NCBI GenBank assembly: GCA_943355005.1
Contig: CALRDV010000005.1
Location: forward strand, 4,999 to 68,998
Origin: Patescibacteria group bacterium
GTDB lineage: Bacteria > Patescibacteriota > Microgenomatia > UBA1400 > MFAQ01
Direction of reading: 5' to 3'
Length of the DNA: 64,000 nt
Shown here: piece after piece, positions 1 through 64,000 of the stretch
Position numbering within the stretch: the first letter of the stretch is position 1
Layout of the letters: every line of letters starts with the position of its first letter
Made by a program: the position numbers and the translations under genes
Notes under the pieces: generated by a model
What the model was told of the DNA's origin: nothing
Seen by the model: only the letters and a program-made list of their open reading frames with translations
Databases searched by the model: none

Positions 1-57
1 ATCTATTCCTCACCTCCCAGCATCACGACAAAAAAATCCACGTAATTTCCAAATAAT

Positions 58-86
58 TGTCATTCCGGGCTTGACCCGGAATCCAG
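58..86 (+). repeat. Palindromic repeat, type 1 (GTCATTCCGGGCTTGACCCGGAATCCAG), intergenic, upstream of the S8 protease gene
   Basis: The sequence forms a perfect hairpin, ATTCCGGG-cttga-CCCGGAAT. The same 28-mer recurs at 14465, 41882 (one mismatch) and 56956. Confidence 0.8.
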
Positions 87-140
87 TCCCCCAATCTTGC
101 AATTTGACCATCCGTATTATTTCCTGTATTCTTTAATGTA

Positions 141-1394
141 ATGTTTAAAACAACTTTAAGAATAATAATCCTTTCCCTATTTGCTCTTTCTGCTGCTTCC
201 CTAGCCAAAAATATTTTCGCTCAGGCCAAGCCGGAAAATTTAATCCCCGATTCTTACATTGTTGTATTCAAAGATAGCGTCGGTAATCCAAGTGAAAAAG
301 CAAATGCCATGGGCAAGCTCCACGGTTTTTCAGTGGACCATTCCTTCTCATCAGCCATCAAAGGTTTCTCTGCTGTCATTCCGGCAGCCAGATTGGCTCA
401 GATTAAGCAAGATTCAGAAGTTCAATTTATTACCCAAGATAGAGTAGTTACCACTCAAGCAGGACAAGTAACTACTCAAGCAGTCCAGCAAGTCCCAACC
501 GGAGTAAATCGAATGGGAGTTCCAAGCTCAGGTAATACGGGTAGTGGAATCGGTGTAGCAGTCATTGATACCGGCATCGCACTTTCACATCCGGATCTTC
601 AGGCAAATATTGGCGGTAACTATTCCTGTGTCAAAGGAAAACGGACAGGGGACGATGATAACGGTCATGGTTCCCACGTAGCCGGTACTATCGCAGCAGT
701 AAACAATGGAGTTGGTGTCGTCGGAGTGGCATCCAAAGTTAAACTCTACGCTGTCAAAGTTCTTAACTCGCAAGGTTCGGGTTCCTGGTCTTCCATTATC
801 TGCGGTATCGACTGGGTTACCAAAAATGCTAATGTTCTAAATATCAAAGTTGCCAACATGAGTTTAGGTGGTAGTGGTTCAAGCGACAACAACTGCGGCA
901 ACACAAATGGAGACGCTTTACATAAAGCTATTTGTAAATCTAGGGATGCCGGAGTGACTTACATCGTAGCTGCAGGCAATAATGGCGCCGATGCTTCTAC
1001 TTTTTCACCCGCCTCTTACAATGACGCCGTTATTACAGTTTCCGCCTTGGCAGATAGTGACGGTAAGTCCGGAGGTTTGGGTGCCACAACTTCTTATGGA
1101 GCAGATGATACATTTGCCACTTTTAGTAATTACGGCAATGTCGTTGATTTAGGCGCTCCAGGGGTAAATATTTATTCTACTTGGATAGGCAATGGCTACA
1201 ATACTATAAGTGGTACTAGTATGGCGACTCCTCACGTCTCCGGCTCAGCTGCTTTGTATATAGCCAAAAATCCTTCATCTTCATGGACGCAAGTTAGAGA
1301 AGGGCTAAAAGCGCTAGGTGAGCTCAAAAATGCCGGTCACACCGATCCTTCGAATCTACATCCCGAGCCAATTGTCCTCACGAATACGCTGTAA
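141..1394 (+). CDS. Secreted subtilisin-like serine protease (peptidase S8) with an N-terminal signal peptide and a propeptide-like region
   Basis: The catalytic triad motifs are present: VAVIDTGI (Asp), HGSHVAGTIAA (His) and GTSMATPHVSG (Ser). The N-terminus is hydrophobic, consistent with a signal peptide. Confidence 0.9.
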   Translation: MFKTTLRIIILSLFALSAASLAKNIFAQAKPENLIPDSYIVVFKDSVGNPSEKANAMGKLHGFSVDHSFSSAIKGFSAVIPAARLAQIKQDSEVQFITQDRVVTTQAGQVTTQAVQQVPTGVNRMGVPSSGNTGSGIGVAVIDTGIALSHPDLQANIGGNYSCVKGKRTGDDDNGHGSHVAGTIAAVNNGVGVVGVASKVKLYAVKVLNSQGSGSWSSIICGIDWVTKNANVLNIKVANMSLGGSGSSDNNCGNTNGDALHKAICKSRDAGVTYIVAAGNNGADASTFSPASYNDAVITVSALADSDGKSGGLGATTSYGADDTFATFSNYGNVVDLGAPGVNIYSTWIGNGYNTISGTSMATPHVSGSAALYIAKNPSSSWTQVREGLKALGELKNAGHTDPSNLHPEPIVLTNTL

Positions 1395-1552
1395 CTTTCC
1401 GTAAAGAAACACTTGACATTTATCTTATAGAGGTCCATAGTGTGACATGTAAATGCCAAATAATTTTTGGATTCTGCCCTCAATTTACTCTTCGTTTTTC
1501 TCCTTCTTTTTGTATAAATCTTTTAAATTAGTACCCGCTCTGCCTCACCACT

Positions 1553-1591
1553 CGTCATTGCGAATCTCGTAATCGAGCTGTGGCAATCCAG
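1553..1591 (+). repeat. Palindromic repeat, type 2 (GTCATTGCGA-atctcgtaatcgag-cTGTGGCAATCCAGG), intergenic
   Basis: It shares the GTCATTGCGA 5' arm and the TGGCAATCCAG 3' arm with copies at 12138, 47052, 51984 and 56376. Its inner CTCGTAATCGAG hairpin resembles the copy at 52483. Confidence 0.8.
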
Positions 1592-1645
1592 GCTAATACA
1601 AAAGACAATATAAATTAACATACAGAAAGAAGGTGAAATAAATAA

Positions 1646-2176
1646 ATGAAGAAAATAATATTAAGCGTTCTCGCAATCGTTTTGACTCTCGGTGTCGTTG
1701 GTGGTTCAGCATATGCATTATTTAGCTCTACAGCTACAGTTCAAGGTATTGCAATTAGTACCGGTAATGCAGGTCTAAAAATCTGGGATGGTGACTCCTA
1801 TGAAACCACCTGGACATCTACAGATGCGTTCAACGGTATGTATCCAGGAGAGAGTAGAACCACGACCTGGTACCTAAGAAACGATAGTACATCGGCCATT
1901 AGTTTAGATGTAACAGGGCAATTGATGTCAGCTGGTGGTGATTGGGCTGAGTTACAAGTTATTAAAATGAAAGCCGATGGTAATTCATTAGCTCCAGCTC
2001 CAGAAGGACCTCTCACAGACTGGAATTCTACCCCTGTCTCTTTGGGAAATATCCTTCAGAACACAACCGCAACATATCTCGTAACATTTACTTTACCAAG
2101 CGCCTCAGGAAATGAAGTGGCTGGAAAGTCCTTAAACAATGTAACGTTTAACTTTGTAGGAACAGAAAAACTATAG
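1646..2176 (+). CDS. Small secreted protein with a SipW-cognate-type (TasA/camelysin-like) signal peptide
   Basis: The N-terminus reads MKKIILSVLAIVLTLGVVGGSAYALFSSTATVQG, which resembles the AYFSDT-type SipW-cognate signal class. It lies immediately upstream of a SipW-type signal peptidase gene. Confidence 0.55.
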   Translation: MKKIILSVLAIVLTLGVVGGSAYALFSSTATVQGIAISTGNAGLKIWDGDSYETTWTSTDAFNGMYPGESRTTTWYLRNDSTSAISLDVTGQLMSAGGDWAELQVIKMKADGNSLAPAPEGPLTDWNSTPVSLGNILQNTTATYLVTFTLPSASGNEVAGKSLNNVTFNFVGTEKL

Positions 2177-2225
2177 AGTTTGAGCCTCTATCAATTACAG
2201 GTAGGACAGACCTGTGATTGGTTAG

Positions 2226-3395
2226 ATGCTTAACCAAAAACTAAAACCAATCTTAAAATTTTTTGAATGGCTAATTTTCTCAGCCCTTATTTTTGTTGTT
2301 TTTATTATTCTCTCTCCACTTTTCCATCTAAGAGGACTACCTTCCACATTTATCGTAGCTACCGGCTCCATGGAGCCATTAATCAAAATAGGTTCGATTG
2401 CGCTTACACAAGAAATAGATCCTAAATCGGTTAAGGTTGGCGACATCATCGCTTTCACTTCGCCAAGCGATCCAAAACAAACCATTCTTCATCGGGTAAA
2501 CAGCATCTCATCTGTTGATCCATTAACGTTTAAAACCAAAGGTGACAATAATAAATCAATAGATAATTGGGATGTCCGAGATTCCGGTATCAAAGGCAAA
2601 TTTAGCTTCGCTATTCCATATCTTGGTCACGCCGGCGCCTTTATTCGCAAGCCTTTGGGATTTAGTATCGTCATTGGCATTCCGGCAGTACTCTTTATCC
2701 TTCTTCAGCTTTTAATCATCAAAAAAGCGATTGCTGAAGAGGTTGATCGTAAAGTTGCTAAGGCACTTGGCTCTCATACACTTCCTGTTATCATTGCCTT
2801 TTTTATATCACTCCTTGCTCTGTCTAGAGTGCCACTAGCATTGGCATATTTTTCTGACACAGCAACTATTTCGGGACTAAGTCTGTCGGTCGCAAATTTC
2901 TCCTCCGATGACGATGATGACGACGACAAACACTGCCCACCGGCCAACGACAAGGGAAACACGAATGACAAAGGGAATGGACATGATAATAACTGCGACG
3001 GCGAGAAAGATACCGGTAACAATAAGGATAAAGATAAAGAAAATGATAATGATGATGAAAAGGAAGATGAAGAGGTAAGCAATTCTCATCATCCAAAATT
3101 AGAAACTCATCTCGATTCAGAACGCCACTATTTCTCCTTCAGTCTTACTGATGTCGAAGATTTTTACGAGATTTCGTACCGAGTAAATTACGACACTGAA
3201 AATTCCTCGAGAGAGTTTGAAGGTCGGGAAGATATGGACAGAGAGCTGGAATATAGAAAACTTGATATCTTGCTTGGTTCCAAATCTGCCGGCGGAGGTG
3301 CTGTCTTTGACGAAGGCGTCAAAAATATCAAAATCTCCATTCGTCTCACCCGTCCAGACGGCACATTCTTCGACCTCGAAGATAATATGGAATAG
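2226..3395 (+). CDS. sipW: Signal peptidase I of the SipW/archaeal-ER (S26B) type, fused in frame to a C-terminal extension that carries a second SipW-cognate-like signal, an Asp-rich tract and a globular tail
   Basis: The N-terminal TM helix plus VATGSMEP (catalytic Ser box) and the HRV region are typical of SipW. After about 190 aa the sequence continues ...LPVIIAFFISLLALSRVPLALAYFSDTATISG...DDDDDDDK..., with no in-frame start codon separating the two parts. Confidence 0.65.
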   Translation: MLNQKLKPILKFFEWLIFSALIFVVFIILSPLFHLRGLPSTFIVATGSMEPLIKIGSIALTQEIDPKSVKVGDIIAFTSPSDPKQTILHRVNSISSVDPLTFKTKGDNNKSIDNWDVRDSGIKGKFSFAIPYLGHAGAFIRKPLGFSIVIGIPAVLFILLQLLIIKKAIAEEVDRKVAKALGSHTLPVIIAFFISLLALSRVPLALAYFSDTATISGLSLSVANFSSDDDDDDDKHCPPANDKGNTNDKGNGHDNNCDGEKDTGNNKDKDKENDNDDEKEDEEVSNSHHPKLETHLDSERHYFSFSLTDVEDFYEISYRVNYDTENSSREFEGREDMDRELEYRKLDILLGSKSAGGGAVFDEGVKNIKISIRLTRPDGTFFDLEDNME

Positions 3396-3412
3396 TTCCA
3401 GTCAACACCCCC

Positions 3413-3560
3413 CGTCATTGCGGGGTTTGAGGTATTTTGGGTTTAACAATGAATCCCTTGTGGATTTATTGTTAAAAAAAATATAAAAATAACTCAAACA
3501 TGACGCAGCCTGTTTCGTAACGAACCAGGCTAGGCAGGGTTTACAACGCGTGGCAATCTC
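3413..3560 (+). repeat. Possible long composite member of the palindromic repeat family (5' GTCATTGCGGGG ... 3' CGTGGCAATCTCC with about 120 bp of interior)
   Basis: The two canonical element termini are present about 135 bp apart in the sipW to collagen-like intergenic space. The interior is AT-rich and non-coding. Confidence 0.4.
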
Positions 3561-3661
3561 CCTCCACCCATCTTCCGAAAAACTGGATATATCAATCTTC
3601 TGTAAATAAAACTATACTGACGTAATATTGCTTTGTTTAATTAGCAAAATAATTAAAAAAA

Positions 3662-4393
3662 ATGAAAAAGAAGTTCCTGCCACTTCTTCTCGTAGGGGTC
3701 TCCGTTATTATTTTCCCGTTTCTTTTCAGCCAGCCAGTCCACGCCGACGAAGACAGTCCAAGTACTGTAACCTTCTGTCTCAAGCACAATGGCTCAGTCT
3801 ACACCGCCGGTCGTGGACAGAAAAAGTCATTCTGCAGAGACGATGATAGATATATTAGTTTCAAACTGAGTATTTTAGACAATTTGGGCACCGTTGGCCC
3901 ACAAGGGCCCATTGGTCCCGCCGGCTCTCAGGGTGTTCAAGGAATTCAAGGTGAGCAAGGAATACAGGGAATCCCCGGCACAGGCAGTGGAGATTCCATT
4001 CCCGGCCCCAAAGGCGACCAGGGAATCCAAGGAATTCAAGGTGAAGTTGGACCCAAAGGTGACACCGGACTTCAAGGCATACAGGGACCTGTGGGTCCTG
4101 CCGGCCAAGACGGCACCTCAGGCTCAGGTTCCGGCATCTCCGGCTGGGAGAAAGTCATGGCAGCCACCACTTCCGCAGGCACGGACCAAACCTTCAGCGC
4201 CACCTGTACCTCAGGCAAGAAAGTCATTGGTGGAGGCTACGCAACTTCAAACGCCGTAACCTATTTAACCTATTACGCATTGGAAAATTACCCAAGCACC
4301 GACAATTCTTGGACCGCCACTGTACACAGAGCTAATTCTGGAGGTGCCACTTGGACTCTCAATGTCTACGCTCTCTGCGTCTCCGGACTATAA
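3662..4393 (+). CDS. Secreted collagen-like triple-helix repeat protein with a C-terminal globular domain
   Basis: A signal peptide (MKKKFLPLLLVGVSVIIFPFLFS) is followed by about 35 G-x-y triplets (GPQGPIGPAGSQGVQGIQGEQGIQGIPG...GPVGPAGQDG) and then a non-repetitive tail. Confidence 0.7.
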   Translation: MKKKFLPLLLVGVSVIIFPFLFSQPVHADEDSPSTVTFCLKHNGSVYTAGRGQKKSFCRDDDRYISFKLSILDNLGTVGPQGPIGPAGSQGVQGIQGEQGIQGIPGTGSGDSIPGPKGDQGIQGIQGEVGPKGDTGLQGIQGPVGPAGQDGTSGSGSGISGWEKVMAATTSAGTDQTFSATCTSGKKVIGGGYATSNAVTYLTYYALENYPSTDNSWTATVHRANSGGATWTLNVYALCVSGL

Positions 4394-4419
4394 TGTAGTC
4401 TTAGAGGAAAATAAATATT

Positions 4420-4451
4420 CCCCCATATTATGTAGTATGGGGGAGTTTTTT
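4420..4451 (+). terminator. Rho-independent terminator after the collagen-like gene
   Basis: CCCCCATA-ttatgtag-TATGGGGG forms a hairpin that is followed by AGTTTTTTAT. Confidence 0.7.
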
Positions 4452-4561
4452 ATGCCATTTAGCTTCAAATCAAAGGTAAAAATATATTGTAGTTTGTAGC
4501 ACAAGGATGTAGAATATCGTACACAATAGTCTTATAAAAAAGAAGTCTACTCCACAGAAAA

Positions 4562-6163
4562 ATGCTTAATTCAGACATAGATGTCAAAAAAAGGATACTC
4601 GAGAACGACGCGCTAGTCGAGAAGAAACTATCCGAAGACGAGCTTTTTGTGGAAATTGCCAAAGATTTTGGCTTGCCATTCACGAAAATTAACGCCTCAA
4701 ATATTGAGAAACAGGTCCTAAATCTATTGCCGGAAAAGATTGCCAGATCAAATAAAACAATAGCTTTCGGGAGAGACGAAAAAGTCGTCAAAATAGCCGT
4801 TGTTGATCAGCCAAATCAGGATTTACTTGATATGATTTCGAGGAAGACCAATCAGCCTATAAAGGTCTATTTCACTTCACCGGAATACCTAAAGAAAGCC
4901 TTACTTTTGTATCGTTTATCTCTTCAGGGGGCTTTCGATAAAATTCTTAGCGACATCTCGGATATTACCTTGGAAACAGCTCCTATTAGGAAGATAGTTG
5001 ATCTTTTGATTGACTATGCATATCAAGATGGAGCTTCGGATATCCATATCGAGCCGGAAGAAAAAAAGTTTAAGGTCCGTTTCAGAATTGATGGAATTCT
5101 GCACGACGTCCTGACACTACCAAGAGATCTACTGGATCGCGTGGTCACTCGCGTAAAAGTACTTTCACGTCTCAGGACGGATGAGCACCTTAGTCCTCAG
5201 GATGGTAAATTCCGTTTCTTTATCGAAGATGAGAATCTGGATATCCGCGTTTCTATTGTTCCCATTGCCGATGGTGAGAAAATCGTTCTCCGATTGCTTA
5301 CTTCTAAGTCTCGTGAGTACTCACTGGATAATCTGGGACTCAGCGAAACGGATTTGAAAACCATCCGCAAAGCTCTGGACAAGTCCTACGGCATGATTCT
5401 TTCCACTGGTCCCACCGGTTCAGGCAAAACCACTACTATCTACGCCTTGATAAAAATTCTCAATACGAGAGACAGAAATATCACTACTATCGAAGACCCT
5501 ATCGAATATCGTATTGAGGGTATAAACCAAATTCAGGTAAATACCAAAACCAATCTAACTTTCGCTAATGGTTTGGGCTCCATCCTTCGCCAAGATCCAA
5601 ACATTATTTTTGTCGGCGAGGTACGCGATAGCGAAACAGCTGCTATTGCGGTGAACGCTGCTCTTACAGGTCACTTAGTTTTCTCCACTTTACACACTTC
5701 GGACGCAGTCGGAGCGGTTCCCAGACTTTTGGATATGGGTATAGAACCATTTTTACTAACTTCTACGGTAAATGTCATCATTGCTCAGCGTCTTTTACGT
5801 CGAGTGTGTGTAGACTGCAAATATTCTTACACGGTCACCCGAAAAGAGTTGGCCAAAAATATTCCTTTGGATTCCATTAAACGGGACTTTGGCAGTTCCT
5901 CCGAAATTAAATTTTACAAAGGCAAGGGTTGTCCCACTTGTCACCATACCGGCTATCTCGGTCGAGCCGGCATTGTCGAAGTTCTCACCATTTCCAAGGC
6001 TATCAGAAAGTTAATTATCAGTGGAGGTGATTCGGATCAAATCTTGGAAGCTGCTCAGAAAGAGGGGATGATTACCATGTTTGATGATGGATTGCGCAAA
6101 GCTCACCAAGGCGTCACCACTATCGATGAAGTTCTCCGGGTTACCAAAGTTGAAATATTATGA
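4562..6163 (+). CDS. pilB: Type IV pilus assembly ATPase (PilB/GspE family)
   Basis: Walker A GPTGSGKTTT, the GspE signature region, the C-terminal tetracysteine CxxC...CPTCHH, and an N-terminal GSPII-like domain are all present. Confidence 0.9.
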   Translation: MLNSDIDVKKRILENDALVEKKLSEDELFVEIAKDFGLPFTKINASNIEKQVLNLLPEKIARSNKTIAFGRDEKVVKIAVVDQPNQDLLDMISRKTNQPIKVYFTSPEYLKKALLLYRLSLQGAFDKILSDISDITLETAPIRKIVDLLIDYAYQDGASDIHIEPEEKKFKVRFRIDGILHDVLTLPRDLLDRVVTRVKVLSRLRTDEHLSPQDGKFRFFIEDENLDIRVSIVPIADGEKIVLRLLTSKSREYSLDNLGLSETDLKTIRKALDKSYGMILSTGPTGSGKTTTIYALIKILNTRDRNITTIEDPIEYRIEGINQIQVNTKTNLTFANGLGSILRQDPNIIFVGEVRDSETAAIAVNAALTGHLVFSTLHTSDAVGAVPRLLDMGIEPFLLTSTVNVIIAQRLLRRVCVDCKYSYTVTRKELAKNIPLDSIKRDFGSSSEIKFYKGKGCPTCHHTGYLGRAGIVEVLTISKAIRKLIISGGDSDQILEAAQKEGMITMFDDGLRKAHQGVTTIDEVLRVTKVEIL

Positions 6164-7224
6164 AAAAAACCAAAGATCTAAGCAAGATCAGAATCAGTAA
6201 TAACGACAAACTAAATTTTTTGTCCGGGTTGGGCACCATGTTAAGAGCCGGCTTATCCGTCCTGGAAGTTGTCAGTTCACTCGCTGAGGACTCACGTGGA
6301 GATCTAAAAATCTTTTTCGAAGTTCTGTATGAAGATTTAACCCAAGGTAAAACCATCTCTTCATCATTAGCCAAATTTCCAAGGTCCTTTGACAAAGTCA
6401 CCATCAATGTCCTAAAGTCAGCTGAAGAAAGTGGTACTTTGGAGTCGACTCTCAAGGACGTCGAAACCACCATTCAGAAAACAATTAAATTCAATGACAA
6501 GATTCGTTCCGCCCTTCTTTACCCACTAGTCGTTTCTGTTGTGTTTATTTTCATCATTGTCGGTATCTTAATTTTCGTCATTCCCCGCGTGTCTACAGTC
6601 TTTACTTCCTTAAATATCGACCTCCCTTTACCCACCAAAATTCTTTTGTATATTTCGAATATCCTGACACAGCAAACCATTTGGGTAGTCGGTTTCTTCA
6701 GTGCTCTTATCCTAGGAATTATTATTTTGTATATCAAGAAAAGAGATTGGCTAATAAACCGCTTCTTGTCTCTACCTTTTATTTCTACTATAGCGGCGGA
6801 GATAGATTTGACCCGCTTTTCTCATAGCCTCTCATTACTTCTGGATGCCGGAATTCCAATTACTTCGGCTCTCGCCCTTACTCAAGAAGTCATCGTGAAA
6901 GAGGAAATTAGAAATGTCATTGCTGAAACCAGAGATATGGTTGGCTCCGGCAAAAAGATTTCTGAAAGTTTTAAGAAATACAAAAAAATCATTCCTAAAT
7001 TGGTTATCAAAATCATAGAAGCGGGTGAACATTCAGGTTCGCTTAGCGCTTCCATGCAATACATTTCAGATTATTTGGAATACCAGGTAGAGAAGAAACT
7101 CTTCTCCGCTACGACGCTTCTTGAGCCCTTTATGCTCGTGACTATTGGCTTTGTCGTGGGTGGCATGATGCTATCTATCATCAGCCCGATTTATTCTTTA
7201 ATTGGCCAAATTGGACCTCGATAA
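6160..7224 (+). CDS. pilC: Type IV pilus inner-membrane platform protein (PilC/GspF family)
   Basis: It has a GspF-like domain architecture with three or more TM helices and overlaps the pilB stop codon, indicating translational coupling. Confidence 0.75.
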   Translation: MKKTKDLSKIRISNNDKLNFLSGLGTMLRAGLSVLEVVSSLAEDSRGDLKIFFEVLYEDLTQGKTISSSLAKFPRSFDKVTINVLKSAEESGTLESTLKDVETTIQKTIKFNDKIRSALLYPLVVSVVFIFIIVGILIFVIPRVSTVFTSLNIDLPLPTKILLYISNILTQQTIWVVGFFSALILGIIILYIKKRDWLINRFLSLPFISTIAAEIDLTRFSHSLSLLLDAGIPITSALALTQEVIVKEEIRNVIAETRDMVGSGKKISESFKKYKKIIPKLVIKIIEAGEHSGSLSASMQYISDYLEYQVEKKLFSATTLLEPFMLVTIGFVVGGMMLSIISPIYSLIGQIGPR

Positions 7225-7691
7225 TGAAAGGCCACACCTTATTAGAGATACTTATTGTCCTCGGATTATTTACTGTTATTTTTACGGCGACATCTCTAAA
7301 TCTCTTAGGTGCTAGGTCAAAAACATCACTCGGAACTTCAGTCGACGTTCTCTTGGCCGATCTCCGCGCTCAGCAGACCAAAGCCATGAGTGGCGATACC
7401 GGAGGAGGAGGTACCAATGTCAACTTCGGAATCCATTTTCTAAGTAATTCATATGTTCTTTTCAAAAACACCTATTCTGCCTCAGATCCCTACAATTATT
7501 CGGTGAATTTAGACGATGTCAAGATTGATACTACTTTTTCCGGCTCAGAAATTATCTTTCTTAAAGGTAGTGGAGAAGTTTCGGGATACAACCCTGTCGC
7601 CAACACCATCCGTTTAACCAGCCTTAGTAGTTCCGGTAGTCCAAAGATTATCACCATTAATCGTTTCGGTGTCATTATCTCCGTCAACTAA
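7224..7691 (+). CDS. Pseudopilin or minor pilin with a prepilin-type N-terminal cleavage/methylation motif
   Basis: The N-terminus reads MKGHTLLEILIVLGLFTVIF, which matches the G-(F/H)TLLE class III signal. Confidence 0.7.
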   Translation: MKGHTLLEILIVLGLFTVIFTATSLNLLGARSKTSLGTSVDVLLADLRAQQTKAMSGDTGGGGTNVNFGIHFLSNSYVLFKNTYSASDPYNYSVNLDDVKIDTTFSGSEIIFLKGSGEVSGYNPVANTIRLTSLSSSGSPKIITINRFGVIISVN

Positions 7692-7692
7692 C

Positions 7693-9531
7693 ATGAAATT
7701 ATTCAATAAAAATCATGGTTTCTCCCTCGTCGAACTCCTCATCGCCATGGGTCTCTTGACGATTTTCATCCCCGCTCTAGTCAGTGGCCTCTCCGCCGCC
7801 AGATCAGGTAAAGTTCAGCAAGAACAAAGACTAAGCGCCATGTCCTATCTCAAAGAAGCGGAGGAAGCAGCTAGGGCAGTAAGAAATAATGATTGGGCAA
7901 ATGTCAAAACAGCGGGGACATACTACCCATCCATTTCAGGAAACACTTGGATACTAAATTCCGGCACTCAAAATATTAGCGGATTTACCAGATCAATTAT
8001 TATCAGTGATGTTTCCCGTGACTCTATCTCCGGTAATATTTCTTCGACCGGGACAGTTCCGGATCCCTCAGTCAAAAAAGTCGACATTTCGGTTTCGTGG
8101 ACCACGCCTTTTTATTCGCATGTGGACTCCACCTTTTATGTGAGCCGATATTTATCAAATACTCCACTTGCCGGCTCCGGAACTATTCAGCCTTTTTCCG
8201 GAAATGGTAATTGGTGTACTCCTTCACTGTCCATTACAAACGTAGATTTATCAGGTCAAGGTGTCCCAAACGCTGTATCCGCGATTTCCGGTCAAGTATT
8301 TGCGGCCACCGGAGCGAACGCTTCCGGAGTCTCTTTTGCAGATGTATTACTCACCGATCCGGCCTATCCTTCACCCCCGGTCTCAACCCTAAACGGTACA
8401 TTCAATGGCTTCAAAACCAATGGCATTTTTGGTGATAGTAGTTACGCATATATCACGACCGATACGAATTCCAAAGAAGTTGTCATTATCGATTTGGCAC
8501 ACAAGGACATCAGTAACAAATTTCTTTTGGCCGGCGTTTTTGACGCTCCTGGGAATACCAGTGCCAAGGGCATCTTTGTAACCGCGACCTACGGATATAT
8601 GACTACGGGAAGCAAGATGTTCAACTTTAATAAAGTAGGTTCAAGTCTTCCCTTGGATAATAACGGAGTCGCGCTCGATGGACTCGGTCAGAGGATTAGT
8701 GTGGTTGGGAACTACGCCTATGTTGCTACAGATTCAACCGGAAACCAGTTAAACATCATCGATATCAGCAATCCGTCGGATCTTAAGAAAGTCGATACCG
8801 TTCATGTCGATGGAAAAGCCGGAAAAGATGTCTTCATTAATACCGCCGGAACTCGAGCATATTTGGTAACTGCCTCATCTGCTTCTCAGCGGGAATTCTT
8901 CATTATTAATATCGACAAAACCAGTGCCAACTACAAACAAATAATTAGCTCTTACGACACAAGCGGTATGAATCCTACAGGGGTTTCCGTTGTTACACCA
9001 AAGAAAGGTATTATCGTCGGTATCGGTGGACTTGAATACCAGGTAATCGATTTAAGCGACGAAACCAATATTCCTTCCACGCCATGTGGAACTCTAAATA
9101 TTGATTCTGGTATTAACGGTGTTTCTTCCATATTGACGACCAGCACTCCTCCAAGAGCCTATTCATATATCATCACCAGCGTCCACTCGAAAGAACTTCA
9201 AATCATTGAAGGGGGAAGTGGAGGGGGAGGTGGCACAGGAATGTTCGAATCAACCACTTTCGACGCCGGTCACGACGTCGCCTTTAACTACTTCACTGCG
9301 ACTGCGGATCCAAATTTGACCTACAAATTCTCTATCAAACATGGCATAAGTGGCAGCTGTGCAGGAGTCACTTTCTCCGACAGTGATTACAATTTACTTC
9401 CCATAGGTAGTCTTCCTTTAACTACGATAGGAGCAGGCTATACCAATCCGGGTCAGTGTATGCGCTATCGGGTCACTAATTCCGCCTCCTCCGCAGTCAG
9501 TTATTCTCTAACTATCAATTACTCACCATGA
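7693..9531 (+). CDS. Giant pilin-like protein (about 610 aa) with a prepilin N-terminus
   Basis: The N-terminus MKLFNKNHGFSLVELLIAMGLLTIFIP matches the G-FSLVE motif. A large S/T/G-rich extracellular region contains a GGSGGGGGTG tract. The upstream extension of the ORF to 7669 is probably not translated. Confidence 0.65.
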   Translation: MKLFNKNHGFSLVELLIAMGLLTIFIPALVSGLSAARSGKVQQEQRLSAMSYLKEAEEAARAVRNNDWANVKTAGTYYPSISGNTWILNSGTQNISGFTRSIIISDVSRDSISGNISSTGTVPDPSVKKVDISVSWTTPFYSHVDSTFYVSRYLSNTPLAGSGTIQPFSGNGNWCTPSLSITNVDLSGQGVPNAVSAISGQVFAATGANASGVSFADVLLTDPAYPSPPVSTLNGTFNGFKTNGIFGDSSYAYITTDTNSKEVVIIDLAHKDISNKFLLAGVFDAPGNTSAKGIFVTATYGYMTTGSKMFNFNKVGSSLPLDNNGVALDGLGQRISVVGNYAYVATDSTGNQLNIIDISNPSDLKKVDTVHVDGKAGKDVFINTAGTRAYLVTASSASQREFFIINIDKTSANYKQIISSYDTSGMNPTGVSVVTPKKGIIVGIGGLEYQVIDLSDETNIPSTPCGTLNIDSGINGVSSILTTSTPPRAYSYIITSVHSKELQIIEGGSGGGGGTGMFESTTFDAGHDVAFNYFTATADPNLTYKFSIKHGISGSCAGVTFSDSDYNLLPIGSLPLTTIGAGYTNPGQCMRYRVTNSASSAVSYSLTINYSP

Positions 9532-10031
9532 AAATAAATTCTAAAAATCATCGTGGTTTGCCTCGCCATCAGGCGGGATTTTCGATTTTGGAACTTCTGA
9601 TTTACATGGGAGTATCCGCTTTTTTACTTGGTTCATTGACTCAGATATTTGTACTAATCAGTAGGCTTAGATTAGACACTCAAGCCTCTTCAGAGCTCCA
9701 GCAAGATGGTATGTTCCTGTTATCCAGGATGAGTTATGATTTGGCCCGCTCAGGTACCATCACTACACCTGCTCTTGGCTCACAAGGAGCCATCCTACAG
9801 ACAGATATGATTAAGTATTCCCTGGACGCTAACAATCACATTCAAATAACTGATTTGTCCGGCTCAGATATGATTTCCGGTTATGACACTACGGTTTCGG
9901 GTCTAAACTTCTTGCACCTTAAGAGTGGCAGTAAAGATAACGTCCAAGTTTCTTTTACTCTTACCAGCAAAGTGGTCAAGGCCGGAGGGTCGCAGACTAA
10001 ACAATTTATTACAACTATTGGTACAAGGTAA
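9528..10031 (+). CDS. Pseudopilin with a prepilin-type N-terminus
   Basis: The N-terminus reads ...HQAGFSILELLIYMGVSAFLLGSL, which matches the G-FSILE motif. Confidence 0.65.
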   Translation: MKINSKNHRGLPRHQAGFSILELLIYMGVSAFLLGSLTQIFVLISRLRLDTQASSELQQDGMFLLSRMSYDLARSGTITTPALGSQGAILQTDMIKYSLDANNHIQITDLSGSDMISGYDTTVSGLNFLHLKSGSKDNVQVSFTLTSKVVKAGGSQTKQFITTIGTR

Positions 10032-10032
10032 T

Positions 10033-10419
10033 ATGAAAAGGTCAACTCAAAAAGGAAACGTCTTAATTACTCTGATAATTTTTATGTTGATTTCTACCAT
10101 AGTTATCTCAGCGGCGGTTGCTATGATAATTACCAATACCGGCGCAATATCCGGTATCGAGCAAGGCCAGATGGCTTACCAAGCAGCCGAAAGTGGAGTG
10201 GAAGAAGCTGTAATTCAGCTATTAAGAAACCCCAATTTCTCAGGCACTGTCAGCAATATTTCTACCGGACTTTCTAAATTCACCTATACTGTCAGTGTAT
10301 CTTCGCCCAAAACCATTGATTCATATGGCTCATATTTAGGCTTCAAAAGGCATATCTATGTCACCACCTCGTATAATTCAGGACAGTTAGTGGTCAATCC
10401 TTGGCAAGAATCTTTTTAA
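10033..10419 (+). CDS. Minor pilin-like (PilX-like) protein
   Basis: The start was chosen at MKRSTQKGNVLITLIIFMLISTIVISAAV, which directly abuts the previous stop codon. It has a hydrophobic N-terminal helix but no canonical G-F-xLxE motif. Confidence 0.4.
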   Translation: MKRSTQKGNVLITLIIFMLISTIVISAAVAMIITNTGAISGIEQGQMAYQAAESGVEEAVIQLLRNPNFSGTVSNISTGLSKFTYTVSVSSPKTIDSYGSYLGFKRHIYVTTSYNSGQLVVNPWQESF

Positions 10420-10432
10420 TTACAAAAAAACC

Positions 10433-11443
10433 ATGCCCAAAAAAAGAAACTCCATCATTAAAATAGAAGGTGATAGATTAATCTTCGAAAATTCGGATTT
10501 ATCCAAGTCTCTCAAATTTAATTATCCTGCGGATACAGTTAGAGATTTAGAAATACTTGATGCCGAGAAGTTGGAAGAGGGGATTCAAACTTTCATCACC
10601 AAGAATGAAATTTCTGCCGGTTCTCTGCTCTTGGTACTTTCCAAAAATATTACCTTCCAAAAATCAATTTCTTCTTCAAACATAGAACAAGAAAGAACAG
10701 CTTTCTTGGACAGTATACCTTTCGAAACCATCTCTTCCAAAATTTACGGGAAGAAGGATAGTCAGGTAATTGTCGCTACCAATCGAGATCTTGTTCAGAA
10801 ATTCCAATCAATATTTGTTCACCTAGGTTTTCAGGTTGAGGGTGTCGTTCCTGAAGAATTATTACCGGAAAATTACTCGGATCTGTACCTAAAAAAATCT
10901 ACATCCTATTCTCATCTCAGTATGGCAGGTAACTCCGGCTACAAAGAAACCAAAATCAATAAAATCGCCAAGAAAGAGATAGAAGCCAGCAAAAATCTGC
11001 GCTTACTCCTTACCCTCTTTGGATTTTCTTTCCTCGTCCTAGGTGGCGCCTACTACTACTCCCACCGAGAGTACGATTCGGCAAAAGTCTCAGAGGTTGT
11101 CATTCCCGACCTGATCGGGAATCCATCCGGAATACCTACAAACACATTATCCGACCCTTCCACCTTATCGGTCAAGATTTTATATCGTCCACAAGAGGAA
11201 TTATCAGCCAAGGAGTTGCAAAGTATTTTATGGTCAAGTGGTTTCAAGAATACCGATTTAGTTGCCACCACTTCCGCTGGCCTGAGCACAAATCTCTCTT
11301 TGTCGCCGAACCTTCCTCCAGACCTAATTCAAAAGATTCAAGGAGAACTCTCCAAAATCGACAAAAACTACACTGTTGACTCACTAGTTTCGGAAAATTC
11401 GGAAGTAACGATTTTACTTGCTAAATCAAGCAAAAAGCGATAA
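10433..11443 (+). CDS. Hypothetical pilus-assembly membrane protein (PilM/PilN-like by position)
   Basis: It has a single central TM helix (LRLLLTLFGFSFLVLGGAYYY) and sits between pseudopilin genes and the major pilin gene. I recognised no diagnostic motifs. Confidence 0.35.
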   Translation: MPKKRNSIIKIEGDRLIFENSDLSKSLKFNYPADTVRDLEILDAEKLEEGIQTFITKNEISAGSLLLVLSKNITFQKSISSSNIEQERTAFLDSIPFETISSKIYGKKDSQVIVATNRDLVQKFQSIFVHLGFQVEGVVPEELLPENYSDLYLKKSTSYSHLSMAGNSGYKETKINKIAKKEIEASKNLRLLLTLFGFSFLVLGGAYYYSHREYDSAKVSEVVIPDLIGNPSGIPTNTLSDPSTLSVKILYRPQEELSAKELQSILWSSGFKNTDLVATTSAGLSTNLSLSPNLPPDLIQKIQGELSKIDKNYTVDSLVSENSEVTILLAKSSKKR

Positions 11444-11490
11444 TCCTAAATTTCACTATCAAAGTACATCAAAACATATCGGCAAAACTA

Positions 11491-11519
11491 TTGACATCTA
11501 TAGCTATAAGGTGTTTAAT
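11491..11519 (+). promoter_or_regulatory. Sigma70-like promoter for the major pilin gene
   Basis: TTGACA (11491-11496), a 17-bp spacer and TTTAAT (11514-11519) lie about 30 bp upstream of the pilin start codon. Confidence 0.45.
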
Positions 11520-11549
11520 CAGGGCATTAATAATAATTAATGCAAAGTT

Positions 11550-12005
11550 ATGGCCACCAAAAATAATAACCAAAAAGGTTTCACTCTCATCGAGCTTCTC
11601 GTCGTCATGGGAATTCTCGCCGTACTATTAACCGCCGTTTTGATGGCTATAAACCCATCCAGACAATTCGCTCAAGCCAGAGATTCTCAGCGCAGAAATG
11701 ATGTCTTAGCTGTACTAGATGCCGTCCAGCAAAGTATGGCCGACAACAAAGGTGTTCTTCCTGGCAGTATCACAGCCACCCCGACCGAAATTAAGACCGG
11801 TGGAATTGACCTCTGTAGCGAACTTATGCCGAAGTACATCTCCATTCTCCCTTCAGATCCTTCCTTAAATACTAGTCTTACTGTATGTCCAGCCTCTCCG
11901 GCCACCTACGCTACCAACTACTATATTTCTAAGGACTCTGATGGTCGCGTAACCGTCACTGCTAACGGAAAAGAAATTGCCACCTCAATTTCCGTCACCC
12001 GCTAA
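11550..12005 (+). CDS. pilA: Type IV major pilin (PilA-like)
   Basis: The N-terminus MATKNNNQKGFTLIELLVVMGILAVLLTAV is a canonical G-FTLIELL prepilin peptidase site. The gene is 151 aa and is followed by a strong terminator. Confidence 0.8.
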   Translation: MATKNNNQKGFTLIELLVVMGILAVLLTAVLMAINPSRQFAQARDSQRRNDVLAVLDAVQQSMADNKGVLPGSITATPTEIKTGGIDLCSELMPKYISILPSDPSLNTSLTVCPASPATYATNYYISKDSDGRVTVTANGKEIATSISVTR

Positions 12006-12021
12006 GACTTAATCGTCATTG

Positions 12022-12052
12022 CAAAAAAAACCCGCTTCGGCGGGTTTTTTGT
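12022..12052 (+). terminator. Rho-independent terminator after the major pilin gene
   Basis: The sequence is AAAAAAAA-CCCGC-ttcg-GCGGG-TTTTTTGT: a GC hairpin flanked by an A-tract and a T-tract. It is preceded by a half-repeat, CGTCATTGC, at 12013-12021. Confidence 0.85.
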
Positions 12053-12087
12053 ATCATAATCACCACACCCGCTCGCTTTACTCGCCT

Positions 12088-12110
12088 CCCTCTCCTTATT
12101 AAGGAGAGGG
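12088..12110. repeat. Perfect 10-bp inverted repeat (CCCTCTCCTT-att-AAGGAGAGGG)
   Basis: It was seen directly in the pilin/megaprotein intergenic region. It could be a second hairpin/terminator or a protein-binding site. Confidence 0.6.
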
Positions 12111-12137
12111 TTAGGGTGAGGTTATATCTTTTTCATT

Positions 12138-12169
12138 CGTCATTGCGAGGTACTCCGTGGCAATCCAGG
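12138..12169 (+). repeat. Palindromic repeat, type 2 (CGTCATTGCGAGGTACTCCGTGGCAATCCAGG), intergenic
   Basis: The 30-mer is identical to the copy inside the CDS at 51984-52014. Confidence 0.85.
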
Positions 12170-12257
12170 TTTTATTCCTTGTACCGAAAATCACATTTTC
12201 CTATTTGATTCCCTTTGATTCTATTGTATAATCCCATAATCATTATCGCAGTTATAA

Positions 12258-15200
12258 ATGACATCGAAATTTACGGGCGCCATCATCGTCGATTCCTCTT
12301 TTTGGGCAAAGCCCGGTGTCCAAAACAAATGGAAAAAAGCCCTAGATAAAATAGATACGGGATACCGCATTTTTGATAAGACAAAAAATAGGTTTGAAAT
12401 CAAGAAATCTCTCGCCAAATTCCTCAATGAAACTACAGCTCAAGAAGTTTTTCTAATAGACACCACACATACATCACCCTCCGACCTTGCCACCTTCTTC
12501 AAGTCAGCTCGTCACTCAGACAACCAGCTCTTCCTCCAATCCAATCCGTCCATCACTCCATTCCACAAAATCCTCTCCAAAAACCTGCACCACGGCCATG
12601 AAGTTTTAGCCTATTCACCTCTCAAACTTCTTCCCCAATCACTTTGCTACAATCTCAAACCCTCCGACCTCTCTTTTGGCACCGATCACGCCATCATCCA
12701 TCTCGCCACTCTGATGTCTCTCTCGATACAAAAAGTCGAGACCAAAATAATATCCAAGAAACGTCACCTACTTCAATCAAGTATTTCCCATCTATCCACC
12801 CGCCTTTCACCACCACGCCCGTATCACCTTCTGGGAGATAACTCGGACAATATGCTCGGCGCCGGCATGGTCCACAGAGGAAAAACTTTCATCACTCACA
12901 CCACTTTGAAAGAGCATCACAGCGCCACAAATACTTTTACTGTTCCTCAAGCTCTCACCGGACTATTTATCTTGCTCGTCCTCATCGCTGGTGTCCTCAC
13001 TTATCCCAGGAACACCATGATTGCTTTCACAGCCGTTCTCTCCACCATATATTTTATCGATGTTCTCTTTAATCTTTTCCTGGTGGGCAAAAGTCTTCAG
13101 ACACCTCCCGAATTGAAGTTCACCCCGGAAGAAGTGGCTAGTCTGAAAGACGAAGAATTACCGATTTATACCATCCTTGTTCCTTTATTCAGAGAAGCCC
13201 TCGTCCTCCCTGGTTTTGTCGAATCAATTTCCAAGATGAACTATCCTCAATCAAAATTGGATGTGCTTCTTCTCATGGAGGAGGATGATAAAGAAACTAT
13301 AGACGTCGCCAATTCTTTAAATCTTCCCGCCTTTATCCGCCAAATCATCGTGCCTCACTCCATGCCGAAGTCCAAGCCCAAGGCCTGTAACTACGGTTTA
13401 GCTTTTGCGAAAGGGGAGTACCTCGTAATTTACGACGCCGAAGATCATCCGGATGCAGATCAGCTGAAGAAAGCCATTTTAGGATTCCGTTCTTCACCTC
13501 CGGAAGTTGCCTGTCTCCAAGCCAAGCTAAATTATCACAACGCCAATCAGAATTTACTTACCCGTTTCTTTACCGCCGAGTATTCTTTGTGGTTCGATGT
13601 TGTCCTCCCCGGCATGCAGTCCATCAATACTTCCATTCCCTTAGGTGGCACTTCCAATCATTTCCGAGTCAAAGATATTATTAAGTTCCGAGGTTGGGAC
13701 GCTTTCAATGTTACCGAAGATGCTGACTTGGGTTCTCGCCTTTTCCGCGCCGGCTACCGCACTGCCATTGTTGATTCTGTCACTTTAGAAGAAGCCAATA
13801 GTAAAGTAGGAAACTGGATTCGTCAGCGTTCTCGCTGGATCAAGGGCTACATGCAGACCTATTTAGTTCACACTCGCGATTGGCGAACTTTTTACAAAGA
13901 ACAAGGCTTGCATGCTGTTATCTTTCAGCTCTCCGTCGGCGGCAAGATTGCCTTCATGCTCATCAATCCACTTTTGTGGGTTATGACCATTTCCTACTTT
14001 GCTCTATATAAATATGTTGGACCAACCATCGAGAGTTTTTACCCAACTCCCGTTTTCTACATGGCTGCGTTTTCTCTAGTCTTTGGAAACTTCCTTTTCC
14101 TCTACTACTACATGATTGGTGTCGCCAAGCACGGACACTGGACCCTGGTCAAATGGGTTTTCCTCGTTCCTCTTTACTGGTTACTTCTTAGTCGAGCTGC
14201 CCTCAAGGCACTTTATCAATTAGTCGTAAATCCACACTATTGGGAGAAGACTGATCACGGTTTACATTTTAGTTTCTTAGCCAAGAAACAAGCCAAAGCA
14301 GAACAGAAAGCCGCCCGCAAAAATAATCACAAAGTCTCTCTCTTCTTCCTCACCGCAATTCTTAATGTTTTAAACCTCCTCCAAAAACTCACTACTCCGA
14401 AACCATCCGTCATTGCGAGTTTCGGTAAACCGAACCGAAGCAATCTCACTCCATCAAACGACAATGTCATTCCGGGCTCGACCCGGAATCCAGAATCTGT
14501 CATTGCGAGCAAAGCGAAGCAATCTAGCTCAATAGCTTCGTCATTGCGAGATTCGTACTCGAACCGAAGCAATCTCATACCATCCAGACTCACATCATCA
14601 TTCAAAAAAGCCTACTACCACCCCCAAGCCGGTAGCATCATGCTCATCATCGCTTCCGTTCTCGGCAACTTCCTAAACTTCGTCTACAGCGCCTACCTCG
14701 GCAACACCATTAGTCTCGAGCAGTTCGGTCTCATCAGTCTTTTTGGCAGCTTTCTATATCTCACTCAAATTCCAACCAGTATTTTTGGAAGTTCCGTCAC
14801 CCGCGAAAGCGCTTTCTATTTTGGTAAGGAGAAAACTCAGCCCAAACATATTTGGAAACAATTTCGTCGCTGGGGAATCTACTTCTCTCTAATTCTTACA
14901 GTTATTTGGCTTCTTTCCATTCCATTTCTCCGGTCTATCTTCAAAGGCGATTCCTTTATTCCTTTTTACATATTCTCCCCGGTCATAATTCTCGGCTTAC
15001 TTTCTTCCGTTGATAGGGGGTTCTTGAATGGCACTCTTCGTTTCAAAATCCTCGCCACCGTCGGTATCACTGAGGCCGTCATTAAACTTCTGTTTACTAT
15101 CCTTTTGGTATCCATCAATCAGAAGCAGAATGTCTATCTCGCTCTACCTCTCTCCATGGCTTTCTCTTTCTTGCTTAGTTGGTTCTTCGCCAGCAGAGTT

Positions 15201-17039
15201 CCGGAAGACAGAGTGGTTACCGAAGATAAGAAAATAAAGTTCCCTTTCAAATTCGCCGGCACAGTTATTCTAAATAAACTTTCATTTGTCGCTTTCCTGG
15301 GTCTGGATATTGTGATTGCGAAAATAATTCTTTCACCCGAGGACGCCGGTCGCTTTGCCCTGGTATCGCTAGTTGGCAAAATGGTCTATTTTTTCTCCGG
15401 GCTTACAGGCCAGTTTATTCTCCCTCTCGTAAGTAAAGAGGAAGGTGCTTCGGGTAATCCTCAAAAAATATTTAGTCAAATCTTCCTGGTCACCATTTTC
15501 TTTACTGCAGTTTCTTATCTTGGTCTTGGCGTCTTTGGCTGGCTAAGTGTACCTCTCTTATTTGGCCCCAAGATGCTCGCAGTGATTCAATACTTGCCTT
15601 TTTATCTCCTCGGCATCGCTTCGTTTACTTTGGCTATGTCCATAATTTCCTATCACCAGTCCCGCAAGAAATATTTAGTTTCCATTGCCAGTTTTGCAAT
15701 TACCCTGATTCAGCTATTCATTCTCATTCGTTATTACCAAACCTTAAAAAGTTTTACCGTCACCCTCGGTATCTTCGGCATTATCCAGTTACTTGTCGCC
15801 GGTATCATGCATCGTCTCACTCGATATTCCACTGCCATAACCCAGAATTCTTACGCCTTTTTTAATCTCTTTAAATCACAAAAGAAATCAGATAAGGCTT
15901 TCGAAGGTCAGATCCGTTTCTTGATTTTCAATTGGCGTGATACCAAACATGTCTGGGCAGGGGGTGCCGAAGTCTACGTCCAAGAGCTTGCCAAAAACTT
16001 AGTAGAGAAAGGACACCAAGTCACCATCTTCTGTGGGAATGATGGAAAGAACTTGAATTCAGAAACCATCGACGGCGTGGAGATTGTCCGAAGAGGGGGT
16101 TTCTTCACTGTCTATATCTGGGCTGCTATCTATTATCTCTTCAAATTCCAGGACAGCTTCGACATCATCATTGATTCCGAAAATGGCGTTCCCTTCTTTA
16201 CTCCTTTCTATACCCGCAGACCCAAACTTTTATTGATCTTCCATGTTCACCAAGAGTTCTTTAGGGAAAATTTAAAGTTCCCAATGCTTCAAATAGCATG
16301 CTTTATGGAAAAAGTATTAATGCCAATTTTGTATAAAAACGAGAAAGTGATGACTATTTCAGAATCATCCGTTCAAGACATATTAAAGTTAGGTATCTTC
16401 AAAAAAGAGGATATATTTGTTGTAAATCCAGGGGTAGTTGTTGAATATCCTCCAGAGGTGACACCACTAACAGAATATCCATCATTGGTATATATAGGTA
16501 GACTTAAAAAATACAAAAATGTTGACATTGCCGTCAAAGCTTTTAAGAAAGTACTTGAAAAATTCCCGGATGCAATATTCAGTATTGGTGGTCATGGGGA
16601 AAGTTTAAGTCAGCTTACAAATTTAGTTAATAAACTCGGAATTCAAAAATCTGTAAAATTACTAGGACGTGTAACAGAGCTTCAGAAATCAAAACTATAT
16701 CAAGAATCATGGGTAGCTATACAGCCGTCTTCTTTTGAAGGTTGGGGAATTACCGTTATTGAAGCAAACTTATTTGGAACACCTGTTGTAGCTTCTAACA
16801 TACATGGGTTAAGAGATTCTATTGTCGACGGGGAAACCGGGATTCTAGTCAAGTCGAAAGACTCAAGTGCCTTCGCAAGTGCCATAAATAAAATATTCGG
16901 AAACAAAAAACTTAGATTAAGAATGTCCGTCGCCGGTGTAGAGCGAGCCAAAAAATTCAACTGGTCCGAAAACACCGACATCTTCCTCTCAGCCATTCAG
17001 CGATATTACCTAGACCTCAACTACAATGAAAACAAATAA
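12258..17039 (+). CDS. 1593-aa multidomain envelope-glycan megaprotein: an N-terminal unknown domain, a processive GT2 synthase-like domain, a repeat-derived linker, a polytopic MOP/Wzx-flippase-like membrane domain and a C-terminal GT4 glycosyltransferase
   Basis: The GT2 motifs are LLMEEDD, YDAEDHPDAD, TEDADLG and QRSRWIKG. The linker at 14408-14576 consists of four palindromic repeats. A membrane domain of about 12 TM helices follows (MLIIASVLGNFLNFVYSAYLGN...). The GT4 domain carries EGWGITVIEANLFGTPVVASNIHGLRDSIVDGETG. Confidence 0.7.
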   Translation: MTSKFTGAIIVDSSFWAKPGVQNKWKKALDKIDTGYRIFDKTKNRFEIKKSLAKFLNETTAQEVFLIDTTHTSPSDLATFFKSARHSDNQLFLQSNPSITPFHKILSKNLHHGHEVLAYSPLKLLPQSLCYNLKPSDLSFGTDHAIIHLATLMSLSIQKVETKIISKKRHLLQSSISHLSTRLSPPRPYHLLGDNSDNMLGAGMVHRGKTFITHTTLKEHHSATNTFTVPQALTGLFILLVLIAGVLTYPRNTMIAFTAVLSTIYFIDVLFNLFLVGKSLQTPPELKFTPEEVASLKDEELPIYTILVPLFREALVLPGFVESISKMNYPQSKLDVLLLMEEDDKETIDVANSLNLPAFIRQIIVPHSMPKSKPKACNYGLAFAKGEYLVIYDAEDHPDADQLKKAILGFRSSPPEVACLQAKLNYHNANQNLLTRFFTAEYSLWFDVVLPGMQSINTSIPLGGTSNHFRVKDIIKFRGWDAFNVTEDADLGSRLFRAGYRTAIVDSVTLEEANSKVGNWIRQRSRWIKGYMQTYLVHTRDWRTFYKEQGLHAVIFQLSVGGKIAFMLINPLLWVMTISYFALYKYVGPTIESFYPTPVFYMAAFSLVFGNFLFLYYYMIGVAKHGHWTLVKWVFLVPLYWLLLSRAALKALYQLVVNPHYWEKTDHGLHFSFLAKKQAKAEQKAARKNNHKVSLFFLTAILNVLNLLQKLTTPKPSVIASFGKPNRSNLTPSNDNVIPGSTRNPESVIASKAKQSSSIASSLRDSYSNRSNLIPSRLTSSFKKAYYHPQAGSIMLIIASVLGNFLNFVYSAYLGNTISLEQFGLISLFGSFLYLTQIPTSIFGSSVTRESAFYFGKEKTQPKHIWKQFRRWGIYFSLILTVIWLLSIPFLRSIFKGDSFIPFYIFSPVIILGLLSSVDRGFLNGTLRFKILATVGITEAVIKLLFTILLVSINQKQNVYLALPLSMAFSFLLSWFFASRVPEDRVVTEDKKIKFPFKFAGTVILNKLSFVAFLGLDIVIAKIILSPEDAGRFALVSLVGKMVYFFSGLTGQFILPLVSKEEGASGNPQKIFSQIFLVTIFFTAVSYLGLGVFGWLSVPLLFGPKMLAVIQYLPFYLLGIASFTLAMSIISYHQSRKKYLVSIASFAITLIQLFILIRYYQTLKSFTVTLGIFGIIQLLVAGIMHRLTRYSTAITQNSYAFFNLFKSQKKSDKAFEGQIRFLIFNWRDTKHVWAGGAEVYVQELAKNLVEKGHQVTIFCGNDGKNLNSETIDGVEIVRRGGFFTVYIWAAIYYLFKFQDSFDIIIDSENGVPFFTPFYTRRPKLLLIFHVHQEFFRENLKFPMLQIACFMEKVLMPILYKNEKVMTISESSVQDILKLGIFKKEDIFVVNPGVVVEYPPEVTPLTEYPSLVYIGRLKKYKNVDIAVKAFKKVLEKFPDAIFSIGGHGESLSQLTNLVNKLGIQKSVKLLGRVTELQKSKLYQESWVAIQPSSFEGWGITVIEANLFGTPVVASNIHGLRDSIVDGETGILVKSKDSSAFASAINKIFGNKKLRLRMSVAGVERAKKFNWSENTDIFLSAIQRYYLDLNYNENK
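14408..14576 (+). repeat. Tandem cluster of four palindromic repeats (types 2, 1, 2, 2) inserted in frame in the megaprotein gene
   Basis: Copies lie at 14408-14447, 14465-14493, 14499-14527 and 14538-14576. They translate as SVIASFGKPNRSNLT...VIPGSTRNPESVIASKAKQSSSIASSLRDSYSNRSNLI. Confidence 0.85.
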
Positions 17040-17928
17040 AAAGTTGACAGTCACCATCGGCATCCCTGCCTATTTTGAGGGATCAAATGTAATATCGATT
17101 GTTTCAAAAATTATGAGTCAAAATACTACCCACTTTGAACTTGCAAAGATTGTGGTAGTTTTAGATGGATACGAAGATGAGTTTTCCGAATACTTGTCGA
17201 TGTATCACAATGAAAAAGTAAAAATATTCAAAAATACTAACAGAAAAGGAAAGTCACACAGGCTCAATCAAATTTTTGAAACATCAGAAACCGACCTGGT
17301 AATAACGTTGGATACGGATATTGATTTTGCTAATGAAAATGTACTCGATAATTTAGTCATACCTTTTTTGAAAAATAGTTCGATAGGTATGGTGTCCGGC
17401 AAATCTTTCCCCACAACACCGAACTATTTTGTCGAAAAAGTCTCACTCTCTAGCATTCTTATTTGGGAAGAAATAAAATCCAGATCAAAAAATCCGGCTT
17501 TTACGGCGGAAGGAACAATTAGATGTTTTTGTAAAGCCCTTTACAAGCAATTAAGATTTCCGAACAAAAGTGCCGACGATATATACTCATACTTAGCCTG
17601 TACGCATCTTGGATTCAAATATTTCCATCAAAAAAAATCGATCGTAAATTATAAGACTCCAAAGTCTTGGGTAGACTTTTATCGAGGGCAAATAAGGTTC
17701 TTGTCATCACTAAGTATTCAGGAGGGCGAGTTTAATAATGAGTTTGTAAAAAATAATTTCTGTATCAAGAACTCAGACAGAATCGCGGCCCTATTAAAGG
17801 TTGGCAGGAAACTTCCCTTGCAAACAATTGTCTATATTTTTACCTGGATAATAGCAAAAATTACCATAATTATTTCCGGGCCGGTAACTACTTCAACTTG
17901 GAAAATTTTGCTCTCAACTAAGAAATAA
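17026..17928 (+). CDS. Glycosyltransferase family 2
   Basis: The N-terminal region LTVTIGIPAYFEGSNV is a GT2 Rossmann start, and the gene is paralogous to the next two genes. Confidence 0.7.
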   Translation: MKTNKKLTVTIGIPAYFEGSNVISIVSKIMSQNTTHFELAKIVVVLDGYEDEFSEYLSMYHNEKVKIFKNTNRKGKSHRLNQIFETSETDLVITLDTDIDFANENVLDNLVIPFLKNSSIGMVSGKSFPTTPNYFVEKVSLSSILIWEEIKSRSKNPAFTAEGTIRCFCKALYKQLRFPNKSADDIYSYLACTHLGFKYFHQKKSIVNYKTPKSWVDFYRGQIRFLSSLSIQEGEFNNEFVKNNFCIKNSDRIAALLKVGRKLPLQTIVYIFTWIIAKITIIISGPVTTSTWKILLSTKK

Positions 17929-17930
17929 AT

Positions 17931-18845
17931 ATGAATAAACCAACTGTCACAATCTATGTTCCTGCCTACAATGAAGAGGCAAATATCTCCAACCTTATTA
18001 AATCATTATTAAAGCAAAGGCAGAGAAAATATCGGCTTAAGAACATAGTTGTAACATCTGATGCCAGCACGGATAGGACCGTTCAGTTAGCCAAACAATT
18101 TAAAGATAAAATAATTATAGTTCTAGACAATAAAACACGATTGGGAAAAAATCAACGAGTCAATGAGGTTATCAAGATGTCATCAAGCGATATATCTGTG
18201 ATAATTGATGCTGACACTGTTCCGGAAAGTGATTCGACCATAGAATTACTAATTGATCCCATTATAAAAAATTCTCGCGTTGTTTATACTTCAGGGCTTC
18301 CAGTTCCAATAAAATCAAATACTTTTATTGGTACTGCAATACAAATTGCTAGAGGTGTTTGGGACAAAATCCGTGACGAAATTAAGAATGGAGAAGGCAT
18401 ATATACCTGTCACGGACAGCTATACGCGTTGAGGACGGACTTTGCAAAAATGCACCCATACCCTAACGAGATGTGGACAGATTCTACTTTCTATTATTTT
18501 ACCTGTATTAAAAAGAATCGCTTATATAAGCCAGCGAAAAGAGCTCGAGTTCTCTTTAATACTCCATCTACCCTTAAAGATCATATTTCACAGATTGGAC
18601 GATACCAAAATCTTGATTCGATTTCAATTAAATATTTTGGAGACGAAATCAGGAAAGAATTATCTATACCAAAAAATCTTTTGTATAAATATAAATTAAA
18701 CGCCTTTCTCCATTATCCGGTTCACACCTTAACAATATTCATTATTAATATTTATGCAAAGACTGTTACAAAAGTCTTAAAAATAAATAAATCCGGAGCA
18801 TGGTTAACGCAATCCAGCACCAAACAATTAATAAAAAATGAATAA
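17931..18845 (+). CDS. Glycosyltransferase family 2
   Basis: PTVTIYVPAYNEEANISNLIKSLLKQ is present, together with a DxD-like IIDADTV motif. Confidence 0.8.
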   Translation: MNKPTVTIYVPAYNEEANISNLIKSLLKQRQRKYRLKNIVVTSDASTDRTVQLAKQFKDKIIIVLDNKTRLGKNQRVNEVIKMSSSDISVIIDADTVPESDSTIELLIDPIIKNSRVVYTSGLPVPIKSNTFIGTAIQIARGVWDKIRDEIKNGEGIYTCHGQLYALRTDFAKMHPYPNEMWTDSTFYYFTCIKKNRLYKPAKRARVLFNTPSTLKDHISQIGRYQNLDSISIKYFGDEIRKELSIPKNLLYKYKLNAFLHYPVHTLTIFIINIYAKTVTKVLKINKSGAWLTQSSTKQLIKNE

Positions 18846-19734
18846 ATTTCCTTCAGTTACTATTGGAATCCCTGCATACAATGAAGCTGAAAACATTGGC
18901 AGTTTAATTACGAGCATATTGAATCAAGATTTCCATAATTTTAACTTAGTTAAAATTATTATTTCCTCTGACAACAGTTCTGATGATACGGTTAAAATAT
19001 CAAAATCGTTCGACGAGAATATCATTGATGTATTTGATAATAAAACCCGAAAAGGTGTGGCCTTTCGGCAGAATCAAATCATACAGTCATCGAACACAGA
19101 TGTATTGATATTATTAAATGCTGATATAAAAATAAAGCAGAAAGATTTTCTGTGGAGGATGATAATGCCGATAGTATCTTCAGATGCAGACTTGACCTCA
19201 TGCAATCTGGCAGCTTTAGAGCCAAGGACGTTTATTGGAAAAATAATGGTATTTTCGTTCAGTTTAGGTAACAGAGTTTTTGTGGAAATGAGAGGTGGAC
19301 ATAACTTATATACGTGTCACGGAGCAGTCAGGGCTTTTTCGAAAAGATTTTATAAAGACTTAGAATTCGAAGAAAGTGTCGGTGAGGACGCATACTCATA
19401 CTTAGATTGTCTAGCTAAAGGTCTTACATACAGATATGTAGCCAATGCGACAGCTTTTATTCGCTGGCCGGAGAACGCCGAGGATCAATATCATCAGAGT
19501 CTCAGGTTCCATCAATCAAAAAAAATATTATCGAAAAAGTTTGGAGAAAAATTAGTACATAAGGAATATAAAATACCAAAGCAAAAGGTTCTAATTTCAG
19601 TGATAAAGTTTTATTTTTTCCATCCGGTGCACGCCCTAATATATACTCTATTTTATTTCTACACAAAGTTATCGTCACTCTTTAATAAGCATGATAATAC
19701 CTGGAAAGTTTCAATAAGCTCAAAGAAACTATGA
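18838..19734 (+). CDS. Glycosyltransferase family 2
   Basis: PSVTIGIPAYNEAENIGSLITSILNQ is present with LLNADIK. This is the third tandem paralogue and shares the YTCHG motif. Confidence 0.8.
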   Translation: MNKFPSVTIGIPAYNEAENIGSLITSILNQDFHNFNLVKIIISSDNSSDDTVKISKSFDENIIDVFDNKTRKGVAFRQNQIIQSSNTDVLILLNADIKIKQKDFLWRMIMPIVSSDADLTSCNLAALEPRTFIGKIMVFSFSLGNRVFVEMRGGHNLYTCHGAVRAFSKRFYKDLEFEESVGEDAYSYLDCLAKGLTYRYVANATAFIRWPENAEDQYHQSLRFHQSKKILSKKFGEKLVHKEYKIPKQKVLISVIKFYFFHPVHALIYTLFYFYTKLSSLFNKHDNTWKVSISSKKL

Positions 19735-20537
19735 AAAAAACAGCCCAAATTATCAGGGGAATTATCTACTATCTATTCGGTGTTTTTGATGATTTCTTAA
19801 ACATAAAGGTTCCGGATATTGTAGTTATTTGTTATCACGGAATTGGCATAGATGATTGGCAATACAATATTAGCCTTGAAGAATTTAAAAAACAGGTTGA
19901 CGTGATTTTAAAACTACGAACTCCGATGTCCTTGTCTCAGTTGACCGAATACATACAAGGTAAAAGAAAAATAGAGAAACCGTCATTTGTTATTACGTTC
20001 GATGATGGCTACAAAAATGTACTTAATTGTCTCGAATATCTAAAAAATAAGGATATAAAACCAGGGGTATTTCTACTATCAAACGAGGACGGAGTTAATA
20101 GGTCTGAGATGGGAAATTCACTAGAGCTCTTAACATCAAAAGATGTTTCAAATTTAGTTTCAGCTGGTTGGGAAATTGGATCACATGGCGCAACACATCA
20201 GGATTTCTCTTGTCTGTCTACGGATGAAATTACTAAAGAGATTAAAGTTTCCAAAAGTGACCTTGAGAAAAACCTGGTAACAGAAGTTCAGTATATTGCT
20301 TATCCCAAAGGCAGATATACAAATTCCATACTCGATGAAGTCAAGCAAGCGGGATACAAATTAGGACTTACTATGGATGATAGTTTTATTTCTCGTCAAA
20401 CCAATCCACTGCTAGTTCCAAGAATAGGTGTGGACAAAAGCCATAAAATTTATGAATTTAAAGGGTCATTTTCTCCGACTGTAATCAAACTTAGACATCT
20501 ACTAAAAAAAATCAACATAAACAAGATATATGGCTAA
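19731..20537 (+). CDS. Polysaccharide deacetylase (CE4 / NodB homology domain)
   Basis: It has VITFDDGYKNV (the Asp-Asp motif) and GSHGATHQDF (the His motif). Confidence 0.8.
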   Translation: MKKTAQIIRGIIYYLFGVFDDFLNIKVPDIVVICYHGIGIDDWQYNISLEEFKKQVDVILKLRTPMSLSQLTEYIQGKRKIEKPSFVITFDDGYKNVLNCLEYLKNKDIKPGVFLLSNEDGVNRSEMGNSLELLTSKDVSNLVSAGWEIGSHGATHQDFSCLSTDEITKEIKVSKSDLEKNLVTEVQYIAYPKGRYTNSILDEVKQAGYKLGLTMDDSFISRQTNPLLVPRIGVDKSHKIYEFKGSFSPTVIKLRHLLKKININKIYG

Positions 20538-21708
20538 TAAAAAAATAGAAGTTATCAGTAAGTATTTCTCTCCTGCTAACGCCGGGATTGAAGTCAATAT
20601 TACCGAAACCTACAAAATCCTGGCTAAAAAGGGTTGGGATATCACAGTCCACACCTCGACCGACACCTTAACCGAATCAAACGTCCTCCCTTTAACGGAT
20701 CAAATTTTGGGGATGAATGTTAAGAGGTACAAATTTGCTAAATTAGGGTATTTCCCCAAACTTGACTGGGACAATACCGACTTAGTTTGTTTTCATAATT
20801 TCAATGTATTTTACTTTTTTATACTTGCTTATATAGGAATCAGAAAGGTCTTTGGAAAGAAAAATTTCGGAGTAGTCGTCACACCACATGGTGGCTTCAA
20901 TCCGGAATGGTCAATATACCCAAAGCTAATGGTTTTGATAAAGAAGTCTTATCACTTTACAATTGGAACCTTCCTTATAAATAACGTAGTAGATAGAGTT
21001 CGGGCTGTATCGGAATGGGAAAGAAACGAACTTATAAAGTGTAATGTTTCACCGAAAAAAGTAATAACTATCAGTAATGGACTGGAAGATGATGCATATA
21101 GGGATCTGGAATCTCTTGCCGGTAGCGACATAAAGAAAAAGGTTAAAGATCTCGGAAAATATTTAATCCAAGTAGGTAGAGTATATGTAATCAAAAACTA
21201 CGAGACAGTTATAAAGTCTCTCGTAGACATTCCGAATGATGTGAAGTTTGTTATTGCCGGCGGAGTGGAGGGAAACAATAGTTATTTGGAAAGTCTCAAG
21301 ACACTTTCAAGGGAATTAAAGGTAGAAGATCGGGTAGTATTCCTTGGGGTCATTAGAGGTGTTGATAAGTATTACTTGATAAAGAATGCACAAATGATGG
21401 TCCATATGGCAATTTGGGAAAGCTTTTGTAATGTTGTACACGAAGGCATGAGTCAAGGACTTGTATGTATAGTGGCAAACAATACTGCTCTTCCACTACT
21501 TATTAAAGATGGAGTTAATGGCTATTGTGTCGAAACAAAAGATAGTAAAACGCTTTCGGAAAAAATAAACTTTGTGCTAGAAAATCAAAAAAACAAAATA
21601 ATTGTGGACATGAAAGAAAGAAATAGAAAATTTGGACTTGAAGAATCTTGGACAAGCGTAGCTAATAAAATGGATAAGTTATATAAAAGTTTATTGAAAG
21701 CAATATGA
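20530..21708 (+). CDS. Glycosyltransferase family 4 (GT-B fold)
   Basis: It has a two-Rossmann-domain architecture. The C-terminal domain reads KFVIAGGVEG...VHMAIWESFCNVVHEGMSQGLVCI, an E-x7-E-like region. Confidence 0.65.
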   Translation: MANKKIEVISKYFSPANAGIEVNITETYKILAKKGWDITVHTSTDTLTESNVLPLTDQILGMNVKRYKFAKLGYFPKLDWDNTDLVCFHNFNVFYFFILAYIGIRKVFGKKNFGVVVTPHGGFNPEWSIYPKLMVLIKKSYHFTIGTFLINNVVDRVRAVSEWERNELIKCNVSPKKVITISNGLEDDAYRDLESLAGSDIKKKVKDLGKYLIQVGRVYVIKNYETVIKSLVDIPNDVKFVIAGGVEGNNSYLESLKTLSRELKVEDRVVFLGVIRGVDKYYLIKNAQMMVHMAIWESFCNVVHEGMSQGLVCIVANNTALPLLIKDGVNGYCVETKDSKTLSEKINFVLENQKNKIIVDMKERNRKFGLEESWTSVANKMDKLYKSLLKAI

Positions 21709-22439
21709 TGATATTAAATAGCGTAAGAAAATTGTTTTTTCCAGAGCCATATATCGACAATGGTAATTCTCTAAAAAATAAGGTGGTGATAATTACTGGT
21801 GCAAGACGAGGAATCGGACTTGCCACTGCTCAACTGCTTAGAAAAAAGGGTGCTAAGCTTGCGCTAATTTCTAGAAAATTTGAAAGTAAAAAATTAGATG
21901 GAGTTCTATATATTGAAGCCGACATATCTATTGAAGAGGAGTGCCGGAATGCAATTAGTCTGTGTATTAAAAACTATGGGAAAATTGACTGTTTAATTAA
22001 CAACGCCGGAACCTTTATTGACAAGTCGCTGGATCAAACGACTTTGGAGGAATTTAAGAAAATTTTTGAAAATAATGTGTTCGGAATGTTTAATATGACC
22101 AGACTTATTGTTCCATTTATGAAAAAACAAAAAATGGGAACTATCATAAACATTGGTTCAAAAATAAGTCATAATTCCAATGTCACGCCGAATAAAGTTA
22201 CTTATGCCACTAGCAAATATGCTGTAGAAGGATTTTCTTTTTCCTTAAACAAAGAATTGAAAAAATTCGGCATCAGAGTTTGTTGTTTAATGCCGGGAAC
22301 AGTTTCGACATTTATATCTAGACTAAGTAAAGATTATTTATCACCCTTTGAAGTTGCAAATTTAATTAAAATTATTATCGAATCAGAAAATATTGACTTT
22401 GAAAGTATAGTTTTTAAGTCGGTAAGACAAAACATATAA
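21705..22439 (+). CDS. Short-chain dehydrogenase/reductase (SDR)
   Basis: It has VVIITGARRGIGLATA (TGxxxGxG), NNAG, and YATSKYAVEGF (catalytic YxxxK). Confidence 0.85.
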   Translation: MMILNSVRKLFFPEPYIDNGNSLKNKVVIITGARRGIGLATAQLLRKKGAKLALISRKFESKKLDGVLYIEADISIEEECRNAISLCIKNYGKIDCLINNAGTFIDKSLDQTTLEEFKKIFENNVFGMFNMTRLIVPFMKKQKMGTIINIGSKISHNSNVTPNKVTYATSKYAVEGFSFSLNKELKKFGIRVCCLMPGTVSTFISRLSKDYLSPFEVANLIKIIIESENIDFESIVFKSVRQNI

Positions 22440-22444
22440 AGACT

Positions 22445-23950
22445 ATGAATTTCAAACTTCCAAAAATAGTAATTAATCCGGCTTTGGTAATCACTCTTTT
22501 ATTAGCTATATTGCTATTGTTCTTTACCGTTAAGGGAACCAAAAAAACATATTACGACCAAAGCTTGTACGACACCTCAATGGGAAGTCCTTTTGAGTCA
22601 TCTAATAACTCCTCAAGGTATGCTTTGACTGAGGCAATAACGAACAGACTTTCCTTCATATTAACTCCAGAAGAAGCAAAATTTTCTTCTCCAGATGTCG
22701 CAAAAAAGAACAATCGTTACTTTAGTCTTTTTATGCCTGGAGTATCGGTCTTAGGCGCACCCTTGTTTTATATTGGAAAATATTTGGGGTTTCCACAACT
22801 AACTACATATTTGTTAAACGGAATTATTTCGTTAGTGTGCTTACTCTTTATTGTAAAGATTTCAAGAAAAATAGGTGCAAATAAGAACTGGTCAATTATT
22901 AGCGGATTTCTATTTATATTTTCTTCAAATGTTTGGGCGTATTCTCTTGGCTATACTCAGCATTTGCTGACCACACTGTTGGTGTTAATAGGACTCAAAA
23001 TTATACAAAACAAAATTAACGTGTTAAACAATCTCTTTCTTGGAGTTGTCTTCGGAGCCGGCTTAATGGTCGATTTACCAAACGCAATAATTCTGCTACC
23101 TATCGTCATTTATCAGATTTTGCGCCATTTTGAGGTTACATATAAAACATTTAAGATAAATTGGAAATTATTACTTCTTGCTGTTGGGGTGGTTCCTTTT
23201 ATAGCTAGTTTTATTGGTTATAATATTTTGACCACAGGTTCTCCTTTATCTCCGGCACAATTTTTAGGGAGAACTAGCGACTTTTTTGTAACACAGGAAG
23301 AAATCAACATTTATGAGGCCTCTCGTACGGAACCCAAAACTGGCATTAGTCTACCGTTTAAATCTAGAAAGCAACTGCAAGGACTTTATATTTTAATTGT
23401 TTCGAATGAAAGAGGAATCTTGTATTATTCGCCAGTCTTGATATTGGGTTTATTTGGTTTTTATATATCTTCCAAAAATAGAGGAAGTCTTAGTTTCAAT
23501 CAAGTAACTCTGGGAATAATCGGATTAAATTTATTTGTTTACGCAATGTTTGGTGATCCCTGGGGTGGCTGGTCATTTGGACCTAGGTATATGATTCCGG
23601 CAACCGCCGTCATTATGATATATTTCCCATTCTTTTTTGAATCAAAGAAATATCGAGTTTTGAAATCAATTCTGATGGTTATCTTGGCCAGTTACAGTAT
23701 TTATCTCTCTTCCTTGGGGGCACTAACCACATCTATGGTCCCACCAAAACAAGAGGCAATCTACTTTACAAATCCAATCCCATACACCCCGCAACTGAAC
23801 AAAGAATTTATTGAAACTAAAACCAGTTCTCTTTTTTACAATCTTGTTTTAAACGACAAAATATCAACACTTGCCTACTCAAGAGTTATTCTATCGCTTT
23901 GTTTGATTTATTTATTTGGCATGACTATTTACGCAAACACCCATGATTAA
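22445..23950 (+). CDS. Polytopic membrane protein, probably a GT-C-type glycosyltransferase or polymerase
   Basis: About 12 predicted TM helices, with no soluble enzymatic motifs recognised. The assignment rests on context within the glycosylation locus. Confidence 0.45.
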   Translation: MNFKLPKIVINPALVITLLLAILLLFFTVKGTKKTYYDQSLYDTSMGSPFESSNNSSRYALTEAITNRLSFILTPEEAKFSSPDVAKKNNRYFSLFMPGVSVLGAPLFYIGKYLGFPQLTTYLLNGIISLVCLLFIVKISRKIGANKNWSIISGFLFIFSSNVWAYSLGYTQHLLTTLLVLIGLKIIQNKINVLNNLFLGVVFGAGLMVDLPNAIILLPIVIYQILRHFEVTYKTFKINWKLLLLAVGVVPFIASFIGYNILTTGSPLSPAQFLGRTSDFFVTQEEINIYEASRTEPKTGISLPFKSRKQLQGLYILIVSNERGILYYSPVLILGLFGFYISSKNRGSLSFNQVTLGIIGLNLFVYAMFGDPWGGWSFGPRYMIPATAVIMIYFPFFFESKKYRVLKSILMVILASYSIYLSSLGALTTSMVPPKQEAIYFTNPIPYTPQLNKEFIETKTSSLFYNLVLNDKISTLAYSRVILSLCLIYLFGMTIYANTHD

Positions 23951-25514
23951 ATTTATTCAAAACAAATCTGTTGTCTGGTATTTGGCGATAATCTTGTCAA
24001 TCGTTTCCATCTTTACCTTCAAGCTATATCTAGACAACGGTCTGGGTCTTTCCTACAACGACGCGCGTTCACACTTGGACATTGGTCGTCGTGTGGTAGA
24101 AGGTCTTAAGCCGGGCTTAGCTCAGCTCGGCTCAGTCTGGCTACCGCTAGACCACGTCCTCATGATTCCGTTAGTTTGGAATGACTGGGCTTGGCACAGT
24201 GGTTTTGCTGGGGCGTTTTGGAACATGCTTTCTTACGTCGGTATTGGAGTCCTAATTTACAAATATTTAGAGAAGTTAAAAGTTGGTATGGTCGGCAGAC
24301 TGTTCGGAGTATTTGTCTTTGCCAGCAATCTCAATATTTTGTATCTTCAGTCTACCGCCATGACAGAACCTCTTCTTTTGTTCACCATGCTGGCAGGCTG
24401 TTACTACCTCATGATTTGGATGACGGAGGATAGATTGCTGGATCTAATCAAAGCTTCTTTCTGGGTCATGATGTCCACACTGGTACGTTACGATGGCTGG
24501 TTCCTTTTGGCCGTAGTTGCTGGTCTGGTCGCGCTCAGAACTTGGTACAAAAAGGGTTACAAAACTGCCGAAGGTACCCTCATTTTATTCTGTACTGTCG
24601 CCGCTTTTGGTGTTGTATTGTGGTTTGGTTGGAATCTTTTGATTTTCAAAGACCCTCTCTACTTTGCCTTCGGTCCTTACTCCGCCCACGCCCAGCAAGA
24701 GCAAATGCTCGCTGCGGGCGCTTTACCTACCAAAGGCAACGCCGTGCTATCTCTACAGACATATTTGTACTCCATGATCTACAACTCTATTGCCACCGTT
24801 GCTTTCTTGGGTATCATTGCCACATTTGTGCTCTGGTTTGATAAAAAGCTTGATGGGGCAGCCCGTCTTGCCTCCTCGGCTCTCTGGGCACCCTTTGGTT
24901 TCAATATCATCGCCCTCATCTTCGGCTTCTCGGTTATTTTTATTCAAGGAATTTCCGGCAATACCTGGTTCAATGTCCGCTACGGCGTCATGCTCATGCC
25001 GACGCTTGCCATCTTTATTGGGTACTTTGTACATCGTTTCAAAGATTTTCGCTGGGTCATCATTGGACTATTTATGTTTGTTTCCTTCATAGCTTTTACC
25101 AGTAACGACTCTGTCAGTATCGACGATGCTCGTGTTGGAAGCAGTCAGAAAAATGTTTCCGAAGTATCAGGTTGGCTAGAGAAGAATGCCAAAGACAAGC
25201 CGGGTTTCATTATGATTTCTGCTGCCAGCCACGACGCTATTATTTTCTCCAGTAATCTGCCAATGAAGAAGTTTATTCACGAAGGTACTGGTGCATATTG
25301 GGAAAGTGCCGCTATTGCTCCGGACCGCTGGGCCAGATGGATCGTCATGAGAACCCACGATGTGAACGACTCTACCTTTAAGTTTGTCGGTGTCGCTCCG
25401 GGATTTACCAAGTATGATTTAGTAGACAGCTATCCTTTTGCTGATATTTATCAGCTGAGAGATGAATATCTGCCGGATCTAAACACCACCCCCGTCTATG
25501 GCCGTCAAAAATAA
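23943..25514 (+). CDS. Polytopic membrane protein, GT-C-like, with a C-terminal periplasmic domain
   Basis: The N-terminal half has about 11 TM helices and the C-terminal roughly 150 aa is soluble. This architecture is typical of ArnT/PMT/AftD-like GT-C enzymes. Confidence 0.45.
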   Translation: MIKFIQNKSVVWYLAIILSIVSIFTFKLYLDNGLGLSYNDARSHLDIGRRVVEGLKPGLAQLGSVWLPLDHVLMIPLVWNDWAWHSGFAGAFWNMLSYVGIGVLIYKYLEKLKVGMVGRLFGVFVFASNLNILYLQSTAMTEPLLLFTMLAGCYYLMIWMTEDRLLDLIKASFWVMMSTLVRYDGWFLLAVVAGLVALRTWYKKGYKTAEGTLILFCTVAAFGVVLWFGWNLLIFKDPLYFAFGPYSAHAQQEQMLAAGALPTKGNAVLSLQTYLYSMIYNSIATVAFLGIIATFVLWFDKKLDGAARLASSALWAPFGFNIIALIFGFSVIFIQGISGNTWFNVRYGVMLMPTLAIFIGYFVHRFKDFRWVIIGLFMFVSFIAFTSNDSVSIDDARVGSSQKNVSEVSGWLEKNAKDKPGFIMISAASHDAIIFSSNLPMKKFIHEGTGAYWESAAIAPDRWARWIVMRTHDVNDSTFKFVGVAPGFTKYDLVDSYPFADIYQLRDEYLPDLNTTPVYGRQK

Positions 25515-26724
25515 AATCATCTTAGTCCTATTCATTTTTGCAATTTTAATCGTTGCTAGATTTTTTCAACTCTCCTTGGTTGGTGGTTCGGCTACCCCCA
25601 AACAATTTTGGTCTATCCGCTCCATCGATGTGATGAAATATAGCCGTGACTTGGCCAGGGAAAAATTAATGGATCCAAAGTTCGATGTCACCATCGAAAA
25701 TCAAATTAGCGCCATTGCTTCCACCGGCGCAAGTCATGTGGCTCTCGGAGTTCCTTACGATCATGAATTTTTACCCATTATGCGCCGCTGGGTCACTGCT
25801 ATCCGCCGGCACAATATGAAGGTATGGTTCCGTGGCAATCTCTCCGGTTGGGAAGGTTGGTTCGAATACAAAAAGATCGATCAAGAAACTCATACCGCTT
25901 GGATCAAAGACTTTATTCTCAAGAATCAAGATCTTTTTGAAGACGGCGATTTATTTTCCTCCTGTCCGGAGTGCGAGAATGGCGGAGAAGGGGACCCCCG
26001 CCAAACCGGCAAGGTCGAGCAGTATCGTCAGTTCTTAGTAAACGAAACAGACGCTGTCCGTTTTGCTATGCGCAAGATCGGTAGAGATATTCCGGAGAAC
26101 CTTCACTCCATGAACGGGGATGTAGCTAGATTAATCATGGACAAAGAAACCACCAAGAGATTGGGTGGAAATGTGGTCATCGATCATTATGTCGCCACTC
26201 CGGAAAAATTAATTTCCGATATCAGAGAAATGGCTCGGTCCTCAGGTGGCAATATTATTCTTGGCGAATTCGGTGCCCCCATTCCGGATATTCATGGCAA
26301 CATGGACGAAGCTCAGCAATCCAAGTGGGTCGAGTCTGCTCTCCGAGCCATGAGTCAGGAACCTCTGGTGGTCGGTGTCAATTACTGGACTAGCTTCGGA
26401 GGCAGTACCAAGCTCTGGAACGACGACGGAACAGCAAGGCAGGCTGTCGAGGGTGTCTCCAAATACTTCACCCCACCTCAAGCAGCCTCAAAGGTGGTTA
26501 CCTGGTTTGGCCTGCCTGTAGCCGACGCTCAGGTCTATCTGGGTACATATAGTAGTAGTACCTCAGCGGGTGGCTCATTTAGCCTCCCCAGTGTCTCTCA
26601 ATCGACCTTGGAAGTCTCCAAACCTGGCTTTGTAACCTACAAATTCCCCGTAACTTCGACCCAGAAGATTTATCTAGAGCCTACTTCTTTGTTTACCTTC
26701 CTCAAATTCTTCATTTTTTCGTAA
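25498..26724 (+). CDS. Membrane-anchored glycoside-hydrolase-like protein (clan GH-A TIM-barrel, GH5-like)
   Basis: It has an N-terminal TM anchor. NIILGEFGAP resembles the GH5 nucleophile motif (I-x-x-E-F-G), and NLSGWEGWFE may be the acid/base region. Confidence 0.4.
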   Translation: MAVKNKIILVLFIFAILIVARFFQLSLVGGSATPKQFWSIRSIDVMKYSRDLAREKLMDPKFDVTIENQISAIASTGASHVALGVPYDHEFLPIMRRWVTAIRRHNMKVWFRGNLSGWEGWFEYKKIDQETHTAWIKDFILKNQDLFEDGDLFSSCPECENGGEGDPRQTGKVEQYRQFLVNETDAVRFAMRKIGRDIPENLHSMNGDVARLIMDKETTKRLGGNVVIDHYVATPEKLISDIREMARSSGGNIILGEFGAPIPDIHGNMDEAQQSKWVESALRAMSQEPLVVGVNYWTSFGGSTKLWNDDGTARQAVEGVSKYFTPPQAASKVVTWFGLPVADAQVYLGTYSSSTSAGGSFSLPSVSQSTLEVSKPGFVTYKFPVTSTQKIYLEPTSLFTFLKFFIFS

Positions 26725-26795
26725 TAGGGTTATCCACATCCATAGTATTGAATAATTGGCGGTAAAAGCGTAAAATTGGCACATTCAATAATTGA

Positions 26796-27419
26796 ATGAC
26801 CAAAATGACCACAAAACAAATTGTTAGTATTGTTACCACCTTCGTTTTTACTGCGATAGTTTTAGTCAGTCCCATAACAGCCAAAGCCCAACTCTCTTAC
26901 CCCAATTTTCCCAGCTGTCTGAATCCGAGCGGCACTGTAAAGGTTATCAATGACTCAGGTTCTCACGGAGTTCCCGGAGATACTAGTAATTACACCGGCA
27001 AAGATATTGTTTATACAAATTCGGATGGCAATTACACCCAGTGTCTCTGTACTTCCAATGGAGATGGTATTCAGACCAATTGGTGGAAGACCGGCTCCAT
27101 TACCGAAGAAGAAACAAATACTCTAAAAGCTGACGGCTGGCTCTATATTCCCGATGGTAGTCTTTGGGGATTAGAGAAAGACTCCTACATGGCCAAGAAT
27201 TCCAAATATGCTTGTACTTCCAATACCGAATCCGGTGGTGGCTCTAGTAATAACAGTTCAAGTAATAGTTCTTCATCCAATGGTTCTGTCCAAGGCACTT
27301 CTACTACCCGCTTTGGTCAAGTCCTGGGACTAGCCACTACAGGAACACTTCCTGCTGTCATTGGCTATATTACTCTCGGCGCCATCGCTCTGATCATCTC
27401 CCGAAGATTAACTAAATAA
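26796..27419 (+). CDS. Secreted surface protein with a C-terminal LAxTG-type sorting signal
   Basis: It has a signal peptide and an S/N-rich stalk (GGGSSNNSSSNSSSSNGS). The C-terminus reads LATTG, then TLPAVIGYITLGAIALII (hydrophobic), then SRRLTK (a positively charged tail). Confidence 0.55.
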   Translation: MTKMTTKQIVSIVTTFVFTAIVLVSPITAKAQLSYPNFPSCLNPSGTVKVINDSGSHGVPGDTSNYTGKDIVYTNSDGNYTQCLCTSNGDGIQTNWWKTGSITEEETNTLKADGWLYIPDGSLWGLEKDSYMAKNSKYACTSNTESGGGSSNNSSSNSSSSNGSVQGTSTTRFGQVLGLATTGTLPAVIGYITLGAIALIISRRLTK

Positions 27420-27428
27420 TAAACACTT

Positions 27429-27461
27429 TGTCATTGCGAGTGTACTCACGTGGCAATCTAG
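27429..27461 (+). repeat. Palindromic repeat, type 2 (TGTCATTGCGAGTGTACTCACGTGGCAATCTAG), intergenic
   Basis: It has the same termini as the other type 2 copies. Confidence 0.8.
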
Positions 27462-27464
27462 ATT

Positions 27465-27995
27465 ATGTTTAAAAAATTCCTCTCTGCTCTATTTTTTATC
27501 TCCGGGATATTCTTGATCTCTCTCGGTTTTGTGGATTTGGCCAAAAGACAAGGAATCATTACCCCGGAGGAAGTCATACCATCACCTTCGTTGGCTACCG
27601 AAGAGCCTCTCTTGATTTTTCTTCCCAAAGTCGGCATCAAACTCCCAATCTATCCGACGGAAATAAAAGACCGGAAATGGCCAACCACCGAAAGCGGTGT
27701 GTCATATATCAAAGATTCAGGTAGGCTCGGTGTTTCAGGTAATCTAGTGATGTACGGCCACAACTGGAAAAACCTTCTAGGCAGTCTCAAGAATTCCAAA
27801 GTTGGCGATACTCTGGACATTTTCTCCAATCAAAACAAAAATCATTCGTACGTCATCAAGTACGTCGCCACAGTAGACGCCAAAGACGTCAGTATTCTCG
27901 CCGATACCTCATCTGAAAGAATCACTCTCTACACCTGTACCGGGCTCCTAGACTCACAGCGCTTCGTCGTCGTCGCCGAAAGAATCAAAAGCTAA
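27465..27995 (+). CDS. Sortase (class E-like transpeptidase)
   Basis: It has an N-terminal TM anchor, NLVMYGHNW (catalytic His), ITLYTCTG (TLxTC catalytic Cys) and RFVVVAERI (conserved Arg). Confidence 0.7.
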   Translation: MFKKFLSALFFISGIFLISLGFVDLAKRQGIITPEEVIPSPSLATEEPLLIFLPKVGIKLPIYPTEIKDRKWPTTESGVSYIKDSGRLGVSGNLVMYGHNWKNLLGSLKNSKVGDTLDIFSNQNKNHSYVIKYVATVDAKDVSILADTSSERITLYTCTGLLDSQRFVVVAERIKS

Positions 27996-28023
27996 ACGTT
28001 TTTCCCCGCGCTATACTTATCTC

Positions 28024-28608
28024 ATGAACAAACTTTTAGGTCTAAGTCTGCTCGTCATTCTCATTGTTACTTTAGCAAAGCAATTCACTCCAGCTTTTCA
28101 GCAGGAAGTGGGTTACAAGATGAAGAAGGTTGAAACATTTTCAAAGACCGAGATTCGAGCCATTACCCCCGTAGATACCGATTTTGGAATTGTCATTCCC
28201 AAAATCGACGCCAACTCCGCGATCGTCAAAGATGTCGATCCTTACGATGAGCTTGCTTACACTCAAGCCTTTACTGCGGGTATCGCCCATGTCAAAGGCT
28301 CTGTGATGCCGGGCCAAAAGGGCAATATTTTTCTCTTCGCCCAGAACTCAGCCGATTCTTTTAAGTCTTCCAAATTTAATCAAACATTTTATCTCCTAAA
28401 CAAAATGGAAGCAGGGGATGAGATCTATCTATACTACGGCAGGAAAAAATATGTCTACATCGTGACGGACAAGAAAATTGTTGCCAGAAGCACCGTCGAG
28501 TATCTTTCGGATGATAAGTCGGCCGAAACCATTACCCTGATGACCACCTACCCGCCTGCCACTTCCCTGATGCGGGTCCTCGTCCACGCCACCCTTCAGA
28601 AGATTTAG
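28024..28608 (+). CDS. Sortase-fold paralogue, probably catalytically inactive
   Basis: It is homologous in length and layout to the upstream sortase, but the TLxTC box reads ITLMTTYPP (no Cys) and the His box reads NIFLFAQNS (no His). Confidence 0.45.
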   Translation: MNKLLGLSLLVILIVTLAKQFTPAFQQEVGYKMKKVETFSKTEIRAITPVDTDFGIVIPKIDANSAIVKDVDPYDELAYTQAFTAGIAHVKGSVMPGQKGNIFLFAQNSADSFKSSKFNQTFYLLNKMEAGDEIYLYYGRKKYVYIVTDKKIVARSTVEYLSDDKSAETITLMTTYPPATSLMRVLVHATLQKI

Positions 28609-29165
28609 AATACCCCGGTAAACGCTTTCCAGTCGGTAATGATGGTCAATACTATGTACGCAATAACACCTGGAGTCACCACTAAGCTCTCAAACCACTC
28701 TCCTGTTTTGATTCTCCATGACTTTGTCGGTGGTAGTCCAAATTTATATTTCAGAGGATAGAGTAGGGGAAGACCCTCCTCCGTCACACCGTCGGCGCAA
28801 AGGTGAGAGATATACCCAATCATCAAGGATATCGACACAATCTGAAAATTAATAAATGTGCCATTGAAAATTATGGGTAGTAGCCAATAAACTATTTTGT
28901 CTACAAGAAAGATACCAAGTAATGAGTGAGTCAGCCCGCGGTGAGATAAAAAAAGTTCATTGAATATTTTTCCCACAGACCTACCAAATGGGAGCATGCC
29001 CCACAATCTATTCGTAGCCTGATCTAAGTCGGGCAGTAGCCCTCCCGCCGTATTGGCGACGAGCGCCGTCATAATTGTAGCCAGCCCCAGGTTTGTTTGA
29101 GGGTAATAAACATTCGCCGTCAGCAGCCCGGCAAAGGCTATCATGTTGTGAGTTCTTCCCAGCAT
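28605..29165 (-). CDS. Membrane-bound metal-dependent hydrolase (DUF457/YdjM-like)
   Basis: This is one of only three real minus-strand genes. It has four or five TM helices and His-containing motifs (GRTHNM, GLTHSLLG, HLCADG) typical of this family. Confidence 0.55.
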   Translation of the reverse strand: MLGRTHNMIAFAGLLTANVYYPQTNLGLATIMTALVANTAGGLLPDLDQATNRLWGMLPFGRSVGKIFNELFLSHRGLTHSLLGIFLVDKIVYWLLPIIFNGTFINFQIVSISLMIGYISHLCADGVTEEGLPLLYPLKYKFGLPPTKSWRIKTGEWFESLVVTPGVIAYIVLTIITDWKAFTGVF

Positions 29166-29201
29166 TTATTCAGTATATCTAAAAATAGATATAATCGGAC
29201 T

Positions 29202-29507
29202 ATGGTCAGTCTAAAAAAACTTCAAAAACAAATCTACGCAAACAAAATTGAGAAAGGTTTCAACACCACCGATATCTATAAAGAATTTTGTCTTATCCAC
29301 GAAGAAGTTTCTGAGGCTTGCCGGGCTCACTACAAAAAAGAATATACAGTCGGAGAAGAATTAGCAGATGTTGCCATCTATTTACTCGGTCTATCGGAAA
29401 TATTAAATATCAATCTCGAAAAAGAAATCCTCAGAAAGGTTGCTAAAAACAAAAAGCGCGAATACAAAAGAGTGAATGGAGTGATGCGAAGAATTAAGGA
29501 CGCTTAG
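29202..29507 (+). CDS. MazG-like nucleotide pyrophosphohydrolase (small all-alpha NTP-PPase)
   Basis: EELADVAIYLLGLSEILNINLEKEI matches the MazG EExxD/metal-binding helix. The start was chosen at MVSLKK because the longer ORF beginning at 29097 overlaps the antisense gene. Confidence 0.55.
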   Translation: MVSLKKLQKQIYANKIEKGFNTTDIYKEFCLIHEEVSEACRAHYKKEYTVGEELADVAIYLLGLSEILNINLEKEILRKVAKNKKREYKRVNGVMRRIKDA

Positions 29508-29547
29508 CCCTCAGAAGATATCCGTATGTGACATAATTAAAAGAGTT

Positions 29548-32223
29548 ATGCCCTCCGGCCAGAGATTTTCTCATCAAAAACTATTTTTAATTCGATTTCT
29601 TTTGATTGCTGGCTTTATTGGCAACGGTATCTATCTTTGGTGGCGGATGAATCCTTTATTTTGGAATAATTCTTTTCTTTCGATACTTCTTTTGGTTGCC
29701 GAATTGGTTTTTTTTGCAAACATGGTTATTCATCTTCCTGTGTTGTGGTTCCGGAAGCCCACACCTATTCCTTTAAGTCCGCCGGTAGGCCCGATAAAAA
29801 TTGCTTTAGTCATTCCTACCTACAATGAATCCATTAAGCTTCTATCCAATACTTTAAAGCACTGTCTAAATTTAGATATTCCTCCAAACATTAAACTTAA
29901 GGTTGTTGTCTTGGATGATGGACAGCGTCCGTGGCTGAAAGAATTTGTCTCCAAAGAAGGCCGTTCCGGCGGACGCACGAAGCTAGAATATGTCTCTCGC
30001 AGTATCAGGAATGGGTTTAAAGCAGGCAACATAAATCATTATTTGGAAGAATATTGCAAAGAGGATTGGCTCCTGGTTCTGGATGCAGACTTCGTTCCAA
30101 GACGTGACATTCTCTCCAAATTTTATCCTTATCTCGGGACAAGTAGTTTAGGCTTTGTCCAAGCCCCCCAAAGCTTTGACAATATCCCATTTACTGACCC
30201 CTTTGGCCAAGACCCCGACCTCTGGTTCTCGATATTGGAGGTAGGTAGAGAAGGTCAAGACTCTCTTATCTGCTGTGGCACTCCTACCATTTTTTCTGTC
30301 CCGGCTCTGCGCAAGATTCACGGCATGCAGTTAGGAGTGACGGAAGACTTCATTACGGGGGTTACTATGCAATCATACGGATATCGATCGGCATACATTC
30401 ACGAAACAATAGCTATTGGCAAATCAAGTACCGACATGGCAGATGTTACCAATAAAGCCGAAAGATACGCTTCCGGAGCATTTGAATTTGTTTTCGAGCG
30501 AAAAAAATGGCGTCTAGGACAAAAGCTAAGTTTTTGGCAAAAATTTATTCACTTTACCTACCCATTATCTTTTCTGGCCCCTCTTTTTACTCCAATTCTG
30601 ATTATGATGCCAATTATCTCTCTGATGACCGGAATAAGTCCTTTTGTCATCGATCAAAGCAGTAGACCTTATCTGGTAATTCAGCTACTTTCGCTTCTAA
30701 GTTTAGAGGTGATATTTTTCTCTTTGGTTGGCACCAAAGCCTGGCGTGCTTGGCAATTTTATTGGGGCATGTTTCCGGCTAGTTTTACCGCCGTTTTTAG
30801 GACATTATTTGGGCGGGCGATCTTTAAAGTCAGTGAAAAGGGAGATAGCAATCAGGTCTCCGGTCTGACTCAATTAAGATTTGTAATATGGCAATTGTTT
30901 TTCTTTCTGCTTGGGTTGGTCGCTCTGGCTCAATCCTTATTGTTGTTTGTAAGGGGAGAGTTAAATATTTCTCTTTATCCTGCAGTCGGATGGCTGATAC
31001 TAAACTCTGCACTTCTATCCGGTGTTATTAGTCCGCCGTTCCGCAAAATCGTTCTGGAATTTAAGTCCATCACGATAACCAAAAAAGTCTTAATTTTTGC
31101 ACCTCTATTGGCAACGTTTTTTATGATTGTATATCTTGGAAATGTCGTGAGAGATAAGTTCGTAACACCGAGCGACAGAATCCAAGATGAGGAAGTTGTC
31201 GGAAATGTTTCCAAAAATGCAGACCGGTTCGCTGTCTCACTTGATAGAGTAAATGCCAAGCTAAGCAAAACCGGAGAAAATAATTTTCAAAAATTATTAT
31301 TCTTTATTGGCTGGGACGAAAACACAGAGGAGTCAGGTATTGCACAGTTCAAAAGCGAAGTCGAACCGGTCCTAGATCTCGCATACAGTCGTCATATGAC
31401 TCCTATCATTACTTGGGAGCCAAAATTTACGGATTCAGCCAAAAGTCTTTCTTTGACGGATATTGTTTCCGGTGATAGTGATAGATATTTGAGGGGATGG
31501 AGAAGTGAATTGCAGAAATGGTTTGACACACATAAAGGATATGAAGTAAGGATTCGCTTTATGCATGAAATGAATGCGCCTATTGCAGAATATCCTTGGA
31601 GTCATTTAGCCCCTGCGGACTATAAAGCAATACATGAACATGTTTATTCCGAGATTGGTCAAGTCGAAGGTAATTTGAAGTGGATGTTAGTCTTCCAAAA
31701 TTTGACTTCGGATGCCAACTGGCAAAACAAGCGTGCCTCCGATTATGAAAAATACGTTCCAAATATTCCTTTTGAGTACATTGGAATAGATGGATACAGC
31801 CGTCCTTTTAAGAAAGGAATCGACGGCCCTCCCGGAGGTGAAGTCACTCCTCAACAAGTACTTCCCGAGGCATTTTTCCGGATCATGCACGAGAAGTTCC
31901 CGAAGGCTCAGCTGGTGATAAGTGAAACCTCTGTGCCGTATTTATCCAAGACCGACGAAGCTGTACCGTATCCGACAGGAAAGACATCTTTCAAGATGAC
32001 GGACACGGAAAGATCTGAATGGATTAAAGATTTGCAACAATACACCATTAAACTTGGGCAAAAATACGGACTATCGGAAGTTACTTGGTTTGATGGTAAT
32101 ACAGATTATCACTGGTCACTCATTGCTCCGGAAGATAAGCTAACTATCGCCTCATTTGGAAAAATGATTTCAGCATTACAGGCCAGTGGAATTGCTGTTG
32201 GGATTTATCCGGGGGGAAAATGA
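29548..32223 (+). CDS. Fusion protein: an N-terminal processive GT2 (cellulose-synthase-like) membrane synthase and a C-terminal GH26-like glycoside hydrolase domain
   Basis: The GT2 motifs are IALVIPTYNES, VVVLDDGQ (DDG), LVLDADFVP (DxD), VTEDFITG (TED) and AERYASGAFE (a degenerate QxxRW). Six or more TM helices follow. The C-terminal domain has ITWEPKF, IRFMHEMNAPIAEYPW (the GH26 R-x-x-HEMN acid/base box) and LVISETSV (the nucleophile region). Confidence 0.7.
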   Translation: MPSGQRFSHQKLFLIRFLLIAGFIGNGIYLWWRMNPLFWNNSFLSILLLVAELVFFANMVIHLPVLWFRKPTPIPLSPPVGPIKIALVIPTYNESIKLLSNTLKHCLNLDIPPNIKLKVVVLDDGQRPWLKEFVSKEGRSGGRTKLEYVSRSIRNGFKAGNINHYLEEYCKEDWLLVLDADFVPRRDILSKFYPYLGTSSLGFVQAPQSFDNIPFTDPFGQDPDLWFSILEVGREGQDSLICCGTPTIFSVPALRKIHGMQLGVTEDFITGVTMQSYGYRSAYIHETIAIGKSSTDMADVTNKAERYASGAFEFVFERKKWRLGQKLSFWQKFIHFTYPLSFLAPLFTPILIMMPIISLMTGISPFVIDQSSRPYLVIQLLSLLSLEVIFFSLVGTKAWRAWQFYWGMFPASFTAVFRTLFGRAIFKVSEKGDSNQVSGLTQLRFVIWQLFFFLLGLVALAQSLLLFVRGELNISLYPAVGWLILNSALLSGVISPPFRKIVLEFKSITITKKVLIFAPLLATFFMIVYLGNVVRDKFVTPSDRIQDEEVVGNVSKNADRFAVSLDRVNAKLSKTGENNFQKLLFFIGWDENTEESGIAQFKSEVEPVLDLAYSRHMTPIITWEPKFTDSAKSLSLTDIVSGDSDRYLRGWRSELQKWFDTHKGYEVRIRFMHEMNAPIAEYPWSHLAPADYKAIHEHVYSEIGQVEGNLKWMLVFQNLTSDANWQNKRASDYEKYVPNIPFEYIGIDGYSRPFKKGIDGPPGGEVTPQQVLPEAFFRIMHEKFPKAQLVISETSVPYLSKTDEAVPYPTGKTSFKMTDTERSEWIKDLQQYTIKLGQKYGLSEVTWFDGNTDYHWSLIAPEDKLTIASFGKMISALQASGIAVGIYPGGK

Positions 32224-32242
32224 TATACAATTTGCGCAGGAC

Positions 32243-33379
32243 ATGACAAACATAAATCAAAATATTCAAAAATTCATCCCGGTATTTTTGGTTGGGATTG
32301 GATTAATTTTGGTCTTTGCGGTTGCAATGTATTCTAGATATAACAATCAAGACCCAAGGTCTTTAGGATACAGTGGGAAACCTGTTCCGGTTGAGGTGTC
32401 ATTTCCGGATATTACCGAGAGTACGCCGTCTTCCACCCCTTCACCACAAATCACCAAGAAAATGCCGCTCTATTTGGGATTTTCTTTTGAGCCGTTTGAT
32501 GATCAGCACATTGCAGATATGTCAAAGATGGTTGGAGATAATCAAACCATAGCCAACACTTATTTACAGTGGGGGAATCCGGGCAATTCACGTTTTACTC
32601 CTGAGTTATTTCAAGTTTTTACACGGCGAAATATGACCCCTATGATTACCTGGGAACCTTGGGTACCGGGTGCCGGTGTCAATCAGTCTGAATATTCACT
32701 TGCTGTGATATCCGGAGGGAAATACGATGATTACATTCGTCAGTCTGCCAATGAAATAAAGAAGTATGGCCGACCCGTTTTTATCAGGTTCGCTCATGAG
32801 ATGAATGGTGATTGGTACCCTTGGTCCGGTACTGTAAACGGTAATACTCCTTCTCAGTATGTAGCTACTTGGAAACACGTCGTAGATATTTTCAAATCGG
32901 AAAATGTTAGCAATGTCACCTGGGTCTGGTGTCCCAATGCCGGTAGTTACCCTGCCGTTCCTGCAAACGATTTATCCAGATATTATCCCGGCGATGCGTA
33001 TACGGACTGGGTGGGTTTAGATGGTTACAACTGGGGAGAGTATCAGGGAAGTCAGGGATGGAATAGCTTCGACAAGATATTCGGCACTTCATTCACCAAA
33101 ATGTCCAAGATTACCTCTAAGTCGTTAATGATTGCTGAAGTTGGTTCAAATGAACTTGGTGGTAAGAAAAGCGACTGGATGAAGGAATTTTTATCTCCGA
33201 ACTTAACTCAAAAGTATCCCCAATTGGGCGCCATAATTTATTTCAATTTAAAGAAGGAAGTGGATTGGCGTATCCAATCGTCACCCGAATCGCTCAAAGC
33301 CTTTGTTGAGTCTCTTGGTCGACAAACCATTGCAAAACAAGTAAGTACCTCCAATCAAAAGATTATTCAGTCAAAGTAA
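32243..33379 (+). CDS. Membrane-anchored GH26-like glycoside hydrolase (beta-mannanase family)
   Basis: It has an N-terminal TM helix, MITWEPW, FIRFAHEMNGDWYPW and MIAEVGS. It is paralogous to the C-terminus of the upstream fusion protein. Confidence 0.65.
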   Translation: MTNINQNIQKFIPVFLVGIGLILVFAVAMYSRYNNQDPRSLGYSGKPVPVEVSFPDITESTPSSTPSPQITKKMPLYLGFSFEPFDDQHIADMSKMVGDNQTIANTYLQWGNPGNSRFTPELFQVFTRRNMTPMITWEPWVPGAGVNQSEYSLAVISGGKYDDYIRQSANEIKKYGRPVFIRFAHEMNGDWYPWSGTVNGNTPSQYVATWKHVVDIFKSENVSNVTWVWCPNAGSYPAVPANDLSRYYPGDAYTDWVGLDGYNWGEYQGSQGWNSFDKIFGTSFTKMSKITSKSLMIAEVGSNELGGKKSDWMKEFLSPNLTQKYPQLGAIIYFNLKKEVDWRIQSSPESLKAFVESLGRQTIAKQVSTSNQKIIQSK

Positions 33380-33384
33380 TCAGG

Positions 33385-34428
33385 GTGGCAAGTAAAATGA
33401 AAAAAAAGAAGGTTCAGGAAGTCAGCTACGTCAAATATTTATTTGGGTTTACCCTGGTCCTCTTTATATTTGTCGGTACATGGGTTTGGAAATTTTATCA
33501 AACCTCCGTATCAAGCCAATCCAATATATTACTGGTCAGTTCGCTCATCAATCCTCCGGACAAAATATTTTTCCAGGGAATTACAGGCACTCATAGTTTA
33601 AGAACTTTCCGGTCTTTGCATTTGGATGAGTTAAACTCGTCTGGGAATCAGATTCCTAGCTTCTTCTTAGGTCGGTATCAAAGTTGGTCGCAAGACGAGC
33701 TCGCCAAAGCAGATTTTGTATTCTTGGAGCAAGTTCACAAAGCCGGAGCCATACCTTACATCTCATGGGAGCCTTGGTCCGGGTCCCGTTTGGCTACACC
33801 AAGCTCTCAAATTGCTTATCGGCTTGCAAACATCGTTAGAGGCGATTTTGATAGCTATATCCACACATATGCGTCTGATTTAAAGAAGTTTGGCTATCCT
33901 GTTCTGTTGCGGTTCGCTCACGAGATGAATGGTGATTGGTATCCATGGGGGATAGATGTAAATTCAAATACCTCTAAAGATTTCGTTGACGCCTGGAGAC
34001 ACGTTCACGATATTTTTATTTCGGAAGGGGCTATAAATGTTTTGTGGCTTTGGGCACCGAACGAACCTTTTGGCGGTAAAAATGGGACTAACTCGGCAAA
34101 ATATTCTACATTTTATCCCGGGGACAGTTATGTAGATTGGGTCGGATTCTCTGCGTACAATTGGGGAGAAGCGAGAGAATTTAATGTCAACAGAAGTTTT
34201 TCAACCATGGTATCCAAAGCATATGATTTACTTGTCCCATTCAGGAAACCCATTATGCTGGCCGAATCAAACAGTTCTATTACCGGCGTAGACAAGGCAG
34301 ACTGGATCAAAAATATGAAAGCAGATCTAAAGAAATTTCCTTTAATTAGAGGTGCAATTTGGTATGAAAGCGACGACGGTTCATTTAGTATCGAAAAAGA
34401 ATTGTTTTTAGTGCCATTTGTGCCATAA
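33385..34428 (+). CDS. Membrane-anchored GH26-like glycoside hydrolase (paralogue)
   Basis: It has an N-terminal TM helix, YISWEPW, LLRFAHEMNGDWYPW and MLAESNS. Confidence 0.65.
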   Translation: MASKMKKKKVQEVSYVKYLFGFTLVLFIFVGTWVWKFYQTSVSSQSNILLVSSLINPPDKIFFQGITGTHSLRTFRSLHLDELNSSGNQIPSFFLGRYQSWSQDELAKADFVFLEQVHKAGAIPYISWEPWSGSRLATPSSQIAYRLANIVRGDFDSYIHTYASDLKKFGYPVLLRFAHEMNGDWYPWGIDVNSNTSKDFVDAWRHVHDIFISEGAINVLWLWAPNEPFGGKNGTNSAKYSTFYPGDSYVDWVGFSAYNWGEAREFNVNRSFSTMVSKAYDLLVPFRKPIMLAESNSSITGVDKADWIKNMKADLKKFPLIRGAIWYESDDGSFSIEKELFLVPFVP

Positions 34429-34439
34429 TGATTTAAGCT

Positions 34440-35354
34440 ATGGCGCATCCTGCCCTCACTCTTTTTGCACCGCACCCACACAACAATCATAAAGCCAAAA
34501 TTCTTTGGCCTGGTTCTATCTTGGTTCTTATTGGCCTTTTCATCATGGGTCGTTCGATTATCGATATCACCATTGGTCTTCAGCCAGGTGTTCTTGGTTA
34601 CGCTTCTCAAATAGATCCCGCTAAAGTTATTGAGCTTACCAATAGTCAGCGCTTGAATTCGGGTCTTGGCATTGTTACTTTAAACTCCGACCTTTCTCAA
34701 GCCGCCGCTGCCAAAGCCGCAGATATGTTTGCTCACAATTATTGGGCACATATCTCACCTCAGGGTACAGAACCTTGGTACTTCGTCACCAATTCCGGCT
34801 ACAAATATCAGCACGCCGGCGAAAATCTGGCTCGAGATTTTAGTAATCCAGGGGACATAGTGAAGGCTTGGATGGCTTCACCTACTCACAAGCAAAATCT
34901 TTTGGATCCCCGATATAAAGATATTGGTGTTGCCGTCATGGATGGCTATATCAATGGTGTCGAGACGACAATCGTTGTTCAGATGTTCGGGACGCCACAA
35001 ACTTCCGTCGCTCAAATCGCCGCGAACAGAGTAGACGCCAAACCTGCTCTCGCTCAAGAGCCTGTTCCTGTACCTCCACAAACACCGGCTGTAAAAGTAC
35101 CGGTTAAGCCGTCTCCCCAGCCCACAGTTGTAGGTGAAAAATTAATTCCTTCATCAGGAATTTCACCTCTCGATCTTTCCCGAACCTGGTCTCTCGCTTT
35201 TGTCATTCTTGTTCTATTTGCTCTTAGTCTTGATTGGATATTTGTTCTTCGTTACAACATCATCCGCATCTCCGGAGATACGTGGGCTCACCTTACTTAT
35301 TTCATTGGCATGGCCGTCATTCTCATTATTATTCGTCAAGGAATCATTCTATGA
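34440..35354 (+). CDS. CAP/SCP (PR-1-like) domain protein with a Pro-rich linker and a C-terminal TM anchor
   Basis: The region NYWAHISPQGTEPW...GENLA...HKQNLLDPRYKDIGVAV matches CAP-domain signatures. PVPVPPQTPAVKVPVKPSPQP is followed by a TM segment. Confidence 0.65.
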   Translation: MAHPALTLFAPHPHNNHKAKILWPGSILVLIGLFIMGRSIIDITIGLQPGVLGYASQIDPAKVIELTNSQRLNSGLGIVTLNSDLSQAAAAKAADMFAHNYWAHISPQGTEPWYFVTNSGYKYQHAGENLARDFSNPGDIVKAWMASPTHKQNLLDPRYKDIGVAVMDGYINGVETTIVVQMFGTPQTSVAQIAANRVDAKPALAQEPVPVPPQTPAVKVPVKPSPQPTVVGEKLIPSSGISPLDLSRTWSLAFVILVLFALSLDWIFVLRYNIIRISGDTWAHLTYFIGMAVILIIIRQGIIL

Positions 35355-35602
35355 GAAGACCTGTCAGCAAAGTCCTCGATTATTTATTCTTAAGTTTTAT
35401 CGTTTCTGCTGCAATTATAGGAGTTTTAATTTTTAATGGAAATAAAAATTATCAGATTATTACTGTCTTTACGTTATCCCTTTCATATGTCATATGGGGT
35501 CTACTACATCACCAAAAAGAGGGGACACTTCATCCAAAAATCATAGCTGAATATATCGCGTATGCAGTTCTTGGAACGATATTAGTTATAGGTTTATTTT
35601 AA
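35352..35602 (+). CDS. Small hypothetical membrane protein
   Basis: About 83 aa with two hydrophobic helices. The start was chosen at MRRPVSKVL, and the call rests only on ORF and hydrophobicity. Confidence 0.3.
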
Positions 35603-35637
35603 TTTTCAAACTTGCGTCGTAACGTATAATAGAAGAA

Positions 35638-36381
35638 ATGAAAGGAATTATTTTAGCGGGTGGAAGAGCCACCAGACTCCGACCATTGACTTGGGTGATC
35701 AGTAAACAATTGTTACCGATCTACAACAAACCCATGATCTATTACCCTATCGAAACTCTTACCAGAGCCGGAATCAAAGATATCTTAATAATTCTTGCTC
35801 CGGAAAATGCCGGACTCTTTTTGAATCTTCTGGGGACCGGTGATCAGTTTGGAGTTCACTTCAGTTACGTCATTCAGAAGGAGCCGAAAGGTTTAGGTGA
35901 AGCCTTTATTCTTGGTGAAGATTTTTTGGACAACGACAACGTCACGATGGCTCTTGGGGACAATATATTTGACGAAGATTTTTCTAAACAAATTAATTCA
36001 TTCAAGTCAGGTGGACAAATCTATGTCAAGAAGTTAGACAGAATTGAGGAAGTCAGAAGACTTGGAGTAGTGGAGATAGATAAAAATAATAAGGTCCTAT
36101 CCATAGAAGAAAAGCCGGAGCACCCCAAATCTATGTATGTCTCTACCGGTCTTTATACCTACGATTCACGAGTAGTGGAAATCGCCAAGAATCTTAAACC
36201 TTCCGCTAGGGGAGAGCTAGAGATTAGTGGTAACCCCAGTATTAGTAATACATTTCTAGAGTCGGGAGAGCTTAAGGCTTGCGTCTTTGATAGTTACTGG
36301 CAGGATGCCGGCACCTTCGATAGTCTTTTGGAAGCCGGCAATCACATGGCCGAGAAAGAAAAATTAGCTAAAAAAATATGA
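35638..36381 (+). CDS. rmlA: Sugar-1-phosphate nucleotidylyltransferase (a short glucose-1-phosphate thymidylyltransferase-like RmlA)
   Basis: MKGIILAGGRATRLRPLT is the G-x-G-x-R-L pyrophosphorylase motif. The gene heads the rmlBCD operon. Confidence 0.75.
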   Translation: MKGIILAGGRATRLRPLTWVISKQLLPIYNKPMIYYPIETLTRAGIKDILIILAPENAGLFLNLLGTGDQFGVHFSYVIQKEPKGLGEAFILGEDFLDNDNVTMALGDNIFDEDFSKQINSFKSGGQIYVKKLDRIEEVRRLGVVEIDKNNKVLSIEEKPEHPKSMYVSTGLYTYDSRVVEIAKNLKPSARGELEISGNPSISNTFLESGELKACVFDSYWQDAGTFDSLLEAGNHMAEKEKLAKKI

Positions 36382-37376
36382 AACTCTTAGTCACAGGCGG
36401 CGCCGGTTTTATTGGTTCAAATTTTATCCGCTACTGGCTGGAAAAATATCCTTCGGACCAAATAATTACTTTAGATTCTCTTACATATGCCGGTCATTTG
36501 AGTTCTTTGTCGGATATAGAAAAAAATCCCAACTACGCTTTTGTCAAAGGAGATATTACGGATCCGGTAATTGTCGATGAGCTGGTTTCTCAGGTAGACA
36601 CTATTGTTCATTTTGCCGCCGAGTCCCACGTCGACAGGTCTGTTAAGGACCCCTTGGTTTTTGTCAAAACCAATATCATCGGAACTCAAACTTTATTGGA
36701 AGCCGCCAAAAAGCATGGTAATAAAAGATTCCATCACATTTCTACCGACGAAGTATTTGGTGCATTGACACTTGGTACAGACGCCAAGTTCGATGAAAAC
36801 ACACCCTACGACCCTAGAAGTCCTTACTCCGCTTCCAAAGCCGGCTCAGACCATCTTGTCCGGGCATATTTTCACACCTTTGGACTGCCCATTACGATTA
36901 CCAATTGTAGTAACAATTTCGGACCCTACCAAGATACGGAGAAATTTATTCCCAGGATGATTACCAATCTTCTGCAGGGAGAGAAAGTAAAAATTTATGG
37001 CGATGGACTCTATGTCCGTGATTGGCTCTACGTTCTAGATCACTGCTCTGCCATCGATGCTGTTCTTAAGAAAGGCAAAATAGGGGATACTTACACCGTA
37101 GGTGGGCTTACCAAGGATTACTCAAATCTAGATATCACCATGATGATTCTGAAGATGATGGGTAAGGACGAAAGTAGTATTGAATACGTTACTGATCGCC
37201 CTGGTCACGATCGCCGCTATGCCGTCAACTGGTCCAAAATAAATAAAGAGCTCGATTGGTCTCCGTCCGCCGATTTTGATTTCAGGTTACAGGAAACCAT
37301 TACCTGGTACAATTCGAACCAATCTTGGTGGAAAGATATGAAAATCACTTCAGAAAACTTTTATAAAAATAAATAA
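36378..37376 (+). CDS. rmlB: dTDP-glucose 4,6-dehydratase
   Basis: It has LLVTGGAGFIGSNF, the YSASKAGSDHLVRAY catalytic YxxxK, and TDEVFG. Confidence 0.9.
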   Translation: MKLLVTGGAGFIGSNFIRYWLEKYPSDQIITLDSLTYAGHLSSLSDIEKNPNYAFVKGDITDPVIVDELVSQVDTIVHFAAESHVDRSVKDPLVFVKTNIIGTQTLLEAAKKHGNKRFHHISTDEVFGALTLGTDAKFDENTPYDPRSPYSASKAGSDHLVRAYFHTFGLPITITNCSNNFGPYQDTEKFIPRMITNLLQGEKVKIYGDGLYVRDWLYVLDHCSAIDAVLKKGKIGDTYTVGGLTKDYSNLDITMMILKMMGKDESSIEYVTDRPGHDRRYAVNWSKINKELDWSPSADFDFRLQETITWYNSNQSWWKDMKITSENFYKNK

Positions 37377-37382
37377 ACCAAT

Positions 37383-37946
37383 ATGGGGCTGATCAAAATA
37401 AAACACAAATCAATCGCCCTGCCCAAAAATACCAAGCTTTATCGTCAAACATACGAAAAGACCGAGGGCATCAAAGATGTCCATGTTCTTAAAGTAAATG
37501 TTTTTGCAGATGATTATGGTGGTTGGTTTAAGGAGTCTATGAGATTAGATACCAAGGGAAACAATGTCGCTCTCAAAGAGCTTGGGTTATCGTTTCACCC
37601 CATCCAAACCAATACCTCATTTTTGGCACCCAAGACCAAACGATTTTGGCACATTCATCCGAAACAAAATGAAATCTGGACTACAAGTGGCACAATACTC
37701 ATGGGTCTTATCGACTACCGGCCAGAATCTATTACTTATCGCACTAAGATGAAAGTCATTCTTTCTTCTGACAAATTGATTTATATACCCGCCGGCGTCG
37801 CTCATGGTTTTATCAATCCCAATTTTGATCCGGTTGTTCTAAACTATTTTACGGATCAATACTTCGTGGCGAATGAATTTACCCAAGAATGTCGCATAGA
37901 CCCCAAAGTTGTATCCTTCGATTTTGTCAAACCGGAAAAAATGTAA
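37383..37946 (+). CDS. rmlC: dTDP-4-dehydrorhamnose 3,5-epimerase-like cupin
   Basis: It has a cupin fold with FWHIHPKQNEIWT and GVAHGF. The identification relies on its operon position between rmlB and rmlD. Confidence 0.65.
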   Translation: MGLIKIKHKSIALPKNTKLYRQTYEKTEGIKDVHVLKVNVFADDYGGWFKESMRLDTKGNNVALKELGLSFHPIQTNTSFLAPKTKRFWHIHPKQNEIWTTSGTILMGLIDYRPESITYRTKMKVILSSDKLIYIPAGVAHGFINPNFDPVVLNYFTDQYFVANEFTQECRIDPKVVSFDFVKPEKM

Positions 37947-37948
37947 AT

Positions 37949-38887
37949 ATGAAAGAAAAAATACTCGTCACCGGCGCAACAGGATTAGTAGGTTCAAGAT
38001 TCGTCGAACTTGCCAAAGAATACAGTCTCTATACTCCGACATCAGAGGAAATGGATATTAATAATCCAAGTTCTGTGAAGTCTTATGTGGAGAAAACAAA
38101 TCCGGATTGGATTATCAACTTCGCCGCTTTTACAGATGTAAATGCTTCAGAAGAACAAACCGGTGACAACACCGCTAGCGCATGGCAAATAAATGTGGTT
38201 GGAGTGCAGAATTTGCTTGGCGCTTTCAAGTCCAAAAATATTATTCAAATATCTACGGACATGGTTTTCCCGGGAGATTTATCACAGCCAGGACCCTATG
38301 CCGAGACAGATATACCACCCACCACAAACGAAAAACTTACCTGGTATGGCTGGACCAAAAATAGAGCCGAAAAATTAATCAATGAAAGAGGTGGTACTGT
38401 TCTTAGAATTATTTATCCCGTTAGATCAAGTTTTGAGGATAAATTAGACTATATTCGAGGAGCCCTCAAAAAATTTGTTGAAGGTAAGATGTATCCCTTG
38501 TTTCATGACCAGCAAATCTCTATCGCCTTTGTAGACGAAATAGTCACTACTCTTAAGAAAATTATTGAGAATGACGCACACGGTGTTTTTCATGCTTCAT
38601 CCGACACCACTACGCCTCATGAATTAATTTCCTTCGTAATTAAGCAACTTGGTGGCGATGAATCATTGGTTAAATCAGCCTCAATTCATGATTTTCTGGC
38701 GACTCAAAAGAATGCCAATCGTTATCCGGTTTTTGGTGGTCTAAAGTCTAAGCTTACAGAAGAAAGATTGTTTGGTGGACTAAAAACTGTTATTACCGAA
38801 GAAGAGCTAAGCACTCATTTCTCTACATGGCAAACTGTGGTCGAGTATCTCATTGGCCAAGGTCTCACCTTGCCTGATAAGCAATAA
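37949..38887 (+). CDS. rmlD: dTDP-4-dehydrorhamnose reductase
   Basis: It begins MKEKILVTGATGLVGSRF and has an NAD(P)-binding Rossmann fold of RmlD size. The start was taken at MKEK rather than at the ORF start 37889, which overlaps rmlC. Confidence 0.7.
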   Translation: MKEKILVTGATGLVGSRFVELAKEYSLYTPTSEEMDINNPSSVKSYVEKTNPDWIINFAAFTDVNASEEQTGDNTASAWQINVVGVQNLLGAFKSKNIIQISTDMVFPGDLSQPGPYAETDIPPTTNEKLTWYGWTKNRAEKLINERGGTVLRIIYPVRSSFEDKLDYIRGALKKFVEGKMYPLFHDQQISIAFVDEIVTTLKKIIENDAHGVFHASSDTTTPHELISFVIKQLGGDESLVKSASIHDFLATQKNANRYPVFGGLKSKLTEERLFGGLKTVITEEELSTHFSTWQTVVEYLIGQGLTLPDKQ

Positions 38888-38904
38888 TCGAGTACCATAA
38901 TAAT

Positions 38905-39717
38905 ATGTCTGTTCGTTCTGTCATTCCCGACCTGATCGGGAATCTATTTAAATTCACTCCGATTATAATTGTCGCTTTTTTGGCTTTCATCTTCTCCCCA
39001 CTCGTCATGGCCAGCGCCAAATCAGACTACGATTATCAGTACGGTAAATATAGAACCAATTTTGCCGAGTTCGCTATTCTTAAGCAAGACTACTTAACAA
39101 CTCCAAGTCTGGACAATCAGCAAAAGGTTATGATCTCGGCCAAGCAGACTATCCTTAGTCGTGATCTAGCCAAAGCATCTCTAGATTGGTATCTTCTGGA
39201 TCTTATTGGCAGTTATCGCGTCGATTACGACCCCATTAAGCCCGTAATCACTGCTTTAAACAGCTCACGCCAATATTTCCTGGATCAATCATTTAAAGCC
39301 CAAAGTATAGTCACTGAAGCCGATTTAAAGAAATTTACCAACAATTATCTCGAGACTGTTCCTGTAAACGACGCCATGATTAAGTTCGGCATCTTAGCTC
39401 ACAAAATCGCTGAGTTGGTCAGAATCCAAATCGATTCCAAGACGGCATTGGAAACCATCATTCCCAAACTACCTTCACCTATGCCACAGAATCTTACCGA
39501 TCGTATCCAAGAGCTCAGAGATAAAGCCAAATTTATAGATGCGAAGATTGATACATTTGCCAATAATCTTCCCATGGCCGAGGCCGTGTCTGAGTCAGCT
39601 AATGATATTTTCTTCTCCTCCCGCGTAGAGATTTTGACTGAGATTCGTCTACTTCAATTAGATTGGATTAATCGTCTTATTGATATCGATATAAACTATG
39701 TCCAACCCCAAATTTGA
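38905..39717 (+). CDS. Hypothetical secreted/membrane-anchored protein
   Basis: An N-terminal hydrophobic segment is followed by an alpha-helical-looking domain. I recognised no motifs. Confidence 0.35.
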   Translation: MSVRSVIPDLIGNLFKFTPIIIVAFLAFIFSPLVMASAKSDYDYQYGKYRTNFAEFAILKQDYLTTPSLDNQQKVMISAKQTILSRDLAKASLDWYLLDLIGSYRVDYDPIKPVITALNSSRQYFLDQSFKAQSIVTEADLKKFTNNYLETVPVNDAMIKFGILAHKIAELVRIQIDSKTALETIIPKLPSPMPQNLTDRIQELRDKAKFIDAKIDTFANNLPMAEAVSESANDIFFSSRVEILTEIRLLQLDWINRLIDIDINYVQPQI

Positions 39718-40063
39718 AATAACCAATCCGGAAGCAATTAAGCTTATAAATGATCTAAAAAGTGGAGTTATTTTTGCTCCCGTAAAAGCTTGGCTTACTA
39801 AATATAAGTGGTACTGGGTAAGTGGTCTGGTCGTGATTGTGCTTTTGATTTCTTTAGCTATTGGCAAGTCTATTGCCGACAGTCGCAGGGCTCCGGTATT
39901 TCTACCACCCGATCTGGGTACTCCGGTACCTACCACAGAAGTTGTTGTTAAATCAGATTATCAGTGGATTCGACAGAATATTTTAAATTACAGCACCGAG
40001 CTTCCTGATCCGGTGATTCCAGTAATGGATAACGCAATAAATCTCGAAAGTGCTAATATATAA
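39698..40063 (+). CDS. Hypothetical single-TM membrane protein
   Basis: 121 aa with a central TM helix (WYWVSGLVVIVLLISLAIG). It overlaps the upstream gene by 20 bp. Confidence 0.3.
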   Translation: MSNPKFEITNPEAIKLINDLKSGVIFAPVKAWLTKYKWYWVSGLVVIVLLISLAIGKSIADSRRAPVFLPPDLGTPVPTTEVVVKSDYQWIRQNILNYSTELPDPVIPVMDNAINLESANI

Positions 40064-40066
40064 ACT

Positions 40067-40819
40067 ATGGCAAAAACCGCTACCAAAAAAACAATTAATA
40101 AAGTAAAACCGGCAATGTCCGCAGAAAAAATGAAAACAAAAAAATCGGTGAAAGTAATTAAAAAACTACGTCCCGTTTCGGAAGAAACGTTTGAAATGGA
40201 TTCTTCTGTTTCTTCAATTAAAGAAGTCAGTCGTCCTCCCTTTGGATTTATTGTAAAACTAGTGCTAATCGTGGCTCTTGGTTCTGCCCTTTATCTACTT
40301 GCTCAGAAATATCGCGGTCTTGTATTGGCCGGTACCGTAAATTCTTCTCCTATTAGCCGATATGAACTAAACCAGAAAATGGTCGAGAAATATGGCAAAC
40401 AAACTCTGGATGATATTATCAACGAAAGAATCCTAAATTCTGAATTAAAGAAAAACAATATTGTAGTTTCCGATCAAGATGTCTCTACAGAAATGGCCAA
40501 GATTATCAAAGACTATGGTGGTGATGAAGCCTTTAAGTCGGCACTCACTCAATATGGTCTTACCGAAGCCAAAGCCAAAGATTCCATCAAGCAGAGTTTG
40601 GGTCTCAAGAAGTTAGTTGAAAAAAGTTACAAGATTGACATCACTGCCGACAAAATCAAAAAGTACTTTGATGACAACAAGACTCAGTTCAAAGATAAAA
40701 AATTGGAAGAAGTCTCAGCCAGTATCAAGGATACCCTTTATCAGCAGGAAGTCTACGCCAAGACCCAAGAGTGGTTTACCGGTGTTCGCAAGACTGCCAA
40801 GATCGTAACCTTCATTTAA
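40067..40819 (+). CDS. SurA N-terminal-domain-like periplasmic chaperone (membrane anchored)
   Basis: It has a Lys-rich N-terminus, a TM helix, and then ISRYELNQKMVEKYGKQTLDDIINERILNSELKK..., which resembles the SurA/PpiD N-terminal chaperone domain. No PPIase domain is present. Confidence 0.4.
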   Translation: MAKTATKKTINKVKPAMSAEKMKTKKSVKVIKKLRPVSEETFEMDSSVSSIKEVSRPPFGFIVKLVLIVALGSALYLLAQKYRGLVLAGTVNSSPISRYELNQKMVEKYGKQTLDDIINERILNSELKKNNIVVSDQDVSTEMAKIIKDYGGDEAFKSALTQYGLTEAKAKDSIKQSLGLKKLVEKSYKIDITADKIKKYFDDNKTQFKDKKLEEVSASIKDTLYQQEVYAKTQEWFTGVRKTAKIVTFI

Positions 40820-40825
40820 ATTAAA

Positions 40826-41623
40826 GTGAAAAAATCTGCCCAAGATTTAAAAGAAAAAATTTCGAAAGCTGTTGTTAAGCGCTGGATGATTCCGGCGCTT
40901 ACGGCTTTTGTGGTTATTATTTTGATAATCATCGCGGTTTTTTATAGGAGAGGTCCTCAAGTTATAGCTCCCGTTGAGCCATCGGCATCACCTTCTGCCA
41001 TTTTAAATCCTGGGAATATTTCACTACCTTCACCCGAGTTGCGAAGCAGTAGCTCAATTGAGAGTGTTTTAAAAGGCCGTCGCACCCGAAGAGACTTTAT
41101 GGATACAGAGCTTACTCTCAAGCAAGTGTCTCAGATGCTTTGGGCGGCTCAAGGTGTCACAGTCGATTGGGGTGGTCGCACTACTCCTTCTGCCAAGTCC
41201 ACCTATCCATTATCGGTATTCCTAATTGCAAACAAGGTTTCCGGCTTGGAGCCGGGAGAGTATCAATACATTCCGGGGGATAGAACTCCGATCCACCAGC
41301 TGAGACCTTTGAAGTTAGTTGATCTAAAAAAAGCTCTGTTTGAAACCTTAAACGAAAGTTCATTCAGGAATGCTCCCGCGGTTTTGGTAATTACCGGGAA
41401 CATGGGGAAAATGGCCGAGTCTTATGGTGGCATCCCTCACGATAAAGAAGTTTACTTAGAAGCCGGCCACGCCGGTCAAAATCTCTATCTTCAGGCCGAA
41501 AGTCTAAAACTCGGCGTGGTTACCATCTCCGGCTTCGACGAAGAAAAAGTCCTGGATCTAGTGACTATTCCAGACACGGATACTATAATCTACCTAATTC
41601 CATTTGGAATCCCTAAACAATAA
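40826..41623 (+). CDS. SagB-type dehydrogenase / nitroreductase-family protein with an N-terminal TM anchor
   Basis: It has GRRTRRDF (the nitroreductase RRSxRxF box), TPSAKSTYPL (the SagB-type PSAGxxYP box), and AGHAGQNLYLQA. Confidence 0.6.
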   Translation: MKKSAQDLKEKISKAVVKRWMIPALTAFVVIILIIIAVFYRRGPQVIAPVEPSASPSAILNPGNISLPSPELRSSSSIESVLKGRRTRRDFMDTELTLKQVSQMLWAAQGVTVDWGGRTTPSAKSTYPLSVFLIANKVSGLEPGEYQYIPGDRTPIHQLRPLKLVDLKKALFETLNESSFRNAPAVLVITGNMGKMAESYGGIPHDKEVYLEAGHAGQNLYLQAESLKLGVVTISGFDEEKVLDLVTIPDTDTIIYLIPFGIPKQ

Positions 41624-41628
41624 ATAAG

Positions 41629-41868
41629 ATGACTGGAGAAAAAACCTTAGAAGAAATAACTCAAAAAAACCAAAAAGAGAGATTTAGTCATTTATCAGAC
41701 AGAGAAAGAGAATCTTTTTTTCAAAAATTGATGACTCATGATCATCTAAACGAGGATCTAGCGAGGGCTGTATTTGAATTATTTGAAGATGGACGGGCGG
41801 GGTCAGTTGCTGAAGCAAAAAAAATCATAAGGGAGAGTGAAAATCCATCTCACTACTCCGATCACTAG
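41629..41868 (+). CDS. Hypothetical small protein
   Basis: 79 aa, charged and helical. The call rests on the ORF only. Confidence 0.25.
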   Translation: MTGEKTLEEITQKNQKERFSHLSDRERESFFQKLMTHDHLNEDLARAVFELFEDGRAGSVAEAKKIIRESENPSHYSDH

Positions 41869-41881
41869 TCCAAAGATCTAT

Positions 41882-41909
41882 TGTCATTCCGGGCTTGACT
41901 CGGAATCCA
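41882..41909 (+). repeat. Palindromic repeat, type 1 variant (TGTCATTCCGGGCTTGACTCGGAATCCA), intergenic
   Basis: It has one mismatch in the 3' stem arm relative to the consensus. Confidence 0.8.
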
Positions 41910-41923
41910 TCAAATCAATTCCA

Positions 41924-42556
41924 CTACCTGCCCTTACGCCACTTTTCGATTTCCTTGTGATTCCCGGAAAGTAAAACATCCGGCACTTTCCAGCCATTGT
42001 AATCGGCCGGGCGGGTGTATTGAGGATATTCCATGGCCATTTCCTCACTGTAGGACTCTTCTTTAAGAGATTCAGGGTTTCCGAGTACCCCGGGCATCAG
42101 CCGGCAAATACTATCGACCACCACCATCACCGGAAGTTCGCCACCACTTAATACATAAGGCCCGATGCTATAGATTTCATCTGCCAAGTGTTCGTGGACG
42201 CGGTGATCAATACCCTCAAAGTGAGGTGCAATAAAAATCAAATGCTCTTCGGATTTTAATTTTTCGGCACTTTTCTGGTCATACATTTTGCCCTTTGTAT
42301 CCATCAAAATCACTTTAGTGTTTTCTTTTTTAAGTTCTTTTATCGCTCTGTCTATCACGTCGATTTTCATCACCATGCCGGCTCCGCCCCCAAATGGGTG
42401 GTCATCTACACTTTTGTAGTTATCATCGCTCCAGTCCCTTAAATTGCGGACATTAATCTGCACGGCCTCTGTTCCGACGGCTCTGCCAATCATGGAAGTG
42501 CGGAAAACACCCTCAAACATCTCGGGGAATATGGTCAAAATATCGATTATCAGCAT
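41924..42556 (-). CDS. trmD: tRNA (guanine37-N1)-methyltransferase
   Basis: It has IIDILTIFPEMFEG, GGGAGMVMK, and a C-terminal SPOUT knot region. The start was taken at MLIIDIL, since the longer ORF to 42610 adds a non-conserved leader. Confidence 0.85.
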   Translation of the reverse strand: MLIIDILTIFPEMFEGVFRTSMIGRAVGTEAVQINVRNLRDWSDDNYKSVDDHPFGGGAGMVMKIDVIDRAIKELKKENTKVILMDTKGKMYDQKSAEKLKSEEHLIFIAPHFEGIDHRVHEHLADEIYSIGPYVLSGGELPVMVVVDSICRLMPGVLGNPESLKEESYSEEMAMEYPQYTRPADYNGWKVPDVLLSGNHKEIEKWRKGR

Positions 42557-42576
42557 ACAGATAGTATAATCGAAGC

Positions 42577-42900
42577 ATGCCAAGACTTGTAAAGAAAACC
42601 GCTCACGCACCCATGAAGGTAGGGGATAAGTTTATTTGTATGTGTGGACTCTCCAAAGACCAGCCATTTTGCGACAAATCCCACCTAAAGACCATAAAGG
42701 AGGACGAATCCAAGCTCTACTGGTACGAGAATGGTAAAGCCGAAGAAATTGTGACCGAACCCGGCGAGTGTAATTGTGAAGAGTGTAAAGAAGAGAAAGC
42801 CTGTTGTGATGAAGGTGACTGTAAGTGTGGAGGTAAAGGAGATAGTGAGTGTAAAGGGGATTGCTCAGGAGAAAATTACTGCGGCAATTGTAAAAAATAA
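42577..42900 (+). CDS. CDGSH-type iron-sulfur domain protein with a metallothionein-like Cys-rich C-terminal tail
   Basis: CMCGLSKDQPFCDKSH matches the CDGSH [2Fe-2S] finger. The last roughly 45 aa contain 13 Cys (ECNCEECKEEKACCDEGDCKCGG...CGNCKK). Confidence 0.5.
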   Translation: MPRLVKKTAHAPMKVGDKFICMCGLSKDQPFCDKSHLKTIKEDESKLYWYENGKAEEIVTEPGECNCEECKEEKACCDEGDCKCGGKGDSECKGDCSGENYCGNCKK

Positions 42901-42902
42901 TT

Positions 42903-44084
42903 ATGAAAAAACTTCCTATCGCCGTCATTATCATCCCCACGTATAACGAAGCTGATTCAATTGGAAAGATGATCGACCATCTTTTTACTGTCACATTCCC
43001 AATAATTAAAAATTGGGACTGTAAGGTATTGGTGGTAGACGACACGTCCCCGGATGGCACATACAAGGTTGTTCAGGCCAAGCAAAAACAATTTAAGAAT
43101 TTATTTTTATCACTCAGCGCCAAGAAAACCGGAATCGGCGGGGCTTACGTTCGAGGATTCCGCTACTCTATGACGGAGCTTCGTGCAGATGTCGTCATTG
43201 AGATGGATGGCGACTTTCAGCACCCACCTAGACTGGTTACCAAGCTTTTAAAAGCAATCGATGATGGTTATGATTATGTAATCGGCTCCAGAAAAATAAA
43301 GGGCGGTACAAATCCAAAAGGATGGGGATTCAAAAGATTGTTCTTTAGTGAGATTGGTGGACTTGTAGCCAGAATGATCATGTTTTTCCCGACCAGAAAA
43401 TTCTTTAAAATCACCGACCCCACCAGTGGTCTAAGAGCATCAAGAGTCAAAGGTTTTGTCGACACCATGGACATGGATCATCTATATTCCAAAAGCTTTG
43501 GTTACAAGATGGAGTTTTTGTTTCAGATGATCGGACTGGGAGCAAGATACACAGAGATACCTCTCCAATTCAATGTTCGCAATGCTGGCGAATCCAAGAT
43601 CGAACCACAAACAGCAAAAGAGATATTTAAAACAGTTTTCTTGTTGAGATTAAATGATCCGGTTACCAAAAAGTTTATCAAGTTCGGCACTATTGGTTTC
43701 TGCGGTTTTATTATTAACAAAATAGGCTTAGATGTCTTTGCTACCATTCTCGGTAGGTTTATTGATAGTGTTGGTGTTCGAAACACTTTTGCAAACGCTA
43801 TGGCCGCCGAACTATCCATAATTAATAATTTTACGCTCAACAATCGTTGGACCTTCAAGAAAGAGCGCCTTCCTTGGGGCAAGAAATTAATTCGTAAATT
43901 CACCCAGTTCAATCTCAGCTCTGTCTTCTCCGGAATTATTATGCCTAGCTTGGTTATCGGAGCCGGCACCCATTTCTTTGGAGATGACTACCGTACCTTT
44001 TTCTTGATTGGAGCAGTCATCTTTATCACTGTCCCGCTAAATTGGTTCATTTATAACGTCTTTATCTGGAAAAAGATTCAGTGA
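42903..44084 (+). CDS. Polyprenol-phosphate glycosyltransferase (GT2, Dpm1/GtrB-like) fused to a GtrA-like TM domain
   Basis: It has IAVIIIPTYNEADSI and DGDFQHPP in the GT2 part. The C-terminal four TM helices contain IKFGTIGFCGFIINKIG...NNFTLNNRWTF (the GtrA family signature). Confidence 0.8.
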   Translation: MKKLPIAVIIIPTYNEADSIGKMIDHLFTVTFPIIKNWDCKVLVVDDTSPDGTYKVVQAKQKQFKNLFLSLSAKKTGIGGAYVRGFRYSMTELRADVVIEMDGDFQHPPRLVTKLLKAIDDGYDYVIGSRKIKGGTNPKGWGFKRLFFSEIGGLVARMIMFFPTRKFFKITDPTSGLRASRVKGFVDTMDMDHLYSKSFGYKMEFLFQMIGLGARYTEIPLQFNVRNAGESKIEPQTAKEIFKTVFLLRLNDPVTKKFIKFGTIGFCGFIINKIGLDVFATILGRFIDSVGVRNTFANAMAAELSIINNFTLNNRWTFKKERLPWGKKLIRKFTQFNLSSVFSGIIMPSLVIGAGTHFFGDDYRTFFLIGAVIFITVPLNWFIYNVFIWKKIQ

Positions 44085-45184
44085 AAAAAACTCGCTTAGA
44101 GTTATTGGACATTTCGAGAGGCATTTTTTTGTTTGGAATTCTTGTCGATCATCTTCGAAATTTCCCAAGCATATTTTTATTTCTCACTGGTGGTGCCTAT
44201 CTCTGGGTTTCTTTTGCTGCCGGTTTTTTTGTCATTTCCGGGTTCATCTATGGTTACAAGAATAGTCTTCAAGAGATTTCTTTCGGATCACTTGTCAAGC
44301 ATGCTTGGTCAAGGGCTGCAAAGCTTTACTTCTGGGGAATTGCTCTGACTCTTCTCTTTACCGTTTGGGGAAATTATCTTCCGGTCGAGATCAGAAAGAT
44401 GGGCCTCTGGGAAATTGAAACAAGCAACCTTTTCCGGCTGGTAGTCGATACGCTAACTTTGAAATATATCTACGGTTGGGCCGACTTCTTGCCATATTAC
44501 AGTCTGTATTTATTATTTTCACCCTTCGTGCTTTTGGGAATCAAATACCTCAAAACTTGGCCAATCTTACTTATGAGTTTAATTGTTTGGTATTTTAGGG
44601 GTGACAATATTTACTTGGCTTACCAGATAGTTTTTTTCGCCGGTATGGCTTTGGGCCTAAATCACTCCTATCTGGTCGAAAGATTATTGAAGCTATCCAG
44701 CCATACCAGGAAGGTTCTATTAAAGTTGGTAATCTTTTTGTTTATTGGTTCACTGGTACTATGTCTAATCTCAGTTTTCTTCATAAAAAACATTTCAAAT
44801 TTAGGTATCTCCCTGAATAGCTCAATCATGTATTTTATACATAAAAACAATGTTCTAAATTTGTACTTCGATAAGAAATTACTTGGGTTTGGACGATTAC
44901 TATTAATACCTATTTGGTATGGAGCATTCTTTATATTTATGCACAAGAATATCAATTCTTTTAAGAACTTCATTGGAGAAGCGCTTCGAGATTGGGGTAA
45001 AAACTCTCTTTTTGTCTATATTCTTCATTCCATTATTGTCTTTGCAAGTCCATATTTGATATTCAAAATAGGGCTAAATGGTTTTTGGGATTACACTCTA
45101 TACGTTGGACTGGTTCTATTACTTGTAAATTATGTCGTCAAGATCAAATCTAGGTTCTGGCCCTACAAAACTATCTTCGATTGA
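44081..45184 (+). CDS. Acyltransferase-3 / OpgC-like polytopic membrane protein
   Basis: It has about 10 TM helices and begins LLDISRGIFLFGILVDHL, which is typical of the acyltransferase_3 family. Confidence 0.45.
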   Translation: MKKTRLELLDISRGIFLFGILVDHLRNFPSIFLFLTGGAYLWVSFAAGFFVISGFIYGYKNSLQEISFGSLVKHAWSRAAKLYFWGIALTLLFTVWGNYLPVEIRKMGLWEIETSNLFRLVVDTLTLKYIYGWADFLPYYSLYLLFSPFVLLGIKYLKTWPILLMSLIVWYFRGDNIYLAYQIVFFAGMALGLNHSYLVERLLKLSSHTRKVLLKLVIFLFIGSLVLCLISVFFIKNISNLGISLNSSIMYFIHKNNVLNLYFDKKLLGFGRLLLIPIWYGAFFIFMHKNINSFKNFIGEALRDWGKNSLFVYILHSIIVFASPYLIFKIGLNGFWDYTLYVGLVLLLVNYVVKIKSRFWPYKTIFD

Positions 45185-45189
45185 AGCAA

Positions 45190-46305
45190 TTATAAGTACG
45201 GAGCCCAATCTGCAATCGGTGCAGTATTATTCAGAAGGAAGTTCCAAGAGTATATTAAAATCGGCACTATCAGTAAACAGACAATAAATTTAAACTCTTT
45301 TTTTTGTATCATCTTATCCCAGCCAATTAGTACAAATGGAGCAATGGGTAAAATATATCTGCCGATATCTCTGTGAGCGATGAATAAAGTAGAGAGGAAA
45401 AAAAGTCCGGCGAAGAAATATTCGATATCCAGTTTCTTTTCTCTAAGTTTCATAATTCCAATTCCAAATACTAGCCATACCCAAATAATATCTTCAGACC
45501 AGAAACTGCCTACCCAGTTTTGACCATTAGGAGAGAATACACTAAATGGAGGCCAGAAAAGATGGATATTGTCTCCACTATTGAAATAAGCTAATACGTC
45601 TCCCGTTCTAACACCAAAGAACCAAAACAGAAGCGGAATTACCGCAAGCTGGATTAGTAGTGGCCAATATTTAAACAGAATCTTTTTCTCTTTAAATGAT
45701 TGAACTAAAGCAAAAATACCGTAAGCGGCGAGTAGTATAATCGCTGGACTTTTAGTAAGCTGAGCCAAGGCGGCCATGATACCCGCCATCAGAAAATTTT
45801 CTTTTTTGAAAGCATAGACACTGGCCAAGATAAAAAAGATAAACCACGGTTCCGGAGATCCTACGGCTCTTACGGCTACCCACCGGGCAGGCAAAATCAA
45901 GAAAGCCAGACATAGCCAAAGAGCATTTTTGCTTAATTTAAAATCAGTTGTGTACTTCAGCAACATCAGGTAGCAAAGCATCGAACCCAGCAAGGTTGCC
46001 ATCAGCATTGCGGTTGGACCTTTCATAAAAATATCAAACACAGAAATCACTGCCGGATATAGCGGAAAGTGAGCCGGGTAATACTCGGTAGGGAGAGGAC
46101 TTGAAAACTCTGTCTTGATTGCTTCTTTGTTGTACCAAGTTTTAGCCACAATCAAATAATTTGGTCCGTCAAAGTTCTGCCAAAGAGATTTGGTTCCTTC
46201 TGTGAAGTCCAAATTCCATCCGGGGAGATAGATCTTCAAGGCAAAAGGAGCCCAGACCAGCAAGGTAAAGAGTAAGGTAATCAACATTAAATAAGCTCGT
46301 TTCAT
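45190..46305 (-). CDS. Polytopic membrane protein (GT-C-like mannosyltransferase candidate)
   Basis: A minus-strand ORF of 371 aa with about 10 TM helices. The assignment is by context. Confidence 0.45.
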   Translation of the reverse strand: MKRAYLMLITLLFTLLVWAPFALKIYLPGWNLDFTEGTKSLWQNFDGPNYLIVAKTWYNKEAIKTEFSSPLPTEYYPAHFPLYPAVISVFDIFMKGPTAMLMATLLGSMLCYLMLLKYTTDFKLSKNALWLCLAFLILPARWVAVRAVGSPEPWFIFFILASVYAFKKENFLMAGIMAALAQLTKSPAIILLAAYGIFALVQSFKEKKILFKYWPLLIQLAVIPLLFWFFGVRTGDVLAYFNSGDNIHLFWPPFSVFSPNGQNWVGSFWSEDIIWVWLVFGIGIMKLREKKLDIEYFFAGLFFLSTLFIAHRDIGRYILPIAPFVLIGWDKMIQKKEFKFIVCLLIVPILIYSWNFLLNNTAPIADWAPYL

Positions 46306-46324
46306 CTATCTCTAGTATATACTT

Positions 46325-47041
46325 GTGAGTATGTCGCGACAAATAGATAAAATGTCTGTGTTTTTGCCGGCCTTCAACGAAGAAGCCAATCTCGAAAAGA
46401 CCGTCAAAAATGTAGTCGAAAATCTCAAAAAAAATGTATCGGAGTGGGAACTAGTCATCGTAAATGATGGTTCCAAGGATAATACAGGTAAAATCGCTGA
46501 TTCTCTAAGTAAAAATGAAAAAAGGATTTCCGTCATTCATCACAATCCAAACCGCGGTTACGGAGCCGCCTTCAAGAGTGGCTTGTATGCATGCAAATAT
46601 CCTTGGATTTCTTTTATCGACTCCGACGGCCAATTTGATTTCAAAGAAATTAACCGCTTTATCGATGCTCAGGATAGAACTAAGGCAGATATGGTAATTG
46701 GTTATTACTTGGGTAGAAAGGTATCTCTCTTACGTAAATTAAATTCGAAGGCTTGGCAGACTGTCGTCTTTATTCTGTTTGGGTTAAACGTTCATGATAT
46801 TGACTGTGGCTTTAAATTAATTTCCAAAAAGGTTATTGATAAGATTGAACCTCTGCAAAGCGAAAGAGGCGCATTTATAAGTAGTGAGTTTCTTATCAAG
46901 TCAAAAAAATCGGGATTTAAAATCGTGGAGATTGGGGTCCAGCATTATCCTAGAAAATTCGGAGAAGCTACCGGTGCTAAGCTAAATGTAATCATCCAAA
47001 GCTTCATCGACCTCTTCAAACTCTGGTACAAATTAAAATAA
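46325..47041 (+). CDS. Glycosyltransferase family 2 (dolichyl/polyprenyl-phosphate sugar synthase-like)
   Basis: It has MSVFLPAFNEEANLEKTV, VIVNDGSKDNT and IDSDGQFD (DxD). Confidence 0.8.
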   Translation: MSMSRQIDKMSVFLPAFNEEANLEKTVKNVVENLKKNVSEWELVIVNDGSKDNTGKIADSLSKNEKRISVIHHNPNRGYGAAFKSGLYACKYPWISFIDSDGQFDFKEINRFIDAQDRTKADMVIGYYLGRKVSLLRKLNSKAWQTVVFILFGLNVHDIDCGFKLISKKVIDKIEPLQSERGAFISSEFLIKSKKSGFKIVEIGVQHYPRKFGEATGAKLNVIIQSFIDLFKLWYKLK

Positions 47042-47051
47042 TACTACCCCT

Positions 47052-47088
47052 CGTCATTGCGAGGAGCAAAGCGAAGTGGCAATCCAGG
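47052..47088 (+). repeat. Palindromic repeat, type 2 (CGTCATTGCGAGGAGCAAAGCGAAGTGGCAATCCAGG), intergenic
   Basis: It has the same termini as the other type 2 copies. Its interior is similar to the copy at 56376. Confidence 0.8.
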
Positions 47089-47097
47089 AAAACAAAC

Positions 47098-48597
47098 ATG
47101 AAAATACTTCAAAACATAAAGGACTTCGCCAAAAACCACAGACTTGAGTTTACTTTAATTTCTATAATTCTTCTGCTCGCTCTCACTCTCCGTCTGTATC
47201 GAATAGGCGACTTCCTAACCTTTCTGGGTGACGAAGGTCGAGATGTCCGTATCGTCAGGGATTTGATTACGAGGGGAAATCTTGTCTTCATTGGACCTCA
47301 GACTAGTATCGGGAATATGTATCTCGGTCCACTCTACTACTATATGATGGCTCCAGCTCTCCTCCTCTCCGGTCTGAATCCTGTTGGGCCGGCCGTGATG
47401 AATGCGCTTCTGGGCACTTTCACTATCTGGCTAACTTGGTTTGTGGCTCGGAAATGGTTCGGTAAATCTGCCGCTATTATCGCCGCTGGTTTGTATGCCA
47501 TCTCACCGGTCGCCATTATTTATTCCAGAGCTTCCTGGAATCCAAACCCCATGCCATTCTTCGCCCTGCTTTGTGTTTGGGGAATTTATGAAGTCTGGCA
47601 GAACAAAAAATATTTCTGGCTTCCTATTGTCGGAGTTTCTTTTGCCTTCGCGCTTCAGATGCATTATCTAGGATTGTTGCTTATCCCTACGTTGGGACTT
47701 TTTTGGCTCTTTTCCTTCAATCAAATCAAAAAAAATGTAGTACAAAAAAAGATTTTTGTCCGTCAAACACTGATAGCCATTGGCCTTTTCTTGCTCCTAA
47801 TGTCTCCACTTTTGTTGTTTGATATCAAGCACAATTGGATGAACTTCAACGCCTTTAAAGCTTTTTTCTCCGATCGTCAAACTACGGTAAATCTAAACCC
47901 GGTTAAATCAGACAGGTTCCTTCCGGTGATGCTTATGACGGTTTCCGACATGTTTTTAGCTAGACAAACTTTATTTGCTCCAATTGGCTTGGTGCTCACC
48001 TTACTACTTTCTATCTGGATTTATTTAAAGTCAAAGTGGAAAACACCCCTAAAGGTTCTCTTCCTTTGGCTTGGCTTGGCTATCTTAGGTCTTAGTGTCT
48101 ACAAACAGCACGTCTATATTCACTATTTAGGTTTTATTTATCCCGCTCTTTATTTACTTTTGGGCGCCTTACTCGGATTCTTGTTCGAACAGAAATTAGT
48201 TTTGAAAATATTATCTATTATTTTAGTAATATTCCTTTTTAGCTATTCCCTTATTTACAGTCCGATAAAAGAAACCCCAAACCGTCAGCTCTGGCGGACA
48301 GAAGCCGCCGTCGATCTTATTATTAAGGAGTCGTCTGGCCAGCCTTTTAACTTCGGACTTATTGCCAAACAGAACTACGACGAATCCTATCGATATTTTT
48401 TGGAAAACAAAAAGGCACCTGCTTTCAGAGGAGAAGATAAAATTACCGATCAGCTCTTTGTAATTTGTGAAGATGGTGACTCATGTGTACCGGAAGGCAA
48501 CACTGCTTATCAAATCGCTAAGTTTGGTCAGGCTCATGTGGTCGGCACTTGGAATATTGACTATCTCAAAATTTATCGTTTAACGCACTTCAAATGA
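47098..48597 (+). CDS. GT-C family glycosyltransferase (ArnT/PMT-like, GT39/GT83-like)
   Basis: It has 11-13 TM helices and an early periplasmic loop with the acidic motif FLGDEGRD, which resembles the GT-C DE/DD loop. Confidence 0.55.
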   Translation: MKILQNIKDFAKNHRLEFTLISIILLLALTLRLYRIGDFLTFLGDEGRDVRIVRDLITRGNLVFIGPQTSIGNMYLGPLYYYMMAPALLLSGLNPVGPAVMNALLGTFTIWLTWFVARKWFGKSAAIIAAGLYAISPVAIIYSRASWNPNPMPFFALLCVWGIYEVWQNKKYFWLPIVGVSFAFALQMHYLGLLLIPTLGLFWLFSFNQIKKNVVQKKIFVRQTLIAIGLFLLLMSPLLLFDIKHNWMNFNAFKAFFSDRQTTVNLNPVKSDRFLPVMLMTVSDMFLARQTLFAPIGLVLTLLLSIWIYLKSKWKTPLKVLFLWLGLAILGLSVYKQHVYIHYLGFIYPALYLLLGALLGFLFEQKLVLKILSIILVIFLFSYSLIYSPIKETPNRQLWRTEAAVDLIIKESSGQPFNFGLIAKQNYDESYRYFLENKKAPAFRGEDKITDQLFVICEDGDSCVPEGNTAYQIAKFGQAHVVGTWNIDYLKIYRLTHFK

Positions 48598-49148
48598 GTA
48601 ACACATTGCCTACTTCTCCACTGATTTGGCTTGATTTAGAATTCACCGACTTGGATGTCGACAAGGGGGTAATAGTTGAGATCGCAACTGTTGTAACGGA
48701 CGGTAATCTAAAGGTTCTTGGTACCGGTCCGGACATAGTCATTCACCAGCCGGAGTCAATTCTTACGACCATGGTCAAGTGGAATCAAAAACATTTTAGC
48801 GAGTCCGGCCTAATTACCGAGATTCGAAACTCTCAAGTTTCCGTGGCCCAAGCCGAAGAGGAAACCCTCATTTTTTTGAAAAAATATTGTGCACCTCACA
48901 CGGCTCTTTTGGCAGGGTCATCTGTTTATATCGATCGTGAATTTTTAAGGATATACATGCCAAATCTTTACGACTTTGTTCACTACAGAATAATTGACAC
49001 AAATACTTTAAAGGAGCTTATGCACCGCTGGTACCCCAGTATTCCCGATTATCCGAAGGTTGAGCCACATCGCTCTGCAGGAGACATTCTCGAGTCCATA
49101 GATGAGTTAAAATACTATCAGACCCAGATTTTTAAACTTAACTCATGA
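48594..49148 (+). CDS. orn: Oligoribonuclease (DEDDh 3'-5' exonuclease)
   Basis: It has IWLDLEFTDLD (Exo I), the Exo II/III regions, and HRSAGD with a downstream D. Its size of 184 aa is typical. Confidence 0.85.
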   Translation: MSNTLPTSPLIWLDLEFTDLDVDKGVIVEIATVVTDGNLKVLGTGPDIVIHQPESILTTMVKWNQKHFSESGLITEIRNSQVSVAQAEEETLIFLKKYCAPHTALLAGSSVYIDREFLRIYMPNLYDFVHYRIIDTNTLKELMHRWYPSIPDYPKVEPHRSAGDILESIDELKYYQTQIFKLNS

Positions 49149-49906
49149 CACCAAAACTTTCCATCGTCCTCAGTAACTACAACGAACACGCCAATCTCGA
49201 AAGGGGAGTCCTCGACGAAATGTATTCTTATCTTAAGACTGCCAAATATACTTGGGAAGTAATCATCAACGACGATGGTTCTACGGATGGCGGAGATAAA
49301 ATTATCGAAAACTTTTGTAAGAAACATCCCGGATTCAAAATGATTAGAGGTCAGCACGGGGGGAAGGCAGCCGGCATTTGGAATGGTATTAGGGAAGCCA
49401 AAGGGGAAGTTGTCCTCTTTACCGACATGGATCAGTCTACCCCTCTCAAAGAGGTCGAAAAACTATTGCCATGGTTTGATAAAGGCTTTGATGTTGTTTT
49501 TGGTTCCAGGGGTAAGATGAGAAAGAACTTCAATCTGATCCGCCAAGCTTCGTCCTGGTCCTTCAGAACTTTCAGAGGCATGATGCTTCTCCACGATGTA
49601 GTGGATACTCAGTGTGGTTTCAAAGCTCTCCGTACTCAAGTAGCCAAGAAAATTTTCCCAATGCTTTCGGTAATCAAAAGTAAAAAAACCGTCAGTAAGG
49701 GCTGGACTGTCTCCGCTTTCGATGTAGAGCTTTTATTTTTAGCCGAAAAGCTTGGAAACAGATTGAAAGAAGTCGACGTACTTTGGAAAAACGAAGACAC
49801 TTCTACCAGTAAGCAAAAAAGTTTTATCGGAGAGTCTGTAGACATGTTGCAGCAAATTATTCAGGTAAAAATTAACGACCTAAACGGCTTGTATGACCAA
49901 AAATAG
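49145..49906 (+). CDS. Glycosyltransferase family 2 (dolichyl-phosphate glucosyl/mannosyltransferase-like)
   Basis: It has LSIVLSNYNEHANL, IINDDGSTDG and FTDMDQS. Confidence 0.8.
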   Translation: MTPKLSIVLSNYNEHANLERGVLDEMYSYLKTAKYTWEVIINDDGSTDGGDKIIENFCKKHPGFKMIRGQHGGKAAGIWNGIREAKGEVVLFTDMDQSTPLKEVEKLLPWFDKGFDVVFGSRGKMRKNFNLIRQASSWSFRTFRGMMLLHDVVDTQCGFKALRTQVAKKIFPMLSVIKSKKTVSKGWTVSAFDVELLFLAEKLGNRLKEVDVLWKNEDTSTSKQKSFIGESVDMLQQIIQVKINDLNGLYDQK

Positions 49907-51395
49907 ACTTGTTTGGCTTATTGTTCTGGCCTTCACCACTCTTGTATTATTTTTATTTTTTCGTCTTTACTCCTTAAACAAAATCCCTGTTTTTGTAGAT
50001 GAAGCCATATATGTCCGTTGGTCTCAAGTTATGAGGACGGAGCCAACACTCAGGTTTTTGCCTTTATCGGATGGTAAGCAGCCACTATTTATGTGGTTGA
50101 CCATGCCCGCCCTCAAATTTATTTCAGATCCTCTTGTCGCTGGCCGGACGATTTCAGTACTGGCGGGATTTGGATCTCTGATTGGTGTTGGGATTCTTGC
50201 CTTCGTCATCTTTGCCAATCCATTTATTGCCTTATTCTCGTCGCTTATTTATGCCATCGTCCCTTTCACTATGTTCTTCGACCGTATGGCTTTGGCGGAC
50301 AGCCTTCTGGCGATGTTTGGTGTCTGGTCTTTGATTTTTGCGGTAAAGTTTGCCAAAACTCTCAGTACCGAATACGCCATTTATCTTGGTTTTGCCATCG
50401 GAGGAGGACTGCTTACAAAGTCTCCGGCTATGATTTTTTATATCTGGTCACTTCTCACAGTCATTTTTTTCTTGGATCGGTCAAAAATAGATTTTAATAG
50501 CATCGGTAAATTTATTTGGGGAGTTTTCTTAGTCGTAGTAATATCTCAAGTGATGTATGGCGTTCTCAGATTGGGTGTCGGCTTCCAGATGATAGGCTCC
50601 AGAAATCAGGATTATGTTTATTCCATCAAGGAAGTGTTGAGTCACCCATTTTTGCCATTTATCGCAAACATAGAAACCACTGCGAACTGGCTTTTCTTGT
50701 TACTTACTCCCACTGTTCTGATTTTGGGAGTCCTCGGCTATTTAAATTCCCAAACCAGACGATCTTTTATTTTTCTTCTCTTGGTGTCTCTCTTACCACT
50801 TTTGTTCCAAGCGTCTATCGCCAAAGTCTATACCACTCGTTATATTCTTTTTGCCGTATTACCGCTTTTGCCTTTGGCCGGACTTGGTCTTCATTGGTTG
50901 TTTAGTCGCAAAGGGTTACTTATTAAGTCATCGATAATATTATTTTTATCCGTACCGATTATCATTACTTTTGTCTATCTGTTTAATCCTTCTGCTGCAC
51001 CCATGACTAGAGATATGAGTACCGGATATTTGGGTGAATGGACAGCGGGCACGGGTCAGAGAGAGGTTGCAGAGTATTTACTAAACGAAGAGGCCAAAGG
51101 AAACAAAATCGTGGTCTTTACCGAGGGAACCTTTGGGACTCTTCCGGATGGTTTACAAATCTATACCGAGGGTCACAAAAACATCACCATTGTGGGATCC
51201 ACTCCCAATATTTTTGAAATTCCTGAGGGTTTATTAAATACCAGCAAAGACAATCAAAGATATTATGTTTTAAATGCCTCAAGGAATCATCTGCCTGCCT
51301 CGGAAATGGCAAAACTCGAGCTAATCAAAGAATACCCCAAATTACCAAGACCGGACGGATCGCGCGAGGCTCTTCTCTTCTTCCGCCTGAAATAA
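49893..51395 (+). CDS. GT-C family membrane glycosyltransferase (ArnT-like)
   Basis: It has 12 or more TM helices, an FVDEAIY-like first loop, and a C-terminal soluble domain. Confidence 0.5.
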   Translation: MTKNRLVWLIVLAFTTLVLFLFFRLYSLNKIPVFVDEAIYVRWSQVMRTEPTLRFLPLSDGKQPLFMWLTMPALKFISDPLVAGRTISVLAGFGSLIGVGILAFVIFANPFIALFSSLIYAIVPFTMFFDRMALADSLLAMFGVWSLIFAVKFAKTLSTEYAIYLGFAIGGGLLTKSPAMIFYIWSLLTVIFFLDRSKIDFNSIGKFIWGVFLVVVISQVMYGVLRLGVGFQMIGSRNQDYVYSIKEVLSHPFLPFIANIETTANWLFLLLTPTVLILGVLGYLNSQTRRSFIFLLLVSLLPLLFQASIAKVYTTRYILFAVLPLLPLAGLGLHWLFSRKGLLIKSSIILFLSVPIIITFVYLFNPSAAPMTRDMSTGYLGEWTAGTGQREVAEYLLNEEAKGNKIVVFTEGTFGTLPDGLQIYTEGHKNITIVGSTPNIFEIPEGLLNTSKDNQRYYVLNASRNHLPASEMAKLELIKEYPKLPRPDGSREALLFFRLK

Positions 51396-51424
51396 GGTCG
51401 TTCTTCCATATATAATTACATCAC

Positions 51425-53269
51425 ATGCGTTACTTTTTTCAGATCATTTCAACTATCGCCAAATTCGTTTCTCGCTACCGCATAGAATTTTTACTCTTAC
51501 TTCTTGTCATTCCCGCAATTAGCGATGTTTTTAAAGAAGGTTTTATGCCTATGCATGATGATCTTCAAGTTCTCAGGTTAGTTGAGGTCCACAAGTGTAT
51601 TTTGGATGGTCAGATACCTTGCCGATGGGTTCCGGATGCCGGTTTTGGCTACGGATACCCTCTAATGCAATTTTACCCTCCCATGCCTTATTACCCCATG
51701 GAGCTCATGGTTTTACTGGGGTTTGGATTTTTCTTCCCGGTTAAAGTCATGTTTGCTTTAGCTTTTGTTCTCAGTGCCCTCGGTATGTATTTGCTGGGGA
51801 AGGAGTTTTTTGGAAAATGGGGTGGCATCCTAGCCTCGGTGTTATACGTCTATTCTCCTTATCATTCTGTCGACGTCTATGTCCGTGGTGCTATGAACGA
51901 AGCTTGGGGGATGGTCTGGTTCCCGTTCGTCCTCCTCTACATCTACAGACTTGTCTCCCGCCAAGGCGGGACTCACACCGCCCCGTCATTGCGAGGTACT
52001 CCGTGGCAATCCAGTTTAGCAAAAATTAAATTTCAAGTTAGTTCGGATTTTATTTACCTCAGTATCGCCATAGCTCTTCAGCTTACTTCCCACAATGTTA
52101 TGACTCTCGTATTTGCCCCTACGGCCATTATTTGGGCATTATTCTGGATGTGGAAGCTAAAATCATTTGACAAGATAAAAGACCTCTTCTTCTCTGGCTT
52201 ATTCGCTTTAGGTCTTTCTGCTTTTTTCTTTATTCCTGTCGTGTTGGAGCAGAAATTTGTGCACGTAGACTCTATGACAAGTGGCTATTTTAATTATTTA
52301 GCCCATTTTGCCGACATAAAACAACTTTTTTGGACTAGATTCTGGGGCTATGGTGGTTCTACTTGGGGGCCGGAAGATGGCATGTCTTTCTCTGTCGGTC
52401 ATTTTCAGTGGATCGGCGTTATCCTCGCCGGCACCGTTGCCTCATTAAGACTCTACCGCCTCAAATTTTACAAAAAAAGCTCCGTCATTGCGAGTCTCGT
52501 AGTCGAGCCGAAGCAATCTCAATCCACCAAATCATCCTCATTAAACCTCATGATCCTTTTGACCATCGCTTTTGGTTTTGGTTATGCCTTCCTCACCCAC
52601 AGCCGATCCAGTTTTATATGGGAGAGACTTCCTGTCTTGCAATACGCTCAATTCCCATGGCGCTTGGTCGCTCTAATCGTTTTTTACTTTTCTTTTGCTA
52701 CCGGTTATTTAGCTACCGTCACTCTGCCAAAAATTTTCAAAACGGTTGCCCTTACTACACTTATTGTTAGTATCATTTTATTCAATCTTCCCTTTTTCAA
52801 ATTCGAACGCCATGTCAGAGTGACATTTCAAGAAAAATTGTCCGGACTTTCTTGGGAAAATCAGGTCACTGGAGGTATCTTTGATTATCTCCCGAGGACA
52901 GCTTCCAGACCTCCAGGAGATCCGGCTTTCACTATTCCCATATACATCGAAGGTCAGGGTGGCATTCTCAACTACCGTTCCGGGTCAAATTGGATTACTT
53001 TCGATGCTTATGTTTCTACAGACACTTCCAAAGTTATGATACCTATGTTTACTTTCCAAGGAATAAAAACCAAGGTGGATTCCAAAAAAGTGATTACCGA
53101 AATGGATCCTGACTTAGGCAGAGTTATTTTTAGTCTTGATAAGGGACTTCATCACGTCGAAGCCAAGATTGGCTATACCAAAGTCAGACTTATTTCCGAT
53201 CTATTAACTCTCTTTTCATTCATTCTTTTAATAAAACTACTTCGCGATGATCGAAAACACACCTCCTGA
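51425..53269 (+). CDS. Large polytopic membrane protein (GT-C/YfhO-like) containing two in-frame palindromic-repeat insertions
   Basis: It has about 13 TM helices and a C-terminal beta-rich soluble domain. The repeats at 51984-52014 and 52483-52520 translate to SLRGTPWQSS and SVIASLVVEPKQSQS. Confidence 0.5.
   Translation: MRYFFQIISTIAKFVSRYRIEFLLLLLVIPAISDVFKEGFMPMHDDLQVLRLVEVHKCILDGQIPCRWVPDAGFGYGYPLMQFYPPMPYYPMELMVLLGFGFFFPVKVMFALAFVLSALGMYLLGKEFFGKWGGILASVLYVYSPYHSVDVYVRGAMNEAWGMVWFPFVLLYIYRLVSRQGGTHTAPSLRGTPWQSSLAKIKFQVSSDFIYLSIAIALQLTSHNVMTLVFAPTAIIWALFWMWKLKSFDKIKDLFFSGLFALGLSAFFFIPVVLEQKFVHVDSMTSGYFNYLAHFADIKQLFWTRFWGYGGSTWGPEDGMSFSVGHFQWIGVILAGTVASLRLYRLKFYKKSSVIASLVVEPKQSQSTKSSSLNLMILLTIAFGFGYAFLTHSRSSFIWERLPVLQYAQFPWRLVALIVFYFSFATGYLATVTLPKIFKTVALTTLIVSIILFNLPFFKFERHVRVTFQEKLSGLSWENQVTGGIFDYLPRTASRPPGDPAFTIPIYIEGQGGILNYRSGSNWITFDAYVSTDTSKVMIPMFTFQGIKTKVDSKKVITEMDPDLGRVIFSLDKGLHHVEAKIGYTKVRLISDLLTLFSFILLIKLLRDDRKHTS
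51984..52014 (+). repeat. Palindromic repeat, type 2, inserted in frame in a CDS (a 30-mer identical to the intergenic copy at 12138)
   Basis: The sequence is CGTCATTGCGAGGTACTCCGTGGCAATCCAG. Confidence 0.85.
52483..52520 (+). repeat. Palindromic repeat, type 2, inserted in frame in a CDS
   Basis: The sequence is CGTCATTGCGAGTCTCGTAGTCGAGCCGAAGCAATCTC, and its inner hairpin resembles the copy at 1553. Confidence 0.85.
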
Positions 53270-54725
53270 CGCCCCATCGGTACTTGAAGTCCAAGAAGTA
53301 AAAAGACGGAGTATTTCCGGTGTCCTAGCTCTCATATCTCGTACTTTCATCATTCAAATTATCTCCTTTGTTGCCACCCTTGCTCTTACCATTTTTCTGG
53401 ACCCAAACACTTACGGAATCTTTTATCTTGTTTCTTCGGTCGTCAACTTTATGGCATATTTTTCCGACGTCGGTTTGGCCGCAGCACTAATTCAAAAAAA
53501 GGAAGCTATTACCAAGGAGGATCTCTCCACTACTTTTACTATTCAACAAATATTGGTTCTATCTCTGCTTACCATCTTGTTTGTCTTGTCTCCGATAATT
53601 CAAACTCAGTATCAAATTGATCAGTCAGGGATGTATCTACTTTATGCCATGGGTGTTTCTCTTTTCTTGAGTTCGCTAAAGACAATACCTTCCATCATGT
53701 TGGAACGGGAAATCAAATTCAATAAACTAATTCTTCCCCAAGTTCTGGAAACTCTTGCTTTCAATTTTGTCGCCGTCTTCTTTGCGTGGAAGGGTTTTGG
53801 AGTCACTGCTTTTACTTTTGCTGTTCTCGCAAGGGGAGTTGTCGGTCTGATTGCTTTATATATTGTCTACCCATGGAAGCCAATTTTCGGCATCAATCGC
53901 TCCTCGCTTTCTCATTTACTAAAGTTTGGTTTACCATACCAAGTAAATACATTTTTAGCTGTATTGAAAGATGATGGTATGACGATTATTCTGACCAGAA
54001 TAATTGGAACACAGGGACTGGGCTATATTGGTTGGGCCTCCCGGTGGGCCGGTTTACCTCTAAGAATTGTGATGGATAACTTGACTAGAGTTTCCTTCCC
54101 AACTTTTGCGAGACTCCAGCACGACAAAGAGAGATTGGCTAAAGCCGTCGAGATTAGTCTTAAATATATGTGTCTTTTAACTTTTCCGATTCTTGCCGGG
54201 ATGGGTTTCCTGGCTTTGCCCATGACCCACTTGATTCCACGGTACGCCAAATGGCTTCCGGCCATTATTCCTCTTTACCTATATCTGTACAATTCTGCTT
54301 GGGCCAGCATTAGCACCAGTCTGACAAATCTACTAAATGCTACCGGTCATATAAAATCTACTTTCAAACTCATGCTTATGTGGACAGGTCTCACTTGGGC
54401 CATTATGCCAATATTGTCGATTAAATTTGGGTATATGGGAGTTGCTTTTGCTACCGGAATTATTGCCACTTCTTCCATAGTCACCATTATTATGGCCAAA
54501 CAACATGTCAACTTTAGTATGATAAATATAGTTAGAACTCCTCTTCTCGGATTACTTCCCATGATCTTCTGGCTCTACTTGTCAGTCGGCTCTATCGGTT
54601 CATACACTACCTTGGTCGGCATCATCATTACTTCTGCTATCATTTATTTTGGTTCAATATATATTTTGGAAGGCAAATTATTTTTTACGGATACGCTTAG
54701 TTACTTCAAGATCAAACATGTTTAG
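53247..54725 (+). CDS. Polysaccharide biosynthesis flippase (MOP superfamily, Wzx-like)
   Basis: It has 12-14 TM helices. The N-terminal MOP-type helices carry Arg/Lys (ISRTFIIQIISFVATLALT), and the size of 492 aa fits. Confidence 0.65.
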   Translation: MIENTPPDAPSVLEVQEVKRRSISGVLALISRTFIIQIISFVATLALTIFLDPNTYGIFYLVSSVVNFMAYFSDVGLAAALIQKKEAITKEDLSTTFTIQQILVLSLLTILFVLSPIIQTQYQIDQSGMYLLYAMGVSLFLSSLKTIPSIMLEREIKFNKLILPQVLETLAFNFVAVFFAWKGFGVTAFTFAVLARGVVGLIALYIVYPWKPIFGINRSSLSHLLKFGLPYQVNTFLAVLKDDGMTIILTRIIGTQGLGYIGWASRWAGLPLRIVMDNLTRVSFPTFARLQHDKERLAKAVEISLKYMCLLTFPILAGMGFLALPMTHLIPRYAKWLPAIIPLYLYLYNSAWASISTSLTNLLNATGHIKSTFKLMLMWTGLTWAIMPILSIKFGYMGVAFATGIIATSSIVTIIMAKQHVNFSMINIVRTPLLGLLPMIFWLYLSVGSIGSYTTLVGIIITSAIIYFGSIYILEGKLFFTDTLSYFKIKHV

Positions 54726-57700
54726 AAAACTATTAGTCATAGTCGCCATTATTTTCTTCAGTCTGCCCGGAAAAGCTTCAGCATTCAAGGCAGATACTTT
54801 TGTGACTTTTGCGAATCCTGTCCGCGGTCCGGAAAATTGGCAAGCGGGAAAGCAAGATCCCCTGGCTCTTCCGAAGTTTCAGTATGCCGAGTCTACTCCC
54901 TCCGCTTACCCCATCACCTGGCTACTTCGCTACGATGCAGTCCGAGATTCAACGATGTCCGCTTTTTTCAAGACTCTTTCGGAATCCGACAAGACTCAAA
55001 CCTTAGGTGCCTTTTTGGAGATTACTCCAAAGCTAGCGAGTGATTCGGATGTTTCATACCCTGCCGGCACTACTCCATTCAATGCCAATCGAATTTTCCT
55101 TTCCGGCTACACGACAGACCAAAGGACCAATCTGATCGACACCTTCATGGCAGCTTTCTTTGTGGAGTTCGGTTACTACCCTAAGTCGGTAGGGGCTTGG
55201 CACCTGGATAGTTATAGTCTGCAGTATCTTCAATCAAGATATTCCGTCCTTACTGCCATGAACTGCGACGACCAATACTCTACGGATAATTACCGGATTT
55301 GGGGAGGGTACTTGGGTAGTCCTTATTTCCCTGACAAAAACAATTCCTTAATTCCTGCGAACTCCTCTTCCAATCGAATCAATCTAGCTATGGTTCGCTG
55401 GGCTCAGCGTGATCTCTTTAACTTTTATGGATACCGATCCGAATCTTCTTACTCCGTACAGGTAAACGATTATCTGGCTCAAGGTCAAAACACCAAGTAT
55501 TTCGAAAAACTTTTAGGTCAATATTCTCAGAAGAAAATGAACGAGTTTACCTATATCAATATTGGTCTGGAAAACGACCACAGTCTACTTGAATACAAGT
55601 CCGAAATAAAAAATGTCTACAAACTACTCATTGCCAATCAGGGGACGTACAATCTCCGATTTACCTCTCTTTCTGATTTCGGTGATTGGTTCAAAGCTCG
55701 TTATCCGGAGAGCTCTCCGGCTTATTACTACGAGTCTACGGACCCACTCAGTGCCAGGTCGGGTAAGGTCTACTGGTACCAAAGTCCTTGGTATCGCATT
55801 GGCTTCAAATCCGAAAACGGTAGTACTAAAATCGTTGATTTCCGAGTCTACAATCGCAATGTTTTTGAGGATTATCTCCATACCCCAAATCAAGGTTTAA
55901 ATCTCTATCAGGAGATTCCGGCAGTCATCGATTCCGTCAAATGGCCAGGTACCGAAGCAGTATTGAGCTTTGATATGGAAAAAGCGACCTTTGTTTACTC
56001 GAAGCAGTGGGATTATTGGCAAGTTGCCTTTAAGTCCGGAAATCAAACTCTCACATTGTATCCAGACAAAATTTCCTTCACCGGTTTTTCGGCACCGTCA
56101 ATTTCATCCAAAGACGTAAAGTCTGTTTCCAAGAAAGACACTACCACCTGGGAACTAACTCCTTTCACGCCATTCCAAAAAACTTCCAAATTCACCTGGC
56201 TCTTCTGGCTAGTGGTTATCATTGCCGTGATCAAAATCATCAAAAGATTTAAAAATCCTCCTACTTCGTCATTGCGAGATTCGGTACACCGAACCGAAGC
56301 AATCTCGTCCACAAAAACATCCGTCATTGCGAGGATATTCCCGAAGCAATCTAGCTCATCAACCACTCCAGTATCCGTCATTGCGAGGAGCGAAGTGACG
56401 TGGCAATCCAGGAATTTACTTTTCGGCATTATCATCGCCCTCCTCGCCACCCTTACCGTCCTCCGAAACGGACTCCTTTATCCTTTTGGTATGGGTTTCT
56501 GGGGACCAAATGGACACGACGCCATTTTTCATCTTTCTCTAATCGAAAAATTCGCCACCAACCCCTTTAGTTTTGTTCACCCGCAAATTGCAGGGGAGAA
56601 GATAGCCAATTATCACTTTATTTTTGATTTTATTTCCGGACTTATTGTTAAACTCTTTGGAATATCATCTATTGATCTCTATTTTCGGATTTTCCCTGTC
56701 ATTGCCGGTATCGCTATCGTGTTTCTTCTTGATAAGCTTTTAAAACTCTGGAACTACAACGCTCAAGAAAGATTGCTAGCGATTTTTCTAGCCTTTTTAG
56801 CCGGTTCATTTGGCTTTATCTCCAAGCTCTTTGTGGGGCAGAGTATTTTTGCCGGGGAATCATCTTTCTGGTCCAATCAGTCTGTTTCCATATTTCTAAA
56901 CCCTCCCTACGCCCTCTCACTAATTGTGCTGTTAATTTTTTTACTTCAACTTTCTCGTCATTCCGGGCTTGACCCGGAATCCAGAAATTTGTCATTGCGA
57001 GGAGGTAATCCGACGTGGCAATCTACATCCATCAACCGCCATGATTATTTTCCCCTCATCCTCCTTGGCGCCCTCCTAGCCCAAACAAAAATTTACGCCT
57101 TTATCCTGCTTCTCGGCGCTCTACTATTTTCTAAGAGATACAAGCTCTTTATCGGAGTATTGGTATTAGGTGTTCTTATTTCTTTGCCCTTCACGACTCT
57201 TGGTGGACCGTCTCCGTTTCTTTTCTCACCTCTTTGGTTCCCCAGAAGTCTTTTTGCTTCTTTTGATCGCATGTATTGGCCACAGTTGGTTCAAGCTTGG
57301 CAAGCATACGAGGCTTCAGCGAATTTTGTAAAGTTGGCCTTAGTAAATCTTTTTGCTCTCGTAATTTTTCTTGTAGGCAATCTAGGAATGAGATGTTTTG
57401 GCTTATTGGAAGTAATTAAGACTAAGTCACAATCTGTCTCAGAATCTCTTGTCCGATGGATAATTCTTTTCGGCCTTATCACCCCCATACTTTTTGTCCA
57501 GAATATCAATCCCTGGAACACTATCCAGTTTATGTATTATTCTCTCTTTTTCTTAGCCCTCTTCACTGCCAAGTGGCTTTCAAAACAAAATATATTACTT
57601 TTTCTACCATTGGTATTTCTTGCCACTCTCACCTCCATTGGCACTCTCCAAGACTACATCGGTTTTTTCTCTGCTTCCAGAATTAGTTATTCCGAGCTCT

Positions 57701-58086
57701 TGGCTCTAGACAAATTAAGAGACCAATCAAAAGGAATTGTCCTGGCTCCGCTTTTTAATCAAGCCGAGTCAGGCGCAATTTTTGCCCCCAAGCCTTTGTA
57801 TTCTTATGTTTCCACGGCATATATCTCAGGATTGTCAGGTCAGCCTGAATATCTGGCAGACACAATAAATCTAGACATTACCGGCTTCAACTACACAGAC
57901 CAAGCTAGAGATATTCAACGCTTCTATGTGACAGGGGATAAGCAATGGGCTTTGGATTTCTTATCCAAGAACAAGATTAAATACGTCTACGAAACCCCAC
58001 TCCGGAAAATACATTTAGCTCCGGAGGATCTCAAACTCAAGAAAATCTTTGACTCAGGAGAAATAAACGTATATAAATTTAACTAA
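54718..58086 (+). CDS. Very large envelope protein: a periplasmic N-terminal domain of about 500 aa plus a polytopic membrane domain, containing five in-frame palindromic-repeat insertions
   Basis: The start was taken at MFRKLLVIVAIIFFSLPGKASA (a signal peptide), because the ORF start at 54649 overlaps the flippase gene. The repeats at 56267-56412 and 56956-57025 translate as SSLRDSVHRTEAISS, SVIARIFPKQSSS, SVIARSEVTWQSR, RHSGLDPESR and LSLRGGNPTWQST. Confidence 0.5.
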   Translation: MFRKLLVIVAIIFFSLPGKASAFKADTFVTFANPVRGPENWQAGKQDPLALPKFQYAESTPSAYPITWLLRYDAVRDSTMSAFFKTLSESDKTQTLGAFLEITPKLASDSDVSYPAGTTPFNANRIFLSGYTTDQRTNLIDTFMAAFFVEFGYYPKSVGAWHLDSYSLQYLQSRYSVLTAMNCDDQYSTDNYRIWGGYLGSPYFPDKNNSLIPANSSSNRINLAMVRWAQRDLFNFYGYRSESSYSVQVNDYLAQGQNTKYFEKLLGQYSQKKMNEFTYINIGLENDHSLLEYKSEIKNVYKLLIANQGTYNLRFTSLSDFGDWFKARYPESSPAYYYESTDPLSARSGKVYWYQSPWYRIGFKSENGSTKIVDFRVYNRNVFEDYLHTPNQGLNLYQEIPAVIDSVKWPGTEAVLSFDMEKATFVYSKQWDYWQVAFKSGNQTLTLYPDKISFTGFSAPSISSKDVKSVSKKDTTTWELTPFTPFQKTSKFTWLFWLVVIIAVIKIIKRFKNPPTSSLRDSVHRTEAISSTKTSVIARIFPKQSSSSTTPVSVIARSEVTWQSRNLLFGIIIALLATLTVLRNGLLYPFGMGFWGPNGHDAIFHLSLIEKFATNPFSFVHPQIAGEKIANYHFIFDFISGLIVKLFGISSIDLYFRIFPVIAGIAIVFLLDKLLKLWNYNAQERLLAIFLAFLAGSFGFISKLFVGQSIFAGESSFWSNQSVSIFLNPPYALSLIVLLIFLLQLSRHSGLDPESRNLSLRGGNPTWQSTSINRHDYFPLILLGALLAQTKIYAFILLLGALLFSKRYKLFIGVLVLGVLISLPFTTLGGPSPFLFSPLWFPRSLFASFDRMYWPQLVQAWQAYEASANFVKLALVNLFALVIFLVGNLGMRCFGLLEVIKTKSQSVSESLVRWIILFGLITPILFVQNINPWNTIQFMYYSLFFLALFTAKWLSKQNILLFLPLVFLATLTSIGTLQDYIGFFSASRISYSELLALDKLRDQSKGIVLAPLFNQAESGAIFAPKPLYSYVSTAYISGLSGQPEYLADTINLDITGFNYTDQARDIQRFYVTGDKQWALDFLSKNKIKYVYETPLRKIHLAPEDLKLKKIFDSGEINVYKFN
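56267..56412 (+). repeat. Three tandem type 2 palindromic repeats in frame within a CDS
   Basis: The copies lie at 56267-56306, 56322-56354 and 56376-56412. Confidence 0.85.
56956..57025 (+). repeat. Type 1 plus type 2 palindromic repeats in tandem, in frame within a CDS
   Basis: 56956-56984 is CGTCATTCCGGGCTTGACCCGGAATCCAG. 56990-57025 is GTCATTGCGAGGAGGTAATCCGACGTGGCAATCTAC. Confidence 0.85.
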
Positions 58087-58089
58087 TAC

Positions 58090-59007
58090 ATGTCAAAAAC
58101 GAAAATCTCAGCTGTCGTCAATACACGCAATGAAGCGGATAATATTTTTGATTGTCTAAAAACTTTGGGTTTTTGCGATGAGATCGTGGTGGTTGATATG
58201 GAATCTGAGGATAATACAAAAGAAATAGCCAAGGAGTTTACAGATCGCATTTATGATCACAAGAAAACAGGCTTTGTTGAACCTGCCAGAAACTTTGCTA
58301 TCAAAAAAGCACTTGGGGATTGGATACTTATTGTCGATGCAGACGAGAGAATCCCAAAATCTTTAGCTGTTAAGCTAATCGAAATCGCCAATCTGGACCA
58401 AGCGGATTTTGTCAGGGTCCCCAGAAAAAATATTGTTTTTGGTCAATGGCTTCAGCATTCTCGTTGGTGGCCGGATTACAATATCCGCTTCTTCAAAAAA
58501 GATTCTGTCGAGTGGCAGGAAGAAATTCACTCTGTTCCTATTACGTATGGCAATGGTCTAAATTTGGAGCAAGAATCGGCGATGGCGATAGAGCATCACC
58601 ATTACAGAAGTATCGATGAATACTTTGTTCGTTCTCTTCGATACTCAAATCAACAAGCAAAAGAGCTTATTGAATCGGGTTACAAATTCGAGGCTGCCGA
58701 TTTAATTAAGAAACCCATGGGTGAATTTCTTTCCCGTTTTTTTGCAGGAGAAGGTTACAAGGATGGTCTTCATGGTTTGATAGTTGCCATGCTGCAGTTT
58801 TTCTCCATTTTACTTATCTATCTCAAGGTTTGGCAGTTTGAGGAGCGAAAGCCTATCAAAGGACGCGAGTTTACCCGTGTTTGGCAAGCAGCGTTTTTGG
58901 ATAAATTCAAAGAATTCCGATACTGGTATTTAACTGTTCTCATTCAGAATTCACGCTCAAAAACCGAGGCATTTTTCCTCAAGCTCCGTCGCCGTCTCCA
59001 AAAATAA
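58090..59007 (+). CDS. Glycosyltransferase family 2
   Basis: It has ISAVVNTRNEADNI, VVVDMESEDNT and IVDADERI (DxD). Confidence 0.75.
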   Translation: MSKTKISAVVNTRNEADNIFDCLKTLGFCDEIVVVDMESEDNTKEIAKEFTDRIYDHKKTGFVEPARNFAIKKALGDWILIVDADERIPKSLAVKLIEIANLDQADFVRVPRKNIVFGQWLQHSRWWPDYNIRFFKKDSVEWQEEIHSVPITYGNGLNLEQESAMAIEHHHYRSIDEYFVRSLRYSNQQAKELIESGYKFEAADLIKKPMGEFLSRFFAGEGYKDGLHGLIVAMLQFFSILLIYLKVWQFEERKPIKGREFTRVWQAAFLDKFKEFRYWYLTVLIQNSRSKTEAFFLKLRRRLQK

Positions 59008-59024
59008 GTTGCTATACTGAAAGC

Positions 59025-59240
59025 ATGATCACAAATGATGAGTTTTCAAAGTTAAGATCCATAATCAAAGAAGAAGCAAATACGGCACTTGAAGAAAAAC
59101 TAAAACCTATCCACAAAAAACTAAATAAGATAGATAGAGATCTGAAAGCCACAAATCACTATTTTGACGGTCGTATTATTGGTCACGAAAAAAGAATCAC
59201 CAAGATCGAGTCACACCTAAATATCTCGACAATATTATAG
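59025..59240 (+). CDS. Hypothetical small coiled-coil protein
   Basis: 71 aa with a charged heptad-like pattern. The call rests on the ORF only. Confidence 0.25.
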   Translation: MITNDEFSKLRSIIKEEANTALEEKLKPIHKKLNKIDRDLKATNHYFDGRIIGHEKRITKIESHLNISTIL

Positions 59241-59246
59241 TTCACC

Positions 59247-59618
59247 ATGCAAAACAAGGAATTGTTTCCGGGCGAACCCCCGGCATCTTTGTATATATCT
59301 ACAGTGGAGTTTCCGGACGGTATCGAGTTTCTAGTATTCGAAAAAGATGGACGGTTTAGAGAAGGAAAAGATACTTTAAGGATTCTCGATAAGTATATTT
59401 CAAAAATACCCTCTTCTTGGGTAAGCTACCCGGATTCCATCAAGCGAGTTTTATACTCCATGGACAGACTTGGTTTAATGCCGGAAACATTTTACGGACA
59501 AGTTAATTATTACTTTATTTATTGGATAAAAATCGAGATAAATGAGTCTCAATTAACATTATATTTTACCGAAAGTGGCTCTCCGGAAAGGTGGTCACTC
59601 AAGAGTGAGGGTAAATAG
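59247..59618 (+). CDS. Hypothetical protein
   Basis: 123 aa with no recognisable motifs. It is co-directional and closely spaced with its neighbours. Confidence 0.3.
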   Translation: MQNKELFPGEPPASLYISTVEFPDGIEFLVFEKDGRFREGKDTLRILDKYISKIPSSWVSYPDSIKRVLYSMDRLGLMPETFYGQVNYYFIYWIKIEINESQLTLYFTESGSPERWSLKSEGK

Positions 59619-59634
59619 AATATAATAAGGCTAG

Positions 59635-60564
59635 ATGAAAATAGCTTTTATTACGGTTAACTTTCACAGTGACGAGGACACTATAGAGGTTGTTTCTCAG
59701 CTTGAGAAGAATGTTTTGCCAAAAGATACCGAGATGACCATCTACTGTGTCGACAACTCCGTTTCCCATGAACTCAAGGAAAGTCTTTCAAAATACCCCC
59801 ATTCTGTCTACCTAAATTCTCCCGGCAATATCGGGTTCGCTGCCGGCAACAATATTGGCTTTAAGCAGGCAATAAAAGACAAGGTCGATATTATCGTTCT
59901 GATAAACAACGATACTGTCGTTCCTTCAGATCTGGTACAGAATATTTTAAATTCTCCAATAGAAAGGGACGATATTGGCGTCGTTGGAGGGCTCATTTAT
60001 TTTGCCAAGGGTTTTGAATTTCACGCTAACTACAAGTCATCGGATCTTGGCAAAGTCATTTGGTATGCCGGGGGCAAACATGATTGGAACAATGTCTACG
60101 CCAGCCATGTCGGAGTAGACGAAGTCGACAAAGGTCAGTACGACAAAATCAGAGACACGGATTTTGTTACCGGTTGTTTGTTCATAGTTCGTAGAGAGGT
60201 TCTGGAAACAGTGGGTTTGTTTGACGAACGATATTGTTTGTATTTCGAAGACTCCGATCTTTGTGCTCGCATCAAAAAAGCCGGCTTCCGGCTTGTTGTA
60301 GATCCACAAGTTAAGCTTTGGCACAAAGTGGCCCAAAGTTCAGGTATCGGCTCTCCCTTAAATGATTACTTTTTAACTCGCAACCGTTTACTTTTTGGGA
60401 CTACGTACGCCACAGCAAGAACCAGGTTTGCTCTCATCAGAGAAGCCATCAAAAAATTATTCAGCGGCACTCCGGCCCAAAAAATTGCCGTCAGAGATTT
60501 TTTCACCGGCAATTTAGGATGGGGTAGCTGGAACAAAAAAGTATCACTGCCGATTAAACAATAA
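59635..60564 (+). CDS. Glycosyltransferase family 2 (rhamnosyltransferase-like)
   Basis: It has IAFITVNFHSDEDT, VLINNDTVV, YFEDSDLCARIKKAGF and a GT2 fold. Confidence 0.8.
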   Translation: MKIAFITVNFHSDEDTIEVVSQLEKNVLPKDTEMTIYCVDNSVSHELKESLSKYPHSVYLNSPGNIGFAAGNNIGFKQAIKDKVDIIVLINNDTVVPSDLVQNILNSPIERDDIGVVGGLIYFAKGFEFHANYKSSDLGKVIWYAGGKHDWNNVYASHVGVDEVDKGQYDKIRDTDFVTGCLFIVRREVLETVGLFDERYCLYFEDSDLCARIKKAGFRLVVDPQVKLWHKVAQSSGIGSPLNDYFLTRNRLLFGTTYATARTRFALIREAIKKLFSGTPAQKIAVRDFFTGNLGWGSWNKKVSLPIKQ

Positions 60565-60566
60565 AT

Positions 60567-61364
60567 ATGAAATTATCAATTATTATCCTTGCTCGAAACG
60601 TTGCGGAAGAGATAGTTCCGGCAATCAAATCTTCCCAATTTGCCGATGAGGTTATTGTCGTCGATACCGGCTCCACGGATGGGACACAGGAAGTCTGCCG
60701 AAAGTTGGGGGTAAGACTAGTTCAATCCCCTGGAGATAGTTTTGCCAAGTGGCGCAACGATGGTGCAAAGTCCGCCAGAGGTGAATGGCTCTTGTACCTC
60801 GACTCCGATGAGCGTATCCCGGTTAAACTTGCCAAGGAAGTTTTGGCCACAATCGATTCCACCGAATTTTCTGCCTTTACCATTAGCCGCTATGAAGTAT
60901 TCTTGGGTAAACATCTAAATCACTGGGGGGACCCAAGGGTCCTAAGGCTTATGAGAAAAAATTCTCTTAAGCGTTGGGAGGGTAAGCTTCATGAGCAGCC
61001 AAAGATTGTAGGAAAGGTTGGAGATCTTCGTCAGCAAATGGTCCATTTGTCTCACAAAAATATCGATGAAAAAGTACACAGTACTTTAGCCTGGTCAAGA
61101 ATCGAAGCCAAAATGCTTCTGGACGCCGAACATCCTCCCATGGCGGGCTGGCGTTTTATTCGAATAATGTTGACCGAGTTTTGGGATAGATGTATCAAGC
61201 AAGGTTTGTGGCGAGATGGGACCGAGGGCTGGATAGAAATAATTTATCAAATGTTCAGTAAGTACATGACTTACGAACGTCTCTGGGAAATGCAGCGCAA
61301 ACCCTCACTAAAAGAAACCTACAAAAACATCGACAAACAAATACTAGAAGAATGGGAAAAATAA
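60567..61364 (+). CDS. Glycosyltransferase family 2
   Basis: It has LSIIILARNVAEEI, VVVDTGSTDGT and YLDSDERI. Confidence 0.75.
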   Translation: MKLSIIILARNVAEEIVPAIKSSQFADEVIVVDTGSTDGTQEVCRKLGVRLVQSPGDSFAKWRNDGAKSARGEWLLYLDSDERIPVKLAKEVLATIDSTEFSAFTISRYEVFLGKHLNHWGDPRVLRLMRKNSLKRWEGKLHEQPKIVGKVGDLRQQMVHLSHKNIDEKVHSTLAWSRIEAKMLLDAEHPPMAGWRFIRIMLTEFWDRCIKQGLWRDGTEGWIEIIYQMFSKYMTYERLWEMQRKPSLKETYKNIDKQILEEWEK

Positions 61365-62791
61365 ATATCTTCGGATTTGTAAAAAAGTATCAATTTTTTA
61401 TTGCCATCGGAATTATAGTTTTCATCTTTTACACCTTCAATCTAAATAGAAGTACTAGATTTATCTGGGATGAATCTAGAGCTTTGGTGGATATGCATCG
61501 GATTTGGGAACAAAAATTAATCACCTTTGTCGGTCCAATCTCGGAAGACAACTTAGAGATGTTCCCTTCACTTAGTTATTATATGTATCTTCCGGGAGCT
61601 ATTCTCACCAAATTTGATCCTCTGGGTCCTGTATACATGGCTGTATTATTTGGAATGTTTGCTTGGATTATATTCACTATCGTAATAGTCAAAAAAATAG
61701 GAATTGGCCTTAAATCATTCCTGTTTTCATTATTTGTTGGTATTCTAAATCCGGTTTTAATAGCCTCTCGATGGGCCTGGAATCCCAACCCGGTAATTTT
61801 TTGGATGATGCTATTCATTTCTTCTTTGTTTTTCGAAACTCCAATTGTTCTGTTTCTTGGCGGAGTGTCACTTGGAGCCACACTATACCACCACTATCTT
61901 GCTGCATTTGGGGTAATCCCAGCTCTAATTTTTCTACCGGTATTCTATAAAAATAATAAACATATTTTTAGAAACATTGGTTTTACAATTTCAGGATTCA
62001 TTTTTTCTATTATTCCATTCGCTCTTTTTGAGATTAAAAATCATTATTTCTTAAACTCTGCAAGTTTTTTGGCATCAAATCAAAAATCATTTACTACATT
62101 TTCTATAATCGGATATTGGGAAAGACTATGGAACTCCATAGTCATTTTTGCAGCGATGTTTTTTCCGAACAACCTTTTCTTTACAATTTTTTGTATTGCT
62201 ATGTTTACAGGATTATTTTTAATTTTCAAAAGGGATAACACGATTAGGTATGCATTTCTATCGTTGGTGTTTTCATTCTTATTATTTGGCTTTGTAAGAG
62301 TTACATATTCTCATTACCAATATATTCAGGTGGGATTTGCCCTTCTATTTGTATTTGGCTATCTAATGGTGACCAAGAGCATGTTTGGAAAGTTCGCTAT
62401 CTCCCTTCTCTTAGTTAGCGCACTGTTTATGGGAATTAGGCAAATAAATCAATTTACCTGGCAAGGGGACATCGATGCTGTCAGGAAAATTTCCAGCATT
62501 ATTTCCTTGGAAACTGAGTCAAAAGTGAATATTGCCGCAATATCGAGTGCGGACCCAAATACTACGGGCCAAAAGTATAGGGACATGCTCTTGATAGGAG
62601 GAAAGACTTTGGATGCTTACAATAAGTATCCCGAGGATAAAGTTCTCTATGTCGTATCAAACAGTCTTGATCAAGCAGAAATTAGAACAGACCCCGCTTG
62701 GGAGATGCAGCCGTTTCGAGGCGCTATAATTACCCATACCTGGAAAGTGAGTAATTATCCGACATATCTATATCGTTTTGAAAAAATATGA
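61352..62791 (+). CDS. GT-C family membrane glycosyltransferase (ArnT/PMT-like)
   Basis: It has 12 or more TM helices, an early-loop WDESR acidic motif and a C-terminal soluble domain. Confidence 0.5.
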   Translation: MGKINIFGFVKKYQFFIAIGIIVFIFYTFNLNRSTRFIWDESRALVDMHRIWEQKLITFVGPISEDNLEMFPSLSYYMYLPGAILTKFDPLGPVYMAVLFGMFAWIIFTIVIVKKIGIGLKSFLFSLFVGILNPVLIASRWAWNPNPVIFWMMLFISSLFFETPIVLFLGGVSLGATLYHHYLAAFGVIPALIFLPVFYKNNKHIFRNIGFTISGFIFSIIPFALFEIKNHYFLNSASFLASNQKSFTTFSIIGYWERLWNSIVIFAAMFFPNNLFFTIFCIAMFTGLFLIFKRDNTIRYAFLSLVFSFLLFGFVRVTYSHYQYIQVGFALLFVFGYLMVTKSMFGKFAISLLLVSALFMGIRQINQFTWQGDIDAVRKISSIISLETESKVNIAAISSADPNTTGQKYRDMLLIGGKTLDAYNKYPEDKVLYVVSNSLDQAEIRTDPAWEMQPFRGAIITHTWKVSNYPTYLYRFEKI

Positions 62792-63852
62792 AAAAAGCTT
62801 TACTCTTCGACCCATACATGGACACTCTTGGAGGAGGGGAGAGGTACGTTCTCTCCTTCGCTTTGGGTCTGATTAAAAACGGTTACTCCGTCACATTGGC
62901 CTGGAACTCCGACAAAGAGTTGAGAGAAGCCGAAAAACGTTTTGGCCTGGACTTCTCTAAAATTATGGTGGATTCCGCCGCTTACGATCTTTGTAGTCAG
63001 AAATCAGCCTACGCCGAAAGGCTAAACTTCACCAAGGACTATGATCTGATTTTTTGGGTCAGTGATGGCAGTTTGCCTTTTTTGTTCTCCAAAAACAATC
63101 TTATTCATCTTCAAGTTCCATTCAAAAAGTTTGGTTCCAATGCTGTCATTAATAATCTAAAAACTGTATTTGTAAAAAAGTTTGTCTACAACTCCAACTT
63201 TACCAAAGAAGTTTTGGAAAAACAGCTGCCGGCTTCTAAAGGTTTTGTTCTATATCCTCCCATCGATATCGATAAATTATCTTCAGGTGAGAAAGAAAAT
63301 GTCATTCTCTCAGTTGGTCGTTTCGATTCACCTTCTCATAGTAAACGCCAAGATGTTTTGGTTGAAGCTTTTAAAATTCTTTCAAAGAAAAACAAAGATT
63401 TTAAGTTGGTTCTAGCCGGAGGATTAGTTGGAGATGAAACTCTTATGAATAAAATTAAAGCTTCAGCCGAAGGATTGAATATTGAGTTCGTTATCAATCC
63501 GGACTTTACCGAGCTAAAGTCGATGTATTCCAAGTCTAAGTTTTATTGGCACGCCGCCGGCTACGAAGTTGACGAGATGAAAGATCCGGAAAAGGTTGAG
63601 CACTTTGGTATGACCACGGTGGAGGCCATGGCATCCGGTGCAGTCCCCATTGTGATATCCAAAGGTGGCCAGAAGGAAATTGTGACTCCGGAGACGGGAT
63701 TCCTATGTGAAACTCCTGAAGAAATTGCAGACAAAACTCTTTTGCTAATTTCAGACCAAGTAAAGCTTACCGAAATGTCCAAGACTTGCTTAAATAGGTC
63801 AAAGGTCTTTTCTATTGATAATTTTTATGAAAAAATTAAGGTCTTATTATGA
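62788..63852 (+). CDS. Glycosyltransferase family 4 (GT-B)
   Basis: The C-terminal domain reads EHFGMTTVEAMASGAVPIVISKGGQKEIV, which is the E-x7-E region typical of GT4. Confidence 0.75.
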   Translation: MKKALLFDPYMDTLGGGERYVLSFALGLIKNGYSVTLAWNSDKELREAEKRFGLDFSKIMVDSAAYDLCSQKSAYAERLNFTKDYDLIFWVSDGSLPFLFSKNNLIHLQVPFKKFGSNAVINNLKTVFVKKFVYNSNFTKEVLEKQLPASKGFVLYPPIDIDKLSSGEKENVILSVGRFDSPSHSKRQDVLVEAFKILSKKNKDFKLVLAGGLVGDETLMNKIKASAEGLNIEFVINPDFTELKSMYSKSKFYWHAAGYEVDEMKDPEKVEHFGMTTVEAMASGAVPIVISKGGQKEIVTPETGFLCETPEEIADKTLLLISDQVKLTEMSKTCLNRSKVFSIDNFYEKIKVLL

Positions 63853-64000
63853 AAAATATAATCATGTTTGATAGGAAGAACTTCTGGCCGATACTGATAT
63901 TTTCTCTCATAATTATCACTACCCTTATTAAGGGTGCAGAAGTCCTCAATAATAATTTTCCAATTACTACCGACCAAGGCAGAGATCTGGTTGATATTCG
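63849..64000 (+). CDS. Start of a further membrane protein (truncated by the window edge)
   Basis: An ATG at 63849 overlaps the previous stop codon, and the ORF has a hydrophobic N-terminus (NFWPILIFSLIIIT). Confidence 0.3.
   Translation, partial: MKNIIMFDRKNFWPILIFSLIIITTLIKGAEVLNNNFPITTDQGRDLVDI

Follow-up and report, generated by a model that had tools for sequence, protein, structure and literature searches.

Co-directional CGTC-tagged hairpin repeats within genes and spacers of a Collierbacteria contig

Results

The window, i.e., the whole 64,000-nt stretch of DNA analyzed here, sits on a 202-kb contig (ena:ERZ27280309:k141_2119755) of a Candidatus Collierbacteria (CPR) bacterium with a very compact genome. 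Its top protein matches are Collierbacteria, its non-coding share is 4.6%, and the genome is 95% coding. Short hairpin repeats of two classes occur in its spacers and genes (Table 1), and these families were also its top-ranked repeats in an independent repeat finder.

A structural regex applied window-wide recovered 19 full copies, all on the + strand (19:0, p 4e-6), together with one weak minus-strand candidate (24185, 5-bp stem) that is probably a chance match. The type-1 28-mer (<= 3 mismatches) had four matches, at 59, 14466, 41883, and 56957, all on +, where 100 shuffles gave an expectation of 0, while the type-2 head GTCATTGCGAG (<= 1 mismatch) had 14, again all on +, against 0.67 expected and a shuffle maximum of 3. 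Two further copies, at 11099 and 38920, carry the type-1 stem variant GTCATTCCCGACCTGATCGGGAATC. Thirteen copies (68%) lie in frame inside ORFs, namely eleven in three large ORFs plus these two stem variants, and six are intergenic, an over-representation in the non-coding fraction (intergenic enrichment p 1e-4). Type-2 copies are read only as VIA. or SLR. peptides, and type-1 copies as VIP. or HS. peptides. Some pairs of window copies are almost identical (100% over 30 nt, 95% over 40 nt), a sign that copying was recent. The upstream 10 kb hold six further copies, all on +, which brings the total to 25 copies in one direction in 74 kb.

An earlier, sequence-only reading of this DNA had reported 18 copies. 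The family that it described is real, and the common orientation, the two reading frames of type 2, and the identity over 30 nt of the copies at 12139 and 51985 (given there as 12138/51984) all held, but the copies at 11099 and 38920 had been overlooked, and the coordinates were 1 nt low throughout, except for 14499, which was exact, and 14538, which was 2 nt low. Its count of eleven copies in three ORFs also stands, but its seven intergenic copies become six, as the seventh was a composite placed at 3413-3560. For this element, type-2 ends were indeed found, the 5' one at 3414 and the 3' one at 3550, bracketing ~125 nt of strongly structured DNA, but no pairing between the two ends was predicted.

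Table 1 Hairpin repeats and related features of the window
Feature	Position	Strand	Setting
Class A (type 1): TGTC tag, 8-bp stem ATTCCGGG/CCCGGAAT, loop CTTGA, tail CCAG	59..86	+	Intergenic; S8 peptidase gene 57 nt downstream
Class B (type 2b), two-tier hairpin: GTCATTGCGAA..GTGGCAATCCAG	1554..1591	+	Intergenic
Possible split type-2 copy, uncertain member: 5' end GTCATTGCGGGG, 3' end GTGGCAATCT	3414..3559	+	
Class A stem variant (ATTCCCGA/TCGGGAAT)	11099..11126	+	In frame VIPDLIGN, 336-aa ORF 10433-11443
Class B (2b), identical to copy 51985	12139..12168	+	Intergenic; 3' of terminator-like hairpin, 92 nt upstream of 1593-aa ORF
Four-copy head-to-tail array: 14409 B, 14466 A, 14499 B, 14540 B	14409..14577	+	In frame, interdomain linker of 1593-aa GT2-membrane-GT1 protein (12258-17039)
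Class B	27430..27461	+	Fills 45-nt spacer of two co-directional genes; stop codon ends 27419, next start 27465
Class A stem variant	38920..38947	+	Codons 6-13 of ORF 38905-39717; N-terminal tail ahead of membrane or signal segment
Class A with one G·T pair	41883..41910	+	Convergent spacer, 13 nt past 3' end of minus-strand ORF 41924-42610 (putative trmD, from its translation)
Class B (2b)	47053..47087	+	56-nt spacer between GT2 and PMT_2 genes
Degenerate hairpin GTCTCCCGCCAAGGCGGGACTC, possibly a decayed class-A copy	51953..51974	+	Directly 5' of copy 51985, common inserted loop
Class B (2b)	51985..52014	+	In frame SLRGTPWQS, 614-aa PMT_2-like membrane protein
Class B (2a)	52484..52521	+	In frame VIASLVVEPKQS, 614-aa PMT_2-like membrane protein
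Three-copy head-to-tail array, class B: 56268, 56323, 56377	56268..56411	+	In frame, 3' of membrane segment, 1145-aa ORF (54649-58086)
Class A then class B: 56957, 56991	56957..57026	+	In frame HSGLDPES..SLRGGNPTWQS, loop of 1145-aa ORF product

In class A, the tag is Y-GTC, the 8-bp stem is perfect and opens with ATT, the loop has 5 nt, and the tail is CCA (dG -5.1 to -8.5, z -2.6 to -4.3); the three stem variants of this class differ from one another by compensatory changes. Class B has the same tag followed by a 5-bp basal stem (ATTGC/GCAAT), above which lie an internal loop, GAG / CG(A/T)(A/G)G, and an upper hairpin whose sequence varies freely and is self-complementary; that the two forms are related, as proposed earlier, is supported. 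The class-B fold is weaker than that of class A (dG -2.6 to -8.2), with z near 0 in some copies, and the self-complementarity of its interior exceeds that of shuffles (mean z -1.47; p <= 0.05 in 36% of 162 unique copies). Of 323 unique copies, 256 folded better as top strand than as bottom strand. It is the DNA hairpin that is conserved, rather than the peptide.

In membrane and envelope proteins, the in-frame copies occupy loops or linkers that are disordered, each copy adding 9-13 residues. The linker insert of the 1593-aa protein is missing from 12/12 aligned relatives and comprises ~95 extra aa, of which the four elements encode ~45, i.e., inserted segments exceed the elements alone in length. 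For the 614-aa protein, most of 26 orthologues have a gap at each copy site, and the two sites fall within low-confidence inter-helix regions of a structure model (pLDDT < 50 at residues 181-203 and 360-365). Most orthologues are without the loop that carries copy 51985, a low-confidence coil in the model; copy 52484 is common to the relative L003, decayed in L002, and missing from L001 and most orthologues, and at the equivalent loop close relatives have no element, a single one, or different ones. In the L001 orthologue of the 1145-aa protein, the stretch with the three-copy array is nearly wholly missing, with only a short unrelated segment in its place, and copies 56957 and 56991 have no counterpart, the loop being ~21 aa shorter. 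The GT2/PMT_2 spacer holds a different class-A element (ATCC type) in L001 and none in L002. These comparisons show that each of the 11 copies in the three large ORFs is a lineage-specific insertion into a loop or linker.

The copies could alternatively be non-mobile, as conserved or convergent peptide or linker motifs, or as products of gene conversion among paralogous envelope genes. They are clustered in functionally related envelope genes, gene conversion could yield identical pairs, and one loop was hit repeatedly across different relatives, but identical DNA is found in non-coding spacers, too, and is read in three frames, identical 25-mers are found in Flavobacteriales, Dehalococcoidia, and many other phyla, and conservation lies at the level of the DNA hairpin rather than the peptide. 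The segments are missing from most orthologues, and we regard the non-mobile reading, already largely refuted, as the least probable of all. Motif carriers among the matches listed include > 120 viral contigs and > 120 genome contigs from > 20 phyla. The earlier proposal of a dispersed, probably mobile hairpin family with in-frame and intergenic copies is thus borne out by orthologues without inserts and by identical motifs far outside this locus.

Neighbouring copies elsewhere were arranged head-to-head in 75 cases, head-to-tail in 46, and tail-to-tail in 10. Those in the window are head-to-tail only and have one orientation; this organization, without the head-to-head pairs that dominate elsewhere, is atypical of the family and counts against the family assignment.

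A candidate enzyme came from the genes found between hairpins. SsnA, a GIY-YIG nuclease of ~95 aa, binds the top strand of the hairpin as ssDNA and cuts a few nt upstream, neither binds nor cuts RNA or dsDNA, and is encoded in Neisseria and Wolbachia by ssn genes with inverted copies on their flanks, in an IS-like manner (Chenal 2025, Nat Commun, PMC11893778); the evidence there comprises binding, cleavage, and IS-like gene arrangement, while Ssn transposition was never demonstrated. We found GIY-YIG genes between inverted copies identical to type 1 of the window (L163) or to a type-1 variant (L230, L293), all three in other phyla, and an ssn gene with ATTGC type-2 elements on both flanks (L314). 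A tagged hairpin lay <= 250 nt from the gene in 67 of 80 metagenomic ssn loci, and on both sides in 43 of the 70 with enough flank. Classes paired across the gene as A/A 21 times, B/B 22 times, and A/B twice, and the Ssn proteins cluster by hairpin class, which was common to 62 of 65 nearest neighbours.

Discussion

The repeats belong to a known pan-bacterial family of small DNA hairpins, the CGTC-tagged REPs or Ssn-related motifs (SRM). Type 1 carries every defining feature that Di Nocera, De Gregorio & Rocco (2013, PMC3733652) give for these REPs: the tag is CGTC or TGTC, the stem has 8-9 bp and begins with A-T pairs, the loop measures 4-5 nt, and the tail is CCA. The superfamily includes Neisseria dRS3 (CGTC-1) as well as Rickettsia conorii RPE-6 (CGTC-1) and RPE-4 (CGTC-4), its R. 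conorii CGTC-1 copies encode the in-frame peptides VIPAKAGI / SFPRKRES, and it is reported to have no associated tyrosine transposase (PMC3733652). The window repeats share with it the unpaired tag, the 8-bp A-T-opening stem, the 5-nt loop, the CCA tail, the occurrence in many phyla, the lack of a tyrosine transposase, and in-frame peptides of the VIPxxxGI / SFPRKRES / HSRxxxES kind. They differ in that CGTC-tagged REPs are mostly head-to-head dimers, whereas the window has head-to-tail neighbours only, a single orientation, and a 68% intragenic share, and in their CPR host, CPR being outside the 2013 sampling. None of the four described CGTC families accommodates type 2, which has a 5-bp basal stem, an internal loop, and a variable upper hairpin, and the supplementary tables of PMC3733652 do not contain the type-2 peptides.

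The resemblance to Rickettsia elements noted in the sequence-only reading therefore goes beyond analogy, since type 1 has the features of the superfamily of RPE-4/RPE-6, but the implied novelty does not hold, as published work already covers the family, in-frame copies included. RPE-1, reportedly described by Ogata and colleagues in 2000, is said to be a selfish palindromic element of ~100-150 bp, encoding 30-50 residues in frame in a large number of unrelated genes, at positions that are exposed on the protein surface and tolerate it structurally, with the host proteins left intact. The window elements are alike in their in-frame insertion at tolerant positions of intact proteins; at 28-40 bp, however, they belong to the RPE-4/-6 (CGTC) lineage, from which the larger RPE-1 is separate.

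Type 1 closely resembles the published Neisseria Transformation Sequence (NTS), CGTCATTCCCGCGMAVGCGGGAATCYRG (PMC11893778), with which it shares CGTCATTCC...GGAATCCAG; its only differences are compensatory changes in the inner stem and a loop longer by one base. Both are directional and clustered in and around membrane-protein genes, although 2% of NTS copies are intragenic in N. meningitidis, against 68% in the window; the role in restricting transformation is a proposal for Neisseria NTS/SsnA. The published degenerate SRM string matched none of the window copies, the mismatch lying at one loop position in type 1 and at the stem in type 2 (hand comparison).

Classical REP/REPIN elements moved by a RAYT (IS200/IS605-like Y1 enzyme), the partner suggested earlier, are likewise short tagged hairpins, recognized as ssDNA and inserted without target duplication ('peel and paste'), a mechanism of which strand asymmetry is expected. 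IS608 and ISDra2 (IS200/IS605) insert into the lagging-strand template, which the strand-uniform orientation recalls, and the window elements, too, are small, bear an unpaired tag 5' of the hairpin, and have no evident target duplication, insertion boundaries being blurred at 64-80% protein identity. However, their tag is Y-GTC and not GTAG, their associated gene encodes not a HUH/Y1 transposase but the small GIY-YIG nuclease Ssn, which has another fold and chemistry (in ~320 loci, a GIY-YIG gene was the sole recurrent one with these hairpins on its flanks), CGTC-tagged REPs are without an associated tyrosine transposase in the literature (PMC3733652), and no transposase-like ORF was present in the window (translations read; Pfam on eight ORFs). 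We thus consider a RAYT origin very improbable.

Somewhat less remote, yet still unlikely, is a role at the RNA level, in which transcribed hairpins are kept as stabilizers, processing sites, or translation modulators, and the uniform sense orientation reflects selection on the transcript instead of an insertion mechanism. Each of the 19 copies is placed either in the sense direction of co-directional genes or within a tight operon spacer, the top strand outfolds the bottom one, some 2b tails (CCAGGA) are found 9-13 nt 5' of start codons, and an RNA function has been argued for many REPs from location and G·T pairs (Di Nocera et al., PMC3733652). On the other hand, SsnA acts on ssDNA and not on RNA (PMC11893778), type-2 hairpins are weak (dG up to -2.6, some z near 0), no Rfam family matched, intragenic type-1 copies of other genomes have no sense bias (12 sense, 11 antisense), and co-orientation with genes is no general rule because the L076/L121 arrays are on the strand opposite to genes. 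This role would also leave the lineage-specific gain in protein loops unexplained, and it touches function only, being compatible with the family assignment.

The best explanation, which we hold to be likely, is that the repeats are non-autonomous single-strand hairpin elements of the CGTC-tagged REP / SRM superfamily. Their spread would have depended on one or two Ssn-type enzymes acting on DNA while it is transiently single-stranded, be it the template of the lagging strand or, in genes under transcription, the non-template strand; this would explain why 25/25 copies in 74 kb point in the direction of the genes. We infer the mobilizing enzyme for the host genome, since no GIY-YIG/Ssn gene was present in these 74 kb (window and upstream 10 kb). 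Because 95% of the genome is coding, the copies that survive are mostly in frame, in stop-free frames; these in-frame copies may be tolerated passengers rather than functional domains. Neither the family nor the presence of copies in frame is new. Four points are unusual here: the CPR host, the 68% intragenic share, the uniform orientation, and the arrays that are head-to-tail only.

Structure and distribution of the hairpins

The repeats lie in the genome of a Candidatus Collierbacteria bacterium (CPR, Microgenomates) and fall into two types. Type 1 (class A) has a perfect 8-bp stem (ATTCCGGG/CCCGGAAT) and a 5-nt loop, preceded by a pyrimidine and GTC and followed by CCA(G). Class A in this genome has three stem variants with loops of 5 nt, ATTCCGGG/CCCGGAAT, ATTCCCGA/TCGGGAAT, and ATTCTGAA/TTCAGAAT, which are separated by compensatory changes (CGGG/CCCG, CCGA/TCGG, and TGAA/TTCA). 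Type 2 (class B) carries the same tag, followed by a 5-bp basal stem (ATTGC/GCAAT), an internal loop (GAG // CGAAG or GTG), and an upper hairpin that is freely variable in sequence and length; its 3′ part distinguishes sub-types 2a (..CGAAGCAATCTC) and 2b (..GTGGCAATCCAGG). The base before GTC was C in 11 and T in 8 of the 19 complete copies and never a purine, and the 3′ tail was CCA in 5/6 class-A and 5/7 type-2b copies, whereas type 2a and the class-A copy at 38920 end in CTC or CTA. Type-2 interiors were more self-complementary than shuffled sequences (mean z −1.47; p ≤ 0.05 in 36% of 162 unique sequences from all loci), and of 323 unique copies, 256 had a tagged (top) strand that folded better than the bottom one.

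Within the window, the type-1 28-mer was matched four times (expected 0) and the type-2 head GTCATTGCGAG 14 times (0.67 expected), always on the forward strand, and an unbiased repeat finder ranked these same hairpin families highest. A structural pattern recovered 19 complete copies on the forward strand and one weak candidate on the reverse, giving an orientation of 19:0 (p = 4e−6), and the hexamer GTCATT occurs 62 times on the forward vs. 9 times on the reverse strand. Six further forward copies, one of them the third class-A stem variant, were found in the 10 kb upstream on the same contig, giving 25 co-oriented copies over 74 kb, roughly one every 3 kb. Within the window, neighbours are arranged head-to-tail without exception. 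Thirteen of the 19 copies are intra-ORF and in frame, using only stop-free reading frames, and six are intergenic, which in a window with a coding fraction of 95.4% is a roughly 7-fold enrichment (p = 1e−4).

The copies listed by the sequence-only reading were recovered, nearly all one nucleotide downstream of where it had placed them, while two type-1 stem variants (11099 and 38920) had been overlooked. Its possible long composite copy held up in part: type-2 5′ and 3′ ends do enclose a highly structured segment of about 125 nt, possibly a nested copy, but we do not count it as a firm member. The 5′ part at 3414 by itself was rejected as a copy (not folded), as was a candidate at 12015, which matches the first 8 nt only and has a terminator-like hairpin. 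Rfam and tRNA scans found nothing.

Recent copying is indicated by near-identical pairs or triplets within the window (100% over 30 nt, 95% over 40 nt, 92% over 39 nt). With respect to target-site duplications of the MITE kind, Y-GTCATT..AATCCAG is all that identical copies have in common and their flanks show no duplication, the empty and filled sites of relatives being too diverged for the boundaries to be placed.

Coordinates of the hairpins and other features (window positions unless a locus is named)
Feature	Position	Strand	Remark
Type 1 copies	59, 14466, 41883, 56957	+	28-mer matches
Class-A stem variant	11099		in frame in a membrane-anchored ORF of the pilus/T2SS-like cluster
Class-A stem variant	38920		
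Third class-A stem variant	L244:4271	+	within the 10 kb upstream of the window
Composite candidate	3413-3560		bracketed by type-2 ends
Structured non-coding stretch	3425-3535		z −5.6; second hairpin AGCCTGTTTCGTAACGAACCAGGCT resembles type-2 interiors
Long imperfect palindrome	~3425-3500		
GT2/PMT_2 spacer	47042-47097		type-2b copy at 47053
Same spacer in relative L001	1066-1098		ATCC-type class-A copy
Same spacer in relative L002	~460		no copy
Type-2 array, L076 (IMG/VR)	2670-2856	opposite to neighbouring genes	five copies
Type-2 array, L121 (IMG/VR)	8305-8491	opposite to neighbouring genes	five copies
Signal-peptidase-like protein	2226-3395		long D/E/K/N-rich low-complexity tail
Collagen-like protein	3662-4393		G-x-y repeats; adjoins the preceding protein
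Type IV pilus/type II secretion-like cluster	4562-12005		T2SSE ATPase, T2SSF platform protein, several prepilin-like ORFs with N-terminal FTLIELL-type motifs
Low-GC block	16000-24000		GC 34-36% vs. ~42% elsewhere
Stretch with no hairpin copies	14577-27430		
Membrane-protein-rich segments	10000-16000, 50000-58000		coding-strand GC skew −0.13 to −0.24
Two adjacent paralogous ORFs	32186-34428		73-nt stretch at 79% identity
Start of the 1145-aa ORF as listed	54649-54717 region		TTG, overlapping the upstream flippase gene
Likelier start of the 1145-aa ORF	54718		ATG (MFRKLL...), from which the L001 orthologue aligns
Protein shared with a second sample	59635-60564		identical in L325

Several features of the surrounding DNA were recorded alongside. 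The low-GC block consists of glycosyltransferase, deacetylase, and SDR genes and may be a recently acquired glycosylation island. The negative skew of the two membrane-protein-rich segments is opposite in sign to the usual leading-strand GC skew. The paralogous ORFs, putatively glycoside-hydrolase-like as read from their translations, seem to stem from a tandem duplication in place. In a second sample, a 2-kb contig (L325, ena:ERZ27280286:k141_1621354) encodes a protein identical to one in the window, which places the same population in at least two samples and makes it useful for polymorphism analysis.

Insertions relative to orthologues

In a 614-aa PMT_2-like membrane protein, both repeat-encoded segments are alignment gaps in most of 26 orthologues (~565 aa), and a few close relatives hold other combinations of elements at the same loops. 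At the codon level, site 1 lacks an element in the relative L001 and has only a type-1 variant in L003; in L002 this variant is joined by a type-2 copy whose interior differs, and in the window the site carries a degenerate hairpin plus a type-2 copy. Both sites are predicted by a structure model to lie between helices, in low-confidence regions. Five copies in a 1145-aa protein have no counterpart in its 1070-aa L001 orthologue, and in a 1593-aa GT2-membrane-GT1 protein, a three-domain fusion conserved across Microgenomates, a linker of ~95 aa with four copies is missing from 12/12 aligned relatives. Some sites were probably hit more than once: the GT2/PMT_2 spacer has another element in L001 and none in L002, which suggests that this site either was hit several times independently or underwent replacement. 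In these orthologue comparisons the elements behave as Rickettsia palindromic elements (RPEs) do, being inserted in frame into otherwise conserved genes and absent from orthologues, and the alignments show that the copies are insertions.

Relationship to known palindromic repeats

CGTC-tagged REPs (Di Nocera, De Gregorio & Rocco 2013, PMC3733652) are defined by a CGTC or TGTC tag, which is unpaired and 5′ of the stem, a stem of 8-9 bp that opens with two A-T pairs, a loop of 4-5 nt, and a short unpaired 3′ tail fitting CCA. Such REPs occur in five phyla, intragenic copies included, and have been equated with Neisseria dRS3, while R. conorii RPE-6 and RPE-4 correspond to CGTC-1 and CGTC-4 (PMC3733652). 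The window copies carry this tag, most class-A and type-2b copies end in CCA, and type 1 and its variants have the published stem and loop, whereas type 2, with its 5-bp basal stem, internal loop, and variable upper hairpin, does not and lies outside the four published CGTC families. The window peptides VIPGSTRNP, VIPDLIGN, and HSGLDPES are counterparts of the in-frame peptides in the published tables (VIPAKAGI, SFPRKRES, CHSRRSGNP; PMC3733652). CGTC REPs are mostly head-to-head dimers with negligible head-to-tail pairs (a descriptive rather than strictly defining trait; PMC3733652), whereas pairs in the window are head-to-tail only.

The Neisseria Transformation Sequence (NTS, CGTCATTCCCGCGMAVGCGGGAATCYRG) is the oriented form of dRS3; the single-domain GIY-YIG nuclease SsnA (94 aa) binds it as ssDNA and cleaves a few nucleotides upstream of it, but does not act on the complementary strand, on dsDNA, or on RNA (Nat Commun 2025, PMC11893778). 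Related motifs (SRMs) flank ssn genes across phyla, and in about 19% of SRM-rich genomes the motifs are orphans (PMC11893778). Type 1 has both ends in common with the NTS and differs in the inner stem by compensatory changes. The published SRM string HGTCWYN(0-2)YYVSBRHN(0-5)WNVSBRGN(0-2)RNCYNB had 0 matches in the window; compared by hand, type 1 departs from it at just one position, in the loop, and type 2 in the stem, at YY. Also by hand, type 1 differed from the NTS string at more than one position, where the published search allows one mismatch.

The proposal of an RPE-like, probably mobile hairpin family is thus supported, both by the insertions and by the features shared with CGTC REPs, which include RPE-4 and RPE-6. 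The novelty it implied does not survive, since the superfamily is known and so is its partner enzyme. A link to RAYT or IS200/IS605 transposases, as in GTAG REPs, is also disfavoured: the tag is YGTC, no transposase-like ORF was seen on reading the window translations (Pfam for eight ORFs), and the literature records no transposase, Y1 or other, associated with CGTC REPs (PMC3733652). Literature searches with the repeat sequences themselves returned unrelated primer matches only, and a keyword search for palindromic elements in Patescibacteria returned only TIGR-Tas papers.

Association with ssn genes

A type-1 pattern scan of the genome collection found at least 120 loci in more than 20 phyla, including at least 11 loci from other CPR lineages. 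Ssn-like genes were located using phmmer and an HMM with YhbQ/YazA seeds; regular expressions for GIY-YIG motifs gave nothing useful. Among the matches listed, an Ssn-like gene lay between inverted hairpins in 3 of ~240 loci. Both flanks of the ssn gene in L163 (Flavobacteriales) are identical to type 1 of the window, one flank is identical to a type-1 variant in L230 (Dehalococcoidaceae) and in L293, and L314 has ATTGC type-2 elements on both flanks. As with published SRMs, single-domain GIY-YIG genes (cd10448-type) have the same hairpins, inverted, on their flanks.

Scanning metagenomes with an alignment of Ssn proteins yielded 80 ssn loci (L245-L324), 67 of which had a YGTCAT-tagged hairpin within 250 nt of the gene; both-sided inverted tagged hairpins were present in 43 of 70 evaluable loci. 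These hairpins have the two architectures known from the window types: in class A the stem is perfect and 8-9 bp long, and in class B a basal stem of 5 bp is followed by a GAG/CGAAG internal loop and an upper hairpin that varies. The class agreed across the two sides of the gene (A/A 21, B/B 22, A/B 2), and the nearest neighbour of an Ssn protein belonged to the same hairpin class in 62/65 cases, with a visible RxWK vs. RxKK signature. The L314 flanks and the class-concordant loci make type 2 an Ssn-associated hairpin as well, and the concordance suggests that nuclease and hairpin have co-evolved as pairs.

The Ssn HMM had no match in six-frame ORFs of the window and the 10 kb upstream. A protein search with the L163 Ssn gave 34 matches; the few with a name came from Flavobacteriales or Bacteroidota, and no match bore a CPR name. 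Among the listed loci, other inverted hairpin pairs 200-1200 nt apart enclose unrelated genes, so that there was no sign of a second cargo family.

Intragenic placement and strand uniformity

Among the matches listed, type-1 copies in other genomes were outside ORFs in 98 of 125 cases, the intragenic remainder showing no sense bias (12 sense vs. 11 antisense), and 0/11 copies from other CPR lineages were intragenic; in N. meningitidis, 2% of NTS are intragenic (PMC11893778). The intragenic excess of the window has an ordinary reason, because 95% coding leaves almost no other place where a copy could survive, and the use of stop-free frames only matches this account.

The coding-density account does not explain the strand uniformity, which other hosts of the family do not show; among the matches listed elsewhere, pairs were head-to-head in 75, head-to-tail in 46, and tail-to-tail in 10 cases. 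Strand uniformity fits a ssDNA mechanism acting at the lagging-strand template or at the non-template strand, but also transcript-level selection, readings that look alike in a window with nearly all genes on the same strand. The type-2 arrays of L076 and L121 are likewise head-to-tail (37-42 nt spacing) and intergenic; their initial 'sense-ORF' label was discarded as an artefact, as the arrays themselves create ~190-aa ORFs and the real genes are on the other strand. Finally, Ssn-type hairpins could in this Collierbacteria lineage be an actively transposing, strictly strand-specific ssDNA element; this reading rests on the 25/25 co-oriented copies in 74 kb and the exclusively head-to-tail arrays, and we regard it as rather unlikely.

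Implications

The repeats belong to a known superfamily and show some variant features that merit a brief report. Additions to the family are their density in a 95% coding CPR genome, with two thirds of the copies in frame, their strand uniformity, and the two concordant classes of ssn genes and flanking hairpins. In proteins of CPR and other bacteria, peptides such as VIAS..KQS, SLRG..WQS, VIPxxxxNP, and HSxxDxES represent read-through of a known hairpin repeat and not novel domains, so annotators and protein-family builders can mask them, which removes a false lead. Ssn-driven mobilisation of the repeats, a hypothesis in the source paper as well (PMC11893778), and the single-stranded intermediate used can now be tested. 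Were the transposing, strand-specific element real, it would provide the first genomic evidence of Ssn/SRM as a 'peel-and-paste'-like mobile system beyond a restriction target, with the two hairpin classes served by two co-evolved Ssn clades (RxWK and RxKK), and the repeated in-frame hits on the same envelope glycosyltransferase loops would serve to diversify the surface proteins of a CPR episymbiont.

Follow-up and report, generated by a model that had tools for sequence, protein, structure and literature searches.

A signal peptidase that runs on, in a single reading frame, into what is probably its own substrate is encoded by an uncultured ultra-small bacterium of the Patescibacteria/CPR. 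The gene lies on a 202-kb metagenome contig, of which a 64,000-nucleotide stretch was analyzed as a whole (here called the window), and it is preceded by a gene for a TasA-like secreted protein. The frame is uninterrupted for 389 aa and is called identically in the public annotation of the contig, and so the first-pass annotation was right to place peptidase and substrate in one frame. That annotation also described a second hydrophobic stretch ending in LALA/YFSDTATISG; the stretch is present, but it is the third hydrophobic segment rather than the second, as it follows TM1 (residues ~13 to 35) and TM2 (~146 to 166) and has its hydrophobic core at residues 185 to 200. The features of the locus, all on the forward (+) strand of the window, are as follows (a slash in a sequence marks a predicted cleavage site).

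1646..2176 (+), TasA/camelysin-like secreted protein of 176 aa, putative major fiber subunit (homologues, HMMs, hhalign, and synteny)
1646-1717 (+), signal peptide of the upstream protein, residues 1 to 24, predicted cleavage SAYA/LFSSTATVQGIAISTGNAGL
2226..3395 (+), whole fusion ORF, 389 aa plus stop (homologues continuous through the junction)
2262..2330 (+), TM1, residues 13 to 35, predicted N-terminal membrane anchor of the peptidase (hydropathy and charge count)
2331..2660 (+), predicted extracytoplasmic catalytic domain, residues 36 to 145, SipW/SEC11-type signal peptidase I (TIGR02228 and alignment to SEC11A/C)
2367-2369 (+), catalytic S48, in GSMEP (SEC11A alignment)
2490-2492 (+), catalytic H89, in HR (SEC11A alignment)
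2544-2546 (+), catalytic D107, in KGDNN (SEC11A alignment; the further Asp is D113)
2661..2723 (+), TM2, residues 146 to 166, predicted C-terminal helix typical of SipW-type peptidases (hydropathy)
2724..2777 (+), predicted cytoplasmic loop, residues 167 to 184, KAIAEEVDRKVAKALGSH, equivalent of an n-region (loop charge statistics and homologue alignment)
2778..2846 (+), core of the internal signal peptide, h-region 185 to 200 (16 aa) and c-region 201 to 207 (RVPLALA) (statistics of 66 fusions)
2846/2847 (+), predicted signal peptidase I cleavage between A207 and Y208 (statistics of 66 fusions; register with TasA TWA/AF)
2847..2906 (+), TasA-type mature N-terminal strand motif YFSDTATISGLSLSVANFSS, residues 208 to 227, candidate donor strand (hhalign and family consensus)
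2907..3095 (+), low-complexity spacer rich in Asp, Lys, and Asn, with two Cys and several His, residues 228 to 290 (sequence and AF2)
3096..3392 (+), C-terminal beta-sandwich of ~99 aa, residues 291 to 389 (AF2 and homologue search)

The peptidase part looks active, as predicted from its sequence. Residues 1 to 12 contain three Lys and no acidic residue and are predicted by charge count to be cytoplasmic, and hydropathy predicts membrane helices on both sides of the catalytic domain. Residues 17 to 161 match TIGR02228 (sigpep_I_arch) with 94.6 bits against a cutoff of 51.85, Pfam PF10502 (Peptidase_S26) is passed with 27.6 against a threshold of 22.9, and the family profile matches human SEC11A/C with E values of 1e-11 to 2e-12. 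In the profile alignment, S48, H89, D107, and D113 stand opposite S56, H96, D116, and D122 of SEC11A, the arrangement of a Ser-His rather than a Ser-Lys enzyme, and all four are unchanged throughout an alignment of 22 homologues. Thus, the proposal that the first ~190 residues form a typical SipW, with S26B catalytic residues in place, is supported. The equivalog model for Bacillus SipW (NF046067), however, gives the fusion 83.4 bits against a cutoff of 190. We conclude from these profile scores that the enzyme is SipW-like by type and not an orthologue of Bacillus SipW. Stand-alone relatives of 170 to 230 aa stop soon after the helix equivalent to TM2.

The fusion is conserved, and an artifact, whether a frameshift from sequencing or assembly or a lost stop that joined sipW to a downstream gene in one contig, is extremely improbable. 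Short homopolymers do occur near the junction (A6 at ~2717 and T6 at ~2796), and overlapping unfused genes do exist: in locus L076 the order is a tasA-like gene, an unfused sipW of 193 aa, and a signal-peptide-bearing homologue of the C-terminal part that overlaps the sipW stop by 11 nt, such that a single stop or frame change would interconvert the two arrangements. The same architecture, however, recurs in over 60 independent cluster representatives (50% identity) from various studies and in 27 of the 80 loci, anchored on the peptidase, that were taken from species-representative genomes, mostly of Microgenomates-type CPR. Counted from the other end of the protein, 64 of the best 150 among 706 relatives of the C-terminal domain are fused. 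This recurrence across many CPR lineages effectively refutes an artifact, and it corrects the first impression of a one-off, nonstandard architecture. Moreover, the opening of the loop, KKAIAEEV.RKV, is kept among aligned homologues and in frame across the junction. Finally, upstream of the hydrophobic core of the junction there is no usable alternative start codon. It had been claimed that no ATG, GTG, or TTG separates the two parts in frame, but a GTG is found at residue 202 and a TTG at residue 206; both lie inside the c-region, past the hydrophobic core, and therefore neither can start a signal-peptide-bearing protein. Public annotations of the fusions read just "signal peptidase I," and a literature search of necessarily partial coverage found no published fusion of a signal peptidase I to a substrate.

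The relatives of the fusion define its surroundings. A gene for a TasA-like homologue lies 45 to 70 bp upstream of the fusion in all five loci inspected and, in the set of 80, upstream of almost every one of the 27 fusions. About half of the C-terminal-domain family is free-standing, and these modules have an ordinary N-terminal signal peptide followed by the motif TN[SA]/[YF]FSD...GN.F. An "anchor" gene, encoding fn3 domains plus a TM segment, is found 3' of the fusion in Shapirobacteria loci and also in L076, and the N-terminal domain of its product is TasA-like. A search for this gene in the window found none, and the sole weak match was the TasA-like gene itself. Type IV pilus genes begin downstream at 4562, and a functional link to them, an idea taken from work on bsa and type IV pili of C. 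perfringens (PMC11580942), is not supported by synteny, as the 5- to 6-kb flanks of four related loci contain no T2SSE or T2SSF. Two sets of superficially similar proteins were set aside as well. The numerous 391-aa matches that the initial homologue search returned have a different architecture, being polytopic membrane proteins in which the S26 domain is C-terminal, and haloarchaeal SipW-like proteins of 320 to 590 aa have acidic linkers and extra TM helices as unrelated extensions, with neither the junction motif nor the C-terminal domain.

The junction resembles a signal peptide that has been internalized. Over the 66 fusions for which statistics were computed, the loop is 12 to 41 aa long with a median of 8 K+R versus 5 D+E, the h-region has a median of 16 aa, and the c-region has a median of 5 aa. 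Position -1 is Ala in 62 fusions and Ser in the other 4, 64 fusions have A, I, V, or T at -3, and 61 have F, Y, or W at +2. These residues form the best-conserved stretch of the junction while the sequence of the h-region varies, which argues that the cleavage site is what is under selection. The constancy of -1 and -3 could, however, stem in part from an ancestral free-standing preprotein rather than from upkeep for cleavage. The predicted register agrees with TWA/AF of TasA, the mature N-terminus of which, A28, is visible in PDB 8aur. Beyond the site, the family consensus for residues 208 to 227 is [LYS][FY]SD[TS]V.V.SGI[ST][IL]S.ADF, and the AF2 monomer leaves this strand unpacked against the C-terminal domain (pLDDT 54 to 61).

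The same motif opens the neighboring protein. When the junction profile was aligned by hhalign to the N-terminus of the upstream-protein family, 20 columns matched with an E value of 3.8e-7 and a probability of 93%. Moreover, an HMM built from fusion junctions only and run against all six-frame ORFs of the window matched exactly two, the fusion at residues 204 to 226 and the upstream protein at residues 21 to 40, the latter with an E value of 2e-7. Both results agree with the earlier observation that the internal motif mirrors the N-terminus encoded at 1646-2176, a similarity that is not due to chance. ALA/YFSDTATISG of the fusion and AYA/LFSSTATVQG of the upstream protein alike have the n-h-c order, small residues at -1 and -3, x-[FY]-[ST]-[DS], and a ...G.[ST]. 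strand. In the window, one of these putative substrates is fused to a SipW-type peptidase and the other lies 50 bp upstream of it, and such adjacency is also seen in related loci. A match to TIGR04088 (cognate_SipW), which had been suggested as a check, did not materialize at its cutoff of 19 bits: the fused segment scored 12.1 (residues 206 to 217) and the upstream protein 15.0. Relatives came closer, with 17.6 for P0097 and 18.5 for P0151 (both internal) and 18.5 for P0231 (N-terminal). An aromatic P2' residue is reported to make TasA a poor substrate of LepB and a substrate of SipW instead (PMC10269814).

The upstream protein is putatively a member of the TasA superfamily, an assignment resting on weak scores in profile and model comparisons. 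Its family aligned with B. subtilis TasA over 72 columns with the cleavage sites in register (hhalign E value of 1.4e-4, probability of 53%), and its AF2 model (pLDDT 74.8) had as its top Foldseek match in the PDB the bundling pilin AbpA (7ueg; TM-score of 0.44, E value of 0.018). TasA was absent from the top 50 Foldseek matches of the model, and sequence searches of the PDB with the protein and its family profile returned no meaningful match. PF12389 scored 14.4 bits against a gathering threshold of 22.5, over the N-terminal 45 residues only, and matched 8 of 16 family members weakly (best E value of 1.4e-3), and TIGR04088 matched 11 of the 16 at an E value of 1 or lower (best, 4e-4). Fourteen homologues of the upstream protein have A-Y-A-x-F without exception and share F.F.GTQ at the C-terminus; the protein itself ends in VTFNFVGTEKL. 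The description of a separate SipW-cognate protein next door is supported.

What follows the motif in the fusion is a spacer and a single domain, as had been noted from the Asp-rich run and the globular region behind it. The spacer has a pLDDT of 51 to 70 and no secondary structure in the AF2 model, and in most homologues its place is taken by Ig-like domains (Big_13, LTD, or fn3-like). Residues 291 to 389 form nine beta-strands with a pLDDT of 94 to 98, and the domain is predicted to fold on its own. We found no Pfam or NCBIfam family for this domain, although it is matched by 706 cluster representatives at an E value of 1e-3 or lower, and it is C-terminal in each of the best 150. The family consensus includes a Cys pair, LGTCSxGGxCV, that the fusion has lost (LGSKSAGGGAV). 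Foldseek against the PDB returned generic Ig-like or beta-sandwich matches only (best E value of 4.5e-3, TM-score of at most 0.36 on the query). No homology of residues 208 to 389 to TapA/YqxM was detected with NCBIfam or Pfam, and TapA was not among the Foldseek PDB hits. The likeness to TapA is functional and architectural only, by analogy of a free N-terminal strand joined to a complete beta-sandwich.

The C-terminal extension might instead serve the peptidase as an accessory or regulatory module, with the TasA-like motif as a pseudosubstrate filling or gating the active site, much as the eukaryotic signal peptidase complex has noncatalytic subunits and DUF5305 is sometimes fused to signal peptidase I. 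One such fusion with DUF5305 has been described (bioRxiv 10.64898/2026.01.04.697558), and the C-terminal domain does go with SipW-type systems, both fused and neighboring. The passengers that separate the motif from the C-terminal domain, however, are highly variable and adhesin-like (Big_13, LTD, and fn3-like, in proteins of up to ~1,170 aa), and thus they fit exported surface proteins and not enzyme subunits. Moreover, the free-standing half of the family, with its ordinary signal peptides, speaks against a module of the enzyme, and DUF5305 has a different architecture, with two TM helices and a cytoplasmic domain (bioRxiv 10.64898/2026.01.04.697558). We consider an accessory module highly improbable.

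We favor, as probable though well short of certain, a natural and conserved translational fusion of a dedicated SipW-type (S26B) peptidase to one of its own substrates, which would be cut in cis or in trans to release a TapA-like subunit. Conservation of the fusion in many relatives makes it probable that the enzyme cleaves its own chain and frees an accessory protein of a surface fiber. From hydropathy and charge, we infer a cytoplasmic N-terminus, TM1, a catalytic domain outside the cell, and TM2 leading back into the cytoplasm. The short loop rich in K and R would then be followed by the third, short hydrophobic segment, which would act as an internal signal peptide and export the rest of the chain. 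Its c-region, A-L-A207/Y-F-S-D, would be positioned at the outer face of the membrane, where the active site of the peptidase works, and the peptidase domain of the same or a neighboring molecule would cut after A207. The peptidase, now with three helices, would be retained in the membrane, and a 182-aa protein would be freed with a TasA-type strand at its new N-terminus, YFSDTATISGLSLSV; a semitryptic peptide, YFSDTATISGLSLSVANFSSDDDDDDDK, would be the mark of such a cut. The same enzyme may also process the TasA-like protein at SAYA/LFSSTATVQG. By analogy to TapA/TasA and AbpB/AbpA, the first TasA-like subunit may accept the N-terminal strand of the freed minor subunit, which would thus act as nucleator or tip, with the complete C-terminal beta-sandwich, joined in relatives by Ig-like domains, as the distal or adhesive part. 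Fusion would ensure 1:1 synthesis and colocalization of peptidase and nucleator.

Cleavage at an internal site has precedent in the class. The ER signal peptidase (SEC11) cuts after hydrophobic segments that lie inside a chain, downstream of a membrane span, as in the polyproteins of flaviviruses and hepaciviruses. Because this ER-type enzyme is homologous to the peptidase described here, internal cleavage is mechanistically ordinary for such enzymes. In viral polyproteins, however, enzyme and substrate are encoded by separate genes of different organisms, whereas the fusion is bacterial and carries the substrate in the enzyme's own chain.

Alternatively, the fusion may be real and yet uncleaved, the third hydrophobic segment being a permanent helix that tethers the C-terminal module to the peptidase at the surface of the cell. 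In one variant, strand 208-227 could plug the groove of a TasA-like subunit and anchor the fiber at the peptidase, which would then be an assembly platform. A tether is compatible with the predicted topology, and since the window has no fn3-plus-TM anchor gene like those of Shapirobacteria loci and L076, the role of anchor is vacant here. Moreover, TapA is reported to colocalize with the membrane (PMC10151520), and in a model from C. perfringens an uncleaved signal peptide keeps BsaA oligomers at the membrane until SipW acts (PMC11580942). A plain anchor, however, needs no cleavage site, yet all 66 fusions have Ala or Ser at -1, and position -3 holds a small or aliphatic residue, whereas the core varies. 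The short h-region and polar c-region are typical of cleaved signal peptides and not of stable anchors, the active site adjoins a site that fits the consensus of its substrate class, and in free-standing homologues this segment serves as the N-terminal signal peptide. A permanent tether therefore seems unlikely to us.

As in the B. subtilis tapA-sipW-tasA operon, a dedicated ER-type peptidase is encoded with a TasA-like major protein and a second secreted protein, and the two secreted proteins share a special type of signal peptide with an aromatic P2'. TapA has a complete Ig fold and a donated N-terminus (PMC10151520), and the C-terminal part of the fusion likewise combines a free N-terminal strand with an already complete beta-sandwich, although no similarity of sequence or fold to TapA was detected in that domain. 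The systems differ in that a single polypeptide here comprises peptidase and minor protein, with an internal signal peptide; in gene order, which is tasA-like followed by the sipW fusion; and in the size of the mature TasA-like subunit (152 aa versus 234 for B. subtilis TasA). The same locus logic, a major pilin, a signal peptidase I, and a minor, tip, or anchor protein, is found in the AbpA/AbpB, AbpX, and Tafi loci and in sipW-bsaA-bsaB-bsaC of C. perfringens. Among the TasA-superfamily donor-strand fibers of archaea and bacteria, AbpA (TM-score of 0.44) comes structurally closest to the upstream protein, and related CPR loci, like donor-strand fiber loci, carry an anchor with a TasA-like N-terminal domain. 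In the literature on the AbpA/AbpB, AbpX, Tafi, and C. perfringens bsa systems, we found no fusion of peptidase to fiber component; the sole fusion mentioned is that of signal peptidase I to the DUF5305 accessory module (bioRxiv 10.64898/2026.01.04.697558).

SipW-type peptidases and TasA-like donor-strand fibers are now recognized in Bacillota, archaea, and Patescibacteria. An association of SipW with TapA in B. subtilis has only been hinted at, by overlapping genes and similarly low coexpression (PMC10151520), and a conserved fusion of peptidase and minor component is a Rosetta-stone argument that processing is coupled to fiber nucleation, in a one-gene system in which the coupling can be tested. 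We speculate, doubtfully, that the fusion may even be an obligate self-priming assembly machine, cut in cis, that keeps the signal peptide as a third helix and frees the donor strand right at the active site as a minimal "usher." Successive TasA-like subunits would then be captured and processed at that active site, and the peptidase would be a chaperone-free platform for a donor-strand fiber. If so, this would be the first signal peptidase that is its own substrate and direct evolutionary evidence for the physical coupling of SipW and TapA suspected in Bacillus. As an enzyme, a signal peptidase with an internal, self-directed site would be unusual, and cis versus trans cleavage by a signal peptidase I becomes testable in one construct. 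The unannotated C-terminal domain of ~95 aa, with its 706 cluster representatives, is hereby defined. Moreover, many "signal peptidase I" proteins of CPR bacteria (350 to 1,170 aa) are in reality peptidase-adhesin polyproteins, relevant to the surface structures of these uncultured episymbionts.

The fusion reads as one protein. A single uninterrupted frame at 2226..3395 (+) encodes 389 aa and agrees exactly with the gene annotated publicly on the 202-kb source metagenome contig, which confirms the one-frame fusion reported in the first-pass annotation. Residues 17-161 matched TIGR02228, the model for ER/archaeal-type signal peptidase I, at 94.6 bits (cut-off, 51.85), and because the Bacillus SipW equivalog model scored 83 bits, below its cut-off of 190, we call the peptidase SipW-type and not a SipW orthologue. 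Searched against the PDB, a profile of the fusion and 21 homologues matched human SEC11A/C (E 1e-11 to 2e-12), with S48, H89, D107 and D113 paired with SEC11A S56, H96, D116 and D122. Across the homologues these four residues are invariant, and therefore the peptidase looks catalytically competent. Hydropathy gave three hydrophobic segments, such that the internal stretch noted earlier is present but is the third and not the second. The parts of the fusion are as follows.

Residues ~13-35: TM1.
Residues ~146-166: TM2, the C-terminal helix normal for SipW-type enzymes.
Residues 167-184: loop from TM2 to the third segment, KAIAEEVDRKVAKALGSH, with 4 K/R.
Residues 185-200: third segment, a 16-residue hydrophobic stretch.
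After the third segment: RVPLALA207, then Y208FSDTATISGLSLSVANFSS.
Residues 228-290 (window 2907..3095): spacer rich in Asp/Lys/Asn (also His).
Residues 291-389: C-terminal domain.

An AlphaFold2 model from an 80-sequence alignment predicted a nine-stranded all-beta domain at residues 291-389 (pLDDT 94-98) and left the N-terminal strand and spacer unpacked (pLDDT 51-61), in agreement with the acidic spacer and globular C-terminal part first described. The claim that no in-frame start separates the two halves needs amendment, as GTG (residue 202) and TTG (residue 206) codons exist, but both lie past the hydrophobic core, and so no internal start could give a signal-peptide-bearing protein. The spacer contains two Cys (DDDDDDDKHCPP...GHDNNCDGE) where relatives have Ig-like passenger domains, and P0002, the closest homologue, has a similar His/Asp/Cys-rich spacer. 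Because Ca2+ drives assembly of the related AbpX and cannula fibres, the spacers of the fusion and P0002 could, by analogy, bind metal ions.

We are nearly certain that the fusion is genuine and conserved. A first homologue search found ~28 proteins of 258-642 aa, from Candidatus Shapirobacteria and other uncultured bacteria, that are continuous through the same junction. These share a linker (KKAIAEEV.RKV), a variable hydrophobic segment, the motif A-K-A↓[LS]-[FY]-S-D-[TS]-V-x-V-S-G-I-[ST]-[IL]-S (the arrow marks the cleavage position), variable passenger domains (Big_13, lamin-tail) and then the same C-terminal domain. When 1.84 billion cluster representatives were scanned with the part after TM2 (HMMER, E<=1e-3), 706 proteins matched. 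Among the best 150 of these, the C-terminal domain (~95 aa) was C-terminal in 150/150 and the N-terminal peptidase domain was present in 64; the rest were fragments or free-standing. In many free-standing relatives TN[SA]↓[YF]FSD...GN.F[ST][AT]G comes directly after an ordinary signal peptide at the start of the protein. Moreover, a genome scan in which each GTDB species was represented once gave 80 loci, of which 27 carry a fused gene (343-1,171 aa) and the others stand-alone SipW-type genes (170-230 aa). Hosts of the fused loci were Shapirobacteria, Gottesmanbacteria, Roizmanbacteria, Microgenomates and "Patescibacteria group" MAGs, with implausible automatic taxon labels on some MAG records. 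In a rough NJ tree of peptidase domains, almost all CPR fusions fell in one clade, and an additional fusion, L068, was placed beside an unfused relative. Because the fusion recurs across homologues, cluster representatives and species-scan loci, a sequencing artefact is excluded.

Two further groups of proteins were noted. The C-terminal domain family (A4, the family-wide set; window 3096..3392) has a nearly invariant Cys pair, LGTCSxGGxCV. Both Cys are lost in the window protein and in P0003, P0089, P0108, P0112, P0117 and P0121 (LGSKSAGGGAV / LGSESSGGGIAF), which therefore form a disulfide-less subfamily of an unannotated domain. Haloarchaeal SipW-type peptidases of 320-590 aa (L044, L054, L055, L064, L074, L075, L079, L080 and L083) have a different C-terminal extension, with an acidic linker, then two additional hydrophobic helices, then an acidic tail, and the TasA-type motif is absent from these extensions.

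The junction resembles the start of the protein encoded next door. The ORF at 1646..2176 (176 aa) begins MKKIILSVLAIVLTLGVVGGSAYA↓LFSSTATVQGIAISTGNAGL, and the first-pass annotation held that the junction mirrors it. Profile comparison agrees: hhalign aligned the junction with the upstream-protein family over 20 columns (E 3.8e-7, probability 93%), and an HMM built from fusion-protein internal junctions only, searched against six-frame ORFs of >=60 aa in the 64-kb window, picked exactly two, hitting the upstream protein (at its N-terminus, E 2e-7) besides the fusion. In sequence terms, the resemblance is more than chance. The upstream protein is only weakly TasA/camelysin-like by sequence, at 14.4 bits against PF12389 (threshold, 22.5) and 15.0 bits against TIGR04088 (cut-off, 19); these models match 8/16 and 11/16 members of its family, respectively. 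The register has an experimental anchor in TasA itself, which is cleaved TWA↓AFND, since the chain in PDB 8aur begins at A28, and hhalign aligned SAYA↓LF of the upstream family with TWA↓AF over 72 columns (E 1.4e-4, probability 53%). In the window, an upstream partner of 176-194 aa, bearing AYA↓[LA]FS[SD]T and, at the C-terminus, F.F.GTQ/E, sits 37-50 bp 5' of the fusion, as it does in 4/4 further fused loci retrieved by protein identity (L001, L002, L004 and L005). A TasA-like gene is upstream in nearly all fused loci of the genome scan (HMM E 1e-31 to 1e-70), in line with the separate SipW-cognate protein of the first-pass annotation.

Conservation at the junction resembles that of a cleavage site under selection. 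Across 66 fusions, the position of A207 (-1) is occupied by Ala (62) or Ser (4), position -3 by A, I, V or T (64) and position +2 by F, Y or W (61). TM2 is followed by a loop of 12-41 aa (median 8 K+R vs 5 D+E), the h- and c-regions have median lengths of 16 and 5 aa, and the sequence of the hydrophobic core is not conserved. To judge by these residues, the junction has the n-h-c architecture and obeys the (-3,-1) rule of SPase I substrates. The aromatic P2' is the TasA-specific feature that one study reports as incompatible with LepB and handled by SipW (PMC10269814).

One MAG locus, L076 (Patescibacteria), has the same parts unfused, in the following order.

tasA-like gene: 193 aa, ...ATQA↓LFSDSE...
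sipW: 193 aa, ending shortly past TM2.
437-aa gene: overlaps the sipW stop by 11 nt; MALNYMQLLLKSLSLRPLQSLKLLCLVALTFLVQVPATNS↓YFSSDAAIVSNQIQTGNW..., with the same C-terminal domain at its end.
fn3-plus-multi-TM gene.

The C-terminal module is thus, as read from such genes, a secreted protein in its own right, and this arrangement and the fusion are interconvertible by a single frame or stop change. The fn3-plus-TM protein, also found downstream in Shapirobacteria loci, is a candidate fibre anchor. It follows the fusion or free-standing module gene (L001 7719..8927, L002 7713..8954, L076 4762..6123) and combines an ordinary signal peptide with a weakly TasA-like N-terminal domain, fn3 and a Cys-rich multi-helix C-terminal membrane region. 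No such gene was found in the 64-kb window. It is plausible, then, that the third segment stays uncut and tethers the C-terminal module to the membrane in place of a separate anchor, but strict conservation at -1 and -3 speaks against it, as do the shortness of the h-region and the fact that free-standing homologues employ this segment as their N-terminal signal peptide. A DUF5305 accessory module has been described in fusion with SPase I (bioRxiv 10.64898/2026.01.04.697558). The passenger domains, which look like adhesins and vary greatly, and the free-standing secreted homologues make it less likely that the C-terminal part is likewise an accessory or pseudo-substrate module. Intact catalytic residues, the conserved junction and those homologues instead support the original interpretation of a peptidase joined to its own substrate, from which we infer cleavage.

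How the fusion might work follows from its predicted topology. By hydropathy and the positive-inside rule, the N-terminus would lie inside, followed by TM1 and an external catalytic domain; TM2 would re-enter the cytoplasm, the basic loop would remain inside, and the third segment would act as an internal signal peptide with the rest of the chain outside. A207↓Y208 would then sit at the outer membrane face, where the SipW/SEC11-type active site works. Internal signal sequences in polyproteins are cut by ER-type signal peptidases. We therefore propose, and consider somewhat likely, that the peptidase domain cleaves after A207, in cis or from a neighbouring molecule. Three helices would stay with the peptidase, and a 182-aa protein with a TasA-type strand at its N-terminus would be released; maturation of the upstream TasA-like subunit would fall to this enzyme as well. 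By analogy, the 182-aa product would probably serve a TasA-like fibre as minor subunit, nucleator or tip, because a free N-terminal strand and a self-folding beta-sandwich match the description of TapA, which donates its N-terminus to TasA with its own Ig fold already complete (PMC10151520). For archaeal AbpB, a comparable role has been put forward (PMC9245690). A specifically TapA-like role is a more tentative suggestion. The Ig-like passenger domains of relatives could be adhesins. Our proposals on cis or trans cleavage, on donation of the N-terminal strand and on the fibre are likewise inferences.

The surroundings of the locus have features of their own. The 9-mer GTCATTGCG occurs 14 times in the window, all + (1554, 3414, 12139, 14409, 14499, 14540, 27430, 47053, 51985, 52484, 56268, 56323, 56377 and 56991), where shuffled sequence gives an expectation of 0.2. 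This 9-mer forms the left arm of a short, sometimes tandem, intergenic palindromic repeat, GTCATTGCGAG-[8-25 nt hairpin]-(G/A)AGCAATC(T/C) or GTGGCAATCC. Two copies bracket the tasA-like/fusion pair, 92 nt upstream of 1646 and 19 nt past the stop at 3395, the latter with no matching right arm until ~3548; a second repeat, GTCATTCCGGGCTCGACCCGGAATCC, lies at ~14480 and ~56970. Other neighbours are as follows.

141..1394: secreted subtilase with I9 propeptide (Peptidase_S8, E 8e-49); the tasA-like gene begins 250 bp further on.
3662..4393: 243-aa secreted protein, ordinary signal peptide, collagen-like stretch of ~80 residues (G-x-y repeats), globular domain at the C-terminus (weak YjdH match in public calls).
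4562..12005: type IV pilus/type II secretion-like set directly downstream, with PilB-like ATPase (4562..6163), PilC-like platform (6160..7224) and several pseudopilin-like ORFs (11550..12005 with an N_methyl match in public calls).

In L004 a large S8/PA14 protein lies near the fusion gene, and the shared S8 proximity may be coincidence. The collagen-like gene, between fusion and pilus genes, is not at this position in related loci, and pilus-gene adjacency was not seen in four related loci. In C. perfringens, T4P genes have been linked to secretion of SipW-dependent matrix proteins (PMC11580942).

We conclude that the window holds a probable variant of the SipW/TasA-type fibre locus, with a peptidase-substrate fusion. 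It would work like tapA-sipW-tasA and the archaeal and clostridial TasA-superfamily loci with a dedicated SPase I, but here peptidase and minor component are one polypeptide, and therefore the signal peptide is internal. TapA as described and the modelled released protein both pair a free N-terminal strand with an independently complete beta fold; the C-terminal domain belongs to an unannotated family, with no relation to TapA detected. Public annotation calls the fused proteins "signal peptidase I" only. We found no description of a peptidase-substrate fusion in the searchable literature, coverage of which is incomplete, and an earlier one is possible. Unusual for a signal peptidase of any kind, this architecture is widespread in CPR bacteria, and the fusion makes the suspected SipW-TapA coupling, and SPase I cis-cleavage, simple to test.

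Follow-up and report, generated by a model that had tools for sequence, protein, structure and literature searches.

A conserved Microgenomates protein joining a BcsA/PgaC-like synthase, a Wzx-like MOP domain and a GT4 transferase in one polypeptide

Systems that combine a GtrB/CsbB-type GT-A glycosyltransferase, a flippase of the GtrA type or the Wzx type (GacK) and a GT-C enzyme are among the closest described relatives of the locus presented here (PMC8035078). Examples of such systems are GacI/GacJ/GacK/GacL of S. pyogenes and CsbB/GtcA/YfhO, and GacK illustrates that Wzx-type flippases also serve side-chain glycosylation (PMC8035078). The family described here has the same parts: a GtrB/DPMS-like GT-A with 2 TM helices, a Wzx-like MOP domain, and GT-C partners in the operon. 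In contrast to the Gac-type systems, its GT-A and flippase are covalently joined in one chain that further contains a BcsA-like synthase and a GT4, the GT-A is decayed in the protein under study, and the partner GT-C families have no Pfam model.

The BcsA and PgaC/IcaA systems share with the locus a membrane GT2 with the D, DxD, TED and QxxRW motifs, flanking TM helices and an IcaB-like deacetylase. They differ in that the GT2 module is here fused to a MOP domain and two other transferase modules, and domain scans of the fusion and the neighbouring genes found no PilZ, IcaD/PgaD or outer-membrane parts. A third related system is Pel, whose PelG belongs to the MOP/PST group. In this system PelF (GT4) is found with PelD, PelE, PelG and the deacetylase PelA, i.e., a synthase with a MOP-type partner (PMC7112168). 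An earlier reading of this DNA, made from the letters alone (the sequence-only reading), had presented synthase-dependent and Wzx-dependent export as normally alternative routes, an opposition which Pel already softens. As in Pel, a GT4 works with a polytopic membrane protein and the locus encodes a deacetylase; unlike Pel, the fusion belongs to neither the PelG Pfam family nor the PelF NCBIfam family, no PelD/E was seen with it, and the GtrB-like and GT-C parts imply a lipid-linked route.

Finally, lactococci and streptococci assemble dual-chain cell-wall polysaccharides, in which GT-C enzymes join a backbone, on the outside, to a side chain or pellicle that is flipped separately (PMC8035078; see also PMC10821137). 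The present locus would follow the same principle, with two parts exported independently and then linked outside by GT-C-fold enzymes. In those systems, however, the backbone is ABC-exported and the components are separate proteins, whereas here the backbone enzyme would be a synthase, fused to the flippase. No publication describing this four-module architecture came up in literature searches.

Modules of the 1593-aa protein

In the window, i.e., the whole 64,000-nucleotide stretch of DNA that was analysed, a single unbroken ORF with an ATG start encodes a protein of 1593 aa. The earlier claim of a single reading frame is confirmed, and an independent gene call on the source metagenome contig gave an identical product. 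Since the chance of 1593 open codons is (61/64)^1593, or ~1e-33, at ~44% GC, the ORF is not attributable to chance. A candidate sigma-70-like promoter (TTGATT-16-TATAAT) lies 26 nt 5′ of the ATG and is recorded as a lead only. The features are the following:

12139..12149, plus strand: copy of the dispersed-repeat core GTCATTGCGAG, within the 253-nt gap 5′ of the ORF
12258..17039, plus strand: whole ORF, 1593 aa, four-module integral-membrane glycan-assembly protein
12258..12941, plus strand: aa 1-228, degenerate GtrB/DPMS-type GT-A, catalytic motifs lost
12942..13103, plus strand: aa 229-282, TM1 and TM2 (hydropathy and positive-inside counts, 120 homologues)
13155..13892, plus strand: aa 300-545, BcsA/PgaC-type GT2 catalytic domain (Pfam, NCBIfam, BcsA alignment)
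13908..14228, plus strand: aa 551-657, synthase C-terminal membrane part (family hydropathy, K+R counts)
14325..14597, plus strand: aa 690-780, linker insertion of ~90 aa (alignment occupancy, direct repeats)
14408-14455, 14498-14534 and 14539-14584, plus strand: imperfect direct repeat copies of the linker, in frame
14625..15872, plus strand: aa ~790-1205, predicted 12-TM MOP-superfamily transporter (AF2, Foldseek, SpoVB, conservation table)
15921..17036, plus strand: aa 1222-1593, retaining-type GT4 of GT-B fold (Pfam, PDB relatives, invariant motifs)

The protein is a predicted 16-TM protein with a BcsA/PgaC-like synthase, a Wzx-like MOP domain and a GT4 in one chain. The TM helices are distributed as 2 + 2 + 12 (hydropathy and positive-inside counts), and their parity is consistent with a cytoplasmic location of all soluble modules. 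Motif invariance, alignment occupancy and topology were computed over 120 homologues.

The N-terminus had been called uncharacterised, and searches of Pfam and NCBIfam with the isolated 228 aa indeed gave no match. It is, however, not novel. An intact version of the domain is present in ~85% of homologues; 10/10 tested members with this version match PF00535, and among solved proteins it is closest to DPMS (5mlz, 1e-17), GtrB (5ekp, 3e-12) and ArnC (3e-11). Residues 1-228 of the window protein align to the intact domain in register (hhalign, 74% probability, E 2.9e-5), and the intact-domain HMM matches aa 102-228 at 4.8e-14. The DxD and the catalytic Asp of GtrB/DPMS/ArnC enzymes are lost, with DADLQ changed to DTTHT and VQSGLK to YSPLKL; the homology is kept, and the module ends with the conserved juxtamembrane motif GAG..H.GK.FITHTTL..H.SA. 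Judged by its sequence, the module is a decayed GtrB/DPMS-type polyprenyl-phosphate glycosyltransferase. Three stand-alone Dpm1-like GT2 genes elsewhere in the window (42903-44084, 46325-47041 and 49145-49906) probably take over the function of this dead module in trans. The module is followed by TM1 (aa 233-249) and TM2 (260-282), joined by a short K/R-poor loop placed outside.

The second module matches PF13632 (7.5e-21) and PF13641 (5.2e-20) over aa 304-611, as well as the NCBIfam models CelA (3.8e-17) and PgaC_IcaA (4.4e-12). Its best solved relative is BcsA (5e-8), in an alignment that covers the DxD, TED and QxxRW motifs. These motifs, i.e., D344, DAED 393-396 (nt 13434-13445), TED 486-488 and QRSRW 523-527 (nt 13824-13838), are invariant in 120/120 homologues. 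The PgaC_IcaA model is aligned over positions 28-389 of 407, and TIGR03111 also extends over nearly the whole module. TM helices lie on both sides of the catalytic domain, as in a membrane-embedded synthase; the C-terminal part probably consists of TM helices 553-588 and 599-615 and a cytoplasm-facing amphipathic helix, 634-657. The helices around the GT2 may form a glycan channel. The earlier identification as a membrane GT2 stands, while its processivity is a prediction from the motifs only.

The middle domain contains 12 hydrophobic helices according to hydropathy. In its AF2 model (pLDDT 82.8, pTM 0.81), the predicted fold has the two six-helix lobes of the MOP superfamily, whose members have 12 or 14 TM helices. 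All 47 Foldseek matches in the PDB with E<=1e-3 are MATE, MurJ or WzxE (TMq 0.56-0.73), a result that cannot separate MATE, MurJ and Wzx. The fold search was needed for this assignment, because the profile search against PDB sequences gave nothing but a spurious GPCR fusion match. The domain of the window protein has no Pfam match at E<=10, and its NCBIfam match to SpoVB (1.6e-11) covers the N-lobe only and lies far below the cut-off. Among relatives, 3/17 match PF01943 (Polysacc_synt, best 1.4e-11) and 1/17 matches PF13440 (Polysacc_synt_3). A comparison of the MOP profile with the canonical Wzx of the window (53247-54725) was not significant (hhalign, E 0.18). The domain probably represents a divergent PST/Wzx-like MOP branch, with a weak assignment to Wzx/PST at the level of sequence membership. 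It is a separate flippase-like domain, as had been proposed, with TM-scores of 0.64-0.73 to MATE, MurJ and WzxE, and not the TM part of the synthase, which has helices of its own (233-282 and 553-615).

MurJ has 14 TM helices, of which TM13-14 form a lipid groove, and a set of arginines, R18/R24/R52/R270. The present domain shares with WzxE and MurJ the two-lobe MOP fold (TM-score 0.62-0.68) and conserved charges in TM7/TM8 and elsewhere. It differs from them in the lack of a significant sequence match to the solved Wzx/MurJ proteins, and from MurJ in having 12 TM helices before the GT4 junction and no MurJ Pfam or NCBIfam match. The domain is under purifying selection, and its conserved intramembrane polar residues are D919, E939, K943, D1017, K1022, K1041, Q1134 and H1185. 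The charged residues conserved by the family also include R816, R/K850 and R870; in WzxE, the cavity is lined by R44, R143, R239, D262 and R282 (PMC11706664). The window protein has N at 816 and E at 850, and because these two family-conserved cationic residues are lost, the substrate or the activity of its MOP domain may differ.

The C-terminal module was correctly called a GT4. It matches PF00534 (3.3e-39) and PF13439 (3.4e-14) over aa 1235-1559, so that both the Glyco_transf_4 and Glycos_transf_1 halves are present, and its EX7E motif (E1494...E1502, nt 16737-16763) is invariant in 120 homologues. The best solved relatives are MshA (1e-19), TarM, PimA and BshA. The junction with the MOP domain, L-I-F-N-W-R-D-T-K-H, is also invariant.

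Family spread and gene neighbourhood

Full-length homologues of the fusion, more than 120 proteins of 1300-1600 aa, occur in Microgenomates at 40-65% identity. In GTDB, the complete four-module ORF is present in 51/80 best loci and the MOP-to-GT4 junction in at least 280 species. In 9 species, adjacent split genes encode the GtrB-like module with the GT2 synthase and the MOP domain with the GT4, with the break at the same linker; 2 further species separate the GtrB-like module from a protein with the remaining three modules. The order of modules is always the same. The ancestral layout is a GtrB/DPMS-like domain with 2 TM helices, a BcsA/PgaC-like GT2 with its own TM helices, a 12-TM Wzx-like MOP domain and a GT4. 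These distributions indicate that the fusion is old and widespread in Microgenomates, and the recent origin which the sequence-only reading had entertained is rejected on the same grounds.

What is recent is the insertion in the linker alone. The Ser/Asn/Pro-rich segment of aa 690-780, with a moderately hydrophobic stretch at aa 693-711, has an occupancy of 0.03-0.11 in the alignment and is absent even from relatives at 64% identity; it is specific to the lineage of the window protein. The repeat nature of the linker, noted earlier, was confirmed: positions 14408-14584 contain three direct DNA repeats, imperfect in sequence, which encode SVIAS...NRSNL(T/I)PS and are copies of a short repeat dispersed elsewhere in the window. 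The dispersed repeat matches no Rfam family and folds as RNA into weak hairpins only. The isolated linker has no match in Pfam or NCBIfam, and a tandem-repeat finder gave nothing meaningful within the ORF.

Members of this MOP subfamily are found in further fusions, with GT4, GT2, GT4-GT2, GT2-GT4 and GT4-GNAT, and the subfamily also occurs without the GT2 synthase, either alone or with a GT4 only. Its commonest minimal layout is MOP-GT4, found in many proteins of ~830 aa. Such fusion to varied transferases speaks for a transporter that handles what its attached cytoplasmic transferases make.

The fusion gene is the first in a tightly packed 10-gene operon (12258-26724), in which gene ends overlap or abut. 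The genes that follow it are:

17026-17928, 17931-18845 and 18838-19734, plus strand: three soluble GT2 genes, ~300 aa each, which overlap or abut their neighbours
19731..20537, plus strand: polysaccharide deacetylase, IcaB/PdaB-like (PF01522, 6.7e-23)
20530-21708, plus strand: stand-alone GT4, Agl16-like (NCBIfam Agl16, 6.7e-48 over full length)
21705-22439, plus strand: SDR oxidoreductase
22445..23950, plus strand: 501-aa polytopic membrane protein, probable GT-C, first of the conserved downstream trio
23943..25514, plus strand: 523-aa membrane protein of predicted GT-C fold (AF2, Foldseek)
25498..26724, plus strand: 408-aa N-terminally anchored exoprotein with a C-terminal CarboxypepD_reg-like domain, third of the trio

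The trio of soluble GT2s adjoins or overlaps the fusion gene and has weak NCBIfam matches to AglJ/AglG. The deacetylase matches PdaB (4e-15), IcaB (1.4e-13, over near full length) and PgaB (3.9e-12) in NCBIfam; it is present in 2/3 other lineages examined and absent from one.

The GT-C partners are kept in order downstream of the fusion in other lineages. The 523-aa protein has 1819 homologues and no Pfam domain, and is annotated as hypothetical everywhere. Its first loop carries the invariant motif YNDARSHLDIGRRVVEGLKPG, with the invariant YNDARSHLD in the same loop, which agrees with the conserved acidic residue that GT-C enzymes have in their first external loop. It is modelled as a GT-C fold (AF2 pLDDT 75.9, pTM 0.78): all 22 Foldseek matches with E<=1e-3 are GT-C enzymes (STT3, ALG12, ArnT, PglB, AglB and DPY19), with the GT-C proteins AftB and PMT next, just below this threshold. 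The 501-aa protein is a probable GT-C glycosyltransferase by its sequence. Its PMT_2 match (E 0.0021) is below the cut-off, while NCBIfam assigns it to the LA_3751/LA_3752 putative glycosyltransferase family (1.2e-17), which the 523-aa protein also matches, and the two families align in hhalign with 50% probability (E 1.6e-4). Its gene lies 3′ of the fusion in 28/64 loci for which only ~4.9 kb of sequence was available, and in all 4 loci covered for 10 kb. The 408-aa exoprotein has 2367 homologues; its LGEFG and CPECENGG motifs allow a guess that the main domain is a clan GH-A hydrolase. PDB profile searches with the 501-, 523- and 408-aa partners gave no useful match, and none for the 408-aa main domain.

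In the window, type IV pilin genes lie just 5′ of the fusion gene, and genes for two sortases and for a probable sorted protein lie 3′ of it. Because three other lineages have a different upstream context, in which the pilus neighbourhood is not conserved, a role tied to pili is rejected as a general explanation. A dedicated surface-glycan assembly line, as suggested earlier, agrees with the conservation of the operon.

A proposed two-arm mechanism and its alternatives

The reading preferred here, with a confidence that comes near to even and stops short of it, is a two-arm machine in which the GT2 synthase extrudes a backbone, the MOP domain flips lipid-linked sugars, and GT-C enzymes add them outside. 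In the first arm, the synthase would polymerise a beta-linked glycan from a UDP-sugar and export it via its own membrane part. The IcaB-like deacetylase encoded further along the operon suggests a backbone that is possibly HexNAc-based. In the second arm, cytoplasmic transferases would build a sugar or a short oligosaccharide on polyprenyl phosphate; these would be the GT4 module, whose role in this arm is a guess from its position, together with the operon's soluble GT2s and stand-alone GT4 and, in the ancestral protein, the GtrB-like module. The MOP domain would then flip the polyprenyl-linked unit to the outer face, where the two GT-C enzymes would transfer it onto the backbone or another envelope acceptor. 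The synthase and flippase routes would thus be complementary rather than alternative, and the fusion would impose 1:1 stoichiometry and proximity.

An improbable alternative is a Pel-like mechanism. The GT4 would polymerise an alpha-linked polymer from a nucleotide sugar, as PelF does, with the MOP domain as an export conduit or scaffold, a role proposed for PelG, and no lipid intermediate, and the GT2 synthase would make a second polymer. The prevalence of the MOP-GT4 layout, the 9 adjacent split genes, the invariant MOP-GT4 junction and the deacetylase in the operon agree with such a mechanism. However, PF16933 (PelG) is matched by neither the window domain nor 17 relatives, which yielded PF01943 and PF13440 instead; among the 25 best-scoring NCBIfam models for the fusion, PelF (NF038011) is missing; the neighbouring GT4 scores only 38 bits against PelF (cut-off 100); and PelD/PelE-like genes were not seen in four genomic contexts. 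Polyprenyl-phosphate-linked donors, implied by the ancestral GtrB-like module and by both GT-C partners, also speak against it.

Protein glycosylation, which is unlikely to a similar degree, would use the MOP domain to flip a lipid-linked glycan and one GT-C as an oligosaccharyltransferase acting on pilins, S-layer or sortase-anchored proteins, in the manner of the archaeal Agl pathway (AglJ/Agl16/AglR/AglB/AglS). STT3, PglB and AglB are the top structural matches of the 523-aa protein, but at TM-scores of just 0.44-0.57, with ArnT and ALG12 similar, and a WWDxG-type motif is not visible in its sequence. The full-length similarity of the operon GT4 to Agl16, the weaker one of the GT2s to AglJ/AglG, and the pilins and sortase genes flanking the operon in the window would suit this mechanism. 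The pilus genes are nevertheless not kept next to the fusion in the three other lineages, and the conserved BcsA-like synthase module is left unexplained.

It is also conceivable, with a still smaller chance, that the membrane part of the GT2 (~4 TM) is too small for a channel and that its polymer crosses via the MOP domain. The GT2 is flanked by only 2 + 2 TM helices and one amphipathic helix, and it always adjoins the MOP domain in the same order. Against this, small PgaC/IcaA-type synthases have a similar TM count, and PgaC_IcaA and TIGR03111 fit nearly the whole module; the MOP subfamily is also found without a GT2 synthase. A tight composite channel is disfavoured because the GT2-MOP linker is variable and 90 aa longer here. 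Finally, a chimeric assembly or read-through of separate genes, to which the metagenomic source, the repeat-derived linker and the separate genes of some species could point, is dismissed as an extremely improbable artefact, given the independent contig call, the same architecture in more than 120 independent assemblies and in 51/80 best GTDB loci, the invariant domain order and junction motifs, and a frame that is open through the linker.

The fusions act as a Rosetta stone: they identify a synthase, a flippase and transferases that cooperate, and demonstrate that one machine can include both a synthase-type GT2 and a Wzx-like transporter. Proteins now labelled just "glycosyltransferase" or "hypothetical protein" gain annotation markers from the locus, and concrete targets for heterologous expression, cryo-EM and glycan chemistry are the complete four-module protein, its MOP-GT4 core and both GT-C families. 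Bacteria of the candidate phyla radiation, to which Microgenomates belong, are mostly uncultured and their envelopes are almost unknown. The family occurs in hundreds of Microgenomates species. The 523-aa GT-C partner ranks with the best-conserved proteins encoded there (62-85% identity across Microgenomates, versus ~45% for the fusion), which points to a core envelope function. As a speculative and rather unlikely extension, the locus might make a Microgenomates-wide, probably essential envelope glycopolymer, produced by a synthase and Wzx-type factory in a single polypeptide and finished by two GT-C families without a Pfam model. In the strongest form of this proposal, the MOP domain would lie within the export path of the polymer, and the protein would be a true hybrid of both export paradigms.

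Modules of the fusion protein

The fusion protein (1593 aa) is encoded at positions 12258-17039 (+) by a single uninterrupted ORF with an ATG start, and the identical product is also called on the 202-kb source metagenome contig. An assembly artefact as the origin of the fusion is excluded. The sequence-only reading, which placed a GT2, a MOP-fold domain and a GT4 in one ORF, is borne out by Pfam, NCBIfam and AlphaFold2/Foldseek. The gap of 253 nt between the last pilin gene and the ORF holds a sigma-70-like element, TTGATT-16-TATAAT, 26 nt 5′ of the ATG, recognised by consensus match alone. The fusion ORF and the nine genes 3′ of it have overlapping or abutting ends from 12258 to 26724, and the ten genes are therefore read as one operon.

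Catalytic and membrane segments of the fusion protein
aa 233-249 and 260-282: TM helices of the GT2 synthase, N-terminal to its catalytic domain (hydropathy)
aa 304-611: GT2 (Pfam)
aa 553-588 and 599-615: TM helices of the GT2 synthase, C-terminal to its catalytic domain (hydropathy)
aa 634-657: amphipathic helix of the GT2 membrane part
aa 1235-1559: GT4 (Pfam)

Among the NCBIfam models, the GT2 region matches CelA (3.8e-17), aligns also with the XrtG-associated GT2 and covers the PgaC/IcaA models almost end to end. Its closest solved structure is BcsA (5e-8), with DxD, TED and QxxRW inside the aligned span. The GT4 belongs to the retaining GT-B enzymes and is generic among them; MshA, TarM, PimA and BshA are its nearest solved relatives. 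Across 120 aligned full-length homologues, D344, DAED (393-396), TED (486-488) and QRSRW (523-527) of the GT2 are invariant, as are GGAE and the EX7E pair E1494/E1502 of the GT4. Such invariance makes both catalytic modules look active.

The N-terminal 228 aa of the window protein match no Pfam or NCBIfam family, and to this extent their earlier description as uncharacterised stands. The equivalent region in about 85% of the homologues is a canonical GT2 of ~270 aa, in which PF00535 was recognised in 10 of 10 homologues tested (best 1e-30) and which carries the motifs PxNE, DDxSxD, GKGKA, DADLQYPPE and DVQSGLKxF. The nearest solved relatives of this intact domain are the polyprenyl-phosphate glycosyltransferases DPMS (1e-17), GtrB (3e-12) and ArnC (3e-11), and the domain and the pair of TM helices C-terminal to it together reproduce the layout of GtrB. 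The window N-terminus aligns with it in register (hhalign, 74% probability, E 2.9e-5), and the intact-domain HMM matches aa 102-228 at 4.8e-14. The motifs are changed, DADLQ to DTTHT and VQSGLK to YSPLKL. On sequence grounds, the module is a homologous but decayed GT2 of the GtrB/DPMS type. The domain is wholly lost in 15 of the 120 homologues. The activity could be supplied in trans by the stand-alone Dpm1-like GT2 genes at 42903-44084, 46325-47041 and 49145-49906.

The MOP domain and the inserted linker

The isolated middle domain has no Pfam match, and its N-terminal lobe resembles the MOP protein SpoVB of NCBIfam (1.6e-11). Three of 17 relatives reach Pfam Polysacc_synt (best 1.4e-11) and one reaches Polysacc_synt_3; a profile of the 17 diverse family members found no sequence relative among solved structures. 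A Foldseek search of the PDB with the AlphaFold2 model built from the 17-member alignment (pLDDT 82.8, pTM 0.81) gave 47 matches at E<=1e-3, all of which belong to the MOP superfamily (MATE, MurJ, WzxE; TM-scores 0.56-0.73). The domain has 12 helices by hydropathy, as do Wzx and MATE, whereas MurJ has 14. The GT2 owns TM helices before and after its catalytic domain; therefore the middle domain is not the TM region of the synthase, a candidate ruled out by those separate helices, and the proposal of a distinct MOP-like domain holds. At the sequence level, membership in the Wzx/PST family proper is a weak assignment. The canonical Wzx of the window (53247-54725) matches Polysacc_synt_3 at 1.4e-51, and hhalign gave no significant match between it and the MOP domain.

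Purifying selection on the MOP domain is clear. D1017 is kept in 120 of 120 homologues, and N804, N807, D919, E939, K943, K1022, K1041, Q1134 and H1185 are further conserved intramembrane residues. At two cationic positions that are conserved in the family, the window protein and the homologues close to it differ: N stands in place of R816, and E in place of R/K850. Homologues P0001-P0014 form a clade with the GtrB-like domain decayed or lost, and nearly all of them also lack R816, R/K850 and H1160 (P0008 retains R816). Other lineages without the GtrB-like domain retain all three residues. The joint loss in the clade reflects a single event and may be due to substrate co-adaptation or mere shared ancestry.

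The repeat linker described earlier is real. It occupies aa ~690-780, is present in 3-11% of the homologues by alignment occupancy and is missing even from relatives at 64% identity. Its three imperfect direct repeats have cores at 14409, 14499 and 14540. The core, GTCATTGCGAG, occurs in 12 exact copies in the window against 0.67 expected, all on the + strand, within a unit of ~35-50 nt in which 8-25 variable bases separate it from CGAAGCAATCTC or TGGCAATCCAG.

Copies of the repeat core in the window
Exact (+): 12139, 14409, 14499, 14540, 27430, 47053, 51985, 52484, 56268, 56323, 56377, 56991
One mismatch: 1554, 3414

The intergenic copies at 12139 (in the gap 5′ of the fusion ORF), 27430 and 47053 lie just upstream of genes, and others lie in frame within three large envelope-protein ORFs (the fusion ORF; 51985 and 52484; 56268-56991). 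The hairpin potential of the repeat is weak, and no Rfam family was found for it. From the match between the linker repeats and the dispersed copies, the linker is read as an in-frame insertion of a dispersed short repeat, placed at the hinge that coincides with a boundary between genes in other species. The 19 residues 693-711 (14334-14390), VSLFFLTAILNVLNLLQKL, are moderately hydrophobic; basic residues lie on both sides of this stretch, and it is present in no homologue. Were it membrane-spanning, the orientation of the MOP and GT4 modules would be reversed and the topology upset.

Age and distribution of the architecture

The architecture recurs at 40-65% identity in over 120 proteins with lengths of 1300-1600 aa; the named sources among them are Gottesman-, Beckwith-, Woese- and Amesbacteria and bins called 'Microgenomates' or 'Patescibacteria'. 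A GTDB scan with one genome per species revealed the MOP-to-GT4 junction in at least 280 species. The suggestion of a recent fusion is contradicted by these numbers. The complete four-module ORF is present at 51 of the best 80 GTDB loci; nine loci carry an adjacent gene pair of GtrB-like-GT2 synthase and MOP-GT4, two carry GtrB-like followed by GT2 synthase-MOP-GT4, and the order of the modules is constant across fused and split loci. The MOP profile, searched against 1.8 billion cluster representatives, gave 715 matches below 1e-30. The subfamily occurs there alone (~420 aa), in many representatives as MOP-GT4 (~830 aa), and in the fusions MOP-GT2, MOP-GT4-GT2, MOP-GT2-GT4, MOP-GT4-GNAT and MOP-APH-GrpB. 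Judged by its wide spread, split forms and many MOP combinations, the fusion is modular and of ancient rather than recent origin.

Many of the GTDB records with this gene, among them those of loci L006 and L009-L013, bear the title 'uncultured Gammaproteobacteria' or 'Pseudomonadales bacterium' (TPA assemblies). Given the gene content and relatives of these Microgenomates-type loci, such titles look unreliable.

Operon partners and a proposed mechanism

Genes for a type IV pilus (PilB, PilC, pilins) lie upstream of the fusion. Such genes were not found beside the fusion at the loci of three other lineages, so the neighbourhood is treated as incidental. The first part of the downstream region varies (soluble GT2s, with or without a methyltransferase, kinase, PF01522 deacetylase and GT4). 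It is followed by a fixed trio of a membrane protein of ~500 aa, a second of ~525-540 aa and an anchored exoprotein of ~350-430 aa. The trio begins within ~4.9 kb downstream at 28 of 64 GTDB loci, in constant order, and is present in all four loci viewed over 10 kb downstream.

The second member in the window, the 523-aa protein (23943-25514), is conserved far above its neighbours, with 1819 homologues in Microgenomates at 62-85% identity, all 'hypothetical'. It has no Pfam domain, and its first-loop motif, YNDARSHLD (YNDARSHLDIGRRVVEGLKPG), is invariant. At E<=1e-3, all matches of the structure model (pTM 0.78) are GT-C enzymes (STT3, ALG12, ArnT, PglB, AglB, DPY19), with AftB and PMT, further GT-C members, just under this threshold. 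The protein looks like an unnamed GT-C family with a likely core function. The 501-aa protein (22445-23950) is its distant paralogue, with a sub-threshold PMT_2 match and a match to NCBIfam LA_3751/LA_3752 'putative glycosyltransferase' (1.2e-17). The N-terminally anchored 408-aa exoprotein (25498-26724), always third, has 2367 homologues and a C-terminal CarboxypepD_reg-like domain as its only recognised one. The invariant motifs of its main domain (WFRGN.SGWEGWF, CPECENGG, LGEFG) are, we presume, reminiscent of clan GH-A hydrolases; none of the searches with this domain backed such a hydrolase.

Further envelope genes of the window
27465-27995: sortase, 3′ of the gene of a 207-aa secreted protein
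28024-28608: sortase, likewise
42903-44084: GT2 fused to a GtrA-type domain
44081-45184: acyltransferase_3/OpgC-like protein
46325-48597: Dpm1-like GT2, then PMT_2 GT-C
49145-51395: Dpm1-like GT2, then PMT_2 GT-C
51425-53269: third PMT_2-like protein
53247-54725: canonical Wzx
54649-58086: 1145-aa ORF without Pfam match

The region 26796-28608 begins with the 207-aa protein. This protein contains a tract rich in Ser/Asn, its C-terminus bears a LATTG-like motif, a hydrophobic helix and a basic tail, and it is probably a sortase substrate beside its sortases. A separate 891-aa cellulose-synthase-like GT2 with no MOP fused (29548-32223; CelA 1.7e-40, PF03552) follows and gives the organism a second synthase-type enzyme. 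A second envelope-glycan gene block spans 42903-58086.

A BcsA/PgaC-like GT2 and an IcaB-like deacetylase form the core of a synthase-dependent route, and the operon deacetylase resembles IcaB/PdaB/PgaB. Multi-component transmembrane glycosylation combines a GtrB-like GT-A, a Wzx-type flippase and a GT-C, with a C55-P-sugar that is made inside and, once flipped, transferred on the outside; GacI/GacK/GacL are an example with a Wzx-type flippase (PMC8035078). The GtrB-like module, MOP domain and GT-C partners of the family resemble this scheme. Since the parts belong to two known routes, a machine with two arms is proposed, tentatively and with a probability somewhat short of even; every functional step in it we infer. 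The GT2 synthase would extrude a backbone, the fused GT4 and the soluble transferases of the operon would assemble a polyprenyl-phosphate-linked unit, the MOP domain would flip it, and the GT-C enzymes would attach it. Topology counts of 2 + 2 + 12 TM helices leave all soluble modules cytoplasmic.

The structural matches to STT3, PglB and AglB, together with a match to Agl16, also suggest protein glycosylation as a rival role. Another rival is a hybrid conduit, in which the MOP domain would carry the polymer made by the GT2. A Pel-like arrangement, with direct polymerisation by the GT4 and export by the MOP domain (PMC7112168), is disfavoured, as tests of Pel membership fail.

All modules belong to known types, and the family already stands in databases as 'glycosyltransferase'. 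A literature search found no paper on the four-module architecture, the MOP subfamily or the GT-C partners. The interest of the fusion lies in its lineage-wide presence within a poorly understood group and in the union of a synthase-type GT2 and a Wzx-like transporter in one polypeptide.
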